Shown in pieces: positions 1 through 64,000 of a stretch of DNA of 64,000 nucleotides. A program made the translations under genes and the position numbers. How positions within the stretch are numbered: position 1 is the stretch's first letter; every line of letters starts with the position of its first letter. Source of the stretch: a virus (taxonomy: Duplodnaviria; Caudoviricetes); the IMG/VR virus record IMGVR_UViG_3300010965_000005, positions 26,583 through 90,582 of that record; one strand, written 5' to 3'. The notes below the pieces were generated by a model, which was given only the letters and a program-made list of their open reading frames with translations, did not search any database and was not told the DNA's origin.

Positions 1-46
1 CTTGGGCGAAGCTTCTTCTCAATTGGCTTAAAGTCATCATTTTCCA

Positions 47-877
47 TCATTTCATTTTACCTTCCTTGATCAAGTCAATTTTGTTTTTGGCGTAAGCCTC
101 TGGGGTCATCCCCATGTCGGCTGCCGCCTCGCGCTCTGCCGCCGTCAGCCTGACCGTGTTCTTGCTGTTGGAACCCGTGCCACGACTCACTGGGGCAGCC
201 GCTGGGGCGGCGTCACGGCGCTGGGTGACCTTGGATGCGAACTGATCGCCAGTGTCATTGCTGGGGGCGGCCTTAGACACTCCCAGCTTGCTCTCAATAG
301 CCGCGAAGTATGCGGGCGTGTCTGGGGCGATACCATCATCAACCGCGTCTTCGTGCGCTCTGATCATCTTGCGGTTCAGGCGGGGGTCGGTGACGAACTG
401 GGGGTTATTGCGGACCCAATTGGCCGAGATCGGCGTCAGCCGCGCCGCGAAGGCCTCCACGGGGTCGGCGGGCGTATACTGCGGTTCGGGAGTCTTCGGC
501 TTGGAGTTCATCGCCTCAAGGCCGTTGCGAAGCTGGAGCAATTGCGCCGACTTCTCGCCCATCAACTGCTGAATTTCAGCCGCGCCAGCGAAGTCCTGAT
601 TCTGCATGGCAATCTGGTAATTGCTCTTTAGAATCTCGGCGTCCCGCGTGACACTGTCAATGGCGCTGGACACCAACTGGATTTCGGTGTCGTCCTTTTC
701 GCTGCTGGCGTGGTGCGCCCGCTTTTCGGCGGCAATGCGAGCCTGACGCTCAACGTCAATCTGGCGCTTCAGTTCAGAGATTGACTCTTGAATGTCGGGG
801 ACTTGGATTTCCTCGGCCTCGGCAATTTCATCATCAACGATAATTTCGATTTCTTCATCCATGTCGTTCACCTTCAA
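47..877 (-). CDS. Mirror copy of putative scaffold protein (36542..37372)
   Basis: Identical translation to the + arm copy. Confidence 0.6.
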   Translation of the reverse strand: MKVNDMDEEIEIIVDDEIAEAEEIQVPDIQESISELKRQIDVERQARIAAEKRAHHASSEKDDTEIQLVSSAIDSVTRDAEILKSNYQIAMQNQDFAGAAEIQQLMGEKSAQLLQLRNGLEAMNSKPKTPEPQYTPADPVEAFAARLTPISANWVRNNPQFVTDPRLNRKMIRAHEDAVDDGIAPDTPAYFAAIESKLGVSKAAPSNDTGDQFASKVTQRRDAAPAAAPVSRGTGSNSKNTVRLTAAEREAAADMGMTPEAYAKNKIDLIKEGKMK

Positions 878-1263
878 TAAACGGAATCAGGGTGTGGGGC
901 GCGGCCTTTGATGCTGATGTCGTCAAAGATTCGGCACAAGACGCCATTTACGGTAATTGACCAGCCGTCAGACGGGCGGAAGATCAGCCATTCGTGGTCT
1001 TGGAACGTCATCCCCGTGAACCAGTTGCCGTCCTGCTCAAAGGCCAGCGGGCCACGCTTGATCAGAAGCCCGACTTTGGACTGGTAGCGGTCTTCATCAA
1101 GGTGGTCAGCGGTCAGGATTAAGCCAGATTTGGTCTTTTCTGGCCGTAAATAGACAGCAAGAAGGACTTGATTGTGGAACAATTCGATTTCCGAAATGTC
1201 CCCAATTTGTTCAAGCAGGGCTTCCTTGGGGTCTTTTTCGTGGCTCATGGGCATATGGGGCAT
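874..1263 (-). CDS. groES: Mirror copy of GroES-like co-chaperonin
   Basis: Identical to 36156..36545. Confidence 0.7.
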   Translation of the reverse strand: MPHMPMSHEKDPKEALLEQIGDISEIELFHNQVLLAVYLRPEKTKSGLILTADHLDEDRYQSKVGLLIKRGPLAFEQDGNWFTGMTFQDHEWLIFRPSDGWSITVNGVLCRIFDDISIKGRAPHPDSVY

Positions 1264-1551
1264 TGGTAATCCTTACATGGTCTTGTTAATGTTTGTGGAA
1301 ACCTCGTCGCAAAGCGAGATCACCTCATTGAACGCGGAAATTTTTCCGACGGATTCACGATATTCTTCAATGGTCTTTATGGCAAGTCCGCCAGCCATGT
1401 TGCCGATGATCTCGGCGCAGCGCTCGATGATAAGTTTGAGGAGTTCCCGCTCAAAGGCGGTGCTGACGGTCGTGATCATGGATAATCCTAATTTTCATGG
1501 GGTGGGGGCCAGTTTTTGTCTGGCCCCCGTAAGCCGAAGGGAGGGGTCGGC

Positions 1552-2922
1552 TTATTTCTTGAGGTCTTTGTTCATCGTCTCACCGTAGGCATCAACCTTT
1601 TCGAGGCGAGCCTTGCCACCGCCAGCGCCGCCAGTGATTGGGTATGCCACGCGGCCACCAGCCTTGCGGCCCATCATGGGCGGGCCACCTGCGGGTGGCA
1701 TGGGTCCAGCGCCAGCAGCGCCAGCCAGAGCCTGCTGCAAGCCTGGGGGAAGGGACATGTGAGCGGGTGGAGGCGCAGAGGGCATGGGAGATGGTGCAGG
1801 CATCGGTGGGCGCATCATTGGGGGTGGCATAGCGCCGCCGCCCATCGGGGGCATGGGTGGCATACCGCCCGCTGGGGGCATAGCGCCAGGCTTCTCGGCG
1901 TTGTGCGGGAAGATGTTGATGCTGATGTTGCTTTTGCCGACCTTGCCACCCGTGGCGCGTGACGTGCGGGCCGCGTCCTCAAATGCCTTGGCGGTTGGCG
2001 CACCCTTCTCGCCAGCCTCACGCATTTTTTCACCGCGCTTGCGCTTGGCGTTGATGTTGGCATACAGACCGCCGCCACGCTTCATGGCCGAGCCGCCGCA
2101 AGCTTTGCAGTCACAGCCTTCTTCGTGGGCTTCCTCGGCCTTGCCGCCTTTTTTGTAACCACGCGCCATTGGTGCCATTTGCATCATTGGGGCTTGCATA
2201 CCCATGCCGCCGCCGCCCATCTTTGCGGTGCGACCCCCGTCTTTCAGGCCCTTCATGGATTCCTGCTTGTCGTGCTTGTCGTCAGCCTCGGATGCTTCCC
2301 ACTCGGCCATCGTCATCTTGCGCTTGGCAGCCAGCTTCTTGTCCTGCATCTGGTCCTTGGCCGAACCTTCAAACTTTTCAGCCTTGCCGCCGCGCTTGTA
2401 TACGCCAGACATCGTCTTGTCTTCCATGTCCGGGCGAGTCTTGGGCCGTGGGGAGGTCCGTGGGGCCATTTGCGAGCGGTAATTATCTGGCTGCTCGGTG
2501 AGATCAGCAAAGCCCTTCATCATTTCGGCTGTGATCGGCTGGCCGTATTGATTCAATACAACTTCCTCGTCGGTGCCACCATTTGCGCGCTTCAGGCGAC
2601 CGCCCTTGGCGAACCCGCCGACGTGCTTGATGCCTTCGCGTTCCTCGTTGGCGTCCTTGACGTTGCGGTTGACCAGAGCATCAGCGTAGGCCTTGCCACC
2701 CGACTGGCGGGGCTTGCGGCCTGCGTGGCTCATGGATTCAGCGCCATCGACCTTGCCGCCGACTTTGAATGCGCGGCGGGAGACTGGGCGAGCGCCCGTC
2801 TTTACGTCTGCGTTCAATGGCTCGGATGGGGTCCAAGTCGAAGCATCAACTTTTTCGGAAGTGGCTCCAGAGAGGCGCTTGGCCTTCTCCTTCATCGCCT
2901 CGCGTAGGCTTTTGGCGTCCAT
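1552..2922 (-). CDS. Mirror copy of 456-aa GG-motif-rich protein
   Basis: Identical to 34497..35867. Confidence 0.7.
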   Translation of the reverse strand: MDAKSLREAMKEKAKRLSGATSEKVDASTWTPSEPLNADVKTGARPVSRRAFKVGGKVDGAESMSHAGRKPRQSGGKAYADALVNRNVKDANEEREGIKHVGGFAKGGRLKRANGGTDEEVVLNQYGQPITAEMMKGFADLTEQPDNYRSQMAPRTSPRPKTRPDMEDKTMSGVYKRGGKAEKFEGSAKDQMQDKKLAAKRKMTMAEWEASEADDKHDKQESMKGLKDGGRTAKMGGGGMGMQAPMMQMAPMARGYKKGGKAEEAHEEGCDCKACGGSAMKRGGGLYANINAKRKRGEKMREAGEKGAPTAKAFEDAARTSRATGGKVGKSNISINIFPHNAEKPGAMPPAGGMPPMPPMGGGAMPPPMMRPPMPAPSPMPSAPPPAHMSLPPGLQQALAGAAGAGPMPPAGGPPMMGRKAGGRVAYPITGGAGGGKARLEKVDAYGETMNKDLKK

Positions 2923-3214
2923 TTTTACAATCCTCTGAGGTTACACGGCGTCCCGTTTGTGCTTTGCATTGTATACCGAAGTCAGGGACAATGCACGATC
3001 AATGTTCACATCCCCACCGTCAGCCGTAGAGCCTTGTCAACAGCATGGTGCTTATGTTTTTTCTTGCTCCTGTAATCAGGATGTGGATGGCGAGACGGGG
3101 TCTTAGTCTGGTAAGCAACATCTGAAGGGACATAGTCATGTTCCTGATCTGTCAGGTGCTTTTCGTGATTGTGAAACTGCGCGTAGAACGAATCCACATC
3201 AAGTTTTTTGTCCA

Positions 3215-4492
3215 TTACGATTTCCCTTCATTGTCTTTTAAGGAAAGCTGCTTTCCCTGCGGTGCAATCCGAACTTCAAAGTTGGTTGGAATTGTTGGGC
3301 CTTTCAAAGGATTACCATTCTTGTCCAGTCCTTGGCTTGGGCCTCTTTGATATGTACCATCTGGGTTCTTCAAGGCTTTTGGATTGTAGCGAACAAAGAA
3401 GCCTTTGCTTTCTTTGGTGGCTCCTTCAACCGTTCCAGTTGCCTTCTTGTTTTTCAAACCAACGATGACGCCGTCGGTGCCTTCGGGCTGAATATCGAGG
3501 GGTCGGAAATCGTGCTTGTCGCCGTTGACAACCTTGTATTTCTTTCCAGTCTCTTCATCAACGACAACCTCTGGCAAATGTTCTTTGTGGGAGAATGCCA
3601 TTGCCACGTTGTCGCCGCCATCAAGGCGACGGCGCATCTGCTTCCAGTTCGTGTGTTCATTGGACACGGCAATTTCTGGATCGGAAACACCAGTTGAGGA
3701 ATATGTGTAGTGATGGTTTGCAGCAACAGGGTTTGAGTTGTTCTTTGTGTAATCGTAAAAACTGACATCAGGATGCGCTTCTATCAAAGACTTGTGGACC
3801 AATGGGTTGATGTCAGAAAGGGTGTTAAGGCGTACCCCAAGGTGGTTTCCATTGCGCGCTGCTTCTTCCTTTGCTCGGTCAATCTCGTCATACAATCGAA
3901 CAGCAAAAGCTTCTGGTTCACGCATCATTGCGTTTGTTTTCTTTAGGCTGTTCAGGCGAGGCCCTTTGAATGCCGTCAAATCTCGACCGCCGCCAACTTT
4001 GAAATAATTGCCGCTGGTCTTTCCAAGGCACTCGTCCTTGCATGACGCGCTGTTGGGGCAGGTTGAGAATTTTCCTTCCTGATATGCTGGAGCGAGCGCC
4101 AATCCAGTTGTCTCAACGCCACGACCGTCTGGCAGCTTTACTGGTTCCTCGTCGCCATATCCTGTTTCGGACTTCATAAGCTTGGCGTTCTTCGTAAACA
4201 TTGGCGCAGCGCCTTTTCCAGAACTGCTTGGGACGTGCTGCGCAAGCCTGCGGTCTGCGGCCATTGCATTCTGAATGCGCTCTTCTCGATTTAGAGAAAC
4301 ATGGTTTGCAATTGCCGAATCAAAAGCGTCTTTTAAGCTTCTCATCGTGGGTGTCTGATCGTGCGTTTGAAAAACACCAACCTTTCCCTTTGTCGGCGCT
4401 TGAGTTCCTTGTGGGGAAATACTGAAACGCGGCGTAGGCGCTTTCGGCATTGGTGATGTCAGGCTCAAAGCCTTGTTTACGATGTCATCCAT
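3215..4492 (-). CDS. Mirror copy of GP88-like protein
   Basis: Identical to 32927..34204. Confidence 0.65.
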   Translation of the reverse strand: MDDIVNKALSLTSPMPKAPTPRFSISPQGTQAPTKGKVGVFQTHDQTPTMRSLKDAFDSAIANHVSLNREERIQNAMAADRRLAQHVPSSSGKGAAPMFTKNAKLMKSETGYGDEEPVKLPDGRGVETTGLALAPAYQEGKFSTCPNSASCKDECLGKTSGNYFKVGGGRDLTAFKGPRLNSLKKTNAMMREPEAFAVRLYDEIDRAKEEAARNGNHLGVRLNTLSDINPLVHKSLIEAHPDVSFYDYTKNNSNPVAANHHYTYSSTGVSDPEIAVSNEHTNWKQMRRRLDGGDNVAMAFSHKEHLPEVVVDEETGKKYKVVNGDKHDFRPLDIQPEGTDGVIVGLKNKKATGTVEGATKESKGFFVRYNPKALKNPDGTYQRGPSQGLDKNGNPLKGPTIPTNFEVRIAPQGKQLSLKDNEGKS

Positions 4493-4493
4493 G

Positions 4494-7400
4494 TCATTTC
4501 CCCTTGGGCTTGAGGGAACCTATAGCAGACTTCCCATCTTTCGTAAATCCGCGCGTGAGGGCGAGGGCTTTGCTGACCGATCCGCCCGTGGCATACCCTG
4601 GGATCGTCATGGCGCTCCGTATGTCAAAGACGTTTGCTGGCTCGATGTGCCAATCCTCGTTGTCCATGCGGAAATTTAGGCCGTATCTTGCGGCATTTTC
4701 CTGCGCCCACTTCAGGGCCTCGTCGTCGGCGTAGGACAAGTCAGCAGCCAAACCGTAATTGTGGGATGAAGTCCCAGGGCGGGCGACCCAATTGTCCCTT
4801 ACTTCAGGGTCTGGATACTTTGCTGCTGCGGCCTCCCAAAGTTCTTGCTGCCGCTCTGGTGTCCGATAGCCAGACGCCACGGATATTTTGCCTGGGGCCT
4901 CCGCAATCATCCTGTCAATGGCGCTCTGGAATGGGGCATACATGCCACTTGGCTGATACCCCTGCTCAGGTAGGGGAATCATGCCAGACGGCGTGTGGCC
5001 CTCGCTGGACGCGCTTGGCGTGGGTTCTTCGGGCTTGTTCTTTAACTCGTTGACCGTGTCCATCAGGGAGCCGAGGGATTGGCTGAAACCCCCCGCAGGC
5101 CGCTGCTGCTGGCGGGGGACAATCGGGGCCACCGCCAACTGCCTGATCTGGATCGGCGCAGCCGGAACGTAGCCCATGACTGGCCCACCCGTGGCTCTGG
5201 TGACGGTGCCGCCGTATTCGTATTTGTTTAAGATGCTGACCAACTTATCATCGTAGACAACGTAATTATTGGTTCCGTCGTTGGCCTTAAATCTAGCGCC
5301 AGAAACTCCTCTATTAAGAAGGTCTTTTTCGCGGATTTTTCCGCTATCATACAACTCCCTAAAGGTATTATGTTGAGGGAAATCCAAAAAAGCATTTTTT
5401 ACAATTTCGCTTTGTTGCGAAATAGGGGTATCCCAATCGGCAAAAGTTGACGGATGAGCATTTATTTTCACCTTATACATATTCGCGCCAAGTTTTACAT
5501 CTTCACTGCCACGCGACCTTAGTTCGTCAATGACGTTCTGGTAATCGCGCCTTGCGGAAAACGGAAGTTCCTTGGAGCGGGCAAGAAGATCAGATTCTGC
5601 ATCACTAGCAACGTCAGCAAGTGTTCCGCTTTTGCCTTGATCGTGTGCAAATTTCCATACAGATTCATAAGCATCATCCGACAAGCCAGCGGATCGCCCC
5701 TTTTTACCTCCAATAATGGGACTCGCACCTAACGCCTTGAAATGTTCTGCATTCTTCTCATTTTCTGAAAAATATAGCCCTTCGCTGAAAGCAGACGGCG
5801 CACCAACGCCAGTGCCGACCTTACTCATATCAAACTTGTCAAAGCTGTGTGGGCTGCCGTGGTAGGCTGTGATGCCGTCCTCGTCGACTTCGCCACCATC
5901 CTCGCGGCGGATGCGGGGGTCTGTGGGGTCAAACGCCTCGGCCTCGGTGTGCTTGATGGTCTTGGGATCAAATGCCACGACCTCAGAGATGCCATTGGGG
6001 AGATGCCCGTGGTCAGTCTTGACGACAACGCCATCGTGGCCGCGTCTTTGCATTTCAGCCATAAACGGCTGGATATGGTGTGACTGGAGATTGTCCCACG
6101 GGTTCAATTCGTTTTTCTCACGCATGATTCCCATAGACTGCAAATCACGCAGGGTGCTGTGCGATTTGGTTTCACTCGAAACGTCCCAAACGTAGGGGTT
6201 TTTCAAGGCAGCGTGGAGCGGGCCGATAACAGCGCCCCTCCCCATTTCGTCTGGGTCAGCGTAACCTTCAGCGTTGCCCCTGAGTGGCGTCAGGTAATGA
6301 CCTCGGCCATAGAAGCCAGCATCCCGCGCGCCAAGTTTGGCGTTGTCAAACGCTTCAAACTCTTTGGACTGCGTTGTCCCATGATACAGGTCAAGCGGTG
6401 CGCCGCTTTCGTTTTGCAGGCTCTCGTGGACACCCTGAAACATGGGTGCATTTGCTGCGCCACCATCTGCCTTGGTGATTGCTTGTTGCTGAATGGCGGA
6501 TGGGTCTGTGACAATGTAAGAGTGATCTGGAGTGACGGAACTGGTCATCCGCCCCTCTTCCATGTCTTTCCATGTCGGGCCAGCGTCAAACTTGTTCATG
6601 TAGCGCAGGGCTTTGATGTTTGACTTGGACAGAGCATTGGAAAAGAGAACGTTCTGGGCCTTCATCGTCTCGTCAGGGTGGCTGATCCTATCTTCAATGT
6701 CCTGAAGGCCGTCATAGGTCTTGTTGAACGTATCAGAATCAATCTTGCCAGCCCCGTGAAGATGCTCAAGAATTTCATAGAAATCAAATCTGTTTGATGC
6801 GGCAGGGATGTCAACGATCTGCTCTGGGCGCGCATTGATCTTGAACGCCTTTGGCGAAACCCTTTCCGCCATGTCTGGGCGACCCATCAGAGATTTGACG
6901 GCTGCGTTGTGTGCCAAGGCTGGGTTTGCTGCAAAGTGAATGCCAACATCGCGGGCGCTGGGACGAAACTGACCGACAATGTTTTCTGGGGAAGCGTGGT
7001 AGGCGGTGATGCCGTCAACCTCACCGCCATCAGCGCGTTCAGTTGCGGAACGACCGTTTGCCTTGATAGCTTCATCCATATCTGCGAGCAGCGCCTTGAT
7101 GGACTTGTCGCCACGTAGAAATGCTGCGGCTGCACGGTGGTTTCCGTCTCGCAAGTGGTGAATGCCGTTGATGCGCTCCACGAACGGAACGCCTTCTGCG
7201 GGGTTCCTGATCTTCGATTTCCCGATTGCGCCAACATCTGTGACGATCTTGTCCATCGGCACGTCTTCGACCTTAGCCCCTGCGTGTGCCTTGTTGATCG
7301 CCACTCGCAACGGGTCGGCGTAGACCGATTTTGCTGGGGTCATGGACATGTACGGATATTCCATGCGGGGCAGCGGCGAAGCCACAGCTTCTTCAGGCGG

Positions 7401-7613
7401 AACACCGTTGCGGTTCTGTCCAACATGCGGCAGGGCGTTGATGGCATCTTCCACCTTACCCCCATCACCATGGACGGCGCGGGGAACGTTGGGCAGGTAT
7501 TTGGACGGGGCGATCTGGCCGTCGGCGCGGGATACCGCCGTGGTGTGGCGGTTCTTTTCAAGCATACCACCGAGTGTCAGCTTCGCCGCGCGGATTGCCT
7601 TGTCTCTGTCCAT
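4494..7613 (-). CDS. Mirror copy of 1039-aa polyvalent protein
   Basis: Identical to 29806..32925. Confidence 0.75.
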   Translation of the reverse strand: MDRDKAIRAAKLTLGGMLEKNRHTTAVSRADGQIAPSKYLPNVPRAVHGDGGKVEDAINALPHVGQNRNGVPPEEAVASPLPRMEYPYMSMTPAKSVYADPLRVAINKAHAGAKVEDVPMDKIVTDVGAIGKSKIRNPAEGVPFVERINGIHHLRDGNHRAAAAFLRGDKSIKALLADMDEAIKANGRSATERADGGEVDGITAYHASPENIVGQFRPSARDVGIHFAANPALAHNAAVKSLMGRPDMAERVSPKAFKINARPEQIVDIPAASNRFDFYEILEHLHGAGKIDSDTFNKTYDGLQDIEDRISHPDETMKAQNVLFSNALSKSNIKALRYMNKFDAGPTWKDMEEGRMTSSVTPDHSYIVTDPSAIQQQAITKADGGAANAPMFQGVHESLQNESGAPLDLYHGTTQSKEFEAFDNAKLGARDAGFYGRGHYLTPLRGNAEGYADPDEMGRGAVIGPLHAALKNPYVWDVSSETKSHSTLRDLQSMGIMREKNELNPWDNLQSHHIQPFMAEMQRRGHDGVVVKTDHGHLPNGISEVVAFDPKTIKHTEAEAFDPTDPRIRREDGGEVDEDGITAYHGSPHSFDKFDMSKVGTGVGAPSAFSEGLYFSENEKNAEHFKALGASPIIGGKKGRSAGLSDDAYESVWKFAHDQGKSGTLADVASDAESDLLARSKELPFSARRDYQNVIDELRSRGSEDVKLGANMYKVKINAHPSTFADWDTPISQQSEIVKNAFLDFPQHNTFRELYDSGKIREKDLLNRGVSGARFKANDGTNNYVVYDDKLVSILNKYEYGGTVTRATGGPVMGYVPAAPIQIRQLAVAPIVPRQQQRPAGGFSQSLGSLMDTVNELKNKPEEPTPSASSEGHTPSGMIPLPEQGYQPSGMYAPFQSAIDRMIAEAPGKISVASGYRTPERQQELWEAAAAKYPDPEVRDNWVARPGTSSHNYGLAADLSYADDEALKWAQENAARYGLNFRMDNEDWHIEPANVFDIRSAMTIPGYATGGSVSKALALTRGFTKDGKSAIGSLKPKGK

Positions 7614-9908
7614 TTACTGCCCCTGTTTGCGGAGTTGCATTGCCAGTTTGACCGCATCAGCGGCATGATCACGTTCCTGCATGTCGCGCTCGTGCTGCAT
7701 CCGAACCGCATCATTCATCTGGTCACGATCCATCCGCATTTGCTCAACCCGCAAATCCTTCTCGCGGTCGAGGTCGCGGTTCTGGTCGTTAATCTGGTCA
7801 CGCTTCATGGCAAATTCCATCTGGCGGGCCTTGTTTTGCTCCGCCGCCATCTTGGATGGGTCAACCGCAGCCTGCGCGGGGGCCTGAGCGCCCTGTGATG
7901 CCTGCGCCCGCACCATGTCAGCCTGAGCGCGCAGAGTGTCTGCATCGGCCTTCTGGTGGGCAATCTTGACGTCCTCAAGGCCCTTCAGCAATTCAGGTGG
8001 TGGCTGCCGATCCTGCGCCGATTTCAGGAACTGTTCGGGGTTTGACCAGCCAATGGCGCGCAACGCCGCCTTATCAACGGCATCACCGTCAAATGCGGAC
8101 GGGTTAGCGGCCTGCAACTGCTTCAGCGCCATGATCTTCATCACGCGCTGCGCGTGGCTGGACGTGTTCGGGTCGGCCTGCGGGACCAGTTCAACGTCAT
8201 TCAGGGCCTGCATAAACAGTTCCTCATTCCACGCGATGGTGGGCCTGCGGTTCCGCTGCCAGAAACTTTCGGGATGCTCGCGGAAGCATTTCAGCAGCAG
8301 CGAGAATTCCTCGGCCTGCGCGCTGTGCATCCGCTTGTGGACGGCATTCATAATCTTGGTGGCCTGCTCGATCATCGCCAGCGTGGTGCCGACGGGCGCG
8401 TCGGAGCGTCCCTCACCCACTTGGGCCTCAGATGTCCCGCCGACACGCATACCAGTCTGGGACATGTTCTCCACCAGCGCCATCAGTGCCTGCGACGGCT
8501 CCTTGTAGGGCAGCGGCATGACAGCCTGATTGATTGGCTGCCCGCCCGTCTTGATCTGGGCCGATCCGCCTGGGGGAATGCGGAAGATGTTGGTGTTTTG
8601 GCGCGACCCCGTGTCGCTGACCAAGAACCCAGGGAAGTTGGCATACATACCAGCGTCCAGAAGTTCGCGCCACGCGGCGGTGATCGCGTTGGTGGTGTTG
8701 CCGAGGATGTGCAGCAGGCCGATGTCGTAGAAGCCTAGGCCTGGGACAAACGTATATTTGACGAAGTTCGTGCGGGCTTCGGGCAGATCGGCGGTGTCCT
8801 GATCAAAGTTGCGGGTGATCGACAGGATTTTGCGCGACGACACGTCGATGGTCACGCGGTATGGGATTTCGAGGCCGCTCTTTTTCTTTTTGTATTTGTG
8901 TTCAAAGCCGCTGATGTCCAGTTCGCAGTAAACCTCGTAAATCTCGCGGTCGCGGTCATCAGGGTTTGACGATGTGGCGGTGATGCCCTGCTGCGCGCTC
9001 TTGGCGTCCTGCGCGGCATCGGGGGTGACCTCATTGGGCGTGGACAGGTCGGTGTCACTGTAGACGCCGATGATCTGGAGCCGCTTGACGGTGCTGGGGC
9101 GCATATAGACGCGGTGCGTCACGCGCTTGGCGTTGGACAGATCGGTGGCGGCGCTGTTGACGATCAGATTGTCCGCGTCAACGCTCTCGCTGACGGGGCG
9201 GTTCCGCAGCGGGCAGAAGTAAATTTTCTTGAACGACGTGCCGCCGAAGCCCAGCATCAGCAGCATCCGATCTGTGTCGGGGTAGTATTCGCGCGCCGTG
9301 CTGGTCAGGTAGTGGTTCATGTCCTTTTCGAGGGCGTTGGCGATCTCGTCACGCTGGACGGTGCTGCCGTTGGCGTCATCGCGGATTTTGACAGGGCCAT
9401 CGGTGGGCAGCAATTCTGAACGCGCATTCGCTTGGAACCGCAGGACAGCCTCTTGCAGCAGAGGGTGGCGGACCTTGGACATGCCCTCGATGGGTGCGCC
9501 ATCTGACGCGCCGTTGAGGCCGGGGATTTCAATTTTGAGGCCCAGCAGCTTGATGCCCTGCGCGCGGTCCTCGATCCACTCGCTGCGGCTTTCGAGGTCA
9601 TCCTCAACGCCACGGATTAGGTCATCGGCAATGTTTTGGAGTTCGGTGTCGTCAATTTCATCAACCAGATTGTCAAACCACCCCATCGGGGGGCGCTTTT
9701 CGTTGTCGGGGTCTTGGATCGGCTTGCCATCAAGGGACAGGGTGATCGAGCCGTCACCATGTTCAATCTTGAGGATCGCGCCGTCTTGGGAGATTTCGGG
9801 AATGTCTTCCGGCTCGGCGTCGTCATGCTCAACGGTCACGTCCATAGGGCCGATGGCCGCGTCGGCCTCGTCTTCATGCAATCGAATATTGGGGTTCAGT
9901 CCTGACAT
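7614..9908 (-). CDS. Mirror copy of portal protein
   Basis: Identical to 27511..29805. Confidence 0.85.
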   Translation of the reverse strand: MSGLNPNIRLHEDEADAAIGPMDVTVEHDDAEPEDIPEISQDGAILKIEHGDGSITLSLDGKPIQDPDNEKRPPMGWFDNLVDEIDDTELQNIADDLIRGVEDDLESRSEWIEDRAQGIKLLGLKIEIPGLNGASDGAPIEGMSKVRHPLLQEAVLRFQANARSELLPTDGPVKIRDDANGSTVQRDEIANALEKDMNHYLTSTAREYYPDTDRMLLMLGFGGTSFKKIYFCPLRNRPVSESVDADNLIVNSAATDLSNAKRVTHRVYMRPSTVKRLQIIGVYSDTDLSTPNEVTPDAAQDAKSAQQGITATSSNPDDRDREIYEVYCELDISGFEHKYKKKKSGLEIPYRVTIDVSSRKILSITRNFDQDTADLPEARTNFVKYTFVPGLGFYDIGLLHILGNTTNAITAAWRELLDAGMYANFPGFLVSDTGSRQNTNIFRIPPGGSAQIKTGGQPINQAVMPLPYKEPSQALMALVENMSQTGMRVGGTSEAQVGEGRSDAPVGTTLAMIEQATKIMNAVHKRMHSAQAEEFSLLLKCFREHPESFWQRNRRPTIAWNEELFMQALNDVELVPQADPNTSSHAQRVMKIMALKQLQAANPSAFDGDAVDKAALRAIGWSNPEQFLKSAQDRQPPPELLKGLEDVKIAHQKADADTLRAQADMVRAQASQGAQAPAQAAVDPSKMAAEQNKARQMEFAMKRDQINDQNRDLDREKDLRVEQMRMDRDQMNDAVRMQHERDMQERDHAADAVKLAMQLRKQGQ

Positions 9909-11234
9909 CGGCGTCCCTCGGATATAATGGCTGCGCCCACGTTATCAGACGCAGCCACGAATATCAACGAGAAGCCTAATTGCCCTCGATCTGGAGGGTG
10001 ACGGCGGCTTTTCTCTTCTTGCCGCTCACCCAAGAAGTGTTGGTGGAGGTGGTATCGCGGCCCTCACAAACCACGACAAGGACATAGTTGATGTTGCCAT
10101 ACGAGCCGACATCAGCGGCAACACAGCCATCGGGCAATTGACGGTTGATGGTTTCCAGCTCTCGTCTGTGTTCTTCTTCAAGGCAACCAGACAGCGCCAA
10201 CACGGCGATCAATAATAGTTTTTTCATTCGGTTTTCTCCAGTTCAAGCAAAACTTTGCGAAAATCTTCGTATGTAAGATCACGCAAAACCCACTGCCGCA
10301 TCATATCCAGAACGGCGATTTCGGCCTTATCCAGTTTGGCTTTAAGGCTTTTGATTTCATCGCCCCTCCACTCATGGATAATACCAAGACATATCCCGAT
10401 CCCCAAAGCGGCGATTAACATCAAGATGTAAGGTAACGTCACTCTTTCCCCTCCAGTTCGGCAAGAACGGATCGGGCTTCTTCGATGGGCCAAGCAGGAA
10501 CTTTATTATACACGGAGTGACGGATTTGAGCGTCAATTGTCATACCACCAGCACCCAGTGAAACCATTTTGCCTTCATCACAGGCGTCTGTCACTAACCG
10601 CAAAGCATCAATAGCCTTAGCCAGCTTGGCCTCTGCTGTTTCTGTGCGGGCCAGCATCAAGGCAAATGTGCGGTCACGCTCGTCTAAGATAAACTTTCGA
10701 TCCCTCACCAACTGCTCAATGCGGTCTGCCATGACTTGCGCCGCTTTAAGCATCACACCAACGCGCTGCCTCCCCAAGAAATCAAGGTTGCTCATGCAGG
10801 AACATCCGCCATTCGTATGCACCCCCACGGTCTTTGCAATGACGCAATATCCATCACTGCACCCGCCGTTGAGGGCCGCTTGTTGGTCACGATATTGCTG
10901 GATCAGTTCTTCATCGGTCATTTCTTCTCTCCGATCAGGTCGAGGATTTCTTCTTCCGCATCAGCGCAATAAGTCCAACCCTGCATTAGCTTATACGCCT
11001 CACGCAGCGCAGCTTCACGGATGGTAGCAGGGTCAACAGCACGGGTGTTCCATTCTGCGTCATCCCGCTCTTTCACCAACGCCTCAATGCGGTCGGCGGC
11101 TTGCTTTGTGATTGTAGGGATCATTTCATAGTCTGCACCGACCATCTGTTCTTGGTCGTAATCTTTTGTGACACGTCCTAAGTATTGCAGGGTTTTAATC
11201 AGTTCTTCATCGTTAAGCGCAGCTTCACTGCTAG

Positions 11235-11624
11235 TCATTTCTTCTCTCCGATCAGGGTAAGGATGGCGGCAGCGACATCGCCAGCACCGTCTGACATCCC
11301 TTGATACTGAGGATCAGCGCGGTGCGGGGAGTGAATGTTTTTGTATTCAGCCCACCACTCAGATGACAGCGCCTCGGCCACAGCAGCAGCCTCACGCAGC
11401 GCATCCTCACGGATGGTGGCGGGGTCAACAGCGCGGGTGTTCCATGCGGCGATAGCCTGATCCATAGTGGGAAAGTAGCCATAGCCCAGTGTAAAGATTG
11501 CCCCGTGACATTCAGGGTATCGGCAGGACACAGCATAGGAATCCCTGCCATCGTAATCTGTCTTGCAGATCGTGTTCTTGTCGCCCCCGCAGAACGGGCA
11601 TGGCTTTAGGTCTGGCTGGGTCAT
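11235..11624 (-). CDS. Mirror copy of Lar-like protein
   Basis: Identical to 25795..26184. Confidence 0.55.
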   Translation of the reverse strand: MTQPDLKPCPFCGGDKNTICKTDYDGRDSYAVSCRYPECHGAIFTLGYGYFPTMDQAIAAWNTRAVDPATIREDALREAAAVAEALSSEWWAEYKNIHSPHRADPQYQGMSDGAGDVAAAILTLIGEKK

Positions 11625-11956
11625 GCCAATGCTCTCACGATAGCCAAGAACAGCGCGTCCTTCTTGCGCTGAAACTCTGGCAAATCTGCATACGGGACCA
11701 TGCAGGGGTGGGTCTTTGCCACGGCGTCCTTGACCTCGCCATACACCCATCCGTCCGCGATCTTGTCTGCCATCCAATTGCTGTGCATATCTTCTGGCGT
11801 AGCGTCTGGGTATTTCAGCGCGTGTTGAACGCCGTTGATGGCGCTGTCAACTTGCCACTGGGGAGCCTGACCCCAGTGCAACGGGAATGAATCGCCATTT
11901 AGGTGACACCACACTTTGTTGGCCTCGTGGCATATGATTGCGATGTTTTCGATCAT
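11621..11956 (-). CDS. Mirror copy of RyR-domain protein
   Basis: Identical to 25463..25798. Confidence 0.7.
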   Translation of the reverse strand: MIENIAIICHEANKVWCHLNGDSFPLHWGQAPQWQVDSAINGVQHALKYPDATPEDMHSNWMADKIADGWVYGEVKDAVAKTHPCMVPYADLPEFQRKKDALFLAIVRALA

Positions 11957-12434
11957 TTCTTTTCCCTCAAGATAGTATTGCGCCGTTTCTTCAGAACTTC
12001 CCGCATGGTGCATCGCAACATCAACTGATATTTGATGCGATTGACCCGATCTGTGTCACCCGCCCATTGCGCGTCCTCTTTTGCGGCAACCAGCGTGTCT
12101 ATCACCTGCGACAGGCTGTTGGTTTCGCGGTTGATGTCGTCAATGTCGTACCCGACGCGGCCCAGTAACGACACCGCCTTGGCCCTCATGTCCCTACTGC
12201 TGGTTGCCACGGGCAGCCCTCAGTCCGCTGATGCGGCGCACGAGAATGCGCGCCATGCAGTATAGGATTCGGATTTCCTTGTGGATTTTCCATTTATCCG
12301 ATGCCTTGGCGGCGTAGGAAATTTCACGCTCCTGATTGTTGATCTGAGCCTTGACGTTGAGGTGCCGCGCGAGCAGCGCCCTAACATCGTCTTGCAATTC
12401 ACCCAAACGCTGCCTTGCCTCGGCGGTCATAGAT

Positions 12435-13199
12435 TTACTTGGCATCTTCAAACACCGCCGAGACGGGCATATCAGCCTGATTTTGATACTTGCCGTCATA
12501 GTATGCGTTGGCGGATGTCTGGTGAAAGATAACCTGTGCTATGCCAGCGCCCGCTGGCTGGTCGGATAATTCTTCAATCATTTTCGCAGCTTTCCTCATT
12601 ACATCTGGGTTGTCCTTGAACGATCCAAGTCCCCTGTTGCAGTGGGCGCACAAGATAAACCTGACGCGCCCACTTTTGTGACAATGATCAGTATTCCAGC
12701 CCGCCTTTGCGCCAGCGTCCTTGGATTCACAAATTGCGCACTTGCACCCTTGCGCCTCAAACATAGCCTGCCATCCTTCTGGAGTCATGCCATACTTGGC
12801 TTTCAACATAGACCTGCGTTTCTTCTCTGGGTCTGTATTTTTTCTTGCGTAATCACGAGAATATTCTCGGCTTTTTTCAAGGTTTTTGTAATAGTGCTTT
12901 TTTGACCTTTCCCTGCCACTTTTTGCTTTATCCTCTTCACTCATGCGCGGCCTGCACTTTCTTCCATCTGGCTTGCCTATGCCCTCGCGTTTTGCTTTGC
13001 GGCGACCTACGGTGCGCTTTAAATGGCAGGATACACACCAAGGGATATGCCCACGAATAAGTTTTGGGTTTTTATAGAACCCGCATTCTGGGGAATTAAC
13101 CCCGCAGTTGGCGCAGGTGTACTGTGCGTACACCCGCTTTTCATTTTCAATCAAAGATGGCTGGGGTGGGATCAGTTGATTGTCCTTGATATTTTCCAT
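12435..13199 (-). CDS. Mirror copy of endonuclease VII-type HNH homing endonuclease
   Basis: Identical to 24220..24984. Confidence 0.8.
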   Translation of the reverse strand: MENIKDNQLIPPQPSLIENEKRVYAQYTCANCGVNSPECGFYKNPKLIRGHIPWCVSCHLKRTVGRRKAKREGIGKPDGRKCRPRMSEEDKAKSGRERSKKHYYKNLEKSREYSRDYARKNTDPEKKRRSMLKAKYGMTPEGWQAMFEAQGCKCAICESKDAGAKAGWNTDHCHKSGRVRFILCAHCNRGLGSFKDNPDVMRKAAKMIEELSDQPAGAGIAQVIFHQTSANAYYDGKYQNQADMPVSAVFEDAK

Positions 13200-13641
13200 T
13201 GTAAGATGCCCGTTCTGATGTCTGGTGAAAGATCACTTGAGCTATCCCCGCTCCAGCAGGGATGTGTAGACCTTCCCGACCATGATATACAAGTTCAAGG
13301 GTAAGTCCACCGCAAAATCCACTTTCGATCACGGTGTTGAACACCGACAACCCCTGACGCGCCCATGTGCTTTTGTCATGCACCACGCCCACCAGATTTG
13401 GCGGCATCTGGAACTCTTCTATGGCGCTGGCAAGGGTGAAGTCGCCTTGTGAAAATTTACCGTCTACAATCACCCCTGACAGGTAGTCTTTATCTGGCTT
13501 GTAGAACACAACATCCTGCTTGATGCGGATGTCGTAACCAGCCTCGGACAGGCCGAAAGAGACGCCATGCTGGCGCATCTTGTCGTTGATCATGCCCTTG
13601 ATGGGCGCTACCTCAAGCAGGTGTCTGCCGTTGATGATCAT
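13147..13641 (-). CDS. dcd: Mirror copy of dCTP deaminase
   Basis: Identical to 23778..24272. Confidence 0.85.
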   Translation of the reverse strand: MIINGRHLLEVAPIKGMINDKMRQHGVSFGLSEAGYDIRIKQDVVFYKPDKDYLSGVIVDGKFSQGDFTLASAIEEFQMPPNLVGVVHDKSTWARQGLSVFNTVIESGFCGGLTLELVYHGREGLHIPAGAGIAQVIFHQTSERASYNGKYQGQSTDPTPAIFD

Positions 13642-15694
13642 TGCTTCAGCCCTTCCCGTGCGATGGCAGCCATGCGCTTTACTGTGGCAGTGCTGGTGGG
13701 CTTTTCCTCGTCAATGATACGTTGCAGGGCAATGTTCAGCTTGTCGGCGCGATCCAGCAGGCGGTGGATTTCATCTACGTGCCGTACGATCTCAAAACCC
13801 ATTCCTTGGGTCACTTCCGACAGGTGGTCCTTGTCGCGGTTAAGTTTGACCGCCTCTTCACGCAGCCGCTTGATTTCTTTCCACGGGTTCCAGATCATCA
13901 TTAACTCCTAAAAAATATCCCTGACGGTCCCCGACACGCCACAACGGCAATATCGTCATCAGGTCGCCACGGCATCAGCGAGACGCCGTGCGCGAATATC
14001 TCATATTATGGCTGTGGGGTCAACATATCAATCAGGCCTAGGCCGCGTCTTTCAGGGTCTGGGTCACGCTGTGGCCGCAGCTTGGGCATTTGTGGCATGG
14101 GATAACCTTCCCCGGCCCCCCAGCAGAGAACGTGCTGGCGCGTGTATCGTTGGGGAAATCTGGCATCCCCCCGACGTAGGTTTGGGCAGTGGCGATGCCC
14201 AGAACCATGTCAGTCTTGCACTTGCGGCAGATCATCTTGGCACCTCAACGATTCTGACACTTGGGACGCCATCCTTGATGTCCAACTGGATGATACCAAG
14301 GGCATCGCCAGAATATGCGCCCTTGAAGCGGTAAATGTCATCACGCCAGAATCCTGTCGGCCCAGTTGGATAGATCGCCGCCCAATGTGAAACCGTCACA
14401 GGGGCGGGCTTGCCACGGTATGCGAGCCGACCGATCCATTCTGGAAGGAAGGTTGTTTTCCAGCCCTCAGAGTTATAAACTTCCCACCCGTGCGGCCACG
14501 CCATCAGGGATGCCCGTTCCTCTTCTGTCAGCAATCCGTATGGGACACGATTCGTTGTTGGGTCAAAGTAACTCACTTCTCCATCTCCTCAAGATGCACC
14601 GTCGATACCCCATTGCAGGTGTCAACCCGCAAGACAGCGATGCGGTCACCATTGTGGCACTTGTCCGCTGCTTTCCTGTTTGAATGTCCGCGAGGCACCA
14701 GCCCATTTGGATAAACATTGAACCACTTTGATGTCACCACAGGCGCGGGCTTGCCACGGTAGACAGCCTGCATTGCCCAAGCTGGCCCGGGGGCTGGAAC
14801 CCATTCATCAACCCAACCTTTATGAAACTCCCACCCATGCGGCCAAGCCTTTAGCGCCTCTTGTTCCTCTGGGGTCAGCAGCCCAAACGGGATGCGGTTC
14901 GTTGTTGGATCAAATGTCATTCGTCATCCCCCAGCGTGTTGATGGATACATGATCATCTGCAACAACCAACACGCCGTCGATCTTTACCTGCACCCACGG
15001 GCTTCCGCAGCACCCGCAGCCTTTCACGCTGATCTGGATGCCGCGCTTCCGCAATTCTTCGCCCAATGCGTTTGTGTATGGAATGCTCATTTGTCATCCC
15101 CATTGATGATCTGGGTCACCATCACCCACGGCCAAATCATAGCGAACCAGATGGTGAGGGCAGCCGCCAGTGGCCGCTCGACCTTATAGGTGGCCTGCGT
15201 GTCATCAACGACCATGTCGAAGTTGATCAAGAGCCAAAAGACTGGCACGATGTAGGTCATGGCCCACAAGATAGTCCAGATGTTCATATCACTGTCCATC
15301 ATCAAATTCCTCCACGAAGCGGCGAATGCCTTCCATCGCCATTGCGGTTTCATCCTCGCCCTCAATCACATAGACGCGCGTCACGCCGCTGTAATCACCC
15401 ACGCCGATCACGGTGACGGTGTCACCATCAATGGTGGCGTTGCACAAAACTCGATTCATCGTCTTCCCCCCCCGACAATTGTCTCAGAACCATATTGTTG
15501 ATGATTTTCATCATAGACAGCATGGCCTGCGCCTCCCGCCCATTTCTAGAAAGTTCCATCGTCATTCCCACGGTGACGCTGCACAGCGCCGTGATCATGT
15601 CTTCTGGCGTCACATCAAGTTCGGACGCGCATTCCACTGCCGCGTTCTGGATGGCCACAACCAGCTTGACCCCATCATTTTCCATCAGATAATC

Positions 15695-17335
15695 CTAAAT
15701 GTTGTACAGCGGCTTCCCGCCATCATTGCCATGAAACGTCTTCGCGTCCTCAATCTCAGCCATTCTTTCGGGCGCTCTTGTGAGCATACCCATATCACGG
15801 AGGTGTTTCAAGCCCATTGAGACTGTATCCACAAGATCGTCATGCGCGCCACGGGGGAATGACGACACCTGGCGGATTACCATTTCGGCCCAGTCTTTGT
15901 TGGGCGCGTAGACCATCCCCTCGCTAAAAATGTGCTGGATTGAGTATAGGCGGGCCACCTTATCGAGGGTCTTGGGGTCATACATCTGGACAGAGAAATC
16001 CTCATTTCCGAACAGGCGTCGCATCTCCTGCGCCACGCTGTGTCCCGCTGCCTTGTTTTCGATCAGAAGTACATCGACCTTCATGCGCTTGCATATGTCG
16101 GCCACCTTCTCGGTCAGGTCATGCACCTCCAGCTTGCCCTGCCACGCATACATCAGCATAGCCTTCGGCACGGGGCCGAGGGATTCAGACTGAAAGCTGC
16201 GCGTGATGTCAATGCTGCGCCCGTATCGGTCCACCGACCGCGTGGCTGCCGAATCTGAACTGCCGCCGAACACGCCCCAGATCGTCAGGGCCGATGGGTC
16301 GTTCTCGGCCTTGGTGGTGTAGGCGGTGTCGAGGGATGCCACGATGTATTCGATCCCAGGGTATTCCGCCCGATCCCAAAGCTGCCACCACTCGTCCTTG
16401 ATGATCCCGCCGCCACGGGGTTCGGGGGACTGGTTGTATTGCCCGGCGGTCGCGTATGGACCCATTGCGGCCTCGTCCCGCTCGACCACGTGGAGTGGGA
16501 ACCGATCAGGGAACAGCAGTTCGCCATCCTCTTCGCGGGGATCGGCATAGCCCAGCCGCGTCGGGTGCGCCCGCAGCGGGTCATAGCGCATGGGCAGCAT
16601 GATGTGGTCATAACCCATGTCGTTGTCGAGGATGACGCCGCTGACGTCCTTCTCATGGAGGCGCTGCATCACCACCACGATGGCCGACTTGTCGGGGTTG
16701 TTCAGGCGCGAGGTCACGGCCTCCTTGAACAACTGCGTGACCGTAGTCCGTTTGGCATCGCTATTGGCATCGTCCACAGAGTGACAATCATCTACCAAAA
16801 TTCTGTCGCCGCGATACCCTGTCACAGATGTGAAAGCGCAAGCTTGACGCGATCCTGTTGCGGTCGTCTCAAACTTACCCTTGGCGTTCTGGTCGCCCAC
16901 TAGCTTTACGCGATCCCCCCAGTGGACCTGATACCAATCATCGGTCACAAGGCGGCGCATCCTCAAGCTGTCACGCAGCGCAAGTTCCAAAGAGTGCGAT
17001 GTGCAGACATATCGCATGGACGGCATATTCTGCGGACCCCATTCCCACGCGGGCCAGAACACCCCCACCAGAAGCGATTTCATGGTGCCAGGTGGCACGT
17101 TGATCAGGAGGCGGTTGTAGTAGGTGCCATCACCGTTCAGTTCGCCCCGCGTGATCGCTTCGAGGTGGGCGCAGATGAAGTCAATGTGCCACCCGTGGCA
17201 GTATGGCTGCTCAGGCTCAATGACGTGCCACGCGGCCTTCACAAACTCGGCCAGAGACAGTTCGCACTTCCGCTTCTCAATCAGCCTGCGCTGCGCCTTG
17301 GCGTCTATGCCACGGGGCAGGTTAATTACTGTCAT
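15695..17335 (-). CDS. terL: Mirror copy of terminase large subunit
   Basis: Identical to 20084..21724. Confidence 0.9.
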   Translation of the reverse strand: MTVINLPRGIDAKAQRRLIEKRKCELSLAEFVKAAWHVIEPEQPYCHGWHIDFICAHLEAITRGELNGDGTYYNRLLINVPPGTMKSLLVGVFWPAWEWGPQNMPSMRYVCTSHSLELALRDSLRMRRLVTDDWYQVHWGDRVKLVGDQNAKGKFETTATGSRQACAFTSVTGYRGDRILVDDCHSVDDANSDAKRTTVTQLFKEAVTSRLNNPDKSAIVVVMQRLHEKDVSGVILDNDMGYDHIMLPMRYDPLRAHPTRLGYADPREEDGELLFPDRFPLHVVERDEAAMGPYATAGQYNQSPEPRGGGIIKDEWWQLWDRAEYPGIEYIVASLDTAYTTKAENDPSALTIWGVFGGSSDSAATRSVDRYGRSIDITRSFQSESLGPVPKAMLMYAWQGKLEVHDLTEKVADICKRMKVDVLLIENKAAGHSVAQEMRRLFGNEDFSVQMYDPKTLDKVARLYSIQHIFSEGMVYAPNKDWAEMVIRQVSSFPRGAHDDLVDTVSMGLKHLRDMGMLTRAPERMAEIEDAKTFHGNDGGKPLYNI

Positions 17336-17864
17336 CGGTGGCCCCGAAGACCTTCTCCAGTGTCTCCAGTTCCTCAAGGGACAGGTTCGACACGTCGATG
17401 GTGTTCTGCACCTTGATCGGCGCGTCATCGACGCCCCCGATGAATGTCTTCTCGCCATATTTCTTGGGGTTCATGCGGCCCAGCGCCCACTTGCGCGAAT
17501 CAACCCGCAGCCTGCTTCGCTGGATATGCTCGCCATTCAGGATGACCGACGTCGGGTCATCGGCGTTCCGCAGCATGAAATCGTTGGTTCCATCGTCCGC
17601 AATATCGAGGATTTCCTCGAACATAGCATCGGCCCGCATCTGCATGGCGCGCGTGTATTGGTCAACTTTTTCAGGATTTGTGGAAAGAAACTTCATAAAG
17701 CCAGAAACAGTGGGCATATGATCATCTTTGCAAATAGTGCGGACGCTCTGGCCTTCGACCATGCGCTCACAAATCTCTAGAAACAATTCATCCGTAATTC
17801 TAATCACAGCCGCCACCTTCTGATTGGGTGACGGCAATGTAGCATTGAATCGGAAAAGTTTCAA
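17322..17864 (-). CDS. terS: Mirror copy of terminase small subunit
   Basis: Identical to 19555..20097. Confidence 0.7.
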   Translation of the reverse strand: MKLFRFNATLPSPNQKVAAVIRITDELFLEICERMVEGQSVRTICKDDHMPTVSGFMKFLSTNPEKVDQYTRAMQMRADAMFEEILDIADDGTNDFMLRNADDPTSVILNGEHIQRSRLRVDSRKWALGRMNPKKYGEKTFIGGVDDAPIKVQNTIDVSNLSLEELETLEKVFGATDDSN

Positions 17865-17951
17865 TGCGCGGCCTCAGTGCAGAAAGCAGACACGTCGCCG
17901 CGCTGCCGTGGATTGCGCCAACAAACGCGGCTCTCACGGCTTACCATGCGT

Positions 17952-18482
17952 TCAGCGCCGACGCGCCGCCGTCTTGATCGCCTCGGCGGTGGCGTAGGGG
18001 ACTGCCACCCTGCCGTTCTCGTAATTGATGACAGAGATCAGGGGAATCTTCAATGCCGTGGAGAAATCGCTGCGGGTCATCCCCATGTTGCTCCGCAGGG
18101 CCTTCAAGTCCCGTGCGGACATCCACGGCTCCACCATCTTCAGTCGCTGCAACTCGGCCCGCGTGATGCCCTCGCCCAGTTCTGTCAGAAAGTAAATCCG
18201 CTGGCTCGTATCGTTTGCATCGCCACGGGCCGCCATCAGCTTTTTACGAACCAAGAGCGACATTGCCACTGATGTCTGGCGGGAGGTCATTTCCAGTCGG
18301 CGGGACAACTCCACTGACGTCCACGGCAGGAATTCCTTGCGGCCCTTGTGCCAAAAGACTGACATGTTGTGCAACGCCTCGGCGTCAATCTGGCGGAACA
18401 TCCTGGAATTCAAGATGTCGCCCTCCATCGACTCCCGCAGCGCGTCCTCGTCGTAACTGTCAAAGTTGTTCATCATGTTCAT
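17952..18482 (-). CDS. Mirror copy of HTH DNA-binding protein
   Basis: Identical to 18937..19467. Confidence 0.55.
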   Translation of the reverse strand: MNMMNNFDSYDEDALRESMEGDILNSRMFRQIDAEALHNMSVFWHKGRKEFLPWTSVELSRRLEMTSRQTSVAMSLLVRKKLMAARGDANDTSQRIYFLTELGEGITRAELQRLKMVEPWMSARDLKALRSNMGMTRSDFSTALKIPLISVINYENGRVAVPYATAEAIKTAARRR

Positions 18483-18652
18483 TTCTTTCTCTCCATTGAG
18501 TGAGGCACCATGCCCCATAAGCGATCAGTATCATAGGCAATTGCCCCTAACAAGAACAAAATTGAGGGTGAAAGTGCCAAGAGTAGATTCCAAAATTTCA
18601 CCTACAGACATTTTACCCCTAAGCCTTTGATTTTTATAACTTTTATACATTG

Positions 18653-18766
<114 letters not shown>

Positions 18767-18936
18767 CAATGTATAAAAGTTATAAAAATCAAAGGCTTAG
18801 GGGTAAAATGTCTGTAGGTGAAATTTTGGAATCTACTCTTGGCACTTTCACCCTCAATTTTGTTCTTGTTAGGGGCAATTGCCTATGATACTGATCGCTT
18901 ATGGGGCATGGTGCCTCACTCAATGGAGAGAAAGAA

Positions 18937-19467
18937 ATGAACATGATGAACAACTTTGACAGTTACGACGAGGACGCGCTGCGGGAGTCGATGGAGGGCG
19001 ACATCTTGAATTCCAGGATGTTCCGCCAGATTGACGCCGAGGCGTTGCACAACATGTCAGTCTTTTGGCACAAGGGCCGCAAGGAATTCCTGCCGTGGAC
19101 GTCAGTGGAGTTGTCCCGCCGACTGGAAATGACCTCCCGCCAGACATCAGTGGCAATGTCGCTCTTGGTTCGTAAAAAGCTGATGGCGGCCCGTGGCGAT
19201 GCAAACGATACGAGCCAGCGGATTTACTTTCTGACAGAACTGGGCGAGGGCATCACGCGGGCCGAGTTGCAGCGACTGAAGATGGTGGAGCCGTGGATGT
19301 CCGCACGGGACTTGAAGGCCCTGCGGAGCAACATGGGGATGACCCGCAGCGATTTCTCCACGGCATTGAAGATTCCCCTGATCTCTGTCATCAATTACGA
19401 GAACGGCAGGGTGGCAGTCCCCTACGCCACCGCCGAGGCGATCAAGACGGCGGCGCGTCGGCGCTGA
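18937..19467 (+). CDS. Two-domain DNA-binding protein (winged helix plus XRE-type HTH)
   Basis: SD GGAGAG before ATG 18937. Central TSVELSRRLEMTSRQTSVAMSLLVRKKL resembles a wHTH. C-terminal LKALRSNMGMTRSDFSTALKIPLISVINYENGR is an XRE HTH pattern. Confidence 0.6.
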   Translation: MNMMNNFDSYDEDALRESMEGDILNSRMFRQIDAEALHNMSVFWHKGRKEFLPWTSVELSRRLEMTSRQTSVAMSLLVRKKLMAARGDANDTSQRIYFLTELGEGITRAELQRLKMVEPWMSARDLKALRSNMGMTRSDFSTALKIPLISVINYENGRVAVPYATAEAIKTAARRR

Positions 19468-19554
19468 ACGCATGGTAAGCCGTGAGAGCCGCGTTTGTTG
19501 GCGCAATCCACGGCAGCGCGGCGACGTGTCTGCTTTCTGCACTGAGGCCGCGCA

Positions 19555-20097
19555 TTGAAACTTTTCCGATTCAATGCTACATTGCCGTCACCCAATCAGA
19601 AGGTGGCGGCTGTGATTAGAATTACGGATGAATTGTTTCTAGAGATTTGTGAGCGCATGGTCGAAGGCCAGAGCGTCCGCACTATTTGCAAAGATGATCA
19701 TATGCCCACTGTTTCTGGCTTTATGAAGTTTCTTTCCACAAATCCTGAAAAAGTTGACCAATACACGCGCGCCATGCAGATGCGGGCCGATGCTATGTTC
19801 GAGGAAATCCTCGATATTGCGGACGATGGAACCAACGATTTCATGCTGCGGAACGCCGATGACCCGACGTCGGTCATCCTGAATGGCGAGCATATCCAGC
19901 GAAGCAGGCTGCGGGTTGATTCGCGCAAGTGGGCGCTGGGCCGCATGAACCCCAAGAAATATGGCGAGAAGACATTCATCGGGGGCGTCGATGACGCGCC
20001 GATCAAGGTGCAGAACACCATCGACGTGTCGAACCTGTCCCTTGAGGAACTGGAGACACTGGAGAAGGTCTTCGGGGCCACCGATGACAGTAATTAA
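19555..20097 (+). CDS. terS: Terminase small subunit (start codon uncertain)
   Basis: ITDELFLEICERMVEGQSVRTICKDDHMP ... RSRLRVDSRKWALGRMNPKKYGEK is the Sf6-like terS pattern; overlaps the terL start. Confidence 0.75.
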   Translation: MKLFRFNATLPSPNQKVAAVIRITDELFLEICERMVEGQSVRTICKDDHMPTVSGFMKFLSTNPEKVDQYTRAMQMRADAMFEEILDIADDGTNDFMLRNADDPTSVILNGEHIQRSRLRVDSRKWALGRMNPKKYGEKTFIGGVDDAPIKVQNTIDVSNLSLEELETLEKVFGATDDSN

Positions 20098-21724
20098 CCT
20101 GCCCCGTGGCATAGACGCCAAGGCGCAGCGCAGGCTGATTGAGAAGCGGAAGTGCGAACTGTCTCTGGCCGAGTTTGTGAAGGCCGCGTGGCACGTCATT
20201 GAGCCTGAGCAGCCATACTGCCACGGGTGGCACATTGACTTCATCTGCGCCCACCTCGAAGCGATCACGCGGGGCGAACTGAACGGTGATGGCACCTACT
20301 ACAACCGCCTCCTGATCAACGTGCCACCTGGCACCATGAAATCGCTTCTGGTGGGGGTGTTCTGGCCCGCGTGGGAATGGGGTCCGCAGAATATGCCGTC
20401 CATGCGATATGTCTGCACATCGCACTCTTTGGAACTTGCGCTGCGTGACAGCTTGAGGATGCGCCGCCTTGTGACCGATGATTGGTATCAGGTCCACTGG
20501 GGGGATCGCGTAAAGCTAGTGGGCGACCAGAACGCCAAGGGTAAGTTTGAGACGACCGCAACAGGATCGCGTCAAGCTTGCGCTTTCACATCTGTGACAG
20601 GGTATCGCGGCGACAGAATTTTGGTAGATGATTGTCACTCTGTGGACGATGCCAATAGCGATGCCAAACGGACTACGGTCACGCAGTTGTTCAAGGAGGC
20701 CGTGACCTCGCGCCTGAACAACCCCGACAAGTCGGCCATCGTGGTGGTGATGCAGCGCCTCCATGAGAAGGACGTCAGCGGCGTCATCCTCGACAACGAC
20801 ATGGGTTATGACCACATCATGCTGCCCATGCGCTATGACCCGCTGCGGGCGCACCCGACGCGGCTGGGCTATGCCGATCCCCGCGAAGAGGATGGCGAAC
20901 TGCTGTTCCCTGATCGGTTCCCACTCCACGTGGTCGAGCGGGACGAGGCCGCAATGGGTCCATACGCGACCGCCGGGCAATACAACCAGTCCCCCGAACC
21001 CCGTGGCGGCGGGATCATCAAGGACGAGTGGTGGCAGCTTTGGGATCGGGCGGAATACCCTGGGATCGAATACATCGTGGCATCCCTCGACACCGCCTAC
21101 ACCACCAAGGCCGAGAACGACCCATCGGCCCTGACGATCTGGGGCGTGTTCGGCGGCAGTTCAGATTCGGCAGCCACGCGGTCGGTGGACCGATACGGGC
21201 GCAGCATTGACATCACGCGCAGCTTTCAGTCTGAATCCCTCGGCCCCGTGCCGAAGGCTATGCTGATGTATGCGTGGCAGGGCAAGCTGGAGGTGCATGA
21301 CCTGACCGAGAAGGTGGCCGACATATGCAAGCGCATGAAGGTCGATGTACTTCTGATCGAAAACAAGGCAGCGGGACACAGCGTGGCGCAGGAGATGCGA
21401 CGCCTGTTCGGAAATGAGGATTTCTCTGTCCAGATGTATGACCCCAAGACCCTCGATAAGGTGGCCCGCCTATACTCAATCCAGCACATTTTTAGCGAGG
21501 GGATGGTCTACGCGCCCAACAAAGACTGGGCCGAAATGGTAATCCGCCAGGTGTCGTCATTCCCCCGTGGCGCGCATGACGATCTTGTGGATACAGTCTC
21601 AATGGGCTTGAAACACCTCCGTGATATGGGTATGCTCACAAGAGCGCCCGAAAGAATGGCTGAGATTGAGGACGCGAAGACGTTTCATGGCAATGATGGC
21701 GGGAAGCCGCTGTACAACATTTAG
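20084..21724 (+). CDS. terL: Terminase large subunit (likely start ATG 20084, MTVINLPRG)
   Basis: Walker A-like LINVPPGTMKS, Walker B ILVDD, QRLHEKD motif, RNase H-like nuclease SLDTAY ... LLIENKAAG ... HDDLVD. Confidence 0.95.
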   Translation: MTVINLPRGIDAKAQRRLIEKRKCELSLAEFVKAAWHVIEPEQPYCHGWHIDFICAHLEAITRGELNGDGTYYNRLLINVPPGTMKSLLVGVFWPAWEWGPQNMPSMRYVCTSHSLELALRDSLRMRRLVTDDWYQVHWGDRVKLVGDQNAKGKFETTATGSRQACAFTSVTGYRGDRILVDDCHSVDDANSDAKRTTVTQLFKEAVTSRLNNPDKSAIVVVMQRLHEKDVSGVILDNDMGYDHIMLPMRYDPLRAHPTRLGYADPREEDGELLFPDRFPLHVVERDEAAMGPYATAGQYNQSPEPRGGGIIKDEWWQLWDRAEYPGIEYIVASLDTAYTTKAENDPSALTIWGVFGGSSDSAATRSVDRYGRSIDITRSFQSESLGPVPKAMLMYAWQGKLEVHDLTEKVADICKRMKVDVLLIENKAAGHSVAQEMRRLFGNEDFSVQMYDPKTLDKVARLYSIQHIFSEGMVYAPNKDWAEMVIRQVSSFPRGAHDDLVDTVSMGLKHLRDMGMLTRAPERMAEIEDAKTFHGNDGGKPLYNI

Positions 21725-21733
21725 GATTATCTG

Positions 21734-21991
21734 ATGGAAAATGATGGGGTCAAGCTGGTTGTGGCCATCCAGAACGCGGCAGTGGAATGCGCGTCCGAAC
21801 TTGATGTGACGCCAGAAGACATGATCACGGCGCTGTGCAGCGTCACCGTGGGAATGACGATGGAACTTTCTAGAAATGGGCGGGAGGCGCAGGCCATGCT
21901 GTCTATGATGAAAATCATCAACAATATGGTTCTGAGACAATTGTCGGGGGGGGAAGACGATGAATCGAGTTTTGTGCAACGCCACCATTGA
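21734..21991 (+). CDS. Hypothetical protein (85 aa)
   Basis: SD AGGA before ATG; directly follows terL. Confidence 0.55.
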   Translation: MENDGVKLVVAIQNAAVECASELDVTPEDMITALCSVTVGMTMELSRNGREAQAMLSMMKIINNMVLRQLSGGEDDESSFVQRHH

Positions 21992-22130
21992 TGGTGACAC
22001 CGTCACCGTGATCGGCGTGGGTGATTACAGCGGCGTGACGCGCGTCTATGTGATTGAGGGCGAGGATGAAACCGCAATGGCGATGGAAGGCATTCGCCGC
22101 TTCGTGGAGGAATTTGATGATGGACAGTGA
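21960..22130 (+). CDS. Hypothetical protein (56 aa, not in ORF track)
   Basis: Hand translation MNRVLCNATIDGDTVTVIGVGDYSGVTRVYVIEGEDETAMAMEGIRRFVEEFDDGQ*; fills the gap to the next gene. Confidence 0.5.
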   Translation: MNRVLCNATIDGDTVTVIGVGDYSGVTRVYVIEGEDETAMAMEGIRRFVEEFDDGQ

Positions 22131-22131
22131 T

Positions 22132-22332
22132 ATGAACATCTGGACTATCTTGTGGGCCATGACCTACATCGTGCCAGTCTTTTGGCTCTTGATCAACTTC
22201 GACATGGTCGTTGATGACACGCAGGCCACCTATAAGGTCGAGCGGCCACTGGCGGCTGCCCTCACCATCTGGTTCGCTATGATTTGGCCGTGGGTGATGG
22301 TGACCCAGATCATCAATGGGGATGACAAATGA
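22132..22332 (+). CDS. Small membrane protein
   Basis: MNIWTILWAMTYIVPVFWLLI...LAAALTIWFAMIWPWVMV, two hydrophobic segments. Confidence 0.5.
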   Translation: MNIWTILWAMTYIVPVFWLLINFDMVVDDTQATYKVERPLAAALTIWFAMIWPWVMVTQIINGDDK

Positions 22333-22502
22333 GCATTCCATACACAAACGCATTGGGCGAAGAATTGCGGAAGCGCGGCATCCAGATCAGCGTGAAAGGC
22401 TGCGGGTGCTGCGGAAGCCCGTGGGTGCAGGTAAAGATCGACGGCGTGTTGGTTGTTGCAGATGATCATGTATCCATCAACACGCTGGGGGATGACGAAT
22501 GA
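22329..22502 (+). CDS. Hypothetical 57-aa protein with GCGCCGSP motif (not in ORF track)
   Basis: ATGA overlaps at both ends; MSIPYTNALGEELRKRGIQISVKGCGCCGSPWVQVKIDG... Confidence 0.55.
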   Translation: MSIPYTNALGEELRKRGIQISVKGCGCCGSPWVQVKIDGVLVVADDHVSINTLGDDE

Positions 22503-22846
22503 CATTTGATCCAACAACGAACCGCATCCCGTTTGGGCTGCTGACCCCAGAGGAACAAGAGGCGCTAAAGGCTTGGCCGCATGGGTGGGAGTTTCATAAA
22601 GGTTGGGTTGATGAATGGGTTCCAGCCCCCGGGCCAGCTTGGGCAATGCAGGCTGTCTACCGTGGCAAGCCCGCGCCTGTGGTGACATCAAAGTGGTTCA
22701 ATGTTTATCCAAATGGGCTGGTGCCTCGCGGACATTCAAACAGGAAAGCAGCGGACAAGTGCCACAATGGTGACCGCATCGCTGTCTTGCGGGTTGACAC
22801 CTGCAATGGGGTATCGACGGTGCATCTTGAGGAGATGGAGAAGTGA
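22499..22846 (+). CDS. Hypothetical protein, paralog A
   Basis: Coupled by ATGA overlap; N-terminal half similar to the next gene. Confidence 0.65.
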   Translation: MTFDPTTNRIPFGLLTPEEQEALKAWPHGWEFHKGWVDEWVPAPGPAWAMQAVYRGKPAPVVTSKWFNVYPNGLVPRGHSNRKAADKCHNGDRIAVLRVDTCNGVSTVHLEEMEK

Positions 22847-23187
22847 GTTACTTTGACCCAACAACGAATCGTGTCCCATACGGATTGCTGACAGAAGAGG
22901 AACGGGCATCCCTGATGGCGTGGCCGCACGGGTGGGAAGTTTATAACTCTGAGGGCTGGAAAACAACCTTCCTTCCAGAATGGATCGGTCGGCTCGCATA
23001 CCGTGGCAAGCCCGCCCCTGTGACGGTTTCACATTGGGCGGCGATCTATCCAACTGGGCCGACAGGATTCTGGCGTGATGACATTTACCGCTTCAAGGGC
23101 GCATATTCTGGCGATGCCCTTGGTATCATCCAGTTGGACATCAAGGATGGCGTCCCAAGTGTCAGAATCGTTGAGGTGCCAAGATGA
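22843..23187 (+). CDS. Hypothetical protein, paralog B
   Basis: GTGA overlap; FDPTTNRxPxGLLTxEE...AWPHGWE...AYRGKPAPV shared with the previous gene. Confidence 0.65.
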   Translation: MSYFDPTTNRVPYGLLTEEERASLMAWPHGWEVYNSEGWKTTFLPEWIGRLAYRGKPAPVTVSHWAAIYPTGPTGFWRDDIYRFKGAYSGDALGIIQLDIKDGVPSVRIVEVPR

Positions 23188-23381
23188 TCTGCCGCAAGTG
23201 CAAGACTGACATGGTTCTGGGCATCGCCACTGCCCAAACCTACGTCGGGGGGATGCCAGATTTCCCCAACGATACACGCGCCAGCACGTTCTCTGCTGGG
23301 GGGCCGGGGAAGGTTATCCCATGCCACAAATGCCCAAGCTGCGGCCACAGCGTGACCCAGACCCTGAAAGACGCGGCCTAG
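23184..23381 (+). CDS. Small zinc-ribbon-like protein
   Basis: CRKC ... CHKCPSCG; ATGA overlap. Confidence 0.55.
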   Translation: MICRKCKTDMVLGIATAQTYVGGMPDFPNDTRASTFSAGGPGKVIPCHKCPSCGHSVTQTLKDAA

Positions 23382-23517
23382 GCCTGATTGATATGTTGAC
23401 CCCACAGCCATAATATGAGATATTCGCGCACGGCGTCTCGCTGATGCCGTGGCGACCTGATGACGATATTGCCGTTGTGGCGTGTCGGGGACCGTCAGGG
23501 ATATTTTTTAGGAGTTA

Positions 23518-23781
23518 ATGATGATCTGGAACCCGTGGAAAGAAATCAAGCGGCTGCGTGAAGAGGCGGTCAAACTTAACCGCGACAAGGACCACCTGTC
23601 GGAAGTGACCCAAGGAATGGGTTTTGAGATCGTACGGCACGTAGATGAAATCCACCGCCTGCTGGATCGCGCCGACAAGCTGAACATTGCCCTGCAACGT
23701 ATCATTGACGAGGAAAAGCCCACCAGCACTGCCACAGTAAAGCGCATGGCTGCCATCGCACGGGAAGGGCTGAAGCAATGA
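23518..23781 (+). CDS. Coiled-coil hypothetical protein
   Basis: Strong SD AGGAG; ATGA overlap with dcd. Confidence 0.6.
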   Translation: MMIWNPWKEIKRLREEAVKLNRDKDHLSEVTQGMGFEIVRHVDEIHRLLDRADKLNIALQRIIDEEKPTSTATVKRMAAIAREGLKQ

Positions 23782-24272
23782 TCATCAACGGCAGACACCT
23801 GCTTGAGGTAGCGCCCATCAAGGGCATGATCAACGACAAGATGCGCCAGCATGGCGTCTCTTTCGGCCTGTCCGAGGCTGGTTACGACATCCGCATCAAG
23901 CAGGATGTTGTGTTCTACAAGCCAGATAAAGACTACCTGTCAGGGGTGATTGTAGACGGTAAATTTTCACAAGGCGACTTCACCCTTGCCAGCGCCATAG
24001 AAGAGTTCCAGATGCCGCCAAATCTGGTGGGCGTGGTGCATGACAAAAGCACATGGGCGCGTCAGGGGTTGTCGGTGTTCAACACCGTGATCGAAAGTGG
24101 ATTTTGCGGTGGACTTACCCTTGAACTTGTATATCATGGTCGGGAAGGTCTACACATCCCTGCTGGAGCGGGGATAGCTCAAGTGATCTTTCACCAGACA
24201 TCAGAACGGGCATCTTACAATGGAAAATATCAAGGACAATCAACTGATCCCACCCCAGCCATCTTTGATTGA
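23778..24272 (+). CDS. dcd: dCTP deaminase (dUTPase-like fold)
   Basis: SFGLSEAGYDIRI, HDKSTWARQGL, TVIESGFCGGLTLEL, IAQVIF and YNGKYQ motifs. Confidence 0.88.
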   Translation: MIINGRHLLEVAPIKGMINDKMRQHGVSFGLSEAGYDIRIKQDVVFYKPDKDYLSGVIVDGKFSQGDFTLASAIEEFQMPPNLVGVVHDKSTWARQGLSVFNTVIESGFCGGLTLELVYHGREGLHIPAGAGIAQVIFHQTSERASYNGKYQGQSTDPTPAIFD

Positions 24273-24984
24273 AAATGAAAAGCGGGTGTACGCACAGTAC
24301 ACCTGCGCCAACTGCGGGGTTAATTCCCCAGAATGCGGGTTCTATAAAAACCCAAAACTTATTCGTGGGCATATCCCTTGGTGTGTATCCTGCCATTTAA
24401 AGCGCACCGTAGGTCGCCGCAAAGCAAAACGCGAGGGCATAGGCAAGCCAGATGGAAGAAAGTGCAGGCCGCGCATGAGTGAAGAGGATAAAGCAAAAAG
24501 TGGCAGGGAAAGGTCAAAAAAGCACTATTACAAAAACCTTGAAAAAAGCCGAGAATATTCTCGTGATTACGCAAGAAAAAATACAGACCCAGAGAAGAAA
24601 CGCAGGTCTATGTTGAAAGCCAAGTATGGCATGACTCCAGAAGGATGGCAGGCTATGTTTGAGGCGCAAGGGTGCAAGTGCGCAATTTGTGAATCCAAGG
24701 ACGCTGGCGCAAAGGCGGGCTGGAATACTGATCATTGTCACAAAAGTGGGCGCGTCAGGTTTATCTTGTGCGCCCACTGCAACAGGGGACTTGGATCGTT
24801 CAAGGACAACCCAGATGTAATGAGGAAAGCTGCGAAAATGATTGAAGAATTATCCGACCAGCCAGCGGGCGCTGGCATAGCACAGGTTATCTTTCACCAG
24901 ACATCCGCCAACGCATACTATGACGGCAAGTATCAAAATCAGGCTGATATGCCCGTCTCGGCGGTGTTTGAAGATGCCAAGTAA
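24220..24984 (+). mobile_element. Free-standing endonuclease VII-type (HNH) homing endonuclease, fused to a second copy of the dcd C-terminus
   Basis: YGMTPEGWQAMFEAQGCKCAIC...NTDHCHKSGRVRFILCAHCNRGLG is the endo VII signature. N-terminal CANC/CVSC zinc motif. AT-richer than flanks. Ends in PAGAGIAQVIFHQTS...YDGKYQ. Confidence 0.82.
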
Positions 24985-25225
24985 ATCTATGACCGCCGAG
25001 GCAAGGCAGCGTTTGGGTGAATTGCAAGACGATGTTAGGGCGCTGCTCGCGCGGCACCTCAACGTCAAGGCTCAGATCAACAATCAGGAGCGTGAAATTT
25101 CCTACGCCGCCAAGGCATCGGATAAATGGAAAATCCACAAGGAAATCCGAATCCTATACTGCATGGCGCGCATTCTCGTGCGCCGCATCAGCGGACTGAG
25201 GGCTGCCCGTGGCAACCAGCAGTAG
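24974..25225 (+). CDS. Hypothetical protein
   Basis: Likely start MPSKSMTAEARQRL, overlapping the endonuclease stop. Confidence 0.5.
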   Translation: MPSKSMTAEARQRLGELQDDVRALLARHLNVKAQINNQEREISYAAKASDKWKIHKEIRILYCMARILVRRISGLRAARGNQQ

Positions 25226-25466
25226 GGACATGAGGGCCAAGGCGGTGTCGTTACTGGGCCGCGTCGGGTACGACATTGACGACATCAACCGCGAAACCAA
25301 CAGCCTGTCGCAGGTGATAGACACGCTGGTTGCCGCAAAAGAGGACGCGCAATGGGCGGGTGACACAGATCGGGTCAATCGCATCAAATATCAGTTGATG
25401 TTGCGATGCACCATGCGGGAAGTTCTGAAGAAACGGCGCAATACTATCTTGAGGGAAAAGAAATGA
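25209..25466 (+). CDS. Hypothetical protein
   Basis: Packs between neighbours; ATGA overlap downstream. Confidence 0.5.
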   Translation: MATSSRDMRAKAVSLLGRVGYDIDDINRETNSLSQVIDTLVAAKEDAQWAGDTDRVNRIKYQLMLRCTMREVLKKRRNTILREKK

Positions 25467-25798
25467 TCGAAAACATCGCAATCATATGCCACGAGGCCAA
25501 CAAAGTGTGGTGTCACCTAAATGGCGATTCATTCCCGTTGCACTGGGGTCAGGCTCCCCAGTGGCAAGTTGACAGCGCCATCAACGGCGTTCAACACGCG
25601 CTGAAATACCCAGACGCTACGCCAGAAGATATGCACAGCAATTGGATGGCAGACAAGATCGCGGACGGATGGGTGTATGGCGAGGTCAAGGACGCCGTGG
25701 CAAAGACCCACCCCTGCATGGTCCCGTATGCAGATTTGCCAGAGTTTCAGCGCAAGAAGGACGCGCTGTTCTTGGCTATCGTGAGAGCATTGGCATGA
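25463..25798 (+). CDS. RyR (ryanodine receptor repeat) domain protein
   Basis: HEAN...HSNWMADKIADGWVYGEVKDAVAKTHPCMVPYADLPEFQRKKD is the RyR-domain pattern. Confidence 0.75.
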   Translation: MIENIAIICHEANKVWCHLNGDSFPLHWGQAPQWQVDSAINGVQHALKYPDATPEDMHSNWMADKIADGWVYGEVKDAVAKTHPCMVPYADLPEFQRKKDALFLAIVRALA

Positions 25799-26184
25799 CC
25801 CAGCCAGACCTAAAGCCATGCCCGTTCTGCGGGGGCGACAAGAACACGATCTGCAAGACAGATTACGATGGCAGGGATTCCTATGCTGTGTCCTGCCGAT
25901 ACCCTGAATGTCACGGGGCAATCTTTACACTGGGCTATGGCTACTTTCCCACTATGGATCAGGCTATCGCCGCATGGAACACCCGCGCTGTTGACCCCGC
26001 CACCATCCGTGAGGATGCGCTGCGTGAGGCTGCTGCTGTGGCCGAGGCGCTGTCATCTGAGTGGTGGGCTGAATACAAAAACATTCACTCCCCGCACCGC
26101 GCTGATCCTCAGTATCAAGGGATGTCAGACGGTGCTGGCGATGTCGCTGCCGCCATCCTTACCCTGATCGGAGAGAAGAAATGA
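25795..26184 (+). CDS. Lar-family (restriction alleviation-like) zinc protein with C-terminal extension
   Basis: LKPCPFCGG ... CRYPEC ... AIAAWNTRA. Confidence 0.6.
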   Translation: MTQPDLKPCPFCGGDKNTICKTDYDGRDSYAVSCRYPECHGAIFTLGYGYFPTMDQAIAAWNTRAVDPATIREDALREAAAVAEALSSEWWAEYKNIHSPHRADPQYQGMSDGAGDVAAAILTLIGEKK

Positions 26185-26501
26185 CTAGCAGTGAAGCTGC
26201 GCTTAACGATGAAGAACTGATTAAAACCCTGCAATACTTAGGACGTGTCACAAAAGATTACGACCAAGAACAGATGGTCGGTGCAGACTATGAAATGATC
26301 CCTACAATCACAAAGCAAGCCGCCGACCGCATTGAGGCGTTGGTGAAAGAGCGGGATGACGCAGAATGGAACACCCGTGCTGTTGACCCTGCTACCATCC
26401 GTGAAGCTGCGCTGCGTGAGGCGTATAAGCTAATGCAGGGTTGGACTTATTGCGCTGATGCGGAAGAAGAAATCCTCGACCTGATCGGAGAGAAGAAATG
26501 A
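26181..26501 (+). CDS. Hypothetical mosaic protein
   Basis: Shares WNTRAVDPATIRE.ALREA and LIGEKK with the previous gene. Confidence 0.6.
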   Translation: MTSSEAALNDEELIKTLQYLGRVTKDYDQEQMVGADYEMIPTITKQAADRIEALVKERDDAEWNTRAVDPATIREAALREAYKLMQGWTYCADAEEEILDLIGEKK

Positions 26502-26980
26502 CCGATGAAGAACTGATCCAGCAATATCGTGACCAACAAGCGGCCCTCAACGGCGGGTGCAGTGATGGATATTGCGTCATTGCAAAGACCGTGGGGGTGC
26601 ATACGAATGGCGGATGTTCCTGCATGAGCAACCTTGATTTCTTGGGGAGGCAGCGCGTTGGTGTGATGCTTAAAGCGGCGCAAGTCATGGCAGACCGCAT
26701 TGAGCAGTTGGTGAGGGATCGAAAGTTTATCTTAGACGAGCGTGACCGCACATTTGCCTTGATGCTGGCCCGCACAGAAACAGCAGAGGCCAAGCTGGCT
26801 AAGGCTATTGATGCTTTGCGGTTAGTGACAGACGCCTGTGATGAAGGCAAAATGGTTTCACTGGGTGCTGGTGGTATGACAATTGACGCTCAAATCCGTC
26901 ACTCCGTGTATAATAAAGTTCCTGCTTGGCCCATCGAAGAAGCCCGATCCGTTCTTGCCGAACTGGAGGGGAAAGAGTGA
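26498..26980 (+). CDS. Hypothetical protein with Cys-rich N-terminus and coiled coil
   Basis: GGCSDGYC...NGGCSC; ATGA overlap. Confidence 0.6.
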   Translation: MTDEELIQQYRDQQAALNGGCSDGYCVIAKTVGVHTNGGCSCMSNLDFLGRQRVGVMLKAAQVMADRIEQLVRDRKFILDERDRTFALMLARTETAEAKLAKAIDALRLVTDACDEGKMVSLGAGGMTIDAQIRHSVYNKVPAWPIEEARSVLAELEGKE

Positions 26981-27195
26981 CGTTACCTTACATCTTGATG
27001 TTAATCGCCGCTTTGGGGATCGGGATATGTCTTGGTATTATCCATGAGTGGAGGGGCGATGAAATCAAAAGCCTTAAAGCCAAACTGGATAAGGCCGAAA
27101 TCGCCGTTCTGGATATGATGCGGCAGTGGGTTTTGCGTGATCTTACATACGAAGATTTTCGCAAAGTTTTGCTTGAACTGGAGAAAACCGAATGA
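26977..27195 (+). CDS. Small membrane-anchored protein
   Basis: GTGA overlap; N-terminal hydrophobic helix. Confidence 0.5.
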   Translation: MTLPYILMLIAALGIGICLGIIHEWRGDEIKSLKAKLDKAEIAVLDMMRQWVLRDLTYEDFRKVLLELEKTE

Positions 27196-27443
27196 AAAAA
27201 CTATTATTGATCGCCGTGTTGGCGCTGTCTGGTTGCCTTGAAGAAGAACACAGACGAGAGCTGGAAACCATCAACCGTCAATTGCCCGATGGCTGTGTTG
27301 CCGCTGATGTCGGCTCGTATGGCAACATCAACTATGTCCTTGTCGTGGTTTGTGAGGGCCGCGATACCACCTCCACCAACACTTCTTGGGTGAGCGGCAA
27401 GAAGAGAAAAGCCGCCGTCACCCTCCAGATCGAGGGCAATTAG
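27192..27443 (+). CDS. Predicted lipoprotein
   Basis: MKKLLLIAVLALSG/C signal peptide II with lipobox LSGC. Confidence 0.65.
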   Translation: MKKLLLIAVLALSGCLEEEHRRELETINRQLPDGCVAADVGSYGNINYVLVVVCEGRDTTSTNTSWVSGKKRKAAVTLQIEGN

Positions 27444-27451
27444 GCTTCTCG

Positions 27452-27480
27452 TTGATATTCGTGGCTGCGTCTGATAACGT
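27452..27480 (+). promoter_or_regulatory. Sigma70-like promoter upstream of portal
   Basis: TTGATA-N17-TAACGT. Confidence 0.5.
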
Positions 27481-27510
27481 GGGCGCAGCCATTATATCCG
27501 AGGGACGCCG

Positions 27511-29805
27511 ATGTCAGGACTGAACCCCAATATTCGATTGCATGAAGACGAGGCCGACGCGGCCATCGGCCCTATGGACGTGACCGTTGAGCATGACGAC
27601 GCCGAGCCGGAAGACATTCCCGAAATCTCCCAAGACGGCGCGATCCTCAAGATTGAACATGGTGACGGCTCGATCACCCTGTCCCTTGATGGCAAGCCGA
27701 TCCAAGACCCCGACAACGAAAAGCGCCCCCCGATGGGGTGGTTTGACAATCTGGTTGATGAAATTGACGACACCGAACTCCAAAACATTGCCGATGACCT
27801 AATCCGTGGCGTTGAGGATGACCTCGAAAGCCGCAGCGAGTGGATCGAGGACCGCGCGCAGGGCATCAAGCTGCTGGGCCTCAAAATTGAAATCCCCGGC
27901 CTCAACGGCGCGTCAGATGGCGCACCCATCGAGGGCATGTCCAAGGTCCGCCACCCTCTGCTGCAAGAGGCTGTCCTGCGGTTCCAAGCGAATGCGCGTT
28001 CAGAATTGCTGCCCACCGATGGCCCTGTCAAAATCCGCGATGACGCCAACGGCAGCACCGTCCAGCGTGACGAGATCGCCAACGCCCTCGAAAAGGACAT
28101 GAACCACTACCTGACCAGCACGGCGCGCGAATACTACCCCGACACAGATCGGATGCTGCTGATGCTGGGCTTCGGCGGCACGTCGTTCAAGAAAATTTAC
28201 TTCTGCCCGCTGCGGAACCGCCCCGTCAGCGAGAGCGTTGACGCGGACAATCTGATCGTCAACAGCGCCGCCACCGATCTGTCCAACGCCAAGCGCGTGA
28301 CGCACCGCGTCTATATGCGCCCCAGCACCGTCAAGCGGCTCCAGATCATCGGCGTCTACAGTGACACCGACCTGTCCACGCCCAATGAGGTCACCCCCGA
28401 TGCCGCGCAGGACGCCAAGAGCGCGCAGCAGGGCATCACCGCCACATCGTCAAACCCTGATGACCGCGACCGCGAGATTTACGAGGTTTACTGCGAACTG
28501 GACATCAGCGGCTTTGAACACAAATACAAAAAGAAAAAGAGCGGCCTCGAAATCCCATACCGCGTGACCATCGACGTGTCGTCGCGCAAAATCCTGTCGA
28601 TCACCCGCAACTTTGATCAGGACACCGCCGATCTGCCCGAAGCCCGCACGAACTTCGTCAAATATACGTTTGTCCCAGGCCTAGGCTTCTACGACATCGG
28701 CCTGCTGCACATCCTCGGCAACACCACCAACGCGATCACCGCCGCGTGGCGCGAACTTCTGGACGCTGGTATGTATGCCAACTTCCCTGGGTTCTTGGTC
28801 AGCGACACGGGGTCGCGCCAAAACACCAACATCTTCCGCATTCCCCCAGGCGGATCGGCCCAGATCAAGACGGGCGGGCAGCCAATCAATCAGGCTGTCA
28901 TGCCGCTGCCCTACAAGGAGCCGTCGCAGGCACTGATGGCGCTGGTGGAGAACATGTCCCAGACTGGTATGCGTGTCGGCGGGACATCTGAGGCCCAAGT
29001 GGGTGAGGGACGCTCCGACGCGCCCGTCGGCACCACGCTGGCGATGATCGAGCAGGCCACCAAGATTATGAATGCCGTCCACAAGCGGATGCACAGCGCG
29101 CAGGCCGAGGAATTCTCGCTGCTGCTGAAATGCTTCCGCGAGCATCCCGAAAGTTTCTGGCAGCGGAACCGCAGGCCCACCATCGCGTGGAATGAGGAAC
29201 TGTTTATGCAGGCCCTGAATGACGTTGAACTGGTCCCGCAGGCCGACCCGAACACGTCCAGCCACGCGCAGCGCGTGATGAAGATCATGGCGCTGAAGCA
29301 GTTGCAGGCCGCTAACCCGTCCGCATTTGACGGTGATGCCGTTGATAAGGCGGCGTTGCGCGCCATTGGCTGGTCAAACCCCGAACAGTTCCTGAAATCG
29401 GCGCAGGATCGGCAGCCACCACCTGAATTGCTGAAGGGCCTTGAGGACGTCAAGATTGCCCACCAGAAGGCCGATGCAGACACTCTGCGCGCTCAGGCTG
29501 ACATGGTGCGGGCGCAGGCATCACAGGGCGCTCAGGCCCCCGCGCAGGCTGCGGTTGACCCATCCAAGATGGCGGCGGAGCAAAACAAGGCCCGCCAGAT
29601 GGAATTTGCCATGAAGCGTGACCAGATTAACGACCAGAACCGCGACCTCGACCGCGAGAAGGATTTGCGGGTTGAGCAAATGCGGATGGATCGTGACCAG
29701 ATGAATGATGCGGTTCGGATGCAGCACGAGCGCGACATGCAGGAACGTGATCATGCCGCTGATGCGGTCAAACTGGCAATGCAACTCCGCAAACAGGGGC
29801 AGTAA
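27511..29805 (+). CDS. Portal protein (P22-like, long C-terminal coiled coil)
   Basis: HPLLQEAVLRFQA, LGFGGTSFKKIYF, FYDIGLLHILG, GTTLAMIEQATK motifs typical of this portal family; 764 aa; first gene of the head module. Confidence 0.87.
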   Translation: MSGLNPNIRLHEDEADAAIGPMDVTVEHDDAEPEDIPEISQDGAILKIEHGDGSITLSLDGKPIQDPDNEKRPPMGWFDNLVDEIDDTELQNIADDLIRGVEDDLESRSEWIEDRAQGIKLLGLKIEIPGLNGASDGAPIEGMSKVRHPLLQEAVLRFQANARSELLPTDGPVKIRDDANGSTVQRDEIANALEKDMNHYLTSTAREYYPDTDRMLLMLGFGGTSFKKIYFCPLRNRPVSESVDADNLIVNSAATDLSNAKRVTHRVYMRPSTVKRLQIIGVYSDTDLSTPNEVTPDAAQDAKSAQQGITATSSNPDDRDREIYEVYCELDISGFEHKYKKKKSGLEIPYRVTIDVSSRKILSITRNFDQDTADLPEARTNFVKYTFVPGLGFYDIGLLHILGNTTNAITAAWRELLDAGMYANFPGFLVSDTGSRQNTNIFRIPPGGSAQIKTGGQPINQAVMPLPYKEPSQALMALVENMSQTGMRVGGTSEAQVGEGRSDAPVGTTLAMIEQATKIMNAVHKRMHSAQAEEFSLLLKCFREHPESFWQRNRRPTIAWNEELFMQALNDVELVPQADPNTSSHAQRVMKIMALKQLQAANPSAFDGDAVDKAALRAIGWSNPEQFLKSAQDRQPPPELLKGLEDVKIAHQKADADTLRAQADMVRAQASQGAQAPAQAAVDPSKMAAEQNKARQMEFAMKRDQINDQNRDLDREKDLRVEQMRMDRDQMNDAVRMQHERDMQERDHAADAVKLAMQLRKQGQ

Positions 29806-32800
29806 ATGGACAGAGACAAGGCAATCCGCGCGGCGAAGCTGACACTCGGTGGTATGCTTGAAAAGAACCGCCACACCACGGCGGTATCCCGCGCCGACGG
29901 CCAGATCGCCCCGTCCAAATACCTGCCCAACGTTCCCCGCGCCGTCCATGGTGATGGGGGTAAGGTGGAAGATGCCATCAACGCCCTGCCGCATGTTGGA
30001 CAGAACCGCAACGGTGTTCCGCCTGAAGAAGCTGTGGCTTCGCCGCTGCCCCGCATGGAATATCCGTACATGTCCATGACCCCAGCAAAATCGGTCTACG
30101 CCGACCCGTTGCGAGTGGCGATCAACAAGGCACACGCAGGGGCTAAGGTCGAAGACGTGCCGATGGACAAGATCGTCACAGATGTTGGCGCAATCGGGAA
30201 ATCGAAGATCAGGAACCCCGCAGAAGGCGTTCCGTTCGTGGAGCGCATCAACGGCATTCACCACTTGCGAGACGGAAACCACCGTGCAGCCGCAGCATTT
30301 CTACGTGGCGACAAGTCCATCAAGGCGCTGCTCGCAGATATGGATGAAGCTATCAAGGCAAACGGTCGTTCCGCAACTGAACGCGCTGATGGCGGTGAGG
30401 TTGACGGCATCACCGCCTACCACGCTTCCCCAGAAAACATTGTCGGTCAGTTTCGTCCCAGCGCCCGCGATGTTGGCATTCACTTTGCAGCAAACCCAGC
30501 CTTGGCACACAACGCAGCCGTCAAATCTCTGATGGGTCGCCCAGACATGGCGGAAAGGGTTTCGCCAAAGGCGTTCAAGATCAATGCGCGCCCAGAGCAG
30601 ATCGTTGACATCCCTGCCGCATCAAACAGATTTGATTTCTATGAAATTCTTGAGCATCTTCACGGGGCTGGCAAGATTGATTCTGATACGTTCAACAAGA
30701 CCTATGACGGCCTTCAGGACATTGAAGATAGGATCAGCCACCCTGACGAGACGATGAAGGCCCAGAACGTTCTCTTTTCCAATGCTCTGTCCAAGTCAAA
30801 CATCAAAGCCCTGCGCTACATGAACAAGTTTGACGCTGGCCCGACATGGAAAGACATGGAAGAGGGGCGGATGACCAGTTCCGTCACTCCAGATCACTCT
30901 TACATTGTCACAGACCCATCCGCCATTCAGCAACAAGCAATCACCAAGGCAGATGGTGGCGCAGCAAATGCACCCATGTTTCAGGGTGTCCACGAGAGCC
31001 TGCAAAACGAAAGCGGCGCACCGCTTGACCTGTATCATGGGACAACGCAGTCCAAAGAGTTTGAAGCGTTTGACAACGCCAAACTTGGCGCGCGGGATGC
31101 TGGCTTCTATGGCCGAGGTCATTACCTGACGCCACTCAGGGGCAACGCTGAAGGTTACGCTGACCCAGACGAAATGGGGAGGGGCGCTGTTATCGGCCCG
31201 CTCCACGCTGCCTTGAAAAACCCCTACGTTTGGGACGTTTCGAGTGAAACCAAATCGCACAGCACCCTGCGTGATTTGCAGTCTATGGGAATCATGCGTG
31301 AGAAAAACGAATTGAACCCGTGGGACAATCTCCAGTCACACCATATCCAGCCGTTTATGGCTGAAATGCAAAGACGCGGCCACGATGGCGTTGTCGTCAA
31401 GACTGACCACGGGCATCTCCCCAATGGCATCTCTGAGGTCGTGGCATTTGATCCCAAGACCATCAAGCACACCGAGGCCGAGGCGTTTGACCCCACAGAC
31501 CCCCGCATCCGCCGCGAGGATGGTGGCGAAGTCGACGAGGACGGCATCACAGCCTACCACGGCAGCCCACACAGCTTTGACAAGTTTGATATGAGTAAGG
31601 TCGGCACTGGCGTTGGTGCGCCGTCTGCTTTCAGCGAAGGGCTATATTTTTCAGAAAATGAGAAGAATGCAGAACATTTCAAGGCGTTAGGTGCGAGTCC
31701 CATTATTGGAGGTAAAAAGGGGCGATCCGCTGGCTTGTCGGATGATGCTTATGAATCTGTATGGAAATTTGCACACGATCAAGGCAAAAGCGGAACACTT
31801 GCTGACGTTGCTAGTGATGCAGAATCTGATCTTCTTGCCCGCTCCAAGGAACTTCCGTTTTCCGCAAGGCGCGATTACCAGAACGTCATTGACGAACTAA
31901 GGTCGCGTGGCAGTGAAGATGTAAAACTTGGCGCGAATATGTATAAGGTGAAAATAAATGCTCATCCGTCAACTTTTGCCGATTGGGATACCCCTATTTC
32001 GCAACAAAGCGAAATTGTAAAAAATGCTTTTTTGGATTTCCCTCAACATAATACCTTTAGGGAGTTGTATGATAGCGGAAAAATCCGCGAAAAAGACCTT
32101 CTTAATAGAGGAGTTTCTGGCGCTAGATTTAAGGCCAACGACGGAACCAATAATTACGTTGTCTACGATGATAAGTTGGTCAGCATCTTAAACAAATACG
32201 AATACGGCGGCACCGTCACCAGAGCCACGGGTGGGCCAGTCATGGGCTACGTTCCGGCTGCGCCGATCCAGATCAGGCAGTTGGCGGTGGCCCCGATTGT
32301 CCCCCGCCAGCAGCAGCGGCCTGCGGGGGGTTTCAGCCAATCCCTCGGCTCCCTGATGGACACGGTCAACGAGTTAAAGAACAAGCCCGAAGAACCCACG
32401 CCAAGCGCGTCCAGCGAGGGCCACACGCCGTCTGGCATGATTCCCCTACCTGAGCAGGGGTATCAGCCAAGTGGCATGTATGCCCCATTCCAGAGCGCCA
32501 TTGACAGGATGATTGCGGAGGCCCCAGGCAAAATATCCGTGGCGTCTGGCTATCGGACACCAGAGCGGCAGCAAGAACTTTGGGAGGCCGCAGCAGCAAA
32601 GTATCCAGACCCTGAAGTAAGGGACAATTGGGTCGCCCGCCCTGGGACTTCATCCCACAATTACGGTTTGGCTGCTGACTTGTCCTACGCCGACGACGAG
32701 GCCCTGAAGTGGGCGCAGGAAAATGCCGCAAGATACGGCCTAAATTTCCGCATGGACAACGAGGATTGGCACATCGAGCCAGCAAACGTCTTTGACATAC

Positions 32801-32925
32801 GGAGCGCCATGACGATCCCAGGGTATGCCACGGGCGGATCGGTCAGCAAAGCCCTCGCCCTCACGCGCGGATTTACGAAAGATGGGAAGTCTGCTATAGG
32901 TTCCCTCAAGCCCAAGGGGAAATGA
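29806..32925 (+). CDS. Polyvalent protein: ParB-like domain, three ART-PolyVal-like ADP-ribosyltransferase domains, M15 (D-Ala-D-Ala carboxypeptidase-like) peptidase
   Basis: LRDGNHRAAAA (ParB/Srx). Three segments starting AYHAS / LYHGT / AYHGS with GxxF/Y and ending YIVTDP / VVAFDP / YVVYDD. SGYRT...SSHNYGLAAD...EDWH (M15). Confidence 0.75.
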   Translation: MDRDKAIRAAKLTLGGMLEKNRHTTAVSRADGQIAPSKYLPNVPRAVHGDGGKVEDAINALPHVGQNRNGVPPEEAVASPLPRMEYPYMSMTPAKSVYADPLRVAINKAHAGAKVEDVPMDKIVTDVGAIGKSKIRNPAEGVPFVERINGIHHLRDGNHRAAAAFLRGDKSIKALLADMDEAIKANGRSATERADGGEVDGITAYHASPENIVGQFRPSARDVGIHFAANPALAHNAAVKSLMGRPDMAERVSPKAFKINARPEQIVDIPAASNRFDFYEILEHLHGAGKIDSDTFNKTYDGLQDIEDRISHPDETMKAQNVLFSNALSKSNIKALRYMNKFDAGPTWKDMEEGRMTSSVTPDHSYIVTDPSAIQQQAITKADGGAANAPMFQGVHESLQNESGAPLDLYHGTTQSKEFEAFDNAKLGARDAGFYGRGHYLTPLRGNAEGYADPDEMGRGAVIGPLHAALKNPYVWDVSSETKSHSTLRDLQSMGIMREKNELNPWDNLQSHHIQPFMAEMQRRGHDGVVVKTDHGHLPNGISEVVAFDPKTIKHTEAEAFDPTDPRIRREDGGEVDEDGITAYHGSPHSFDKFDMSKVGTGVGAPSAFSEGLYFSENEKNAEHFKALGASPIIGGKKGRSAGLSDDAYESVWKFAHDQGKSGTLADVASDAESDLLARSKELPFSARRDYQNVIDELRSRGSEDVKLGANMYKVKINAHPSTFADWDTPISQQSEIVKNAFLDFPQHNTFRELYDSGKIREKDLLNRGVSGARFKANDGTNNYVVYDDKLVSILNKYEYGGTVTRATGGPVMGYVPAAPIQIRQLAVAPIVPRQQQRPAGGFSQSLGSLMDTVNELKNKPEEPTPSASSEGHTPSGMIPLPEQGYQPSGMYAPFQSAIDRMIAEAPGKISVASGYRTPERQQELWEAAAAKYPDPEVRDNWVARPGTSSHNYGLAADLSYADDEALKWAQENAARYGLNFRMDNEDWHIEPANVFDIRSAMTIPGYATGGSVSKALALTRGFTKDGKSAIGSLKPKGK

Positions 32926-32926
32926 C

Positions 32927-34204
32927 ATGGATGACATCGTAAACAAGGCTTTGAGCCTGACATCACCAATGCCGAAAGCGCCTACGCCGCGTTTCAGTAT
33001 TTCCCCACAAGGAACTCAAGCGCCGACAAAGGGAAAGGTTGGTGTTTTTCAAACGCACGATCAGACACCCACGATGAGAAGCTTAAAAGACGCTTTTGAT
33101 TCGGCAATTGCAAACCATGTTTCTCTAAATCGAGAAGAGCGCATTCAGAATGCAATGGCCGCAGACCGCAGGCTTGCGCAGCACGTCCCAAGCAGTTCTG
33201 GAAAAGGCGCTGCGCCAATGTTTACGAAGAACGCCAAGCTTATGAAGTCCGAAACAGGATATGGCGACGAGGAACCAGTAAAGCTGCCAGACGGTCGTGG
33301 CGTTGAGACAACTGGATTGGCGCTCGCTCCAGCATATCAGGAAGGAAAATTCTCAACCTGCCCCAACAGCGCGTCATGCAAGGACGAGTGCCTTGGAAAG
33401 ACCAGCGGCAATTATTTCAAAGTTGGCGGCGGTCGAGATTTGACGGCATTCAAAGGGCCTCGCCTGAACAGCCTAAAGAAAACAAACGCAATGATGCGTG
33501 AACCAGAAGCTTTTGCTGTTCGATTGTATGACGAGATTGACCGAGCAAAGGAAGAAGCAGCGCGCAATGGAAACCACCTTGGGGTACGCCTTAACACCCT
33601 TTCTGACATCAACCCATTGGTCCACAAGTCTTTGATAGAAGCGCATCCTGATGTCAGTTTTTACGATTACACAAAGAACAACTCAAACCCTGTTGCTGCA
33701 AACCATCACTACACATATTCCTCAACTGGTGTTTCCGATCCAGAAATTGCCGTGTCCAATGAACACACGAACTGGAAGCAGATGCGCCGTCGCCTTGATG
33801 GCGGCGACAACGTGGCAATGGCATTCTCCCACAAAGAACATTTGCCAGAGGTTGTCGTTGATGAAGAGACTGGAAAGAAATACAAGGTTGTCAACGGCGA
33901 CAAGCACGATTTCCGACCCCTCGATATTCAGCCCGAAGGCACCGACGGCGTCATCGTTGGTTTGAAAAACAAGAAGGCAACTGGAACGGTTGAAGGAGCC
34001 ACCAAAGAAAGCAAAGGCTTCTTTGTTCGCTACAATCCAAAAGCCTTGAAGAACCCAGATGGTACATATCAAAGAGGCCCAAGCCAAGGACTGGACAAGA
34101 ATGGTAATCCTTTGAAAGGCCCAACAATTCCAACCAACTTTGAAGTTCGGATTGCACCGCAGGGAAAGCAGCTTTCCTTAAAAGACAATGAAGGGAAATC
34201 GTAA
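32927..34204 (+). CDS. GP88-family-like protein with N-terminal extension
   Basis: TCPNSASCKDECL (Cx5Cx3C), VRLNTLSDI, FYDYTK, GDKHDFRPLD. Confidence 0.65.
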   Translation: MDDIVNKALSLTSPMPKAPTPRFSISPQGTQAPTKGKVGVFQTHDQTPTMRSLKDAFDSAIANHVSLNREERIQNAMAADRRLAQHVPSSSGKGAAPMFTKNAKLMKSETGYGDEEPVKLPDGRGVETTGLALAPAYQEGKFSTCPNSASCKDECLGKTSGNYFKVGGGRDLTAFKGPRLNSLKKTNAMMREPEAFAVRLYDEIDRAKEEAARNGNHLGVRLNTLSDINPLVHKSLIEAHPDVSFYDYTKNNSNPVAANHHYTYSSTGVSDPEIAVSNEHTNWKQMRRRLDGGDNVAMAFSHKEHLPEVVVDEETGKKYKVVNGDKHDFRPLDIQPEGTDGVIVGLKNKKATGTVEGATKESKGFFVRYNPKALKNPDGTYQRGPSQGLDKNGNPLKGPTIPTNFEVRIAPQGKQLSLKDNEGKS

Positions 34205-34478
34205 TGGACAAAAAACTTGATGTGGATTCGTTCTACGCGCAGTTTCACAATCACGAAAAGCACCTGACAGATCAGGAACATGACTATGTCCCTTCAGATG
34301 TTGCTTACCAGACTAAGACCCCGTCTCGCCATCCACATCCTGATTACAGGAGCAAGAAAAAACATAAGCACCATGCTGTTGACAAGGCTCTACGGCTGAC
34401 GGTGGGGATGTGAACATTGATCGTGCATTGTCCCTGACTTCGGTATACAATGCAAAGCACAAACGGGACGCCGTGTAA
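34204..34478 (+). pseudogene. About 91-aa protein interrupted by a 1-nt lesion near 34393-34395 (track shows only 34204..34413)
   Basis: One extra G in CTACGGCTGAC restores ...AVDKAL-RADGG-DVNIDRALSLTSVYNAKHKRDAV*, ending at TAA 34476-78, just before the SD of the next gene. Confidence 0.6.
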
Positions 34479-34496
34479 CCTCAGAGGATTGTAAAA

Positions 34497-35867
34497 ATGG
34501 ACGCCAAAAGCCTACGCGAGGCGATGAAGGAGAAGGCCAAGCGCCTCTCTGGAGCCACTTCCGAAAAAGTTGATGCTTCGACTTGGACCCCATCCGAGCC
34601 ATTGAACGCAGACGTAAAGACGGGCGCTCGCCCAGTCTCCCGCCGCGCATTCAAAGTCGGCGGCAAGGTCGATGGCGCTGAATCCATGAGCCACGCAGGC
34701 CGCAAGCCCCGCCAGTCGGGTGGCAAGGCCTACGCTGATGCTCTGGTCAACCGCAACGTCAAGGACGCCAACGAGGAACGCGAAGGCATCAAGCACGTCG
34801 GCGGGTTCGCCAAGGGCGGTCGCCTGAAGCGCGCAAATGGTGGCACCGACGAGGAAGTTGTATTGAATCAATACGGCCAGCCGATCACAGCCGAAATGAT
34901 GAAGGGCTTTGCTGATCTCACCGAGCAGCCAGATAATTACCGCTCGCAAATGGCCCCACGGACCTCCCCACGGCCCAAGACTCGCCCGGACATGGAAGAC
35001 AAGACGATGTCTGGCGTATACAAGCGCGGCGGCAAGGCTGAAAAGTTTGAAGGTTCGGCCAAGGACCAGATGCAGGACAAGAAGCTGGCTGCCAAGCGCA
35101 AGATGACGATGGCCGAGTGGGAAGCATCCGAGGCTGACGACAAGCACGACAAGCAGGAATCCATGAAGGGCCTGAAAGACGGGGGTCGCACCGCAAAGAT
35201 GGGCGGCGGCGGCATGGGTATGCAAGCCCCAATGATGCAAATGGCACCAATGGCGCGTGGTTACAAAAAAGGCGGCAAGGCCGAGGAAGCCCACGAAGAA
35301 GGCTGTGACTGCAAAGCTTGCGGCGGCTCGGCCATGAAGCGTGGCGGCGGTCTGTATGCCAACATCAACGCCAAGCGCAAGCGCGGTGAAAAAATGCGTG
35401 AGGCTGGCGAGAAGGGTGCGCCAACCGCCAAGGCATTTGAGGACGCGGCCCGCACGTCACGCGCCACGGGTGGCAAGGTCGGCAAAAGCAACATCAGCAT
35501 CAACATCTTCCCGCACAACGCCGAGAAGCCTGGCGCTATGCCCCCAGCGGGCGGTATGCCACCCATGCCCCCGATGGGCGGCGGCGCTATGCCACCCCCA
35601 ATGATGCGCCCACCGATGCCTGCACCATCTCCCATGCCCTCTGCGCCTCCACCCGCTCACATGTCCCTTCCCCCAGGCTTGCAGCAGGCTCTGGCTGGCG
35701 CTGCTGGCGCTGGACCCATGCCACCCGCAGGTGGCCCGCCCATGATGGGCCGCAAGGCTGGTGGCCGCGTGGCATACCCAATCACTGGCGGCGCTGGCGG
35801 TGGCAAGGCTCGCCTCGAAAAGGTTGATGCCTACGGTGAGACGATGAACAAAGACCTCAAGAAATAA
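34497..35867 (+). CDS. 456-aa Lys/Gly/Met/Pro-rich head-region protein with about 11 x-x-x-GG motifs
   Basis: SD GAGG; repeated FKVGG, RQSGG, FAKGG, RANGG, YKRGG, LKDGG, YKKGG, MKRGG, RATGG, RKAGG; Pro/Met-rich tail. Confidence 0.75.
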   Translation: MDAKSLREAMKEKAKRLSGATSEKVDASTWTPSEPLNADVKTGARPVSRRAFKVGGKVDGAESMSHAGRKPRQSGGKAYADALVNRNVKDANEEREGIKHVGGFAKGGRLKRANGGTDEEVVLNQYGQPITAEMMKGFADLTEQPDNYRSQMAPRTSPRPKTRPDMEDKTMSGVYKRGGKAEKFEGSAKDQMQDKKLAAKRKMTMAEWEASEADDKHDKQESMKGLKDGGRTAKMGGGGMGMQAPMMQMAPMARGYKKGGKAEEAHEEGCDCKACGGSAMKRGGGLYANINAKRKRGEKMREAGEKGAPTAKAFEDAARTSRATGGKVGKSNISINIFPHNAEKPGAMPPAGGMPPMPPMGGGAMPPPMMRPPMPAPSPMPSAPPPAHMSLPPGLQQALAGAAGAGPMPPAGGPPMMGRKAGGRVAYPITGGAGGGKARLEKVDAYGETMNKDLKK

Positions 35868-35939
35868 GCCGACCCCTCCCTTCGGCTTACGGGGGCCAGA
35901 CAAAAACTGGCCCCCACCCCATGAAAATTAGGATTATCC

Positions 35940-36146
35940 ATGATCACGACCGTCAGCACCGCCTTTGAGCGGGAACTCCTCAAACTTATCATCGAGCGCT
36001 GCGCCGAGATCATCGGCAACATGGCTGGCGGACTTGCCATAAAGACCATTGAAGAATATCGTGAATCCGTCGGAAAAATTTCCGCGTTCAATGAGGTGAT
36101 CTCGCTTTGCGACGAGGTTTCCACAAACATTAACAAGACCATGTAA
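35940..36146 (+). CDS. Hypothetical protein (68 aa)
   Basis: SD AGGA; operon position. Confidence 0.6.
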   Translation: MITTVSTAFERELLKLIIERCAEIIGNMAGGLAIKTIEEYRESVGKISAFNEVISLCDEVSTNINKTM

Positions 36147-36155
36147 GGATTACCA

Positions 36156-36545
36156 ATGCCCCATATGCCCATGAGCCACGAAAAAGACCCCAAGGAAGCC
36201 CTGCTTGAACAAATTGGGGACATTTCGGAAATCGAATTGTTCCACAATCAAGTCCTTCTTGCTGTCTATTTACGGCCAGAAAAGACCAAATCTGGCTTAA
36301 TCCTGACCGCTGACCACCTTGATGAAGACCGCTACCAGTCCAAAGTCGGGCTTCTGATCAAGCGTGGCCCGCTGGCCTTTGAGCAGGACGGCAACTGGTT
36401 CACGGGGATGACGTTCCAAGACCACGAATGGCTGATCTTCCGCCCGTCTGACGGCTGGTCAATTACCGTAAATGGCGTCTTGTGCCGAATCTTTGACGAC
36501 ATCAGCATCAAAGGCCGCGCCCCACACCCTGATTCCGTTTATTGA
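36156..36545 (+). CDS. groES: GroES-like co-chaperonin
   Basis: NQVLLAVYLRPEKTKSGLILT mobile-loop pattern, then KVGLLIKRGPLAF and WLIFRPSDG. Confidence 0.72.
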   Translation: MPHMPMSHEKDPKEALLEQIGDISEIELFHNQVLLAVYLRPEKTKSGLILTADHLDEDRYQSKVGLLIKRGPLAFEQDGNWFTGMTFQDHEWLIFRPSDGWSITVNGVLCRIFDDISIKGRAPHPDSVY

Positions 36546-37372
36546 AGGTGAACGACATGGATGAAGAAATCGAAATTATCGTTGATGATGAAATTGCCGA
36601 GGCCGAGGAAATCCAAGTCCCCGACATTCAAGAGTCAATCTCTGAACTGAAGCGCCAGATTGACGTTGAGCGTCAGGCTCGCATTGCCGCCGAAAAGCGG
36701 GCGCACCACGCCAGCAGCGAAAAGGACGACACCGAAATCCAGTTGGTGTCCAGCGCCATTGACAGTGTCACGCGGGACGCCGAGATTCTAAAGAGCAATT
36801 ACCAGATTGCCATGCAGAATCAGGACTTCGCTGGCGCGGCTGAAATTCAGCAGTTGATGGGCGAGAAGTCGGCGCAATTGCTCCAGCTTCGCAACGGCCT
36901 TGAGGCGATGAACTCCAAGCCGAAGACTCCCGAACCGCAGTATACGCCCGCCGACCCCGTGGAGGCCTTCGCGGCGCGGCTGACGCCGATCTCGGCCAAT
37001 TGGGTCCGCAATAACCCCCAGTTCGTCACCGACCCCCGCCTGAACCGCAAGATGATCAGAGCGCACGAAGACGCGGTTGATGATGGTATCGCCCCAGACA
37101 CGCCCGCATACTTCGCGGCTATTGAGAGCAAGCTGGGAGTGTCTAAGGCCGCCCCCAGCAATGACACTGGCGATCAGTTCGCATCCAAGGTCACCCAGCG
37201 CCGTGACGCCGCCCCAGCGGCTGCCCCAGTGAGTCGTGGCACGGGTTCCAACAGCAAGAACACGGTCAGGCTGACGGCGGCAGAGCGCGAGGCGGCAGCC
37301 GACATGGGGATGACCCCAGAGGCTTACGCCAAAAACAAAATTGACTTGATCAAGGAAGGTAAAATGAAATGA
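36542..37372 (+). CDS. Putative capsid scaffolding protein
   Basis: Acidic coiled-coil N-half; C-terminal VRLTAAEREAAADMGMTPEAYAKNK; between portal and MCP. Confidence 0.62.
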   Translation: MKVNDMDEEIEIIVDDEIAEAEEIQVPDIQESISELKRQIDVERQARIAAEKRAHHASSEKDDTEIQLVSSAIDSVTRDAEILKSNYQIAMQNQDFAGAAEIQQLMGEKSAQLLQLRNGLEAMNSKPKTPEPQYTPADPVEAFAARLTPISANWVRNNPQFVTDPRLNRKMIRAHEDAVDDGIAPDTPAYFAAIESKLGVSKAAPSNDTGDQFASKVTQRRDAAPAAAPVSRGTGSNSKNTVRLTAAEREAAADMGMTPEAYAKNKIDLIKEGKMK

Positions 37373-37905
37373 TGGAAAATGATGACTTTAAGCCAATTGA
37401 GAAGAAGCTTCGCCCAAGTGTCAGGGCTGCTATGACCACCGAGGAAACCCCACGGGAGCGCGCCGAGCGGCGGGCCGCAGAACTTCGCGGCCACTCGGAC
37501 ACAGACGACGGTCTGGATGAATTCTTTGTGGAGCCGGGTATCATCCCCGACGGCTGGTCCTACGAGTGGAAGACCCGACTCGTCCTCGGTGCGGAAGACC
37601 CCGCACACCAAGTGGCGTTGCAGCGCAAGGGTTGGGAAATGGTCCCCGCGTCCCGCCACCCCGAAATGATGCCGCTGGGCTACAAGGATGCCATGATCAC
37701 CCGCAAGGGCATGGTTTTGATGGAACGCCCGCTGACCATCACTGAGGAGGCCCGCAACGCCGAAAAGCGCCGCGCCCGCCTTCAGGTCCGCGCCAAGGAA
37801 GAGCAGCTTTCCGCGTCGAAGCCGGGCGAGTTTGGCCGCGACAACAACGGCAATGATCTGACGAAGATCAAGAAGGGGTATGAAGCCATGCCTATCCCTG
37901 AGTGA
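37369..37905 (+). CDS. Conserved head-module protein
   Basis: ATGA overlap; WSYEW...KGWEMVP...GMVLMERP. Confidence 0.7.
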   Translation: MMENDDFKPIEKKLRPSVRAAMTTEETPRERAERRAAELRGHSDTDDGLDEFFVEPGIIPDGWSYEWKTRLVLGAEDPAHQVALQRKGWEMVPASRHPEMMPLGYKDAMITRKGMVLMERPLTITEEARNAEKRRARLQVRAKEEQLSASKPGEFGRDNNGNDLTKIKKGYEAMPIPE

Positions 37906-38037
37906 TCAAGGCAATCACTATTTACAACTACATCGGGCGTCTCCGCAAAGCCATCAGGGCCGAGGGGACGCCCGCCATCCAAGAGGCGTGGGAAAAGTTG
38001 GAGCCGCACGTTTCGGTGTTTTTCAGCGGTGATGATG

Positions 38038-38066
38038 TTGACAGGGCCACAAAATGATCGTATGTG
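38038..38066 (+). promoter_or_regulatory. Possible sigma70-like promoter
   Basis: TTGACA-N17-TATGTG (weak -10). Confidence 0.35.
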
Positions 38067-38118
38067 GATTACGTTGAAGAAAGCGTAGTGGCCTCCTTCA
38101 TCAGGTGATTAAAAGCGT

Positions 38119-38144
38119 AATGGGGGGCTTCGGTCCCCCATTTT
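38119..38144 (+). terminator. UUCG hairpin, intrinsic terminator-like
   Basis: AATGGGGGGC-TTCG-GTCCCCCATTTT. Confidence 0.65.
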
Positions 38145-38160
38145 CACATCAGGGGGCCGG

Positions 38161-38377
38161 ATGGAACTTCAAGAACGGATTAACATGACGGTTCAGGGGC
38201 AGCTAACGTGGGCAAGCCCCGACCTTGGCAAGAAGTGCGTTGACTGCGCGCACTTCAAAAAAAGACCCCGCCAAGCCGCTCCTTGGGAAATGCGCCCTCG
38301 TGAAGGCCCACACTCGAAAAGTCGGAAAGTCTTTCGATGGCAAGTTTGCCATTGCCTGTTCAAAATTTGAAATGTAA
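38161..38377 (+). pseudogene. About 71-aa four-Cys protein with one extra A in an A7 run (38257-38263)
   Basis: With A6 it reads MELQERINMTVQGQLTWASPDLGKKCVDCAHFKKDPAKPLLGKCALVKAHTRKVGKSFDGKFAIACSKFEM*. Confidence 0.55.
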
Positions 38378-38543
38378 TACACGTCCTGCGTGGCGAAGGG
38401 TAAAGACCGCAAGACCCCACCTGACGGGGGACAGGAACGCCAAAAATGGTTCCGCCCAGTAATGGGGATGGTGCGGCGCAACCGCTGAAAGGACAGTTTT
38501 TGGTGGGGGGTTGCCCCCTTAAAATCACGTCAGGGCCACGCTC

Positions 38544-38572
38544 TTTACTTTGTATAAAAATACCCGTATTGT
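38544..38572 (+). promoter_or_regulatory. Sigma70-like promoter for the capsid operon
   Basis: TTTACT-N17-TATTGT, about 95 nt upstream of ATG 38668. Confidence 0.55.
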
Positions 38573-38667
38573 ATCCGCATCCATCCCCCCGGCGGGGAGG
38601 CCCATCATCCCTTGGTCCTAAATCGCCTCGGTGCGCGAAATAGACCTCCTGTAAAGGAGATTTCCGC

Positions 38668-39258
38668 ATGGCGAATTCAAATACGCCCTTCGGCTTTCGG
38701 CAATACAGCGGCACGGGTTCCGCCCCGACCTATGAGCAGGTCGCGGTTGACATCGTGTATAACGCTTCCGCAATCTATTACGGCGACCCCGTAATCAACG
38801 ACGCAAACGGCTATGTGACTGTGGGTGCAGCCGCATCGACCGAAGTCACCGCCACAATCGCTGGCATCTTCCAAGGCTGTAAATACCTGTCGGTGTCGCA
38901 GAAGCGCACCGTGTGGTCGAACTACTGGCCTGGCTCTGATGTTGCATCGGGTAACACCGTCACGGGTTACATCGTCAATGATCCAAACGCCAAGTGGGTT
39001 GTGCAGTCGGATTCGACTGGCCTGACGCAGGCTGCGATCAACGCAAACATCAGCTACAACACTGGCACGGGCAATGCCTCGACTGGTATCTCTGGCGCAT
39101 TCTTGGGTGCGACCATTGCGACCACCTCGACGCTGCCATTCCGCGTCATTTCGCTGCTCACCACTCCCCCTGGCTCGCCAGGCACTGAGGCTGGTGCGTA
39201 CAATCGGGCAATCGTTGCCTTCAACTCGGTTGCTACCAAGCAATTGACTGGCGTGTAA
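38668..39258 (+). CDS. Putative capsid decoration / minor head protein
   Basis: MANSNTPFGFR...IYYGDPV...GIFQGC...VNDPN; immediately upstream of MCP; SD AGGAG. Confidence 0.65.
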   Translation: MANSNTPFGFRQYSGTGSAPTYEQVAVDIVYNASAIYYGDPVINDANGYVTVGAAASTEVTATIAGIFQGCKYLSVSQKRTVWSNYWPGSDVASGNTVTGYIVNDPNAKWVVQSDSTGLTQAAINANISYNTGTGNASTGISGAFLGATIATTSTLPFRVISLLTTPPGSPGTEAGAYNRAIVAFNSVATKQLTGV

Positions 39259-39269
39259 GGGGATAAGAA

Positions 39270-40181
39270 ATGGCTGTTAATCTATCAGCAATCAAAGACC
39301 TTCTGTTGCCGGGCTTGCGTGGTATCGAAGGCAAATACGAGCAGATTCCGTCGCAGTACGACAAAATCTTCACGAAGCACAACTCCAAGATGGCGCTTGA
39401 GCGCACCGCAGAAATGCGCTTCTTGGGCTACGCGCAACTGAAGACCGAGGGTGGCCAGACCTCCTTTGACAACGCGGCTGGCGAGCGGTTCATCTACAAC
39501 CAAGAGCATACGGAAATCGGCTTGGGCTATGCGATCACCCGCAAAGCCATTGACGACAACCTGTACAAAACGCAGTTTGCTCCCTCAAACTTGGGCTTGG
39601 TGGAATCGTTCCAGCAGACCAAGGAAATCTACGGCGCAAACGTCCTGAACACCGCGACCACCTACAACGGTGCCATCGGCGGTGACGGCGTTGCGCTGAT
39701 TGCCACCAACCACCCAATTGACGGTGGAACGGTTGCGAACCGTCCGACGACCGATGTCGAACTGAACGAGGCCACCCTGCTGAACGGCATGATCTCGATT
39801 CGTACCAACTTCCGCGATCAGGCTGGCCTGAAGGTCTTCGCCCGTGGCCGCAAGCTGGTTGTTCCCCCACAGTTGGAGCCAATCGCCATTCGTCTGACGA
39901 AGACCGAATTGCGCCCAGGCACCGCAGACAATGACGTCAATGCGATCATGTCCACCGCTGGCGGCTTGCCAGAGGGCTACATGGTCAATGACTATCTGAC
40001 CTCGACTGGTGCATGGTTCTTGCTGACCAACATCGACGGCCTGTCCTACATGGAGCGGGTGAAGTTCGAAACGGATATGCAAGTTGACTTTGTTACGGAC
40101 AACTTGCTGGTGAAAGGCTATGAGCGGTATTCTTTCGGATACTACAACTGGCGCTCGATCTACGGCTCGTTCCCAACCTAA
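39270..40181 (+). CDS. Major capsid protein
   Basis: 303 aa; LLLPGL, EGG...YNQEHTEIGLGYAITRKAIDDNLY, KLVVPPQLE, WFLLTN, YERYSFG; followed by a strong terminator. Confidence 0.85.
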   Translation: MAVNLSAIKDLLLPGLRGIEGKYEQIPSQYDKIFTKHNSKMALERTAEMRFLGYAQLKTEGGQTSFDNAAGERFIYNQEHTEIGLGYAITRKAIDDNLYKTQFAPSNLGLVESFQQTKEIYGANVLNTATTYNGAIGGDGVALIATNHPIDGGTVANRPTTDVELNEATLLNGMISIRTNFRDQAGLKVFARGRKLVVPPQLEPIAIRLTKTELRPGTADNDVNAIMSTAGGLPEGYMVNDYLTSTGAWFLLTNIDGLSYMERVKFETDMQVDFVTDNLLVKGYERYSFGYYNWRSIYGSFPT

Positions 40182-40191
40182 GCCACGTCAA

Positions 40192-40220
40192 AAGGGGGCT
40201 TCGGCCCCCTTCTTCTCTTC
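40192..40220 (+). terminator. Intrinsic terminator after MCP
   Basis: AAGGGGGC-TTCG-GCCCCCTT followed by a pyrimidine tract. Confidence 0.75.
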
Positions 40221-40298
40221 TGGGTCTTATTGCCGCCCTGACCGCGCCCAGCGGACCTTGCACAGACAGCGCGGCGCATTGTGCAAAAGGAGCCTGAT

Positions 40299-40754
40299 AT
40301 GGGCAAGACTACCTTCACTGGTCCGATTCGCGCGGGCAACATTCTTCAAACCTCCGGCACCACCCTAGGCCAAGACGTCAAGAACGTCGGCTCGGTTGTC
40401 ATGGTTCAGACCTATCCAATCACTCAAGCTGGCACCGCAACCGCATTGGCCACCCCAATCGTTCTGCCCGCAAACAGCCACATTATGAACATTCAGATGC
40501 TGAACACCGCCGCGTGGAGCGGTGCTGCGACGACTCTGAGCGTTGGCACCTCGGCAACCGCGACCGAACTGGTGGCGCTGACCTCAATGCCCGTTGGCCT
40601 CGTTGCGTTGAATCCAGGCACTGACGCAACTCGGACTGGCCTATGGGACGACACTGGAACCACGGATGACCGTATCTGGGTCATTTCAGCAAACACTGGC
40701 ACGGGCGTCGGCACGATCACCGTCCGTTACATCCAAGCGCACGATCTGCCCTAA
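40299..40754 (+). CDS. Putative virion structural protein
   Basis: SD AAGGAG before ATG 40299; MGKTTFTGPIRAG; beta-rich, Thr/Gly-rich. Confidence 0.65.
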   Translation: MGKTTFTGPIRAGNILQTSGTTLGQDVKNVGSVVMVQTYPITQAGTATALATPIVLPANSHIMNIQMLNTAAWSGAATTLSVGTSATATELVALTSMPVGLVALNPGTDATRTGLWDDTGTTDDRIWVISANTGTGVGTITVRYIQAHDLP

Positions 40755-40942
40755 TGGAAAATGGCATCCGCGTTGGGAACAAAAAACCCTCAATGACCAT
40801 CGACAAATCGGTCGACACTGGCAAGCCTTCGGCAACTGAAAACGTGACGCCCCACACCACGAGTGGCAGCCGCACAGTTATCGGTGGCCAGCCAGTCTAT
40901 GGTATGCCATTGATGTCAGCAGCCGCCGCCAAGGCAAAGTAA
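40754..40942 (+). CDS. Hypothetical protein (62 aa)
   Basis: TAATG overlap. Confidence 0.5.
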   Translation: MENGIRVGNKKPSMTIDKSVDTGKPSATENVTPHTTSGSRTVIGGQPVYGMPLMSAAAAKAK

Positions 40943-40945
40943 CAC

Positions 40946-40966
40946 GGGGGGGCTTCGGCCCCCTCC
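40946..40966 (+). terminator. UUCG hairpin
   Basis: GGGGGGGC-TTCG-GCCCCCTCC; no U-tract, so may be a stabilising hairpin. Confidence 0.45.
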
Positions 40967-40985
40967 ACCCTTACAGGAGAATGCG

Positions 40986-41294
40986 ATGACCCCCATTACA
41001 ATTTCAAAAACTGGCACTGGGCGGAGCGCGGTCATCGCCTCGGACAGCTTCCAAAATCCATTCAACGTCGGCTTGGTCATTGTCGTGACTGGCACGGCAA
41101 CTTTCAACATTGAGATTTCTATGGATGACCCGATGCTTGCGGCCCCCACCGTCTGGGCTGTGGACACTGGTTTTTCCGCAAAGACCGCGTCAATCAACGG
41201 CTCCATCACCGTCCCACACCACGCGCTGTCAATCAACGTCACGTCTGGTTCCGGCACGGTCACGGCATATATCGTTCAGGCTGGTGCTCGGTAA
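40986..41294 (+). CDS. Small virion protein (beta-sandwich-like)
   Basis: SD AGGAG; TAATG overlap with the next gene. Confidence 0.6.
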   Translation: MTPITISKTGTGRSAVIASDSFQNPFNVGLVIVVTGTATFNIEISMDDPMLAAPTVWAVDTGFSAKTASINGSITVPHHALSINVTSGSGTVTAYIVQAGAR

Positions 41295-41545
41295 TGGCAA
41301 AATCACCCGCTTGGACCCGCAAGGAAGGCCAAGACCCCAAGGGTGGCCTTAACGCAAAGGGCAGGGCGTCGGCCAAGGCTCAAGGCATGAACCTGAAGCC
41401 GCCAGCGCCAAGTCCAAAGACCGAAAAAGACGCCGCGCGCAAGAAATCTTTCTGTGCCAGAATGTCTGGAATGGAAGGCCCCATGAAAGACGAGAGTGGA
41501 AAGCCGACCCGCAAGGCGCTGTCCCTAAAAGCATGGAAGTGTTGA
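41294..41545 (+). CDS. Conserved basic phage protein
   Basis: MAKSPAWTRKEGQDPKGGLNAKGRAS...RKKSFCARMSG...KAWKC. Confidence 0.7.
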   Translation: MAKSPAWTRKEGQDPKGGLNAKGRASAKAQGMNLKPPAPSPKTEKDAARKKSFCARMSGMEGPMKDESGKPTRKALSLKAWKC

Positions 41546-41549
41546 TCAG

Positions 41550-42230
41550 ATGACCACCAGCGGCACATACGCATTTAACCCAGGGCTGGGCGAGATTGTC
41601 CTCTACGCATACATGAATTTGGGCATCCGCCCGACTTCACTGTTGCAAGAGCATATGGACAGCGCCCGCATGGCAACAAACATGATGCTGTCGCGCTGGG
41701 CGAACCAGGGGGTCAATTTATGGGCCGTCGATCTGGTCACCACTCCCCTGATTGAGGGGCAGTCCACCTACGCCGTTGAGGGCAACACGGTGATGATCCT
41801 TGATGCCTATACCACGACCGATCAGGGCATTGACCGCGTGATCATGCCGATCAGCCGCACCGAGTATGCGTCCTACCCAAACAAGGCCCAGCAGGGCTTC
41901 CCCACATCGTTCTGGTATGACCGCCTGATCTCCCCCACCATCACCCTGTGGCCCGTGCCAGACGGCACGTCGGCCACGATCCTGAAGTATTACCGTGTCC
42001 GCCAGATTCAGGACTCGAACCTCAGAAATAACGAAAATGTAGAAATTCCCTATTTGTGGCTGGAGGCGTTTGCGGACGGCCTGACGTATCGTCTGGCGCG
42101 CATCTGGAACCCCCAACTGGCCGTTCCCCTCAAGGGTCAGGCCGATGAAAGCTACATGATCGCGTCAAACCAGAACGTCGAGAATGTTGGGATGTATATT
42201 TCACCCATGATTGGCGGGTATTTCCGATAA
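41550..42230 (+). CDS. Head-to-tail adaptor / head completion protein
   Basis: MTTSGTYAFN...ISRTEYASYPNKAQQGFPTSFWYDR...ITLWPVPD. Confidence 0.7.
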   Translation: MTTSGTYAFNPGLGEIVLYAYMNLGIRPTSLLQEHMDSARMATNMMLSRWANQGVNLWAVDLVTTPLIEGQSTYAVEGNTVMILDAYTTTDQGIDRVIMPISRTEYASYPNKAQQGFPTSFWYDRLISPTITLWPVPDGTSATILKYYRVRQIQDSNLRNNENVEIPYLWLEAFADGLTYRLARIWNPQLAVPLKGQADESYMIASNQNVENVGMYISPMIGGYFR

Positions 42231-42739
42231 TGGCATACGCATCGAGGGCAGGAAAGGCGAGGACATCACGGGTATCCCCGCAGGCACACGCCATATGCGA
42301 CCGCTGCGGTGGCCGCTACAACCACGTCGATCTGGGCTGGCAATACGACTGGGCTGGCGCGTCGATGATCAACAAGCGCCTTCTGGTGTGCAACACCTGC
42401 ATGGATGACCCGCAGCAGCAGCTTCGGTCTATCGTGCTGCCAGCCGATCCGACGCCAATTATGAATGCGCGGCCAGAGCAATTCGTCAACGCCGAGACGG
42501 ACTATCGCCTGACCAGCCTGCCCGCCACCATGAACGTCAAGACTGGCCTGATGGTCCCCGATGGTGACACCCGCATCACCGAGAATGACAAGAAGCGCGT
42601 CGTCCAGCAGACTGGCGGCGCTGATGGCAGCTTAAACCAACAGCCAGGCACGGACCCCGCCGCGCAGACCCCACCCCTAGCCACCGAGGCCGGATTGCCG
42701 TATGGTAACACCGAAGTTCCAGAGACAGGACCGATCTGA
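42230..42739 (+). CDS. Zn-finger-containing virion-module protein
   Basis: AICDRCG...LLVCNTCMDDPQ. Confidence 0.65.
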   Translation: MAYASRAGKARTSRVSPQAHAICDRCGGRYNHVDLGWQYDWAGASMINKRLLVCNTCMDDPQQQLRSIVLPADPTPIMNARPEQFVNAETDYRLTSLPATMNVKTGLMVPDGDTRITENDKKRVVQQTGGADGSLNQQPGTDPAAQTPPLATEAGLPYGNTEVPETGPI

Positions 42740-43821
42740 TGGCAAACATTCAAATCCCCAACCTTCCAGCCGTAGCATCTCTGTCTGGGCAGGAACTGTT
42801 CGAGGGCGTCCAATCTGGAACATCCGTCAAGATCAGCTTGGATCAGGTCATTGCCGCCGCCAGAACGGGAACGCCGACAACTCTTCCTTTCCCAGTTGAC
42901 TTCGGCGGGACCGGGGCGACGACCCTGACTGGATACATCAAGGGAAATGGAACCGCAGCGTTCACGGCGTCACCTACCATCCCGGCGTCCGACATCACTG
43001 GCGTTGGCACGATGGCGACCCAAAATGCTAACGCCGTTGCTATTACGGGTGGCTCAATTACTGGAATCACTGATCTGGCCGTTGCCGATGGAGGAACTGG
43101 AGCGTCAACGCTTACGGGGTATATCAAGGGCGCTGGCACAGTTGCATTGACGGGTGTTGCTTCAATTCCAAGTACTGACATCACTGGCCTTGGCACTATG
43201 TCAACGCAGAGTGCCAATTCTGTTGCCATTACGGGCGGCTCAATCACTGGAATCACTGATCTTGCGGTGGCTGATGGCGGTACGGGCGCGTCTGATGCTG
43301 CTGGTGCCAGAACCAACCTTGGCCTTGGCTCCATTGCAACACAATCCGCATCTTCTGTAACCATTACGGGCGGTTCAATTACTGGGATCACTGACCTTGC
43401 CATAGCGGATGGTGGTACTGGCGCTTCTGATGCCGCCACCGCTCGAACAAACCTTGGCCTTGGCACGGCAGCCACAACAAATAGCACCGCATATGTACCC
43501 CAGACGGCAGTAACAGGATCAGCCGGAATCCCCACGGGGACACAGGCCCAGCGTGATGTCAGCCCAGCCGCTGGATACCTCCGCTTTAACACCACCGCCT
43601 CTCAATTTGAGGGTTACAGCGGCACTGCATGGGGTGCAATTGGCGGCGGCGGTGGGGCCACTGGCGGTGGGTCGGATGAAATTTTTGTTGAAAACGGTCA
43701 GGTCGTTACGACAAGTTATGCAATCCCAGCAAACAAGAACGCTATGTCAACTGGCCCAATTACAATCAACGCAGGAGCGACCGTAACGGTCACCGCTGGC
43801 GCAAGATGGGTGGTACTGTAA
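42739..43821 (+). CDS. Tail fibre-like protein with GGTGA repeats
   Basis: Thr/Gly/Ala-rich; tandem repeats; C-terminal GYLRFNTTASQFEGYSGTAWGAIGGG module. Confidence 0.75.
   Translation: MANIQIPNLPAVASLSGQELFEGVQSGTSVKISLDQVIAAARTGTPTTLPFPVDFGGTGATTLTGYIKGNGTAAFTASPTIPASDITGVGTMATQNANAVAITGGSITGITDLAVADGGTGASTLTGYIKGAGTVALTGVASIPSTDITGLGTMSTQSANSVAITGGSITGITDLAVADGGTGASDAAGARTNLGLGSIATQSASSVTITGGSITGITDLAIADGGTGASDAATARTNLGLGTAATTNSTAYVPQTAVTGSAGIPTGTQAQRDVSPAAGYLRFNTTASQFEGYSGTAWGAIGGGGGATGGGSDEIFVENGQVVTTSYAIPANKNAMSTGPITINAGATVTVTAGARWVVL
43012..43435 (+). repeat. Three tandem (M/I)ATQ..AVAITGGSITGITDLAVADGGTGAS coding repeats
   Basis: Visible in protein and DNA (attacgggcggctcaatcactggaatcactgat variants). 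Confidence 0.85.
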
Positions 43822-43877
43822 ATGCCTATTACAATCAGGATTAAACTTCGTTACACCTACCCAGTGGAGTCCACAAC

Positions 43878-44102
43878 ATGAGCAGCATCGCACTTACCCC
43901 CAACGCATCTGGCACTGGCGCATTCACCATTGCATCACCAAACAGCAACACCAATCAGACACTGACACTGCCTGATGCCACTGGGACAGTCCTTGTTGGC
44001 GGCACGCCATCATCATCCACGACCAACACCGTGACGAATAAAATTGCGGTTGTGATTGGTGGGACGACCTATTACATTCTAGCATCAACAAGTGGGGTTT
44101 GA
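43878..44102 (+). CDS. Small fibre-associated protein
   Basis: SGTGAFTIASPNSNTNQTLTLPDATGT motif. Confidence 0.6.
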   Translation: MSSIALTPNASGTGAFTIASPNSNTNQTLTLPDATGTVLVGGTPSSSTTNTVTNKIAVVIGGTTYYILASTSGV

Positions 44103-44105
44103 TTT

Positions 44106-45167
44106 ATGTCCACTGTAAGCGTTAATGCCATAGTAGACGCCTCTGGCGGTAACACGGCAACAATCAACGGCATCCCACTGCGTCAGGGCGTCTTGGACCC
44201 GCAAAACCTCATCATCAATGGCGCGTTTGACTTCTGGCAGCGGGGAACTAGCTTCACCACTGGTGTATATGGCGCTGATCGGTGGTTCAATGGTCTATCT
44301 GGAGGTACGGTTACGCAGTCCCGTCAGGCATTTACAGTTGGCGATACAATTGGCTCTACCAGCCCTACTTATTTCTTGCGGCAGAATGTGACTGGGCAGA
44401 CAACGTCAGCGCAGTATGCCGTTACCACACAACGCATTGAAGGCGTCCGCAGCTACGCTGGCCAGACCATTACAGTTTTAGGCTGGGCCAAGCGAGCCAC
44501 TGGTACGGGCAACATGGCCTTGGAGGCAGAACAAAGCTTTGGCACGGGCGGATCGCCATCGGCAAGCGTCACGTCTATTTCCCCGACCACCGTTACCCTG
44601 ACAACATCATGGGCCGCATTTGCGGTCACCATGACCATCCCGTCAATTACGGGAAAAACGCTTGGCACTAACCTTAACGATTATCTGGCCATAAACTTCT
44701 GGGCATCCGCAGGCTCAACCCTCGACGCCCGCTCAAACTCCCTCGGCCTGCAAACCATCGCCGTTGACCTGTGGGGCGTCCATATCAAACTTGGAACTCA
44801 GACCACGGCGGCGGTTGACCTCTACAAGCGGCCTGAGCAAGGGCCAGAGTTGGAACGGTGTCAGCGTTACTACCAGAAATTATATCCACTTGCCGTAAAC
44901 CCCGGTAATCCATCCGGAATGAATGGCGGCATTTACGATGGCGGCGGGTTTAGTAGCATTTCCCTTGTTAGAATCCTCCAGAGAATGAGGACGACTCCCG
45001 CCTACGCGATTTGGGATGATGCTGGGAATTCCGGCAAATATACCTTGAATGGGTCGACCCCCAACCAAACCCCGGTCGCGTTTGATAATTTTTCCGACTC
45101 CGGGTTTAAGCTTTTTACCGCTGCCGGGAGAATTTCGTTCTTCTGGGCAGCAGATGCGGAGCTATGA
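44106..45167 (+). CDS. Tail fibre / receptor-binding protein with carbohydrate-binding-like domain
   Basis: NLIINGAFDFWQRG...ADRW...ELERCQRYYQK pattern. Confidence 0.72.
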   Translation: MSTVSVNAIVDASGGNTATINGIPLRQGVLDPQNLIINGAFDFWQRGTSFTTGVYGADRWFNGLSGGTVTQSRQAFTVGDTIGSTSPTYFLRQNVTGQTTSAQYAVTTQRIEGVRSYAGQTITVLGWAKRATGTGNMALEAEQSFGTGGSPSASVTSISPTTVTLTTSWAAFAVTMTIPSITGKTLGTNLNDYLAINFWASAGSTLDARSNSLGLQTIAVDLWGVHIKLGTQTTAAVDLYKRPEQGPELERCQRYYQKLYPLAVNPGNPSGMNGGIYDGGGFSSISLVRILQRMRTTPAYAIWDDAGNSGKYTLNGSTPNQTPVAFDNFSDSGFKLFTAAGRISFFWAADAEL

Positions 45168-45511
45168 TCATGGATATAACTGACGCCCGTTACACCGCTT
45201 CTGGCTCCATCACCGCAACGGTAGACGGTGTGGAGATGGCTATCCCAGCCGTGGGCGGAAACCGCCATTACGATGCCATGATCGAACGGGGCGTGGTCAT
45301 CTCGCCTTACGTTGAGCCAACCAAGACAGCCGAACAGGTCCGCGCTGAACGTAACCAACTTCTGGCATCGTGTGACTGGACGCAGGTTGCAGACTCTCCT
45401 GTTGATCAAGCCGCATGGGCTATCTACAGGCAGGCGCTTCGTGATATAACGGGACAAGATGGCTTCCCCGCATCGGTAGTGTGGCCAATCTCTCCGAATG
45501 AGGTGATCTGA
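45164..45511 (+). CDS. Tail fibre assembly chaperone
   Basis: RAERNQLLASCDWTQVADSP...WAIYRQALRDIT..FP..VVWP. Confidence 0.8.
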   Translation: MIMDITDARYTASGSITATVDGVEMAIPAVGGNRHYDAMIERGVVISPYVEPTKTAEQVRAERNQLLASCDWTQVADSPVDQAAWAIYRQALRDITGQDGFPASVVWPISPNEVI

Positions 45512-45888
45512 TGTCAATCGTACTTGACGGAACTTCAGGTATCAACGCAAATACAGGTACTGTTGCTGATGCCTCCGGCGATGTCCGTAACCTTATAAAC
45601 AACGTCAAGACGTCTGCGTACATCTTGGCGTTGGCGGATAACGGAGATATAATCAACATCACCACGGGAGGTGTGACGGTAAACTCTGGAATTTTCTCCG
45701 CAGGCAACAACATCACCATCTACAACAACAGTGCTTCGTCGCAGACCATCACCCAAGGCTCTGGCGTGACGCTGCGTCTGGCTGGATCGGCCACCACGGG
45801 GAACCGCACTCTGGCCCTGCGCGGCATCTGCACTATTATCTGCGTGGCATCGAATGAGTTTGTCGTGTCTGGGGCGGGATTGACCTAA
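45511..45888 (+). CDS. Fibre-associated protein
   Basis: TGATG overlap; beta-rich. Confidence 0.6.
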   Translation: MSIVLDGTSGINANTGTVADASGDVRNLINNVKTSAYILALADNGDIINITTGGVTVNSGIFSAGNNITIYNNSASSQTITQGSGVTLRLAGSATTGNRTLALRGICTIICVASNEFVVSGAGLT

Positions 45889-46748
45889 TGCCAAGTTCTG
45901 TAGGGTTGCTATCAAACACACCATTTTACGCCACTGGCGGGACAGTCACTGACACCAGTGGGTATCGCATTCACGTCTTCACTACTGTTGGGGCTGACAC
46001 GTTTACGACCAACTTGGCCCAAGGCACGAAGACCATCGAAGTGCTGATGGTCGGGGGTGGCGGCGGCGGCGGCGCAAATGGTGGCGGCGGTGGCGGCGCG
46101 GGCGGTGTTGTCTACAATGCCGCCTTGAGTGTGGCGTCTGGGTTTACCTCGTACAGCTTGTCTGTCGGGGGCGGAGGCGCTGGAGCGACAACTAGCACTC
46201 CAGTCAATGGAACCCTATCGTCAATGACGGGACTGTCAAATGCGGTCGGGGGCGGTGGCGGGGCGTCAAGGCTTTCCCCAATAATCGCTGGCGGCAACGG
46301 CGGTTCTGGTGGCGGTGGCGCTGGACAGACAGCCCCCGCGTTTACCGCAGGAACTGGTACGGCGGGTCAGGGAAATGCTGGTGGCGCTGGAACTAACGAT
46401 GGCGGAGCAAGCGGAACTGGCGGCGGCGGCGGCGGTGCGGGCGGCGCAGGTGCCGCTGGCGTACTCCTTACGGCGGGAAACGCTGGCGTTGGGACCAGCG
46501 CATACAGCGCTCTTCTTCAAATGGCTGGGTATGGCGTAAACGTATCTGGAACCTACTACATTGCAGGTGGTGGTGGCGGCGGCATAGTCGTGAATGGAAC
46601 GCCGAAAGCTGGTGGTTCTGGTGGCGGTGGCGGCTTGGGTATAGCTGGAGTCGCAAACACAGGCGGCGGTGGTGGCGGCAATAATACTGGCGGTGGCACT
46701 GGAACCGCTGGCGGCTCCGGCATCATCATCATCCGCTATCTTCTGTAG
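45888..46748 (+). CDS. Glycine-rich virion protein
   Basis: ATGGTVT..GYRIHVFT, VLMVGGGGGGG, GGSGIIIIRY. Confidence 0.72.
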   Translation: MPSSVGLLSNTPFYATGGTVTDTSGYRIHVFTTVGADTFTTNLAQGTKTIEVLMVGGGGGGGANGGGGGGAGGVVYNAALSVASGFTSYSLSVGGGGAGATTSTPVNGTLSSMTGLSNAVGGGGGASRLSPIIAGGNGGSGGGGAGQTAPAFTAGTGTAGQGNAGGAGTNDGGASGTGGGGGGAGGAGAAGVLLTAGNAGVGTSAYSALLQMAGYGVNVSGTYYIAGGGGGGIVVNGTPKAGGSGGGGGLGIAGVANTGGGGGGNNTGGGTGTAGGSGIIIIRYLL

Positions 46749-46764
46749 TAAAACGAGGTGTAAA

Positions 46765-46989
46765 ATGGACGTTCTGGAGTTTCTTATGAAGTGGGCAGTG
46801 GCTCCAGTCATTGGCTTTGTGTTTCTGATTTACAACAAGCAGCAGTCGCATGACACCGACATTGCTGTCTTGAAGGCCACCGCATCCGCCAACAAAGAAG
46901 CCCACGACCGTGAATTCAAGCAGATACAGGCATCGTTCCAGACCGTGTTTGACAAACTATCCAATATCGAGGAGGCGTTACGCAAATGA
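46765..46989 (+). CDS. Holin-like small membrane protein
   Basis: SD GAGGT; one TM helix plus coiled coil; ATGA overlap with the endolysin. Confidence 0.5.
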   Translation: MDVLEFLMKWAVAPVIGFVFLIYNKQQSHDTDIAVLKATASANKEAHDREFKQIQASFQTVFDKLSNIEEALRK

Positions 46990-47687
46990 TCAACAAGGCA
47001 TCTATCGCGCTGATTAAATCCTTTGAGGGTTGCAGCCTAAAGGCGTACAAATGCCCCGCAGGCATCTGGACCATCGGCTACGGCACGACCGCCGCCGCTG
47101 GCGTTGGCGTTGTGCCTCACGAGGGGATGAAGATCACCCAAGCGCAGGCCGACCACTACTTCAATATCACCATTGAGAACTTTGCCACTGAAGTGGTGAA
47201 GATGATGACGCGCGCCGCCACCCAGAACGAGTTTGGGGCGTTTGTTTCTCTGGCCTACAACATCGGCCTTGGCGCGTTCAAGAAGTCGTCGGCGCTGCGT
47301 TATTTTAACGCTGGCGATCACGCAAAAGCGGCAGATGCCATCCTGATGTGGAACAAGGCCAGCGGTAAGGTTCTGGCTGGCCTTACGCGCCGTCGCATTG
47401 CCGAGCGTGATTTATTCTTGACCGAGTCTCTGGCCGTTGCCACGCGCACCGAAACCCGCGAAACGGTTGCCGCCCCAGACATGCCGCGCGACACGCCCGC
47501 AGAGTCCAGCACCATGCAGGCTGGCGCTATTCAGATCGCGTCTGCGGCTGGCGCTGGCATTTCCGCCGTTTCCGCTCTCAGCGGGACTGCCCAGATCGTG
47601 GCTATGGCTTTCTGTGGCGTGGTGGTGCTGGCCGCGCTGTGGATCATGCGTGAGCGCCTGCGCAAGTGGGCAGAGGGGGATCGTTGA
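46986..47687 (+). CDS. Endolysin, GH24 lysozyme, with hydrophobic C-terminal helices
   Basis: LIKSFEGCSLKAYKCPAGIWTIGYG, FVSLAYNIG, WNKASGKVLAGLTRRR. Confidence 0.9.
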   Translation: MINKASIALIKSFEGCSLKAYKCPAGIWTIGYGTTAAAGVGVVPHEGMKITQAQADHYFNITIENFATEVVKMMTRAATQNEFGAFVSLAYNIGLGAFKKSSALRYFNAGDHAKAADAILMWNKASGKVLAGLTRRRIAERDLFLTESLAVATRTETRETVAAPDMPRDTPAESSTMQAGAIQIASAAGAGISAVSALSGTAQIVAMAFCGVVVLAALWIMRERLRKWAEGDR

Positions 47688-47905
47688 TGTTTGGATGGCT
47701 CAAGCGCGCCGCCCTGTGGGCCGCTGGCGCTATCGCGGTAATCTTTGCGGCGTGGATGGCTGGGAAGCGCGATCAGCGACAGCAGACCGCCCTGAAGGCG
47801 GCGGAAGGCTATGCAAAAACCCGAAAGGAAATTGACGATGTTGAAAACAATATCAGCAGCGATCCTGCTGTCCTTCGTGACTGGCTGCGTGAGCGTGGCA
47901 AGTAA
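47687..47905 (+). CDS. i-spanin-like (Rz-like) protein
   Basis: N-terminal TM plus coiled coil, directly after the endolysin. Confidence 0.55.
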   Translation: MFGWLKRAALWAAGAIAVIFAAWMAGKRDQRQQTALKAAEGYAKTRKEIDDVENNISSDPAVLRDWLRERGK

Positions 47906-48035
47906 GCCCGCAATCTGCGACGGAACCTACGCTGCGCGAACAAAACACGCGGCGGCTCTGGCCGAGGACGGCGGGGACGCCTCCATTGTAACTGGCGCAA
48001 AACTGATTATGATGCTTGACAAAGCCTGTAAATAG
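47838..48035 (+). CDS. o-spanin-like (Rz1-like) lipoprotein
   Basis: Lipobox VTGC; overlaps the previous gene out of frame. Confidence 0.58.
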   Translation: MLKTISAAILLSFVTGCVSVASKPAICDGTYAARTKHAAALAEDGGDASIVTGAKLIMMLDKACK

Positions 48036-48048
48036 TAGGGAAAGACAT

Positions 48049-48318
48049 ATGAACCGCTCTGAAATTCTCGACACCGCCAAGGCATATGTCACCAGAGATA
48101 GGGCTGCCACGCATGGCGACATGGAGCGGAACTTTGAAACCATCGCGGCCTATTGGTCTATCCATCTGGACGTATACGTGACAGCGACCGACGTGGCCGT
48201 GATGATGGCGCTTCTGAAGACAGCCCGCATCAAGGAAAACGAGGGACACGCCGACAATTGGGTGGATGGCGCGGGATACTTCGCGTGTGGCGGGGACATT
48301 GCGACGTCTATTGGTTGA
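48049..48318 (+). CDS. DUF6378-like protein
   Basis: RSEILDTAKAYVTRDRAATHG...NFETIAAYW...LKTARI...HADNWVDGAGY. Confidence 0.7.
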   Translation: MNRSEILDTAKAYVTRDRAATHGDMERNFETIAAYWSIHLDVYVTATDVAVMMALLKTARIKENEGHADNWVDGAGYFACGGDIATSIG

Positions 48319-48339
48319 AACGAATATTTGGTCTATAGT
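48311..48339 (+). promoter_or_regulatory. Possible promoter for the tail/ejection operon
   Basis: TTGGTT-N17-TATAGT. Confidence 0.4.
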
Positions 48340-48363
48340 GGCCCTGAAACGTAAGGTGGCATC

Positions 48364-49332
48364 ATGGTCGGACTGACATACGAGACATACAAGAACCAAG
48401 TCGCGGAAATGGCGGTTGTATCACCAAATGATACAAACTTCCTGTCAATCCTCCAGATGATGATTGATTACGCCACCTTGCGCATCAACCGTGACTTGGA
48501 CCTGATGGACACGTCAGCTTCCCTGACTGGCCCAAGCTACAAGTTGACGGCTGGCGACAGGAGGCTGTCATTCAGTCAAAATCTGTCTGATGGGTCGTAT
48601 TTTGTTGTCAGCGAGCAGATCAACTTGATCTCCCCAGCGGGGCAGACTGATCCAGATTTAAATGAACGCATTCCGTTGCTGCCCGCGACAAAGGAATATC
48701 TTGACGCCGTCTTCGGCTCCTCTCTTTCCGCAAACAGGGCGCAGCCGAAATACTTCGTTCCGTTCAACGACACGCTGTTCTTGGTTGGCCCCGTTCCAGA
48801 TGTTGACTATTACGTTGAGGTCGTCGGGACCGTCAGGCCCGCAATATTGGGGTTCACGCCGCAGATTACCTCGGCAATTCAGACCCTCACGAGTGGTTCC
48901 ATTGTCTTCACGTCACCGCACGGCATCGCCAACGGGGCGCAGGTGACCCTGACGGGGTTTACGCCATCTACGTGGAATGGGACATTCACCGCGACCGTAT
49001 CTGGTGATTCAGCGATCACGATAACACTGCCCAACTCCGTGGCATCCCCTACGGGTGCCACCGTCATCGGGTCGGCTGGAAATGGTAATGGCGTATCTTT
49101 CATCAGCCAGTATCTTCCAGACCTTCTGATCATGGCGTCAATGATTTACATTTCGGCCTATCAGCGGAACTTCGGACGTCAGTCCGATGACCCCCAGATG
49201 GCTCAAAGCTACGAGGGTCAATATCAGGCACTTCTCAAGTCCGCGACGGTTGAGGAGGCCCGCAAGAAATTCGAGGCTGCGGCGTGGTCGTCTCAATCAC
49301 CCGCCCAAGTCGCATCACCGACGCGAGGGTAA
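48364..49332 (+). CDS. Tail tubular / adaptor protein with inserted beta module
   Basis: YATLRINRDL...FLVGPVPDVDYYVEV...YLPDLLIMASM; precedes the large tail hub gene. Confidence 0.65.
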   Translation: MVGLTYETYKNQVAEMAVVSPNDTNFLSILQMMIDYATLRINRDLDLMDTSASLTGPSYKLTAGDRRLSFSQNLSDGSYFVVSEQINLISPAGQTDPDLNERIPLLPATKEYLDAVFGSSLSANRAQPKYFVPFNDTLFLVGPVPDVDYYVEVVGTVRPAILGFTPQITSAIQTLTSGSIVFTSPHGIANGAQVTLTGFTPSTWNGTFTATVSGDSAITITLPNSVASPTGATVIGSAGNGNGVSFISQYLPDLLIMASMIYISAYQRNFGRQSDDPQMAQSYEGQYQALLKSATVEEARKKFEAAAWSSQSPAQVASPTRG

Positions 49333-49335
49333 TAC

Positions 49336-51891
49336 ATGCCACACGCCAGCCTTAAACTGATCCCAGGCGTTGATCAGAACAGAACGCCAGCCCTTAACGA
49401 GGCGGCTATTTCCAACAGCAATCTGATCAGGTTTGTTCCAGATCGGCAGGGCCTTGGTCTGGCTCAAAAGCTGGGCGGGTGGACGAAGTTTGCCTCAACT
49501 CAGACGGCCATAATCCGCGCCCTTCACTCTTGGGCGGACACCAATGGCACGTCCTATCTTGCAATTGGCACCGAGCAGGCCCTCCTGTACGCCGAGGGAA
49601 ACACCGATTCCGTTGATATTTCTCCAGACTATTACACGTACAACTTGGCCGTTTCCGCCCTCACCAACAACAACTCCGCCACGGTCCTGATCAACGACAC
49701 AAACTCAAACGTGTCGTCTTTTGATGGCGTAAATATCCTGACACCAATCAGTGTTGGCGGCATTGTCCTGTTTGGGTATTACCCGCCAATCGCTGTGACC
49801 GATGACAGCTATCAGGTTGTCGCGCGAAACATCATTGGTCTTCAGACGCCAGCAACCAACGTCTTTTCCGTTACAGCAATCACGGTATCTGGGACGACCC
49901 CAAATTTTATTGCTACGGCCACATGCTCAACATCCAACCTAGTGGTGACAGTAGGGTCTACGGTCACGTTTTCTGGCGTCACCCCAGCGGGGTATAATGC
50001 CACATGGACGGTTTTGACGTCCTCTGCGGGGACGTTTACATTCTCAACTGGCGCGACCAACCTTGGCCCCCTGACGGTGGCTGGAACTTTTGTATCAACG
50101 TCGGCCACTGGTGGCGTCGTCCCATCCTTCACCACGGGGAGCGACCAGAGCAATGTTACTGTGACCTTTCCAAATCACGGCTACTCCGCAGGCTCTACAT
50201 TCCCTATCCTTGTGCCAACGACGGTGGGCGGAATTACGCTATATGGCAACTATTTGGTCCTAGAAAGTCCAGCCCCGACCACAAACACCTTTGTAATTTC
50301 GTCCACATACTCCGCGTCTTCAGCCGCCACAGTGTCAATGAATGGCGGAAAGGCGCGGATTGAATATTACATTGGAAAGCAGAACACCCCAAGCCCCACG
50401 GGCTTCGGGGACGGGACTTACGGCTTTGGCGGTTTTGGTACTGGCGTAACATCAAGCGGGGGTCGTCAATTTTCCATTGCGTCAATCTCCACCGTCGGGC
50501 TTGTGGCGACAGTTACGATCAACCAAGAGATATTCATCGCCCCGACCTCTCAGTTCACAATCAGTGGCACGACAAATTACAACGGGACGTTCACCTCAAC
50601 GGCGGCGACCGCTGGAGCGACAAGCACGTTTTCATTCCCCGTCCAATCATCTGCGGCGACAGAAACGTCCGGCACCGTTACGATGGTAAGTTGGGGATTC
50701 CCACCCGGTGTCTACGACACCGCTGGTAACAACATTGCGCCATTTGAGGTAAACGATTGGTCGCTTGACAACTGGGGCGGATACCTAATCGCAAACCCCG
50801 CAAAGGCGGGCATATTCTATTATGACCCACTCGGCGGCTCAAGACATGCCAATGTCATCCCATACGCCCCCAGCGTCAATGAGGGCTGCTTCGTTGCCAT
50901 GCCTGAGCGTCAGATCATCGCCTACGGCTCCACGTTCAATGGCATCCAAGACCCCCTTCTGGTGCGCTGGACTGACATTGGCAATCTTACCAGTTGGGTG
51001 GCCACTGTCAGCAATCAGGCCGGATCATTCCGTATCCCGAAGGGGTCAAGGATTGTTGGCGCGATGCAGGGTCCGCAGCAGGGCCTGATTTGGACTGACA
51101 CCAACCTGTGGTCAATGCAATATATCAACCTGCCTCTGGTCTACTCGTTCAACGAAATTGGATCGGGCTGCGGCCTTGTCGGTCGGAAGGCGATGGGAAC
51201 GATGGGCGGCGTCGTCTACTGGATGTCGCAGAGCCAGTTCTACATGCTGGCGGGCGGCGGTGTCCAGCCACTGCCATGCCCCGTGTGGGACGTGATCTTT
51301 CAAGACATTGACACAGATTACTGGGGCAACGTGCGCTGCGCGCCAAACAGCCGCTTCGGTGAAATTTCGTGGTATTACCCAACCACAGGGTCAAATGGCG
51401 TCCCCACCAAATACGTAAAATACAACACGCTGTTGCAGCAGTGGGACTTCGGGACGCTGACGCGCACCGCGTGGATTGATCAGGGCGTCTTCGGGCCACC
51501 AATCGGCGCGTCGTCTGATCTGAATATCTATCAGCACGAGACATCAACCGACGCCAACGGCTTTTCGATGGACGCCTACGTTCAGACTGGTTACTTCGCG
51601 CTTGACGAGGGGGACTCAAAGTCCTTCATTGATCAGGTCTGGCCAGACATGAAGTGGGGCTATTACGGCGGAGCAAACAATGCCACGGTGCAGATCACGT
51701 TCTACGCGGTTGATTACCCAGGCCAAGAAGCCATCGTCTACGGCCCATACAACATCAGTCAGCAGACCGAGTATATCTCGCCGCGTATCAGGGCAAGGTT
51801 AATCTCAATCAGGGTCACGGGCGATCAGATCGGCACGTTCTGGCGGATGGGGAATATCCGATACCGCCTCCAACCAGATGGAAAATACTGA
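49336..51891 (+). CDS. Tail hub / nozzle protein (P22 gp10 or T7 gp12-like)
   Basis: 851 aa; DWSLDNWGGYLIA, LLVRWTD, NEIGSGCGL, VYWMSQSQF, WDFGTLTRTAWID, RMGNIRY beta-propeller motifs. Confidence 0.75.
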   Translation: MPHASLKLIPGVDQNRTPALNEAAISNSNLIRFVPDRQGLGLAQKLGGWTKFASTQTAIIRALHSWADTNGTSYLAIGTEQALLYAEGNTDSVDISPDYYTYNLAVSALTNNNSATVLINDTNSNVSSFDGVNILTPISVGGIVLFGYYPPIAVTDDSYQVVARNIIGLQTPATNVFSVTAITVSGTTPNFIATATCSTSNLVVTVGSTVTFSGVTPAGYNATWTVLTSSAGTFTFSTGATNLGPLTVAGTFVSTSATGGVVPSFTTGSDQSNVTVTFPNHGYSAGSTFPILVPTTVGGITLYGNYLVLESPAPTTNTFVISSTYSASSAATVSMNGGKARIEYYIGKQNTPSPTGFGDGTYGFGGFGTGVTSSGGRQFSIASISTVGLVATVTINQEIFIAPTSQFTISGTTNYNGTFTSTAATAGATSTFSFPVQSSAATETSGTVTMVSWGFPPGVYDTAGNNIAPFEVNDWSLDNWGGYLIANPAKAGIFYYDPLGGSRHANVIPYAPSVNEGCFVAMPERQIIAYGSTFNGIQDPLLVRWTDIGNLTSWVATVSNQAGSFRIPKGSRIVGAMQGPQQGLIWTDTNLWSMQYINLPLVYSFNEIGSGCGLVGRKAMGTMGGVVYWMSQSQFYMLAGGGVQPLPCPVWDVIFQDIDTDYWGNVRCAPNSRFGEISWYYPTTGSNGVPTKYVKYNTLLQQWDFGTLTRTAWIDQGVFGPPIGASSDLNIYQHETSTDANGFSMDAYVQTGYFALDEGDSKSFIDQVWPDMKWGYYGGANNATVQITFYAVDYPGQEAIVYGPYNISQQTEYISPRIRARLISIRVTGDQIGTFWRMGNIRYRLQPDGKY

Positions 51892-52241
51892 TGGCATCTT
51901 TATCAGACATCCTTACCGCCGCAAAGAACGTGGTGACCTCGGTAAACCAGCTTGGACTTACCTACCTGAGAGTTCAAGGAACGGCTCGGTCTGTCACAAT
52001 GACATCATCCACCCTCGTGGCGAGCGGTCAGGGGCGTATCGCATCTGTCAGTGTCGTCATTGCGGGAAGCACCGCCTGCGTGATCTACGACAGCAACAGC
52101 ACCGCAAGCGCCACCAACGCCTTGGCTGCCGTAACAAACGCCATTGGCGTGACCGTTATCAACATGCCATACAACAATGGCCTCGTCGTCGTTCCAGGCA
52201 CTGGCATGACTGTCGTCGTCACATATTCTGAGGGAGCGTAA
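51891..52241 (+). CDS. Small virion protein
   Basis: TGATG overlap. Confidence 0.6.
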
Positions 52242-52242
52242 T

Positions 52243-52818
52243 ATGCCGCTGAAACATGGATCGTCGCAGGATACTGTCTCCAGCAACATTTCCGAAATGG
52301 TCAACGCGGGCCACCCGCAAGATCAGGCCATCGCGGCGGCGTTGAATACGGCCCGCCAAGGCCGTGCGCGCGGGGGGCGGACGAGAGTCCACAAGGGGGC
52401 GATCCACTCCTCTGTGGCTGGCCGCACCGATCACCTGCCCATGCACGTCGCCTCCGGCTCCTACGTTATTCCCGCCGACATCATTTCAGCGATGGGCGAG
52501 GGGAACAGCATGGCGGGCTTCAAGGTGGCCAAGAACATCTTCTCGCACAAGGGGCCATACGGCCAGAGCGGTATGCCATACGGCGCGCAGGGCCTGCCCT
52601 ACGGGGTTCCCGCGCCCCGCAGGGCTGACGGCGGTGAGGTTGAGTCTGTGCCTATCGTTGCGGCTGGCGGAGAATATGTGATACCACCCGAAGACGTCGC
52701 GGAGATTGGCAAAGGTGACGTTGATCATGGCCACAAGATTCTCGATGCCTTCGTAAAGAAAATGCGCCAGAAGACGATCAAGACCCTTCAGAGCCTTCCT
52801 GGCCCCAAAAAGGATTAA
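52243..52818 (+). CDS. Internal virion protein with two GG-preceded YVIP modules
   Basis: [18 protein letters not shown]...RARGG...GSYVIPAD...RRADGG...GEYVIPPE. Confidence 0.68.
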
Positions 52819-52821
52819 ATT

Positions 52822-53319
52822 ATGGATGAAATTACAGTTCGCCTCGGTGTCGCCGCAGACTTTGAAGAAATGATGCGGCTGGCTGTAGCCGCCACAGAGG
52901 AAAATGCCTTCGTCGTCCCAGATCTGGCGATGCTGGCAAACCAAGTGTGGGCCTCCCTAACCATGCAACGTGGCGCTGTTGGTGTCATAGGAAACAAAGT
53001 CGGTGGGCCGCTTGAGGGCGCGATCCTGCTGAACATCGGCCCCGTCTGGTATAGCGCAGAGCCAGTCCTTGAGGAAAAGGCAATCTACGTTGACCCAGAA
53101 TTCCGTGCCGCAAAGGGTGGTCGGGCGCGCAAACTGGCGGAGTTTGCTAAGGTTATGGCGGAAAACCTTGAATTGCCACTCGCAATTGGTGTATTATCCA
53201 ATGAACGGACCAAGGCAAAAATTCGCCTATACGAAAGAACATTCGGACCTCCCGCTGGAGTATACTTCCTTTACAACGCCAAGACTGGCATTCCGCCAGA
53301 AATCGAAGGGGAAACCTAA
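52822..53319 (+). CDS. GNAT-like protein upstream of ejection proteins
   Basis: EEKAIYVDPEFRAAKGGRARKLAEF; position equivalent to acetyltransferase-fold genes in podovirus ejection modules. Confidence 0.6.
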   Translation: MDEITVRLGVAADFEEMMRLAVAATEENAFVVPDLAMLANQVWASLTMQRGAVGVIGNKVGGPLEGAILLNIGPVWYSAEPVLEEKAIYVDPEFRAAKGGRARKLAEFAKVMAENLELPLAIGVLSNERTKAKIRLYERTFGPPAGVYFLYNAKTGIPPEIEGET

Positions 53320-56300
53320 TGGGCGGCAAGACAACGACTAGCACGAATACCGTAACCATCCCCAAGGAGGTTATGGATCGGTATAATGCGATCAACACCA
53401 AGGCCGAGGGTATCTCCAACAACCCGTTCCAGAAATACGGAACTGACGCCTCCGACTTTGTCGCTCAGATGAACGAGCAACAGCAGAAGGGTATCTCCGG
53501 CCTGAACGCCATTGCATCGTCTGGCCCAAGCTACAACACCGTTCAAAATTATCTAAATCCGTATCTGACAAATGTGGCCGACACCACGCGGAAGCAGATG
53601 GAGCAGGCCAACGAGCAGGCACAATCTGGCGCTCTCGGCACCGCCGCACAGTCTGGCGCTTTCGGCGGTGACCGCGCTGGCGTGGCTGCGGCAAACCTCG
53701 CCAACCAGCAGAATATGGCGATGGGTTCCACTATGGCGAACATCTACAGCCAAGGATTCGATCAGGCCACCAACGCAAACATGAATGACCTGAATCGCAT
53801 GGCGGGCCTCGCGGGCAATCAGCTTGCGATGGGGACGCAGATGCAGCAGACCGAGCAGGCTGGCAAGGACGCGCTTATTAACCAGTTCCAGCAGGAGCAG
53901 GGCTACCCGTTCCAAGTGGCAAGCTGGCTGGCAAACATCGCCTTGGGGACTGGCGCTCAGTCTGGATCGACCACGACCGCAGTTCAACCCGCGTCCTTCT
54001 GGTCGGATCGCCGCCTGAAGCACGACATCAAGGAAATCGGCACGTCCCACGACGGGATGCCTATTTACACCTTCAAATACAAGGGTGACCCCCAAGCGCA
54101 GACCCATGTCGGTTTCATGGCCGACGAGGTTGAGAAGAAGCATCCAGAGGCTGTCGGCCTCGACCCCAGCGGCTACAAGACCGTCAACTACGACAAGGCT
54201 ACCGAGAGCATGGGCGGCGGCGTCCATCCCCACCACCGTGGCGAGGCGTTTGCGTCGGGTGGCGTTGCGGGGCCGTATGGCTCCCCCGTAGGTTCGCAGC
54301 CAGGCTCTGCGGGATATGTGCCAGAGGGTTATCTGCCTGTTGGCGACGTGATGGTTGCCGATCCAAATTTCTTGAGCCAGCAGCAGCAGGGCTTGGCGGA
54401 TATGTTGTCTGCCGCCGCAGGCGCAGGCAAAGACCTGAGCCAATTGAGCGACACCTTTGGCAAGAATGGCAAGTTCTACAAAATCTTTGACAGTAAAAAA
54501 GCCTACGGTGGCGGCGTCGATGGTGGTCTTATCCCCGCCCCAATCGTGGCTCAGGGCGTAGCGCCACAGCAGCACCGTGGATACCTTGACTCCATCATCG
54601 CCAATCAAGAGGCCAGCAAAAAGCAACCGACCCCACCCCAGTCCGCAGGTGGAAACGGTCAGCAGCAATCTGGCCTGAGCGATGTCGCCAGTACGCTGGG
54701 GTCAATTGCTACAATTGCATCCCTGTTCTCCGACCGCCGACTGAAGCATGACATCAAGGAAATCGGGAAGACCCACAACGGGCTGCCGATCTACACGTTC
54801 AAATACAAGGGTGACGACGCCCAGCAGACCCACGTCGGCTTCATGGCGGACGAGGTCGAGCGCAAGCACCCAGAGGCCGTGGGCCAATCCCAAGGATACA
54901 AGACCGTAGATTACAGCCAAGCCCACAAGTTCGCCAGTGGCGGCGTGGCGGGGGGGCGTCACGGGTATCAGACGGATGGCGCTGTTGACCCAGGCACGGA
55001 AACGCCAGTCTCTCCCTTCGCACCCAAAGAGTCAATTCGCCCAGTCGTCCGACCTGAGCCAAATCAAACACCAGTCGCCACGGGTGTCTCCCCGCTGGCC
55101 CCCACTACGTCCATTCGCCCTGCGGTAAGACCTCAAGGTCTGGCTGCGGCAGAAGTCCCCGTGGCGCAGACGCCAGTCGCCACGGACGTTTCCCCGCTGG
55201 CTCCCACCACGTCAATTCGCCCTGTGGTACGGCCAGAGGGACTTGGCGTTGCAACGGTGGAGCCTGCATCTGGTGACGATGCCGCTCGTGAGTTTTTTAA
55301 CACGAAAATGCTAAATCAAGAGAGCGGAAATCGGCAATTTGACCCAAAGACTGGCGAGACAATCATGTCGCCCAAGGGGGCCGCTGGCATCGCTCAAGTC
55401 ACCAAGCCGACTGGCCCAGAGGCAGCCGCTCTTGCAGGAAAAGAATGGGATGAAAACCGCTGGCTGAATGATACAGAATATAACAAGGCCATCGGTGAGG
55501 CTTACTTTCTTCATCAATACCACAAGTTTGGCTCCCTTGATAAGGCTGCCGCTGCCTACAATGCTGGGCCAGGAAGGCTTCGCAGGGCGATGGAGAACGC
55601 AGCCATTCACGGCGGCTCCTACATGGACTATCTGCCAGACGAGACAAAAAATTACATCAAAGCCACAACTGGATTGGGTGGGGATGTCGTTGGCGGCTTA
55701 GATGGCGGCAGCAGGCTGTCACTCTCAACTATGGACGGCGATCAACAGCCAGCGGGCGGCGTGAAGCCATACGAGGACCGCAACTGGCTGGGCAAGGTCA
55801 TGCACAACCCAGAAGACGGCTCGATGAACAAGGACGCCATGCTGTCGCTGTTTGCGGGCATCGGGGATATGCTGTCGAACCCATCGCCATTCCTGCTGCC
55901 CACCATCGGCGCGGGTATGTCTGGCGCAGCCAACACCTACATGGCGCGCCAAGGGCAGTTGGCAAAAATCAATGAGACGAACATTGGTAACTTGGACAAA
56001 CTATCCGATCTTTACAACAAGTTCATGTTCACAAATCCAGAATATGCTGGGATGACCTTGGAGGAGTTTGCTCAGAAAAATGGCTTGGGCTATATGCTTC
56101 CAAGCGGTGGAGTGTACGAAAGTCCAAGAGGGGCCGAAGGCAAACCCATTACCCTGCAAGACACTCGCGGATATGTTGATTCGGGTGATGGGATCAAAAT
56201 TCCATTTATGAACGATTATGCGTCTCTGACGCGCGTTTCAAATGAATGGAAAAATGCCCCAGAAGGCTCCCCACAACGCAGGGCTGCCGAGCAGGCGGAC

Positions 56301-57065
56301 GTCAAAATCAAAGAGATTGAGGCAAGCGGATACACCACTGGGATTGATGAAAAGACAGGCCAGACGGTCAATGTCCCAGTGGCATCCGCTCGCGCAAGGC
56401 TTGGCGCGGCCCTGACTGACCAGCAAAACGTGCAAAATACTCAAGATTTCCGAACTAAGGCCGCTCAGGAAATTCCGACCATTGGTCCGCAAATGGCTGC
56501 CGTTGATCGTCAGGCCAATATATACTCAACACTGGAGGCTGGCGCTCTCGCGGAGCCTACCGCGCAGATCAGCGCATTGGCCAGAGCATTGGGTATCAAC
56601 TATGGCGATGCCACCAGCGCCGAACAGGCAGCATTGGTTCAGGAGGCCCTCAAAGAAAAAGCCCGTGGCGTGATCTCTCGCGGGGGAAGCGGTGAATCCA
56701 CAGACTTTGCAAAGAGTTTTATTGATACGTCTTCCGCAGGCCCAAGCCTTCAGCCAGATGCAATCAAGAAACTTCTTGTGATTGAAAAGTCATCACTTAT
56801 GAGGCAGCTTGATCACGACAGCCTTCATCAGGAATGGCAGGCTCAGGCTGAGAACCCTTACGACGTGAACGAATATGAAAAGTGGTTTGCTGAAAATCAT
56901 CCACTTGATTCTTACACCAAGGGGGTTGAAGAAAAAATGCCAGTTTTTGCGGGTGAGACAGGTTCGGAGCAGAAACCTTATCCAAAGGGAACTCCGCCTT
57001 CTGAAATTGGAGTCAACAGATACTTCACTCTGCCAGATGGCAGCATTGGGCAAAGGCAGGAATAA
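53319..57065 (+). CDS. DNA ejection / internal virion protein with two S74 chaperone-autocleavage domains and an SLT lytic transglycosylase
   Basis: MGGKTTTST N-terminus; two (W/F)SDRRLKHDIKEIG...FKYKGD...VGFMADEV domains; QESG...GAAGIAQV...AAAYNAGPG...ETKNYI (SLT). Confidence 0.82.
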   Translation: MGGKTTTSTNTVTIPKEVMDRYNAINTKAEGISNNPFQKYGTDASDFVAQMNEQQQKGISGLNAIASSGPSYNTVQNYLNPYLTNVADTTRKQMEQANEQAQSGALGTAAQSGAFGGDRAGVAAANLANQQNMAMGSTMANIYSQGFDQATNANMNDLNRMAGLAGNQLAMGTQMQQTEQAGKDALINQFQQEQGYPFQVASWLANIALGTGAQSGSTTTAVQPASFWSDRRLKHDIKEIGTSHDGMPIYTFKYKGDPQAQTHVGFMADEVEKKHPEAVGLDPSGYKTVNYDKATESMGGGVHPHHRGEAFASGGVAGPYGSPVGSQPGSAGYVPEGYLPVGDVMVADPNFLSQQQQGLADMLSAAAGAGKDLSQLSDTFGKNGKFYKIFDSKKAYGGGVDGGLIPAPIVAQGVAPQQHRGYLDSIIANQEASKKQPTPPQSAGGNGQQQSGLSDVASTLGSIATIASLFSDRRLKHDIKEIGKTHNGLPIYTFKYKGDDAQQTHVGFMADEVERKHPEAVGQSQGYKTVDYSQAHKFASGGVAGGRHGYQTDGAVDPGTETPVSPFAPKESIRPVVRPEPNQTPVATGVSPLAPTTSIRPAVRPQGLAAAEVPVAQTPVATDVSPLAPTTSIRPVVRPEGLGVATVEPASGDDAAREFFNTKMLNQESGNRQFDPKTGETIMSPKGAAGIAQVTKPTGPEAAALAGKEWDENRWLNDTEYNKAIGEAYFLHQYHKFGSLDKAAAAYNAGPGRLRRAMENAAIHGGSYMDYLPDETKNYIKATTGLGGDVVGGLDGGSRLSLSTMDGDQQPAGGVKPYEDRNWLGKVMHNPEDGSMNKDAMLSLFAGIGDMLSNPSPFLLPTIGAGMSGAANTYMARQGQLAKINETNIGNLDKLSDLYNKFMFTNPEYAGMTLEEFAQKNGLGYMLPSGGVYESPRGAEGKPITLQDTRGYVDSGDGIKIPFMNDYASLTRVSNEWKNAPEGSPQRRAAEQADVKIKEIEASGYTTGIDEKTGQTVNVPVASARARLGAALTDQQNVQNTQDFRTKAAQEIPTIGPQMAAVDRQANIYSTLEAGALAEPTAQISALARALGINYGDATSAEQAALVQEALKEKARGVISRGGSGESTDFAKSFIDTSSAGPSLQPDAIKKLLVIEKSSLMRQLDHDSLHQEWQAQAENPYDVNEYEKWFAENHPLDSYTKGVEEKMPVFAGETGSEQKPYPKGTPPSEIGVNRYFTLPDGSIGQRQE
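53997..54925 (+). repeat. Duplicated S74 domain coding sequence (about 53997-54195 and 54726-54925)
   Basis: Near-identical DNA, e.g. ctgaagcacgacatcaaggaaatcgg vs ctgaagcatgacatcaaggaaatcgg. Confidence 0.9.
55002..55245 (+). repeat. Three TPV..SP(F/L)AP..SIRP.VRP repeats
   Basis: Protein- and DNA-level tandem repeats. Confidence 0.85.
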
Positions 57066-59005
57066 TGGCTGATCTCGATCAGGATGGTGAAATCCCATTC
57101 AAATACAGGGTTGTAACCCCAGACTCAAATCAGGCGGAAGTCCCCCAAGACGCTGCGCCTGATTTCAAATATCAAGTCGCAAAGCCAGCGCCCCCACCGC
57201 CACGCCCGTGGTGGGACAGTGCGGATGTTGCAAAGAGCGGAGGCACTGGTTTGGTGCGTGGGATTGTTGGTGCAATTGACTCGGCGCTCACTGGCGGCAG
57301 GCCATCCCCTCAAGATTATCCAGCTTGGGATTCCAGCAAAACCAAAGAGGAAAATTTTGCCGCCATGCGGCCAGCACTTGAGGCAAGTGCGAAACCTCTA
57401 TCGCCAGTTACTGACCTCTATCAGGAGGCGATGCCTGGGGTTATGAATTACAAGCCCACATCAACCGCTGGCGGATACGTCCAAACTGGGGCTGAATTTT
57501 TCCCTGGGATGGCGCTCCCCGCTGGCAAGGGAAAACTGCTCGGCCCCGCACTCACAAGGCTTGCAAGAAACGTTGTTGCGCCAGCTATCACAAGTGAAAC
57601 GGCTGGCCTCGCGGCACAGAAACTTTTCCCCGATAATGAAAGCGCCGAGGCGTATGCGCGCCTTTTTGGGGCATTCGCTGGCGGACCCCTTGGATCGGGA
57701 TTGGAGACTGGAATTCGCGCCGCGACATCACCGTCAAAGATTGACCCTATGATTTCCGTCTTGAATCGAAGTGGCGTCAAAACTACTGCGGGAAATGTCA
57801 CACGGGATCAGCAGCTTTTGTCCAGAGAGGCTCAGGCTCCAAGGACCGCACAAATCTTAAAAGACCAGCCGATCCAGTTCCGCAATGCAGTTTTGAAAAA
57901 TGCTGGCGTTGCAATTCCAAGTGAGGCGCAGACCGTAAACGAAGTCCTTGAACAGGCGCGCAGGCAGAGTGGCAGCACATATTCCCGCGTGACGCAGGGA
58001 CTGAACATTGTGCCGTCCCGATTGAATTCCGCCAAGATGAAGAACATAGCTTCAACGTACTCCACAGACGTCGAGGCTGGCCTACAATCTGGGACAATTT
58101 CCCATATTCAAAAGGCCGTTGAAGATTCATATTTGACTGGGAAGCCAATACCAGCGAAGCAGCTTGGCCTCTGGCGTAGCGCCGTCAGCGCCGCGACTCG
58201 CTCACCATCTGCGGTTGCGCGTCAGTCAGCAATTGAAACTCTAAAAGTACTTGACGATGTGGTGGGAAGGTCGCTTGCCAAAGCTGGTCGCGCTGATGAC
58301 ATAAAACTTCTTGGAAAGGCCCGCTCTCAGTATCGTGATGTCCTTGCCATAGAGGGGGCGCTCCTGAAGGCTGGAAAGATGGGCGATGAAGGTATGTTCA
58401 TGCCAAAGCATTTGGTTGGTTCTTTGACGAATCAGGGAAAAACAGCCTTTATGCGTGGCCGTCGAGGTGAAATGGCGGACCTTGCCCGTGCTGGCCGTGC
58501 GCGCCTCACTCCACTTGAGGAGATACCCCAGCCAAGTGTAAGCACGACGGGGAGAATTATTGGAAATGCGGTTGATGCTGGTGCTGCCCTTCTGGGGTAT
58601 CAGTTGGGAAACAAGATATTTCCACAGAACCCTTGGCTTGCTGGGGGCGTGGGTACAGCCACGGGCGCGGCATCTAGGTCTGCCCGTAATGTCGCTGGAT
58701 CAGCATATAGAAATATCCTTGCCTCTGAGCCACTTCAGGGCGCTATCAAACGTCTTTCCCAAGTTCCAGCAAGCGGGGCAAGCCCTATTACGGGCGGCGT
58801 AGTTGGAGCGGCGGTCACCCCCATAGACCAACGCATGGGCCGCAAATCTGGCGGCAGGGTGGGCGGACACGAGGCCGAGGCAGACCAGTTGGTTTTGGCC
58901 GCAGAGCGTGCTAAGAGGGGCCTGAGCGCCCACACAGAGGGGCTGCTTAACACGCCAGACGACACCGTGGCCAACGCTCTGGAAATTGCGAATAGGAGCA
59001 TCTGA
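57065..59005 (+). CDS. Internal virion / ejection protein
   Basis: 646 aa, Ala/Gly-rich; follows the ejection gene; C-terminal RKSGGRV motif. Confidence 0.68.
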   Translation: MADLDQDGEIPFKYRVVTPDSNQAEVPQDAAPDFKYQVAKPAPPPPRPWWDSADVAKSGGTGLVRGIVGAIDSALTGGRPSPQDYPAWDSSKTKEENFAAMRPALEASAKPLSPVTDLYQEAMPGVMNYKPTSTAGGYVQTGAEFFPGMALPAGKGKLLGPALTRLARNVVAPAITSETAGLAAQKLFPDNESAEAYARLFGAFAGGPLGSGLETGIRAATSPSKIDPMISVLNRSGVKTTAGNVTRDQQLLSREAQAPRTAQILKDQPIQFRNAVLKNAGVAIPSEAQTVNEVLEQARRQSGSTYSRVTQGLNIVPSRLNSAKMKNIASTYSTDVEAGLQSGTISHIQKAVEDSYLTGKPIPAKQLGLWRSAVSAATRSPSAVARQSAIETLKVLDDVVGRSLAKAGRADDIKLLGKARSQYRDVLAIEGALLKAGKMGDEGMFMPKHLVGSLTNQGKTAFMRGRRGEMADLARAGRARLTPLEEIPQPSVSTTGRIIGNAVDAGAALLGYQLGNKIFPQNPWLAGGVGTATGAASRSARNVAGSAYRNILASEPLQGAIKRLSQVPASGASPITGGVVGAAVTPIDQRMGRKSGGRVGGHEAEADQLVLAAERAKRGLSAHTEGLLNTPDDTVANALEIANRSI

Positions 59006-59922
59006 TGGCAACCACAAATAAGGGACTGAACCTTCCATCGGTGGGGGCAACGGCATGAGATGTGCCGCTGAATGCAAATAGCGACATCTTGGATAAGGCA
59101 TTCGGATCATTCACCACGATTTCCTCAACCAGCGGTGTGACGAGCCTTACCCTTGATCAGGTGCAGAATATGTGCATCAAGTCCACCACCAGCGCGTTCC
59201 TTGCAAATGTCACATACCGCATACCCAGCGGTATCGCGGGCCAGTGGGTGGTCCAAAACCAGTCTGGCAGCAGCGCATTCACCCTTACCGTCAACAATGC
59301 GGCTGGTGGCACGTCCGTGACAATACCAATCGGCACAGTCCGATCAATCTACTCGGACGGCACGAATGTGGTTTATGCCGATACGCCATCCAGTGGCGAG
59401 TTTGTGAATGCGACTGTCAGCGGAACCCTAACGGTTGGGGGCGTACTTGCTCTAAGTGGCAGCGATCTTGATGGTGTCGCCACTCAGCTTGAGGCGTTGG
59501 ATGGGTCTGATAACACGCTTGTGATGACGCCACTAAGGACGAAGCAGGCTGTTGGAGTATCGAACAGCCCATTCGTGAAGACTGCCATAAATGCCTCTGG
59601 GGATGCGCCAATATTCGCGTGTCGCGCATGGGTTAATTTTGATGGAACCGTAAACCCACCCACAATCCGCTCCAGCGGTAACGTATCCAGCGTGACAAGG
59701 TCGTCAACGGGTCTTTACGTTGTAAACTTTTCCACCGCCCTTCCAAATTCAAATTATGCGGTGGTCTACGGCGGGAACCAGTCTGTGAATGGCGCTGACA
59801 CGACGCGGGCAGTCATATCGTCAATGTCGTCCACGACCACCAGCCATACGCTGCAAACAGGTTCTGGCGCGTCATCTGGTCGCTTCAACTTTGCCTTGGT
59901 TTCGGTTGCAATATTCGGTTAA
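59005..59922 (+). pseudogene. Tail fibre-like protein with in-frame TGA at codon 18 (track starts at GTG 59062)
   Basis: TGATG coupling at 59003-59007; MATTNKGLNLPSVGATA*DVPLN aligns with paralog MTTNKGLNKPLAGSTGWNTPLN; C-terminal CRAWVNFDGT fibre domain. Confidence 0.7.
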
Positions 59923-59947
59923 GCCTGAAAAATCCCAATGAGGTAGA

Positions 59948-61021
59948 TTGATGACTACAAATAAAGGACTGAATAAGCCGCTTGCGGGTTCGACGGGGTG
60001 GAATACTCCCTTGAATGATAACGCCGACATCCTTGATCGGGCGCTGGGTGATTACGCCCTTGTCTCTGGGACCAGCGGGACCATATCCCTTTCCACCACT
60101 CAAGTGCAAAGCCTGTGCTTGAAATCCGACACAAGCGTATTTCTCACTGACGTGACGTTTGAAATACCATCAACCGTGGCGGGCCAGTGGATCGTGCAAA
60201 ACCAGAGCGCGACCAGCAATTACAACTTGATCGTCAAGAATGCCGCCAGCGGCACAAGCGTATCAATTGCAAGTGGCCAGACGCGCCTTGTATATTCCGA
60301 CGGAACGAAGGTGTTTTTCTCCAACGATCAGTCGGTATTTGCCTTGCAAACCCTGCAAGTCGGCAACGGCTTCACCACGTCTGGGGCGTCATGCTCTGGC
60401 ACCAATGCGACAATCACTTTCTCTGGTGGATACCTGATCGCCGTTGGTCAAGTCATCAGCGTCACGGGCGTCACGCCTGCGGGATACAATGGCGTTTGGA
60501 CGGTGACGGCATCTTCTGGCGGCTCGGTGACCTTCGTCGTCCCATCCACCCTCACAACGCAGACAGTTGCTGGCTCCATTTATTATGGCGCGATTCTGGG
60601 ATCAAACTTGAACCTGTCTGGACGGGGCGCTGTGTCTGGCGTGGCAACCCAGTCGGAGGCAACCACGGGGACTAACAACACCACCCTGATGACACCGCTT
60701 CGGACATTTGAGTCAATTGGGGCTGGCGTTACCACCGCACTGGTCCAGTCCAAGATCGCTGGCGGAACCCTTGATGCCGTGGGGACATATGCGTTTTTGG
60801 GTGCGGACGTCACCCCCATAAACCTGAACTTGGGAACCAATGTCGCTGGCAGCAGCCTGAAATACGCATCGCTCAGATTGGAGTATTACAGCGGCGGGAC
60901 GAGCGCAGCGCAGCTTAACTTCAACGCATCCTCGCCAACTGGAACTTGGAAGTTGATGGGGGAAACCTTCACCACAGCCAGAAACAATTTCACAAGCCTA
61001 TTCTTGAAGGTAGCAGGATAA
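59948..61021 (+). CDS. Tail fibre-like protein, paralog of the preceding gene
   Basis: Shared about 125-aa N-terminal domain and VATQ.EA..G..NT..MTPLRT motif; different C-terminus (GTWKLMG). Confidence 0.75.
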   Translation: MMTTNKGLNKPLAGSTGWNTPLNDNADILDRALGDYALVSGTSGTISLSTTQVQSLCLKSDTSVFLTDVTFEIPSTVAGQWIVQNQSATSNYNLIVKNAASGTSVSIASGQTRLVYSDGTKVFFSNDQSVFALQTLQVGNGFTTSGASCSGTNATITFSGGYLIAVGQVISVTGVTPAGYNGVWTVTASSGGSVTFVVPSTLTTQTVAGSIYYGAILGSNLNLSGRGAVSGVATQSEATTGTNNTTLMTPLRTFESIGAGVTTALVQSKIAGGTLDAVGTYAFLGADVTPINLNLGTNVAGSSLKYASLRLEYYSGGTSAAQLNFNASSPTGTWKLMGETFTTARNNFTSLFLKVAG

Positions 61022-61419
61022 TGGAATATCGCAACGCAAAGCACATAGGCCAGAACCGCATCGACTGCGAGATCAATCACCCAGACCTTGGGTGGATTCC
61101 ATTTACCTGCGATGCTGCAAAAGCTGGCGAGCAGTTTGACAACAAAGAGCTATACGCTCGCCTTGAGGCAGACCCAGACACCGCCCCATACGTCCCGCCG
61201 ACGCAGGAAGAACTGGATGCGATGACGGCGAAGCAGGTACGCAGTCAGCGCAATTTCATCCTAGCAACCGAAGTTGACCCTATGGTAAGCAACCCGCTCC
61301 GCTGGAATGCACTGAGCGCAGATCAGCAGCAGGCGTGGGCAGACTACCGCATCGCCCTTCTGGACGTCCCGCAGCAGGCTGGGTTCCCCAATGACGTGGT
61401 TTGGCCTACTGCCCCGTGA
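61021..61419 (+). CDS. Tail fibre assembly chaperone
   Basis: IDCEINHPDLGWIPFT...RSQRNFIL...WADYRIALLDVPQQAGFPNDVVWP. Confidence 0.8.
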   Translation: MEYRNAKHIGQNRIDCEINHPDLGWIPFTCDAAKAGEQFDNKELYARLEADPDTAPYVPPTQEELDAMTAKQVRSQRNFILATEVDPMVSNPLRWNALSADQQQAWADYRIALLDVPQQAGFPNDVVWPTAP

Positions 61420-61708
61420 CGATGAATAGCCCCCCTCTGGGGGCCAGGGTGCAGTCCATTGCGCCGTATGGGATTTCATCAACCACCGCGATGGGAAAGT
61501 TGATCCTGACTGTCGCGGCGTCACGGCTGGTCTTGTATACTGACGTCTTTCCCTCGGCATGAAAGTCAAATGCCAAGACTTTCTTGGAATTCATCAAAAT
61601 ATCTACTCGATCACTGTCTGGAACCATCCCCTTGGGAATGATGATATACGCGATCCGTGGATGCTTCGCGCTGCGTGTGATGGTCGCCACCGTCTTTTTC
61701 TTGGTCAT
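61406..61708 (-). CDS. Hypothetical protein (AbrB-like swapped-hairpin character)
   Basis: Two IIIP/INFP beta segments; operon position. Confidence 0.45.
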   Translation of the reverse strand: MTKKKTVATITRSAKHPRIAYIIIPKGMVPDSDRVDILMNSKKVLAFDFHAEGKTSVYKTSRDAATVRINFPIAVVDEIPYGAMDCTLAPRGGLFIVTGQ

Positions 61709-61935
61709 CAGTCCGATACCTTGACCTTGCCGATGTGCATGGTGTTCAAGACGATCTCGCCAACGCTGTAAAACCCGCCACTCTGGTTCTTGTAGAACTC
61801 TTCGACCACAATGAAATCAACGTCATTCAGGGTTTCGTGAAATTCTTTTAGGGACACGGCGTGATGCTCACCGATGATTTGGTGAATGGAGTTGCCGCTG
61901 CGCGATGGCATGTTCATGGTAATGTAAAATCTCAT
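61708..61935 (-). CDS. Conserved hypothetical phage protein
   Basis: MRFYITMNMPSRSGNSIHQII; coupled overlaps. Confidence 0.6.
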   Translation of the reverse strand: MRFYITMNMPSRSGNSIHQIIGEHHAVSLKEFHETLNDVDFIVVEEFYKNQSGGFYSVGEIVLNTMHIGKVKVSD

Positions 61936-62219
61936 TTCGGATTCCTCTGTTTGTGAATCCGCCACACTTCATCTTCAACGTGGGGCCGGATGGATTCGGG
62001 CAGCTTTTTCAGGGCTGCCTGCCTCGTAATTTTGTCTTTCATCTTCAGGATGGAAACTGCCGCATCATAGATATGTTTGCTGCACACAGACTGGATCGCC
62101 GCATCCTCGTCTTCCAGCCTCACAGCGCCCGTCAGGACGCGCCTGACACGTTCACTGGGCTTTAGCATCAGACCACTCCAGAAACGCCTCCCACGCAGCG
62201 TCAGCCCCCAATGCGACAC
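61932..62219 (-). CDS. Hypothetical protein (start uncertain)
   Basis: IQSVCSKHIYDAA...LKKLPESIRPHVEDEV; overlap with the downstream gene. Confidence 0.5.
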   Translation of the reverse strand: MSHWGLTLRGRRFWSGLMLKPSERVRRVLTGAVRLEDEDAAIQSVCSKHIYDAAVSILKMKDKITRQAALKKLPESIRPHVEDEVWRIHKQRNPK

Positions 62220-62559
62220 ACACGAAGCAACCAGCCGCCTGCGCCGCGCTCATATAGTCTATTTGCGGCTTGTGCAACGACGACAGGGTGTGGTTCCTGC
62301 GCTTCAGTTCGCACACAAAGCTGGGGCTTGATGGGATGATGATGTCAGTGGCCCCCGTCACCATGCCCTCGGCCTTCTCCTTGGCGGCTTGCAGGTGGGT
62401 CCGCTTCCCCTCATTGCGTGGGTGGAGCGCAATCTTGCCATACTGCGGATATTGCTTCCGAAGGCGGGCAAAGAAAGTCACCTGCTCGGCAGCCTCGGAG
62501 GCGCATGGCCCCCGAAACTCCATGTCGCCAAAAATCCTAATGTCCGCTGGAACTTTCAT
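62152..62559 (-). CDS. VRR-NUC (PD-(D/E)xK) nuclease
   Basis: HPRNEG...EGMVTGATDIII...FVCELKR...QIDYM. Confidence 0.82.
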   Translation of the reverse strand: MKVPADIRIFGDMEFRGPCASEAAEQVTFFARLRKQYPQYGKIALHPRNEGKRTHLQAAKEKAEGMVTGATDIIIPSSPSFVCELKRRNHTLSSLHKPQIDYMSAAQAAGCFVCVALGADAAWEAFLEWSDAKAQ

Positions 62560-64000
62560 CTGGAACCTCATTGTAAGCCAAGATGCTGTAGAAGCCACTG
62601 TCAGCATCTTTTATGTATGTAATCGTAAGCGGTATACTGCCCTTGAGTTCGTTAAAGAGGGACTTTTGGACCCTAGCCTTGTGGAACGTCGGCTCTTTCA
62701 GCACCCAGAACGAGAATGACCTATATGGGGTCACAACGTCAACCCTGCGCGTGGCCTTTCCAGAGTGGGAAATGTGGTCACGCTCTCTCCACTCAACGAC
62801 CTTGTCCGTCTGGCGTCGGGTGGGGTCTTTCTTCAAATTCTTGAAGTCGATTGCCAGCTTCTGGTTCGGGTCAACGATCTCGGCCTTGCATCCCTCGCAA
62901 TATCTGGCCGCGATGTCATTTTCTGTGTCGCACAGGCCGCACTTTTTGAATGTCCATCGGTGGCGGCACTGGACCTCATTTCCCGCCAGATTGACTGTTG
63001 ATCGGCAGCGGCGACCGTAATGCGCGGGCATCGGCCCCCACTCTGTTTCGATTGGGTTCCCGTCAAGGTCCAAGAAATGTCCGAAGCGATCTATTTTGAA
63101 GCCTTCGTTATTCGGCCTTCCTGAAAATAGATTGTCCGCGCCGCACAGGGGGCATTCCGCCTTGATCTCTGACTTCTCGCCCCCAACGACCGAGACGGAG
63201 ATTTCAGGGCTGAATATGTCGCCATCTGGGCAGTGGCGCTCGATGTTTTCGGCATAATCCATGATCAGGCAGTCTATCTTGCCATCCGCCACCCGCAGGC
63301 CACGGCCAATCATCTGCTGAAGCAGGCCGACGCTCTCAGTGGCCCGAAGTAGGGCCACGACATCAACGTGCGGCGCGTCAAACCCCGTGGTGAGGACTGA
63401 CACGTTGACTAGATACTTGACCTGGTGCGCCTTGAAGCGGCGCAGGATGCTGTCCCGCTCTGCCTTTGGCGTCTCACCCGTCACCAAGGCCGACAGGATG
63501 GGCGGAAGGCTCGCCATGACCTCTTCGGCGTGTTGGATGGTGGCGGCGAAGATCATCACGCCACGCCGATCAGATGACCGACGCACGATGTCCGCCACGA
63601 TCAGGGACGTCTTTCTGCCGTGACCGTGGTATGCCATATCAACGTCGGCGCTGTTGAAGTTGCCAGTCCTGTTGATTTGCATTTTCAGCGTCTCATAGCC
63701 GTCAGCGCCAGTCTCGGAGATCACGGGCTTGGTCAGGAAACCTTCATCAATCAACTCGCCCGCCCTGATCCTGTGGACACAGGCCGCGAAATACGGATTC
63801 TTGGTCTGCCATTCCGCCACAGGTGACCCATCGGGCCACTTGTTGAAGATGTACCCCGTGTTCATGCGGTATGGGGTGGCCGACAGTCCGATCACGCGCA
63901 GGTTCTCATTGGCGTCCCGCATGGCATCTATGATAACCTTGATGGTGGGTGTCAGGCCGTGACATTCATCAATTATCACGGCGGCAAAGTTCTTCCCGAA
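62537..64000 (-). CDS. SF2 (DExH) helicase with C-terminal zinc fingers, 5' truncated by the window
   Basis: IIDECH (II), GLSATP (III), MIFAAT (IV), VLTTGFDAP (V), QMIGRGLR (VI); CPLC, CGLC, CEGC. Confidence 0.92.
   Translation of the reverse strand, partial: FGKNFAAVIIDECHGLTPTIKVIIDAMRDANENLRVIGLSATPYRMNTGYIFNKWPDGSPVAEWQTKNPYFAACVHRIRAGELIDEGFLTKPVISETGADGYETLKMQINRTGNFNSADVDMAYHGHGRKTSLIVADIVRRSSDRRGVMIFAATIQHAEEVMASLPPILSALVTGETPKAERDSILRRFKAHQVKYLVNVSVLTTGFDAPHVDVVALLRATESVGLLQQMIGRGLRVADGKIDCLIMDYAENIERHCPDGDIFSPEISVSVVGGEKSEIKAECPLCGADNLFSGRPNNEGFKIDRFGHFLDLDGNPIETEWGPMPAHYGRRCRSTVNLAGNEVQCRHRWTFKKCGLCDTENDIAARYCEGCKAEIVDPNQKLAIDFKNLKKDPTRRQTDKVVEWRERDHISHSGKATRRVDVVTPYRSFSFWVLKEPTFHKARVQKSLFNELKGSIPLTITYIKDADSGFYSILAYNEVPDESSSGH

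Follow-up and report, generated by a model that had tools for sequence, protein, structure and literature searches.

Polyvalent cargo proteins are thought to be the phage's first strike on host defences. Iyer, Burroughs, Anand, de Souza and Aravind (2017, PMC5512222) proposed that polyvalent proteins are delivered with the DNA and that their domains are proteolytically released, and assigned the processing to a built-in zincin (MPTase) domain; neither a linker nor a glycine motif is mentioned there. In this study, we analyzed a 64,000-nucleotide stretch of viral DNA (the window), in which a short linear motif at the protein level, the joint, with the consensus (P-R-x-x)-[R/K/Y/F/H]-[A/K]-x-G-G-x-V, is carried by polyvalent cargo proteins and by ejection proteins; the phages in question are abundant, uncultured podophages that form one group. 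As in the published proteins, unrelated effector domains share one polypeptide among late virion genes, including the family-specific ART-PolyVal, and a relative, MW202675.1, has InPase and GNAT domains. Unlike those proteins, a defined junction peptide is present here instead of an MPTase domain, and no MPTase or SprT match was found in the 1039-aa polyvalent protein of the window or in the three polyvalent proteins of MW202675.1. The original prediction had called this a candidate new system, which was overstated, because the carriers are known polyvalent proteins.

In phage T5, a cut after R1127 of the tape measure protein pb2 yields pb2* and pb2C (Linares et al. 2023, PMC10038345). The sequence at the cut is FVPR↓AEGGMM, the sole such motif in 1219 aa, and the cut separates the ruler part from a C-terminal fragment with a metallopeptidase motif. 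A basic residue-Ala-x-Gly-Gly stands there at a border in an ejected protein, and in the window RADGG, KADGG, RATGG, YATGG, FASGG and other joints at borders fit the T5 form. In contrast to the putative many-site head cargo polyproteins here, pb2 belongs to a siphophage tail and has a single site; the T5 precedent is one mapped site, and BLASTP found no significant similarity between T5 pb2 and the window proteins. Phage lambda gpH is processed to gpH* and gpHC by a cut in its glycine-rich C-terminal region (Hendrix and Casjens 1974; PMC12617516). FATGG (733) and YATGG (778) lie in the region of that cut, but we treat this link as a lead only. The YVIP units in the window's 191-aa protein were not significantly similar to the lambda segment between both motifs.

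Head proteases read other short codes, L/I-x-E for T4 gp21 and S/A/G-x-E in phiKZ-like phages (phiKZ gp175 type). The likeness is that a short motif borders head-packaged proteins and that an entire precursor could rely on a single targeting leader. A recognizable prohead protease is encoded there, whereas none was found here among the searched genes from portal to capsid, and the scaffold and capsid proteins of those phages carry the motif, whereas here they lack it. In P22, host oligopeptidase A takes off the 20-residue leader of gp7 (RefSeq note; Conlin et al. 1992). This podovirus ejection protein is host-trimmed just before Gly-Gly (SYPE↓KGGKGG), but the sequence fit is loose, and only the N-terminus is trimmed, once, with no modules set free.

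The source contig (90,582 bp) is a perfect fold-back palindrome over its entire length, which is probably an assembly artefact. Window positions 1-18709 are the exact reverse complement of 18710-37418, and the palindrome restricts what the contig can reveal. Its center is:

18648..18770, no strand, (TA)n run at the center of the contig-wide perfect palindrome, outside the motif system

We counted the motif in a loose form, [RKYF]xxGG, and in a refined form, [RKYFH]-[AKS]-x-G-G-x-[VIA]. The loose form, whose four permitted residues at -3 were selected after data inspection, occurred 25 times versus 7.1 in composition-preserving shuffles, and [RKYF] stood at -3 in 25 of 56 GG runs in the six flagged proteins versus 7 of 83 elsewhere (Fisher 9e-7). 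The refined form was found 15 times in five flagged proteins versus 0.4 expected (0/2000 composition-preserving shuffles), and once in 28 other proteins versus 0.5 expected. Out of sample, the three polyvalent proteins of MW202675.1, the nearest phage, which are mostly non-homologous to those of the window, had seven refined motifs versus 0.2 expected, while all its remaining proteins had one versus 0.7 expected. The specificity of the motif was reproduced in 80 related loci and MW202675.1. These results showed that the expected enrichment in virion-module over other proteins is real and far beyond chance. A mere product of Gly-rich basic composition is next to inconceivable, as the shuffles never attained the counts and the result was replicated out of sample; the pattern is also absent from the Gly-rich fibre proteins of the same phage.

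The conserved footprint is approximately 11 residues and spans both flanks of the GG. Synonymous codons vary among the motif copies, including TCG versus AGT for Ser. This indicates that selection acts at the peptide level and that the motif is no DNA recombination site here.

The motif is restricted to proteins encoded between the portal and head-assembly genes, plus the ejection-protein block. In the window it is absent from the portal, the capsid protein, the terminase and the scaffold-like proteins. The head-assembly genes are:

36156..40181, + strand, motif-free head-assembly core (PHROG and Pfam)
36156-36545, + strand, GroES-like protein, 129 aa
36542-37372, + strand, coiled-coil scaffold-like protein, 276 aa, alignment with a scaffold-like pattern
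37369-37905, + strand, 178-aa orphan
38668-39258, + strand, 196-aa protein, cement-like as a lead only
39270-40181, + strand, major capsid protein, 303 aa

Across the 80 loci, the motif fraction of this core was 0.04-0.17. Scaffold-like p276 had the pattern in 1 of 24 GG runs (64 orthologues), the sole match in the capsid protein of related loci was one conserved KTEGG, and the GroES-like proteins of relatives matched the loose form only through a mobile-loop-like K-T-x-G-G.

Upstream of this core lies the cargo island:

27511..29805, + strand, portal protein, 764 aa (Pfam SU10_portal 1.4e-13; PHROG portal 2e-27)
29806..32925, + strand, 1039-aa polyvalent cargo protein with ART-PolyVal, VanY/M15 and motif-separated modules
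32927..34204, + strand, GP88-family protein, 425 aa (Pfam GP88 6e-19, residues 130-358)
34497..35867, + strand, 456-aa protein, basic, Gly/Ala/Lys/Pro/Met-rich, with approximately 12 joints [KRFY]-K-x-G-G-[KR]-[AV]

The portal, 77% identical to that of MW202675.1 and with the motif in 0/4 GG, forms the upstream edge of the island. The gene for the 1039-aa protein starts one base past the end of the portal gene, and the scaffold-like and capsid genes lie downstream of it. Its product reads, with residue and window position in brackets: a conserved 47-aa leader, HGDGG (48; 29947), module 1, RADGG (193; 30382), module 2, KADGG (381; 30946), ART-PolyVal (401-559), REDGG (570; 31513), a second ART-like module (582-~800), YEYGG (798; 32197), RATGG (806; 32221), RPAGG (838; 32317), VanY/M15 (~846-1002), YATGG (1007; 32824) and a conserved 28-aa tail. 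The five sites originally predicted (RADGG, KADGG, REDGG, RATGG and YATGG) were all in place; YEYGG and RPAGG are additional, and HGDGG lies outside the pattern first proposed. Pfam matched ART-PolyVal (5e-25), VanY (3e-12) and a second ART-PolyVal-like stretch (2e-6), and D-Ala-D-Ala carboxypeptidases of the PDB align from residue 846/847. Modules 1 and 2 were assigned to no family.

Residues 380-574 are shared with MW202675.1 as a single block with the motif at either edge; beyond it, only leader residues 1-54 are common to both. The polyvalent proteins of MW202675.1 add GNAT, M15_3 and InPase modules. The leader and tail are conserved across 40 homologues, and in most of 120 homologues one 47-aa leader ending VHADGGxV and one tail enclose variable modules. 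In the GP88-family protein, which has no PDB relative by sequence, the two [RKYF]xxGG matches (residues 164 and 289) lie inside the GP88 domain, not at borders. The RADGG claimed for a frame-restored gene at 34204 could not be confirmed: the gene lacks a GG in its own frame, and the one candidate, a TADGG at 34392-34406, is read in a different frame.

The 456-aa protein is probably disordered and contains an H..C.C..C knuckle and a GGGLYANI.AKR.RGEKM mini-domain. About 11 motif copies had been predicted in it, and 12 of its 23 GG matched. Its homologues, more than 2144 and unnamed, have [RKYF] at -3 in 60% of GG runs versus a background of 21%. Although the protein evolves fast, the joint GGs belong to invariant columns of the family (conservation 0.85 versus 0.70 for other Gly), and indels start and stop at the joints.

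The remaining carriers are encoded in the ejection block:

52243..52818, + strand, 191-aa protein: helical N-domain, RARGG (41), YVIP unit, RADGG (127), YVIP unit
53319..57065, + strand, 1248-aa ejection (internal virion) protein: Pfam Peptidase_S74 9e-24 (two stretches), SLT 4e-10
57065..59005, + strand, 646-aa protein: GRKSGGRV at 593, then a strongly conserved 50-aa C-terminal tail

In the 191-aa protein, RARGG (52363) and RADGG (52621) are each followed by a YVIP unit, as first described. Residues 1-43 are covered by PHROG 2423, and the MW202675.1 orthologue (81% identity) retains both joints. Of its longer homologues, 119 of 120 are interrupted at one or the other joint by an insert exceeding 60 aa, with ART-PolyVal in two; relatives use this protein as a carrier for inserted cassettes. 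The 1248-aa protein has two tandem self-cleaving-type S74 units, each starting ..SDRRLKHDIKEIG.. at ~229 and ~470, and an SLT lytic transglycosylase at residues 681-762. The two predicted FASGG sites, at 54249 (residue 311) and 54930 (residue 538), were found 29 and 17 residues past the end of a Peptidase_S74 unit; both sit in one duplicated unit and are therefore not independent. PHROG matches to this protein stop at the ends of their own families, and it resembles three fused proteins. The 646-aa protein has the predicted RKSGG at 58841 and is only ~26% identical overall to its MW202675.1 orthologue, yet the joint and tail are nearly identical.

When HSPs between the 1039-aa protein and 120 homologues were examined, the motif was within 10 residues of 53-57% of the similarity breakpoints, versus 9.6% for random positions. 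Related phages insert, delete and swap modules precisely at the motif, and cassettes are inserted at joints in both the 456-aa and 191-aa families. The motif occupies the seams between independently exchangeable modules and marks where natural cassette exchange happens; Pfam limits, similarity breakpoints and insertion points agree on the predicted position at domain borders. It is doubtful, in our opinion, that the joint is mainly such an evolutionary seam, a tolerated flexible linker that travels with the cassette without biochemical recognition. Cassettes do carry a motif copy on either side, so that insertion duplicates the motif, and module swaps do fall exactly at joints. But the copies differ in their codons, and a neutral linker would neither retain residues at -6, -3, -2 and +3 nor hold glycines invariant across more than 2000 homologues; plain Gly-rich stretches elsewhere in the same phage lack the flanking pattern.

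No conventional prohead protease was found between the portal and capsid genes, in agreement with the original prediction (Pfam, PHROG, ESM Atlas and fold searches; the contig covers 45.3 kb of the ~61-kb genome, and the ORFs of a complete relative were scanned in part). The Pfam and PHROG scans of the window, on its incomplete contig, and of the relative's cargo genes detected no clan CE or C39 peptidase. None of the three orphans named as protease candidates gave a protease match: the 178-aa protein (AF2 pLDDT 77) gave no Foldseek or VIA match and no protease-like fold, the 165-aa protein is GNAT-like, and the 68-aa protein had no match. The only peptidases in the polyvalent proteins here are wall peptidases, M15 or CHAP. 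A stand-alone SprT-like gene is present in 4 of 5 related records; it is missing from one complete relative that retains motif-dense proteins.

It had been proposed that an orphan-encoded cysteine protease of the adenain, ASFV, Ulp1 or C39 type cuts after Gly-Gly. We consider this very improbable. The GG is present, and R-x-x-G-G resembles the ubiquitin tail, RLRGG. But the scans contained no such family, the confident model of the 178-aa orphan matches no protease fold, the mapped T5 cut precedes the GG, and the joint has a basic or aromatic residue at -3, Ala or Lys at -2 and Val at +3, as opposed to (M/L/I)xGG↓x.

We speculated instead that the motif is a proteolytic processing joint in head-loaded, ejected cargo, cut after the bulky or basic residue; this interpretation is tentative, and we hold it with somewhat less than even confidence. 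The carriers (polyvalent, 12-joint disordered basic and internal virion proteins) would be loaded into the head and then ejected; we infer packaging and host delivery of the polyvalent proteins solely from gene position and domain content. By the precedent of T5 pb2, cut after R1127, the cut here would likely come directly behind the bulky or basic residue at -3, and cutting at the joints would free separate modules. The cutter would be neither a recognizable head protease nor a Gly-Gly cysteine protease; it might be a peptidase of the host, as with the trimming of P22 gp7 by OpdA, or the SprT-like zincin present in most relatives. The conserved leader and tail around variable modules have the logic of a polyprotein and speak for processing. 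Against it, the tape measure protein of RcZahn has the same VanY module without the motif, and many proteins stop 3-9 residues past a joint, where cutting would release nothing useful. Of the original idea of packaged and cut precursors, the multi-module, precursor-like cargo beside the portal, fenced by the motif, held up, whereas cleavage after Gly-Gly did not.

It is possible, although on the whole unlikely, that the joint is never cut and acts as a functional peptide, a virion-loading or ejection signal or a specialized hinge on each module, which docks on a head or portal component or helps unfolded modules thread serially through the tail channel. Some proteins retain the motif at their very end (HARGGVAK*, RANGGAIK*, FRRGGYV..*), and small stand-alone proteins have it close to the N-terminus; in HTVC027P, such small proteins bear it at their termini, and gp46 ends FKNGGKK*. 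The terminal HARGGVAK* and FKNGGKK* somewhat favor the repeated packaging tag that had been offered as an alternative. Approximately 12 copies in one disordered basic protein suit a multivalent binder, the footprint on both sides of the GG is as compatible with docking as with proteolysis, and the protease searches were empty. In contrast, the same motif occurs in tape measure proteins inside the tail tubes of T5 and lambda, where a head-docking role is inapplicable, and in T5 it is a mapped cut site.

As a strongly selected junction peptide, the joint is a definite target that mass spectrometry and mutagenesis can address, and it is possibly linked to the cleavage that tape measure proteins undergo in lambda and T5. 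A broader version of the processing interpretation, which we regard as improbable, is that the joint is a general tailed-phage code for proteins leaving the virion with the DNA, cut by one conserved activity; this activity, whether a host peptidase of wide distribution or a reaction triggered by assembly, would act both on the head cargo of podoviruses and on the tape measure proteins of siphoviruses. If true, this would account for the unsolved maturation of lambda gpH and T5 pb2, and any enzyme would join the ejected arsenal once inserted between two joints. The joint could also serve to place module borders in metagenomic proteins that lack annotation, of which there are thousands: in IMG/VR, this group alone contributes more than 2000 proteins homologous to the 456-aa protein, as well as approximately 600 capsid relatives.

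The window provides a well-replicated and statistically clean case of a Gly-Gly joint peptide in an abundant podophage clade, with three carrier families, a test excluding conservation at the DNA level and no recognisable protease. The joint carries a bulky or basic residue at position -3, before Gly-Gly. R, K, Y or F occupied this position in 25 of the 56 GG runs of the six proteins flagged by the original prediction, whereas for the remaining proteins the figure was 7 of 83 (Fisher 9e-7). An unbiased survey of the flanks extended the consensus to R at -6, R/K/F/Y/H at -3, A/K at -2, K/R/E at +2 and V at +3. Once refined to [RKYFH][AKS]xGGx[VIA], the pattern had 15 matches across five of the flagged proteins, where 0.4 were expected from composition-preserving shuffles (0 of 2000 reached this count), and it occurred once in the 7,630 residues of the window's other proteins. 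Since the pattern was derived on the window itself, it was tested out of sample on MW202675.1, the nearest deposited relative, whose three polyvalent proteins are non-homologous to those of the window apart from one ART-PolyVal block and a 54-aa leader; the matches were 7 against 0.2 expected in these three proteins and 1 against 0.7 in all its other proteins. Across 80 related loci, the proportion of GG runs with the pattern was 0.61 in orthologues of the 456-aa protein, 0.43 in polyvalent homologues, and 0.04-0.17 in portal, scaffold-like and adjoining head proteins; the loose pattern scores in the relatives' GroES-like proteins only through a mobile-loop-like K-T-x-G-G-I/L-I/L-L. The joint is not explained by glycine richness, because the 286-aa protein of the fibre region (45888-46748, PHROG 2295), with 34% glycine and 51 GG pairs, has just two loose matches. 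The proposed comparison of virion-module with other proteins thus gave an enrichment that is not a by-product of glycine content. The GroES-like gene (36156-36545), which adjoins the scaffold-like gene, is kept group-wide (HTVC027P, CRP-902, Caulobacter RW), and relatives have a mobile-loop-like segment, K-T-x-G-G-I-I-L, that is missing from the window's copy.

Every site listed in the original prediction was found at its position, except in the gene at 34204, where RADGG had been reported: in-frame GG is absent, and only TADGG lies there, in another frame (34392-34406). The 69-aa gene (34204-34470) ends in VDKALRLTVGM-stop, and the overlapping frame reads STADGGDVNIDRALSLTSVY. Both frames hold a [KR]AL.LT element resembling the conserved C-terminal tail of the polyvalent family (KALALTRGF), and this may point to a small gene with a joint that has suffered a frameshift or a sequencing error.

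The joint had also been proposed to mark domain borders. This was borne out in the 1039-aa protein (29806-32925), in which each recognisable domain is bracketed by joints:

KADGG(381), before ART-PolyVal (401-559)
REDGG(570), between ART-PolyVal and a second ART-like module starting at 582
RPAGG(838), before the VanY fold; solved carboxypeptidases match from residue 846
YATGG(1007), after the VanY fold

The 739-aa protein of MW202675.1 runs HADGG, GNAT, YASGG, M15_3, YADGG, ..., KAAGG, ART-PolyVal and HARGGVAK-stop, and its 898-aa protein has FNTGG before an InPase domain. The sole long block common to the polyvalent proteins of the window and MW202675.1 comprises residues 380-574, from joint to joint. 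Among 120 homologues of the 1039-aa protein (587-1814 aa), 53-57% of internal similarity breakpoints, which are not independent events, fell within 10 residues of the motif, against 9.6% at random. Indels in the 456-aa family start and stop at joints. In the 191-aa family, of the longer homologues, 119 of 120 have an insert of more than 60 residues at RADGG(127) or RARGG(41), flanked by joints on both sides; an ART-PolyVal domain is present in two of them. Three carrier families of the group, unrelated to one another, thus accept cassettes at the same peptide. AlphaFold2 modelled the full-length 1039-aa protein poorly (mean pLDDT 45.6); each of the eight joints lies in a stretch below 50, but 62% of residues do too, which makes this evidence weak.

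Selection acts on the joint peptide. RADGGEV is written CGC GCT GAT GGC GGT GAG GTT in one copy and AGG GCT GAC GGC GGT GAG GTT in another, the two copies of FASGG encode their serine as TCG and AGT, and few columns of the fast-evolving 456-aa family are invariant, the joint glycines being among them. Because the copies use different codons, a DNA-level recombination signal is not seen here, and the joint as a DNA-level recombination site is ruled out for the window's genome.

The carriers are a known kind of protein, and by the definition of Iyer et al. 2017 (PMC5512222) the 1039-aa protein counts as polyvalent. The joint peptide is absent from that paper, and our literature search found no paper describing it. 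Homologues of the 1039-aa protein share a conserved 47-residue leader ending VPRxVHADGGxV and, past the last YAxGG, a tail that is likewise conserved; the modules between leader and tail vary. When the N-termini of the 1039-aa and 456-aa proteins were compared for leader homology, hhalign aligned only the motif itself (probability 1.5%). The 456-aa protein (34497-35867) is basic, rich in Gly/Ala/Lys/Pro/Met and probably disordered, with more than 2144 unnamed homologues. Its family alignment (A4) shows an H-x3-C-x-C-x2-C knuckle, duplicated in some homologues and, from its residues, a possible zinc site, and a strongly conserved mini-domain GGGLYANI(H/N)AKR(E/K)RGEKMR..G.KGAPT (PHROG 16028), which also occurs inside inserts of the 191-aa family. 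The 1248-aa protein (53319-57065) has two tandem Peptidase_S74 units starting SDRRLKHDIKEIG, FASGG after each, and then an SLT transglycosylase. Three once separate proteins seem to have been joined in it, because its PHROG matches stop at the ends of their own families. S74 intramolecular chaperones usually stand at the C-terminus of fibres and spikes. In the S74 family the SDRRLKHDIKEIG motif is known as the self-cleaving Ser-Lys site, so that the 1248-aa protein bears a known autoprocessing device, one cutting at its own serine in cis and not at GG. From gene position and domain content, we infer that all carriers are packaged and ejected.

The source phage, a podovirus not yet in culture, encodes a portal and adaptor of the SU10 type, an HK97-type capsid protein of 303 aa, GroES-like and coiled-coil scaffold-like proteins, tail fibres, an endolysin and a block of ejection proteins. 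Unique sequence in the window is only 45.3 kb: 1-18709 is the exact reverse complement of 18710-37418 (centre 18709/18710). The contig as a whole (90,582 bp) forms a perfect palindrome, 45,291 bp of unique sequence plus its own reverse complement, centred in a (TA)n run directly upstream of an HTH (small-terminase-like) gene and then the large terminase gene. The palindrome most likely arose when the assembly folded back on itself at a self-complementary repeat, and the joint-related genes all lie within the unique arm. Because relatives measure about 61 kb, the phage genome is incomplete. MW202675.1 (61,219 bp, circular map, Manatee Spring) has a portal identity of 77%, and Pelagibacter phages HTVC027P/023P, Roseobacter phages CRP-901/902 and Caulobacter phage RW are more distant. 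The group is abundant: a relative of the capsid protein is encoded on 593 IMG/VR stretches, the best 80 of 593 being 89-97% identical. No paper on virion proteomics of this phage group was found in the literature. An endonuclease VII-domain protein, a RyR-domain protein and a Lar-like restriction-alleviation protein are encoded at 24220-26184, between terminase and portal.

The best single reading is that the joint would be a processing joint, because of precedents in T5 pb2, lambda gpH and P22 gp7. The T5 pb2 cut was mapped after R1127 (Linares et al. 2023, PMC10038345), and the deposited protein reads FVPR|AEGGMM there, the sole such motif in 1219 residues. Lambda gpH is cut in its glycine-rich C-terminal region, with site and catalyst both unknown (2025 Ur-lambda paper, PMC12617516), and this region contains FATGG(733) and YATGG(778). 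In P22, host oligopeptidase A trims a 20-residue leader from gp7 (RefSeq note), although the gp7 junction SYPE|KGGKGG fits the joint only loosely, and T7 gp6.7 and gp7.3 have basic GGKK-type ends outside the motif register. The original prediction had placed the cut after GG; the precedents put it before GG, and the cut would fall after the bulky residue, three residues before GG. By eye, the FATGG-to-YATGG segment of lambda gpH (residues 733-782, GIVHRGEFVFTKEATSRIGVGNL) resembles the two units of the 191-aa protein (52243-52818), G(G/S)(E/S)YVIP..(D/E)....(I/M)G.G(D/N); BLASTP of the YVIP units against lambda gpH or T5 pb2 was not significant.

Several observations argue against cutting. Many homologues stop 3-9 residues past a joint, and HTVC027P has joints at the extreme ends of small stand-alone proteins; because these joints lie at protein ends, cutting would achieve little there. 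The conserved footprint covers both sides of GG, and the RcZahn tape measure protein has a homologous VanY module with no joints around it. We know of no enzyme in any of the compared systems. These four points keep two serious rivals to the processing joint, namely that the peptide is an uncut loading or threading signal, or that it is a selected but passive seam. To probe the idea of an encapsulin-like loading peptide, the capsid protein was modelled in complex with a stretch of the 456-aa protein that holds five joints (residues 40-125); the score was 0.00, which counts neither way.

For a processing joint, the enzyme was sought in the window. In line with the original prediction, no conventional prohead protease was found by Pfam or PHROG among the genes between portal and capsid protein, and neither these genes nor the orphan genes it had named as candidates gave an adenain-, Ulp1- or C39-type enzyme or any other protease. 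The 178-aa orphan has a confident AlphaFold2 model (pLDDT 77) and no fold match (Foldseek nothing below E 0.3; VIA Z ≤4.1), with only unnamed viral clusters in the ESM Atlas; the 165-aa orphan is GNAT-like instead. A SprT-type zincin has been proposed as processing enzyme (Iyer et al. 2017, PMC5512222), and a stand-alone SprT-like zincin gene is present in four of five related records. In MW202675.1 it lies directly upstream of the small terminase gene, the place at which the window's contig folds back. As a universal enzyme it is weakened, since the complete relative G004 lacks the gene, yet keeps motif-dense proteins. A head pathway without a protease, like that of T7 or P22, is plausible, because the small capsid protein lacks a delta domain. 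The 196-aa protein gave a cement-protein lead only. The 276-aa protein is coiled-coil and scaffold-like, and the 'Clp' annotation of its counterpart in MW202675.1 is spurious. Over the 80 related loci (L006-L085), the capsid protein (39270-40181) is 89-97% identical, whereas the scaffold-like 276-aa protein and the 178-aa orphan (36542-37905) are just 32-58% identical; evolutionary rates are sharply unequal inside one head module.
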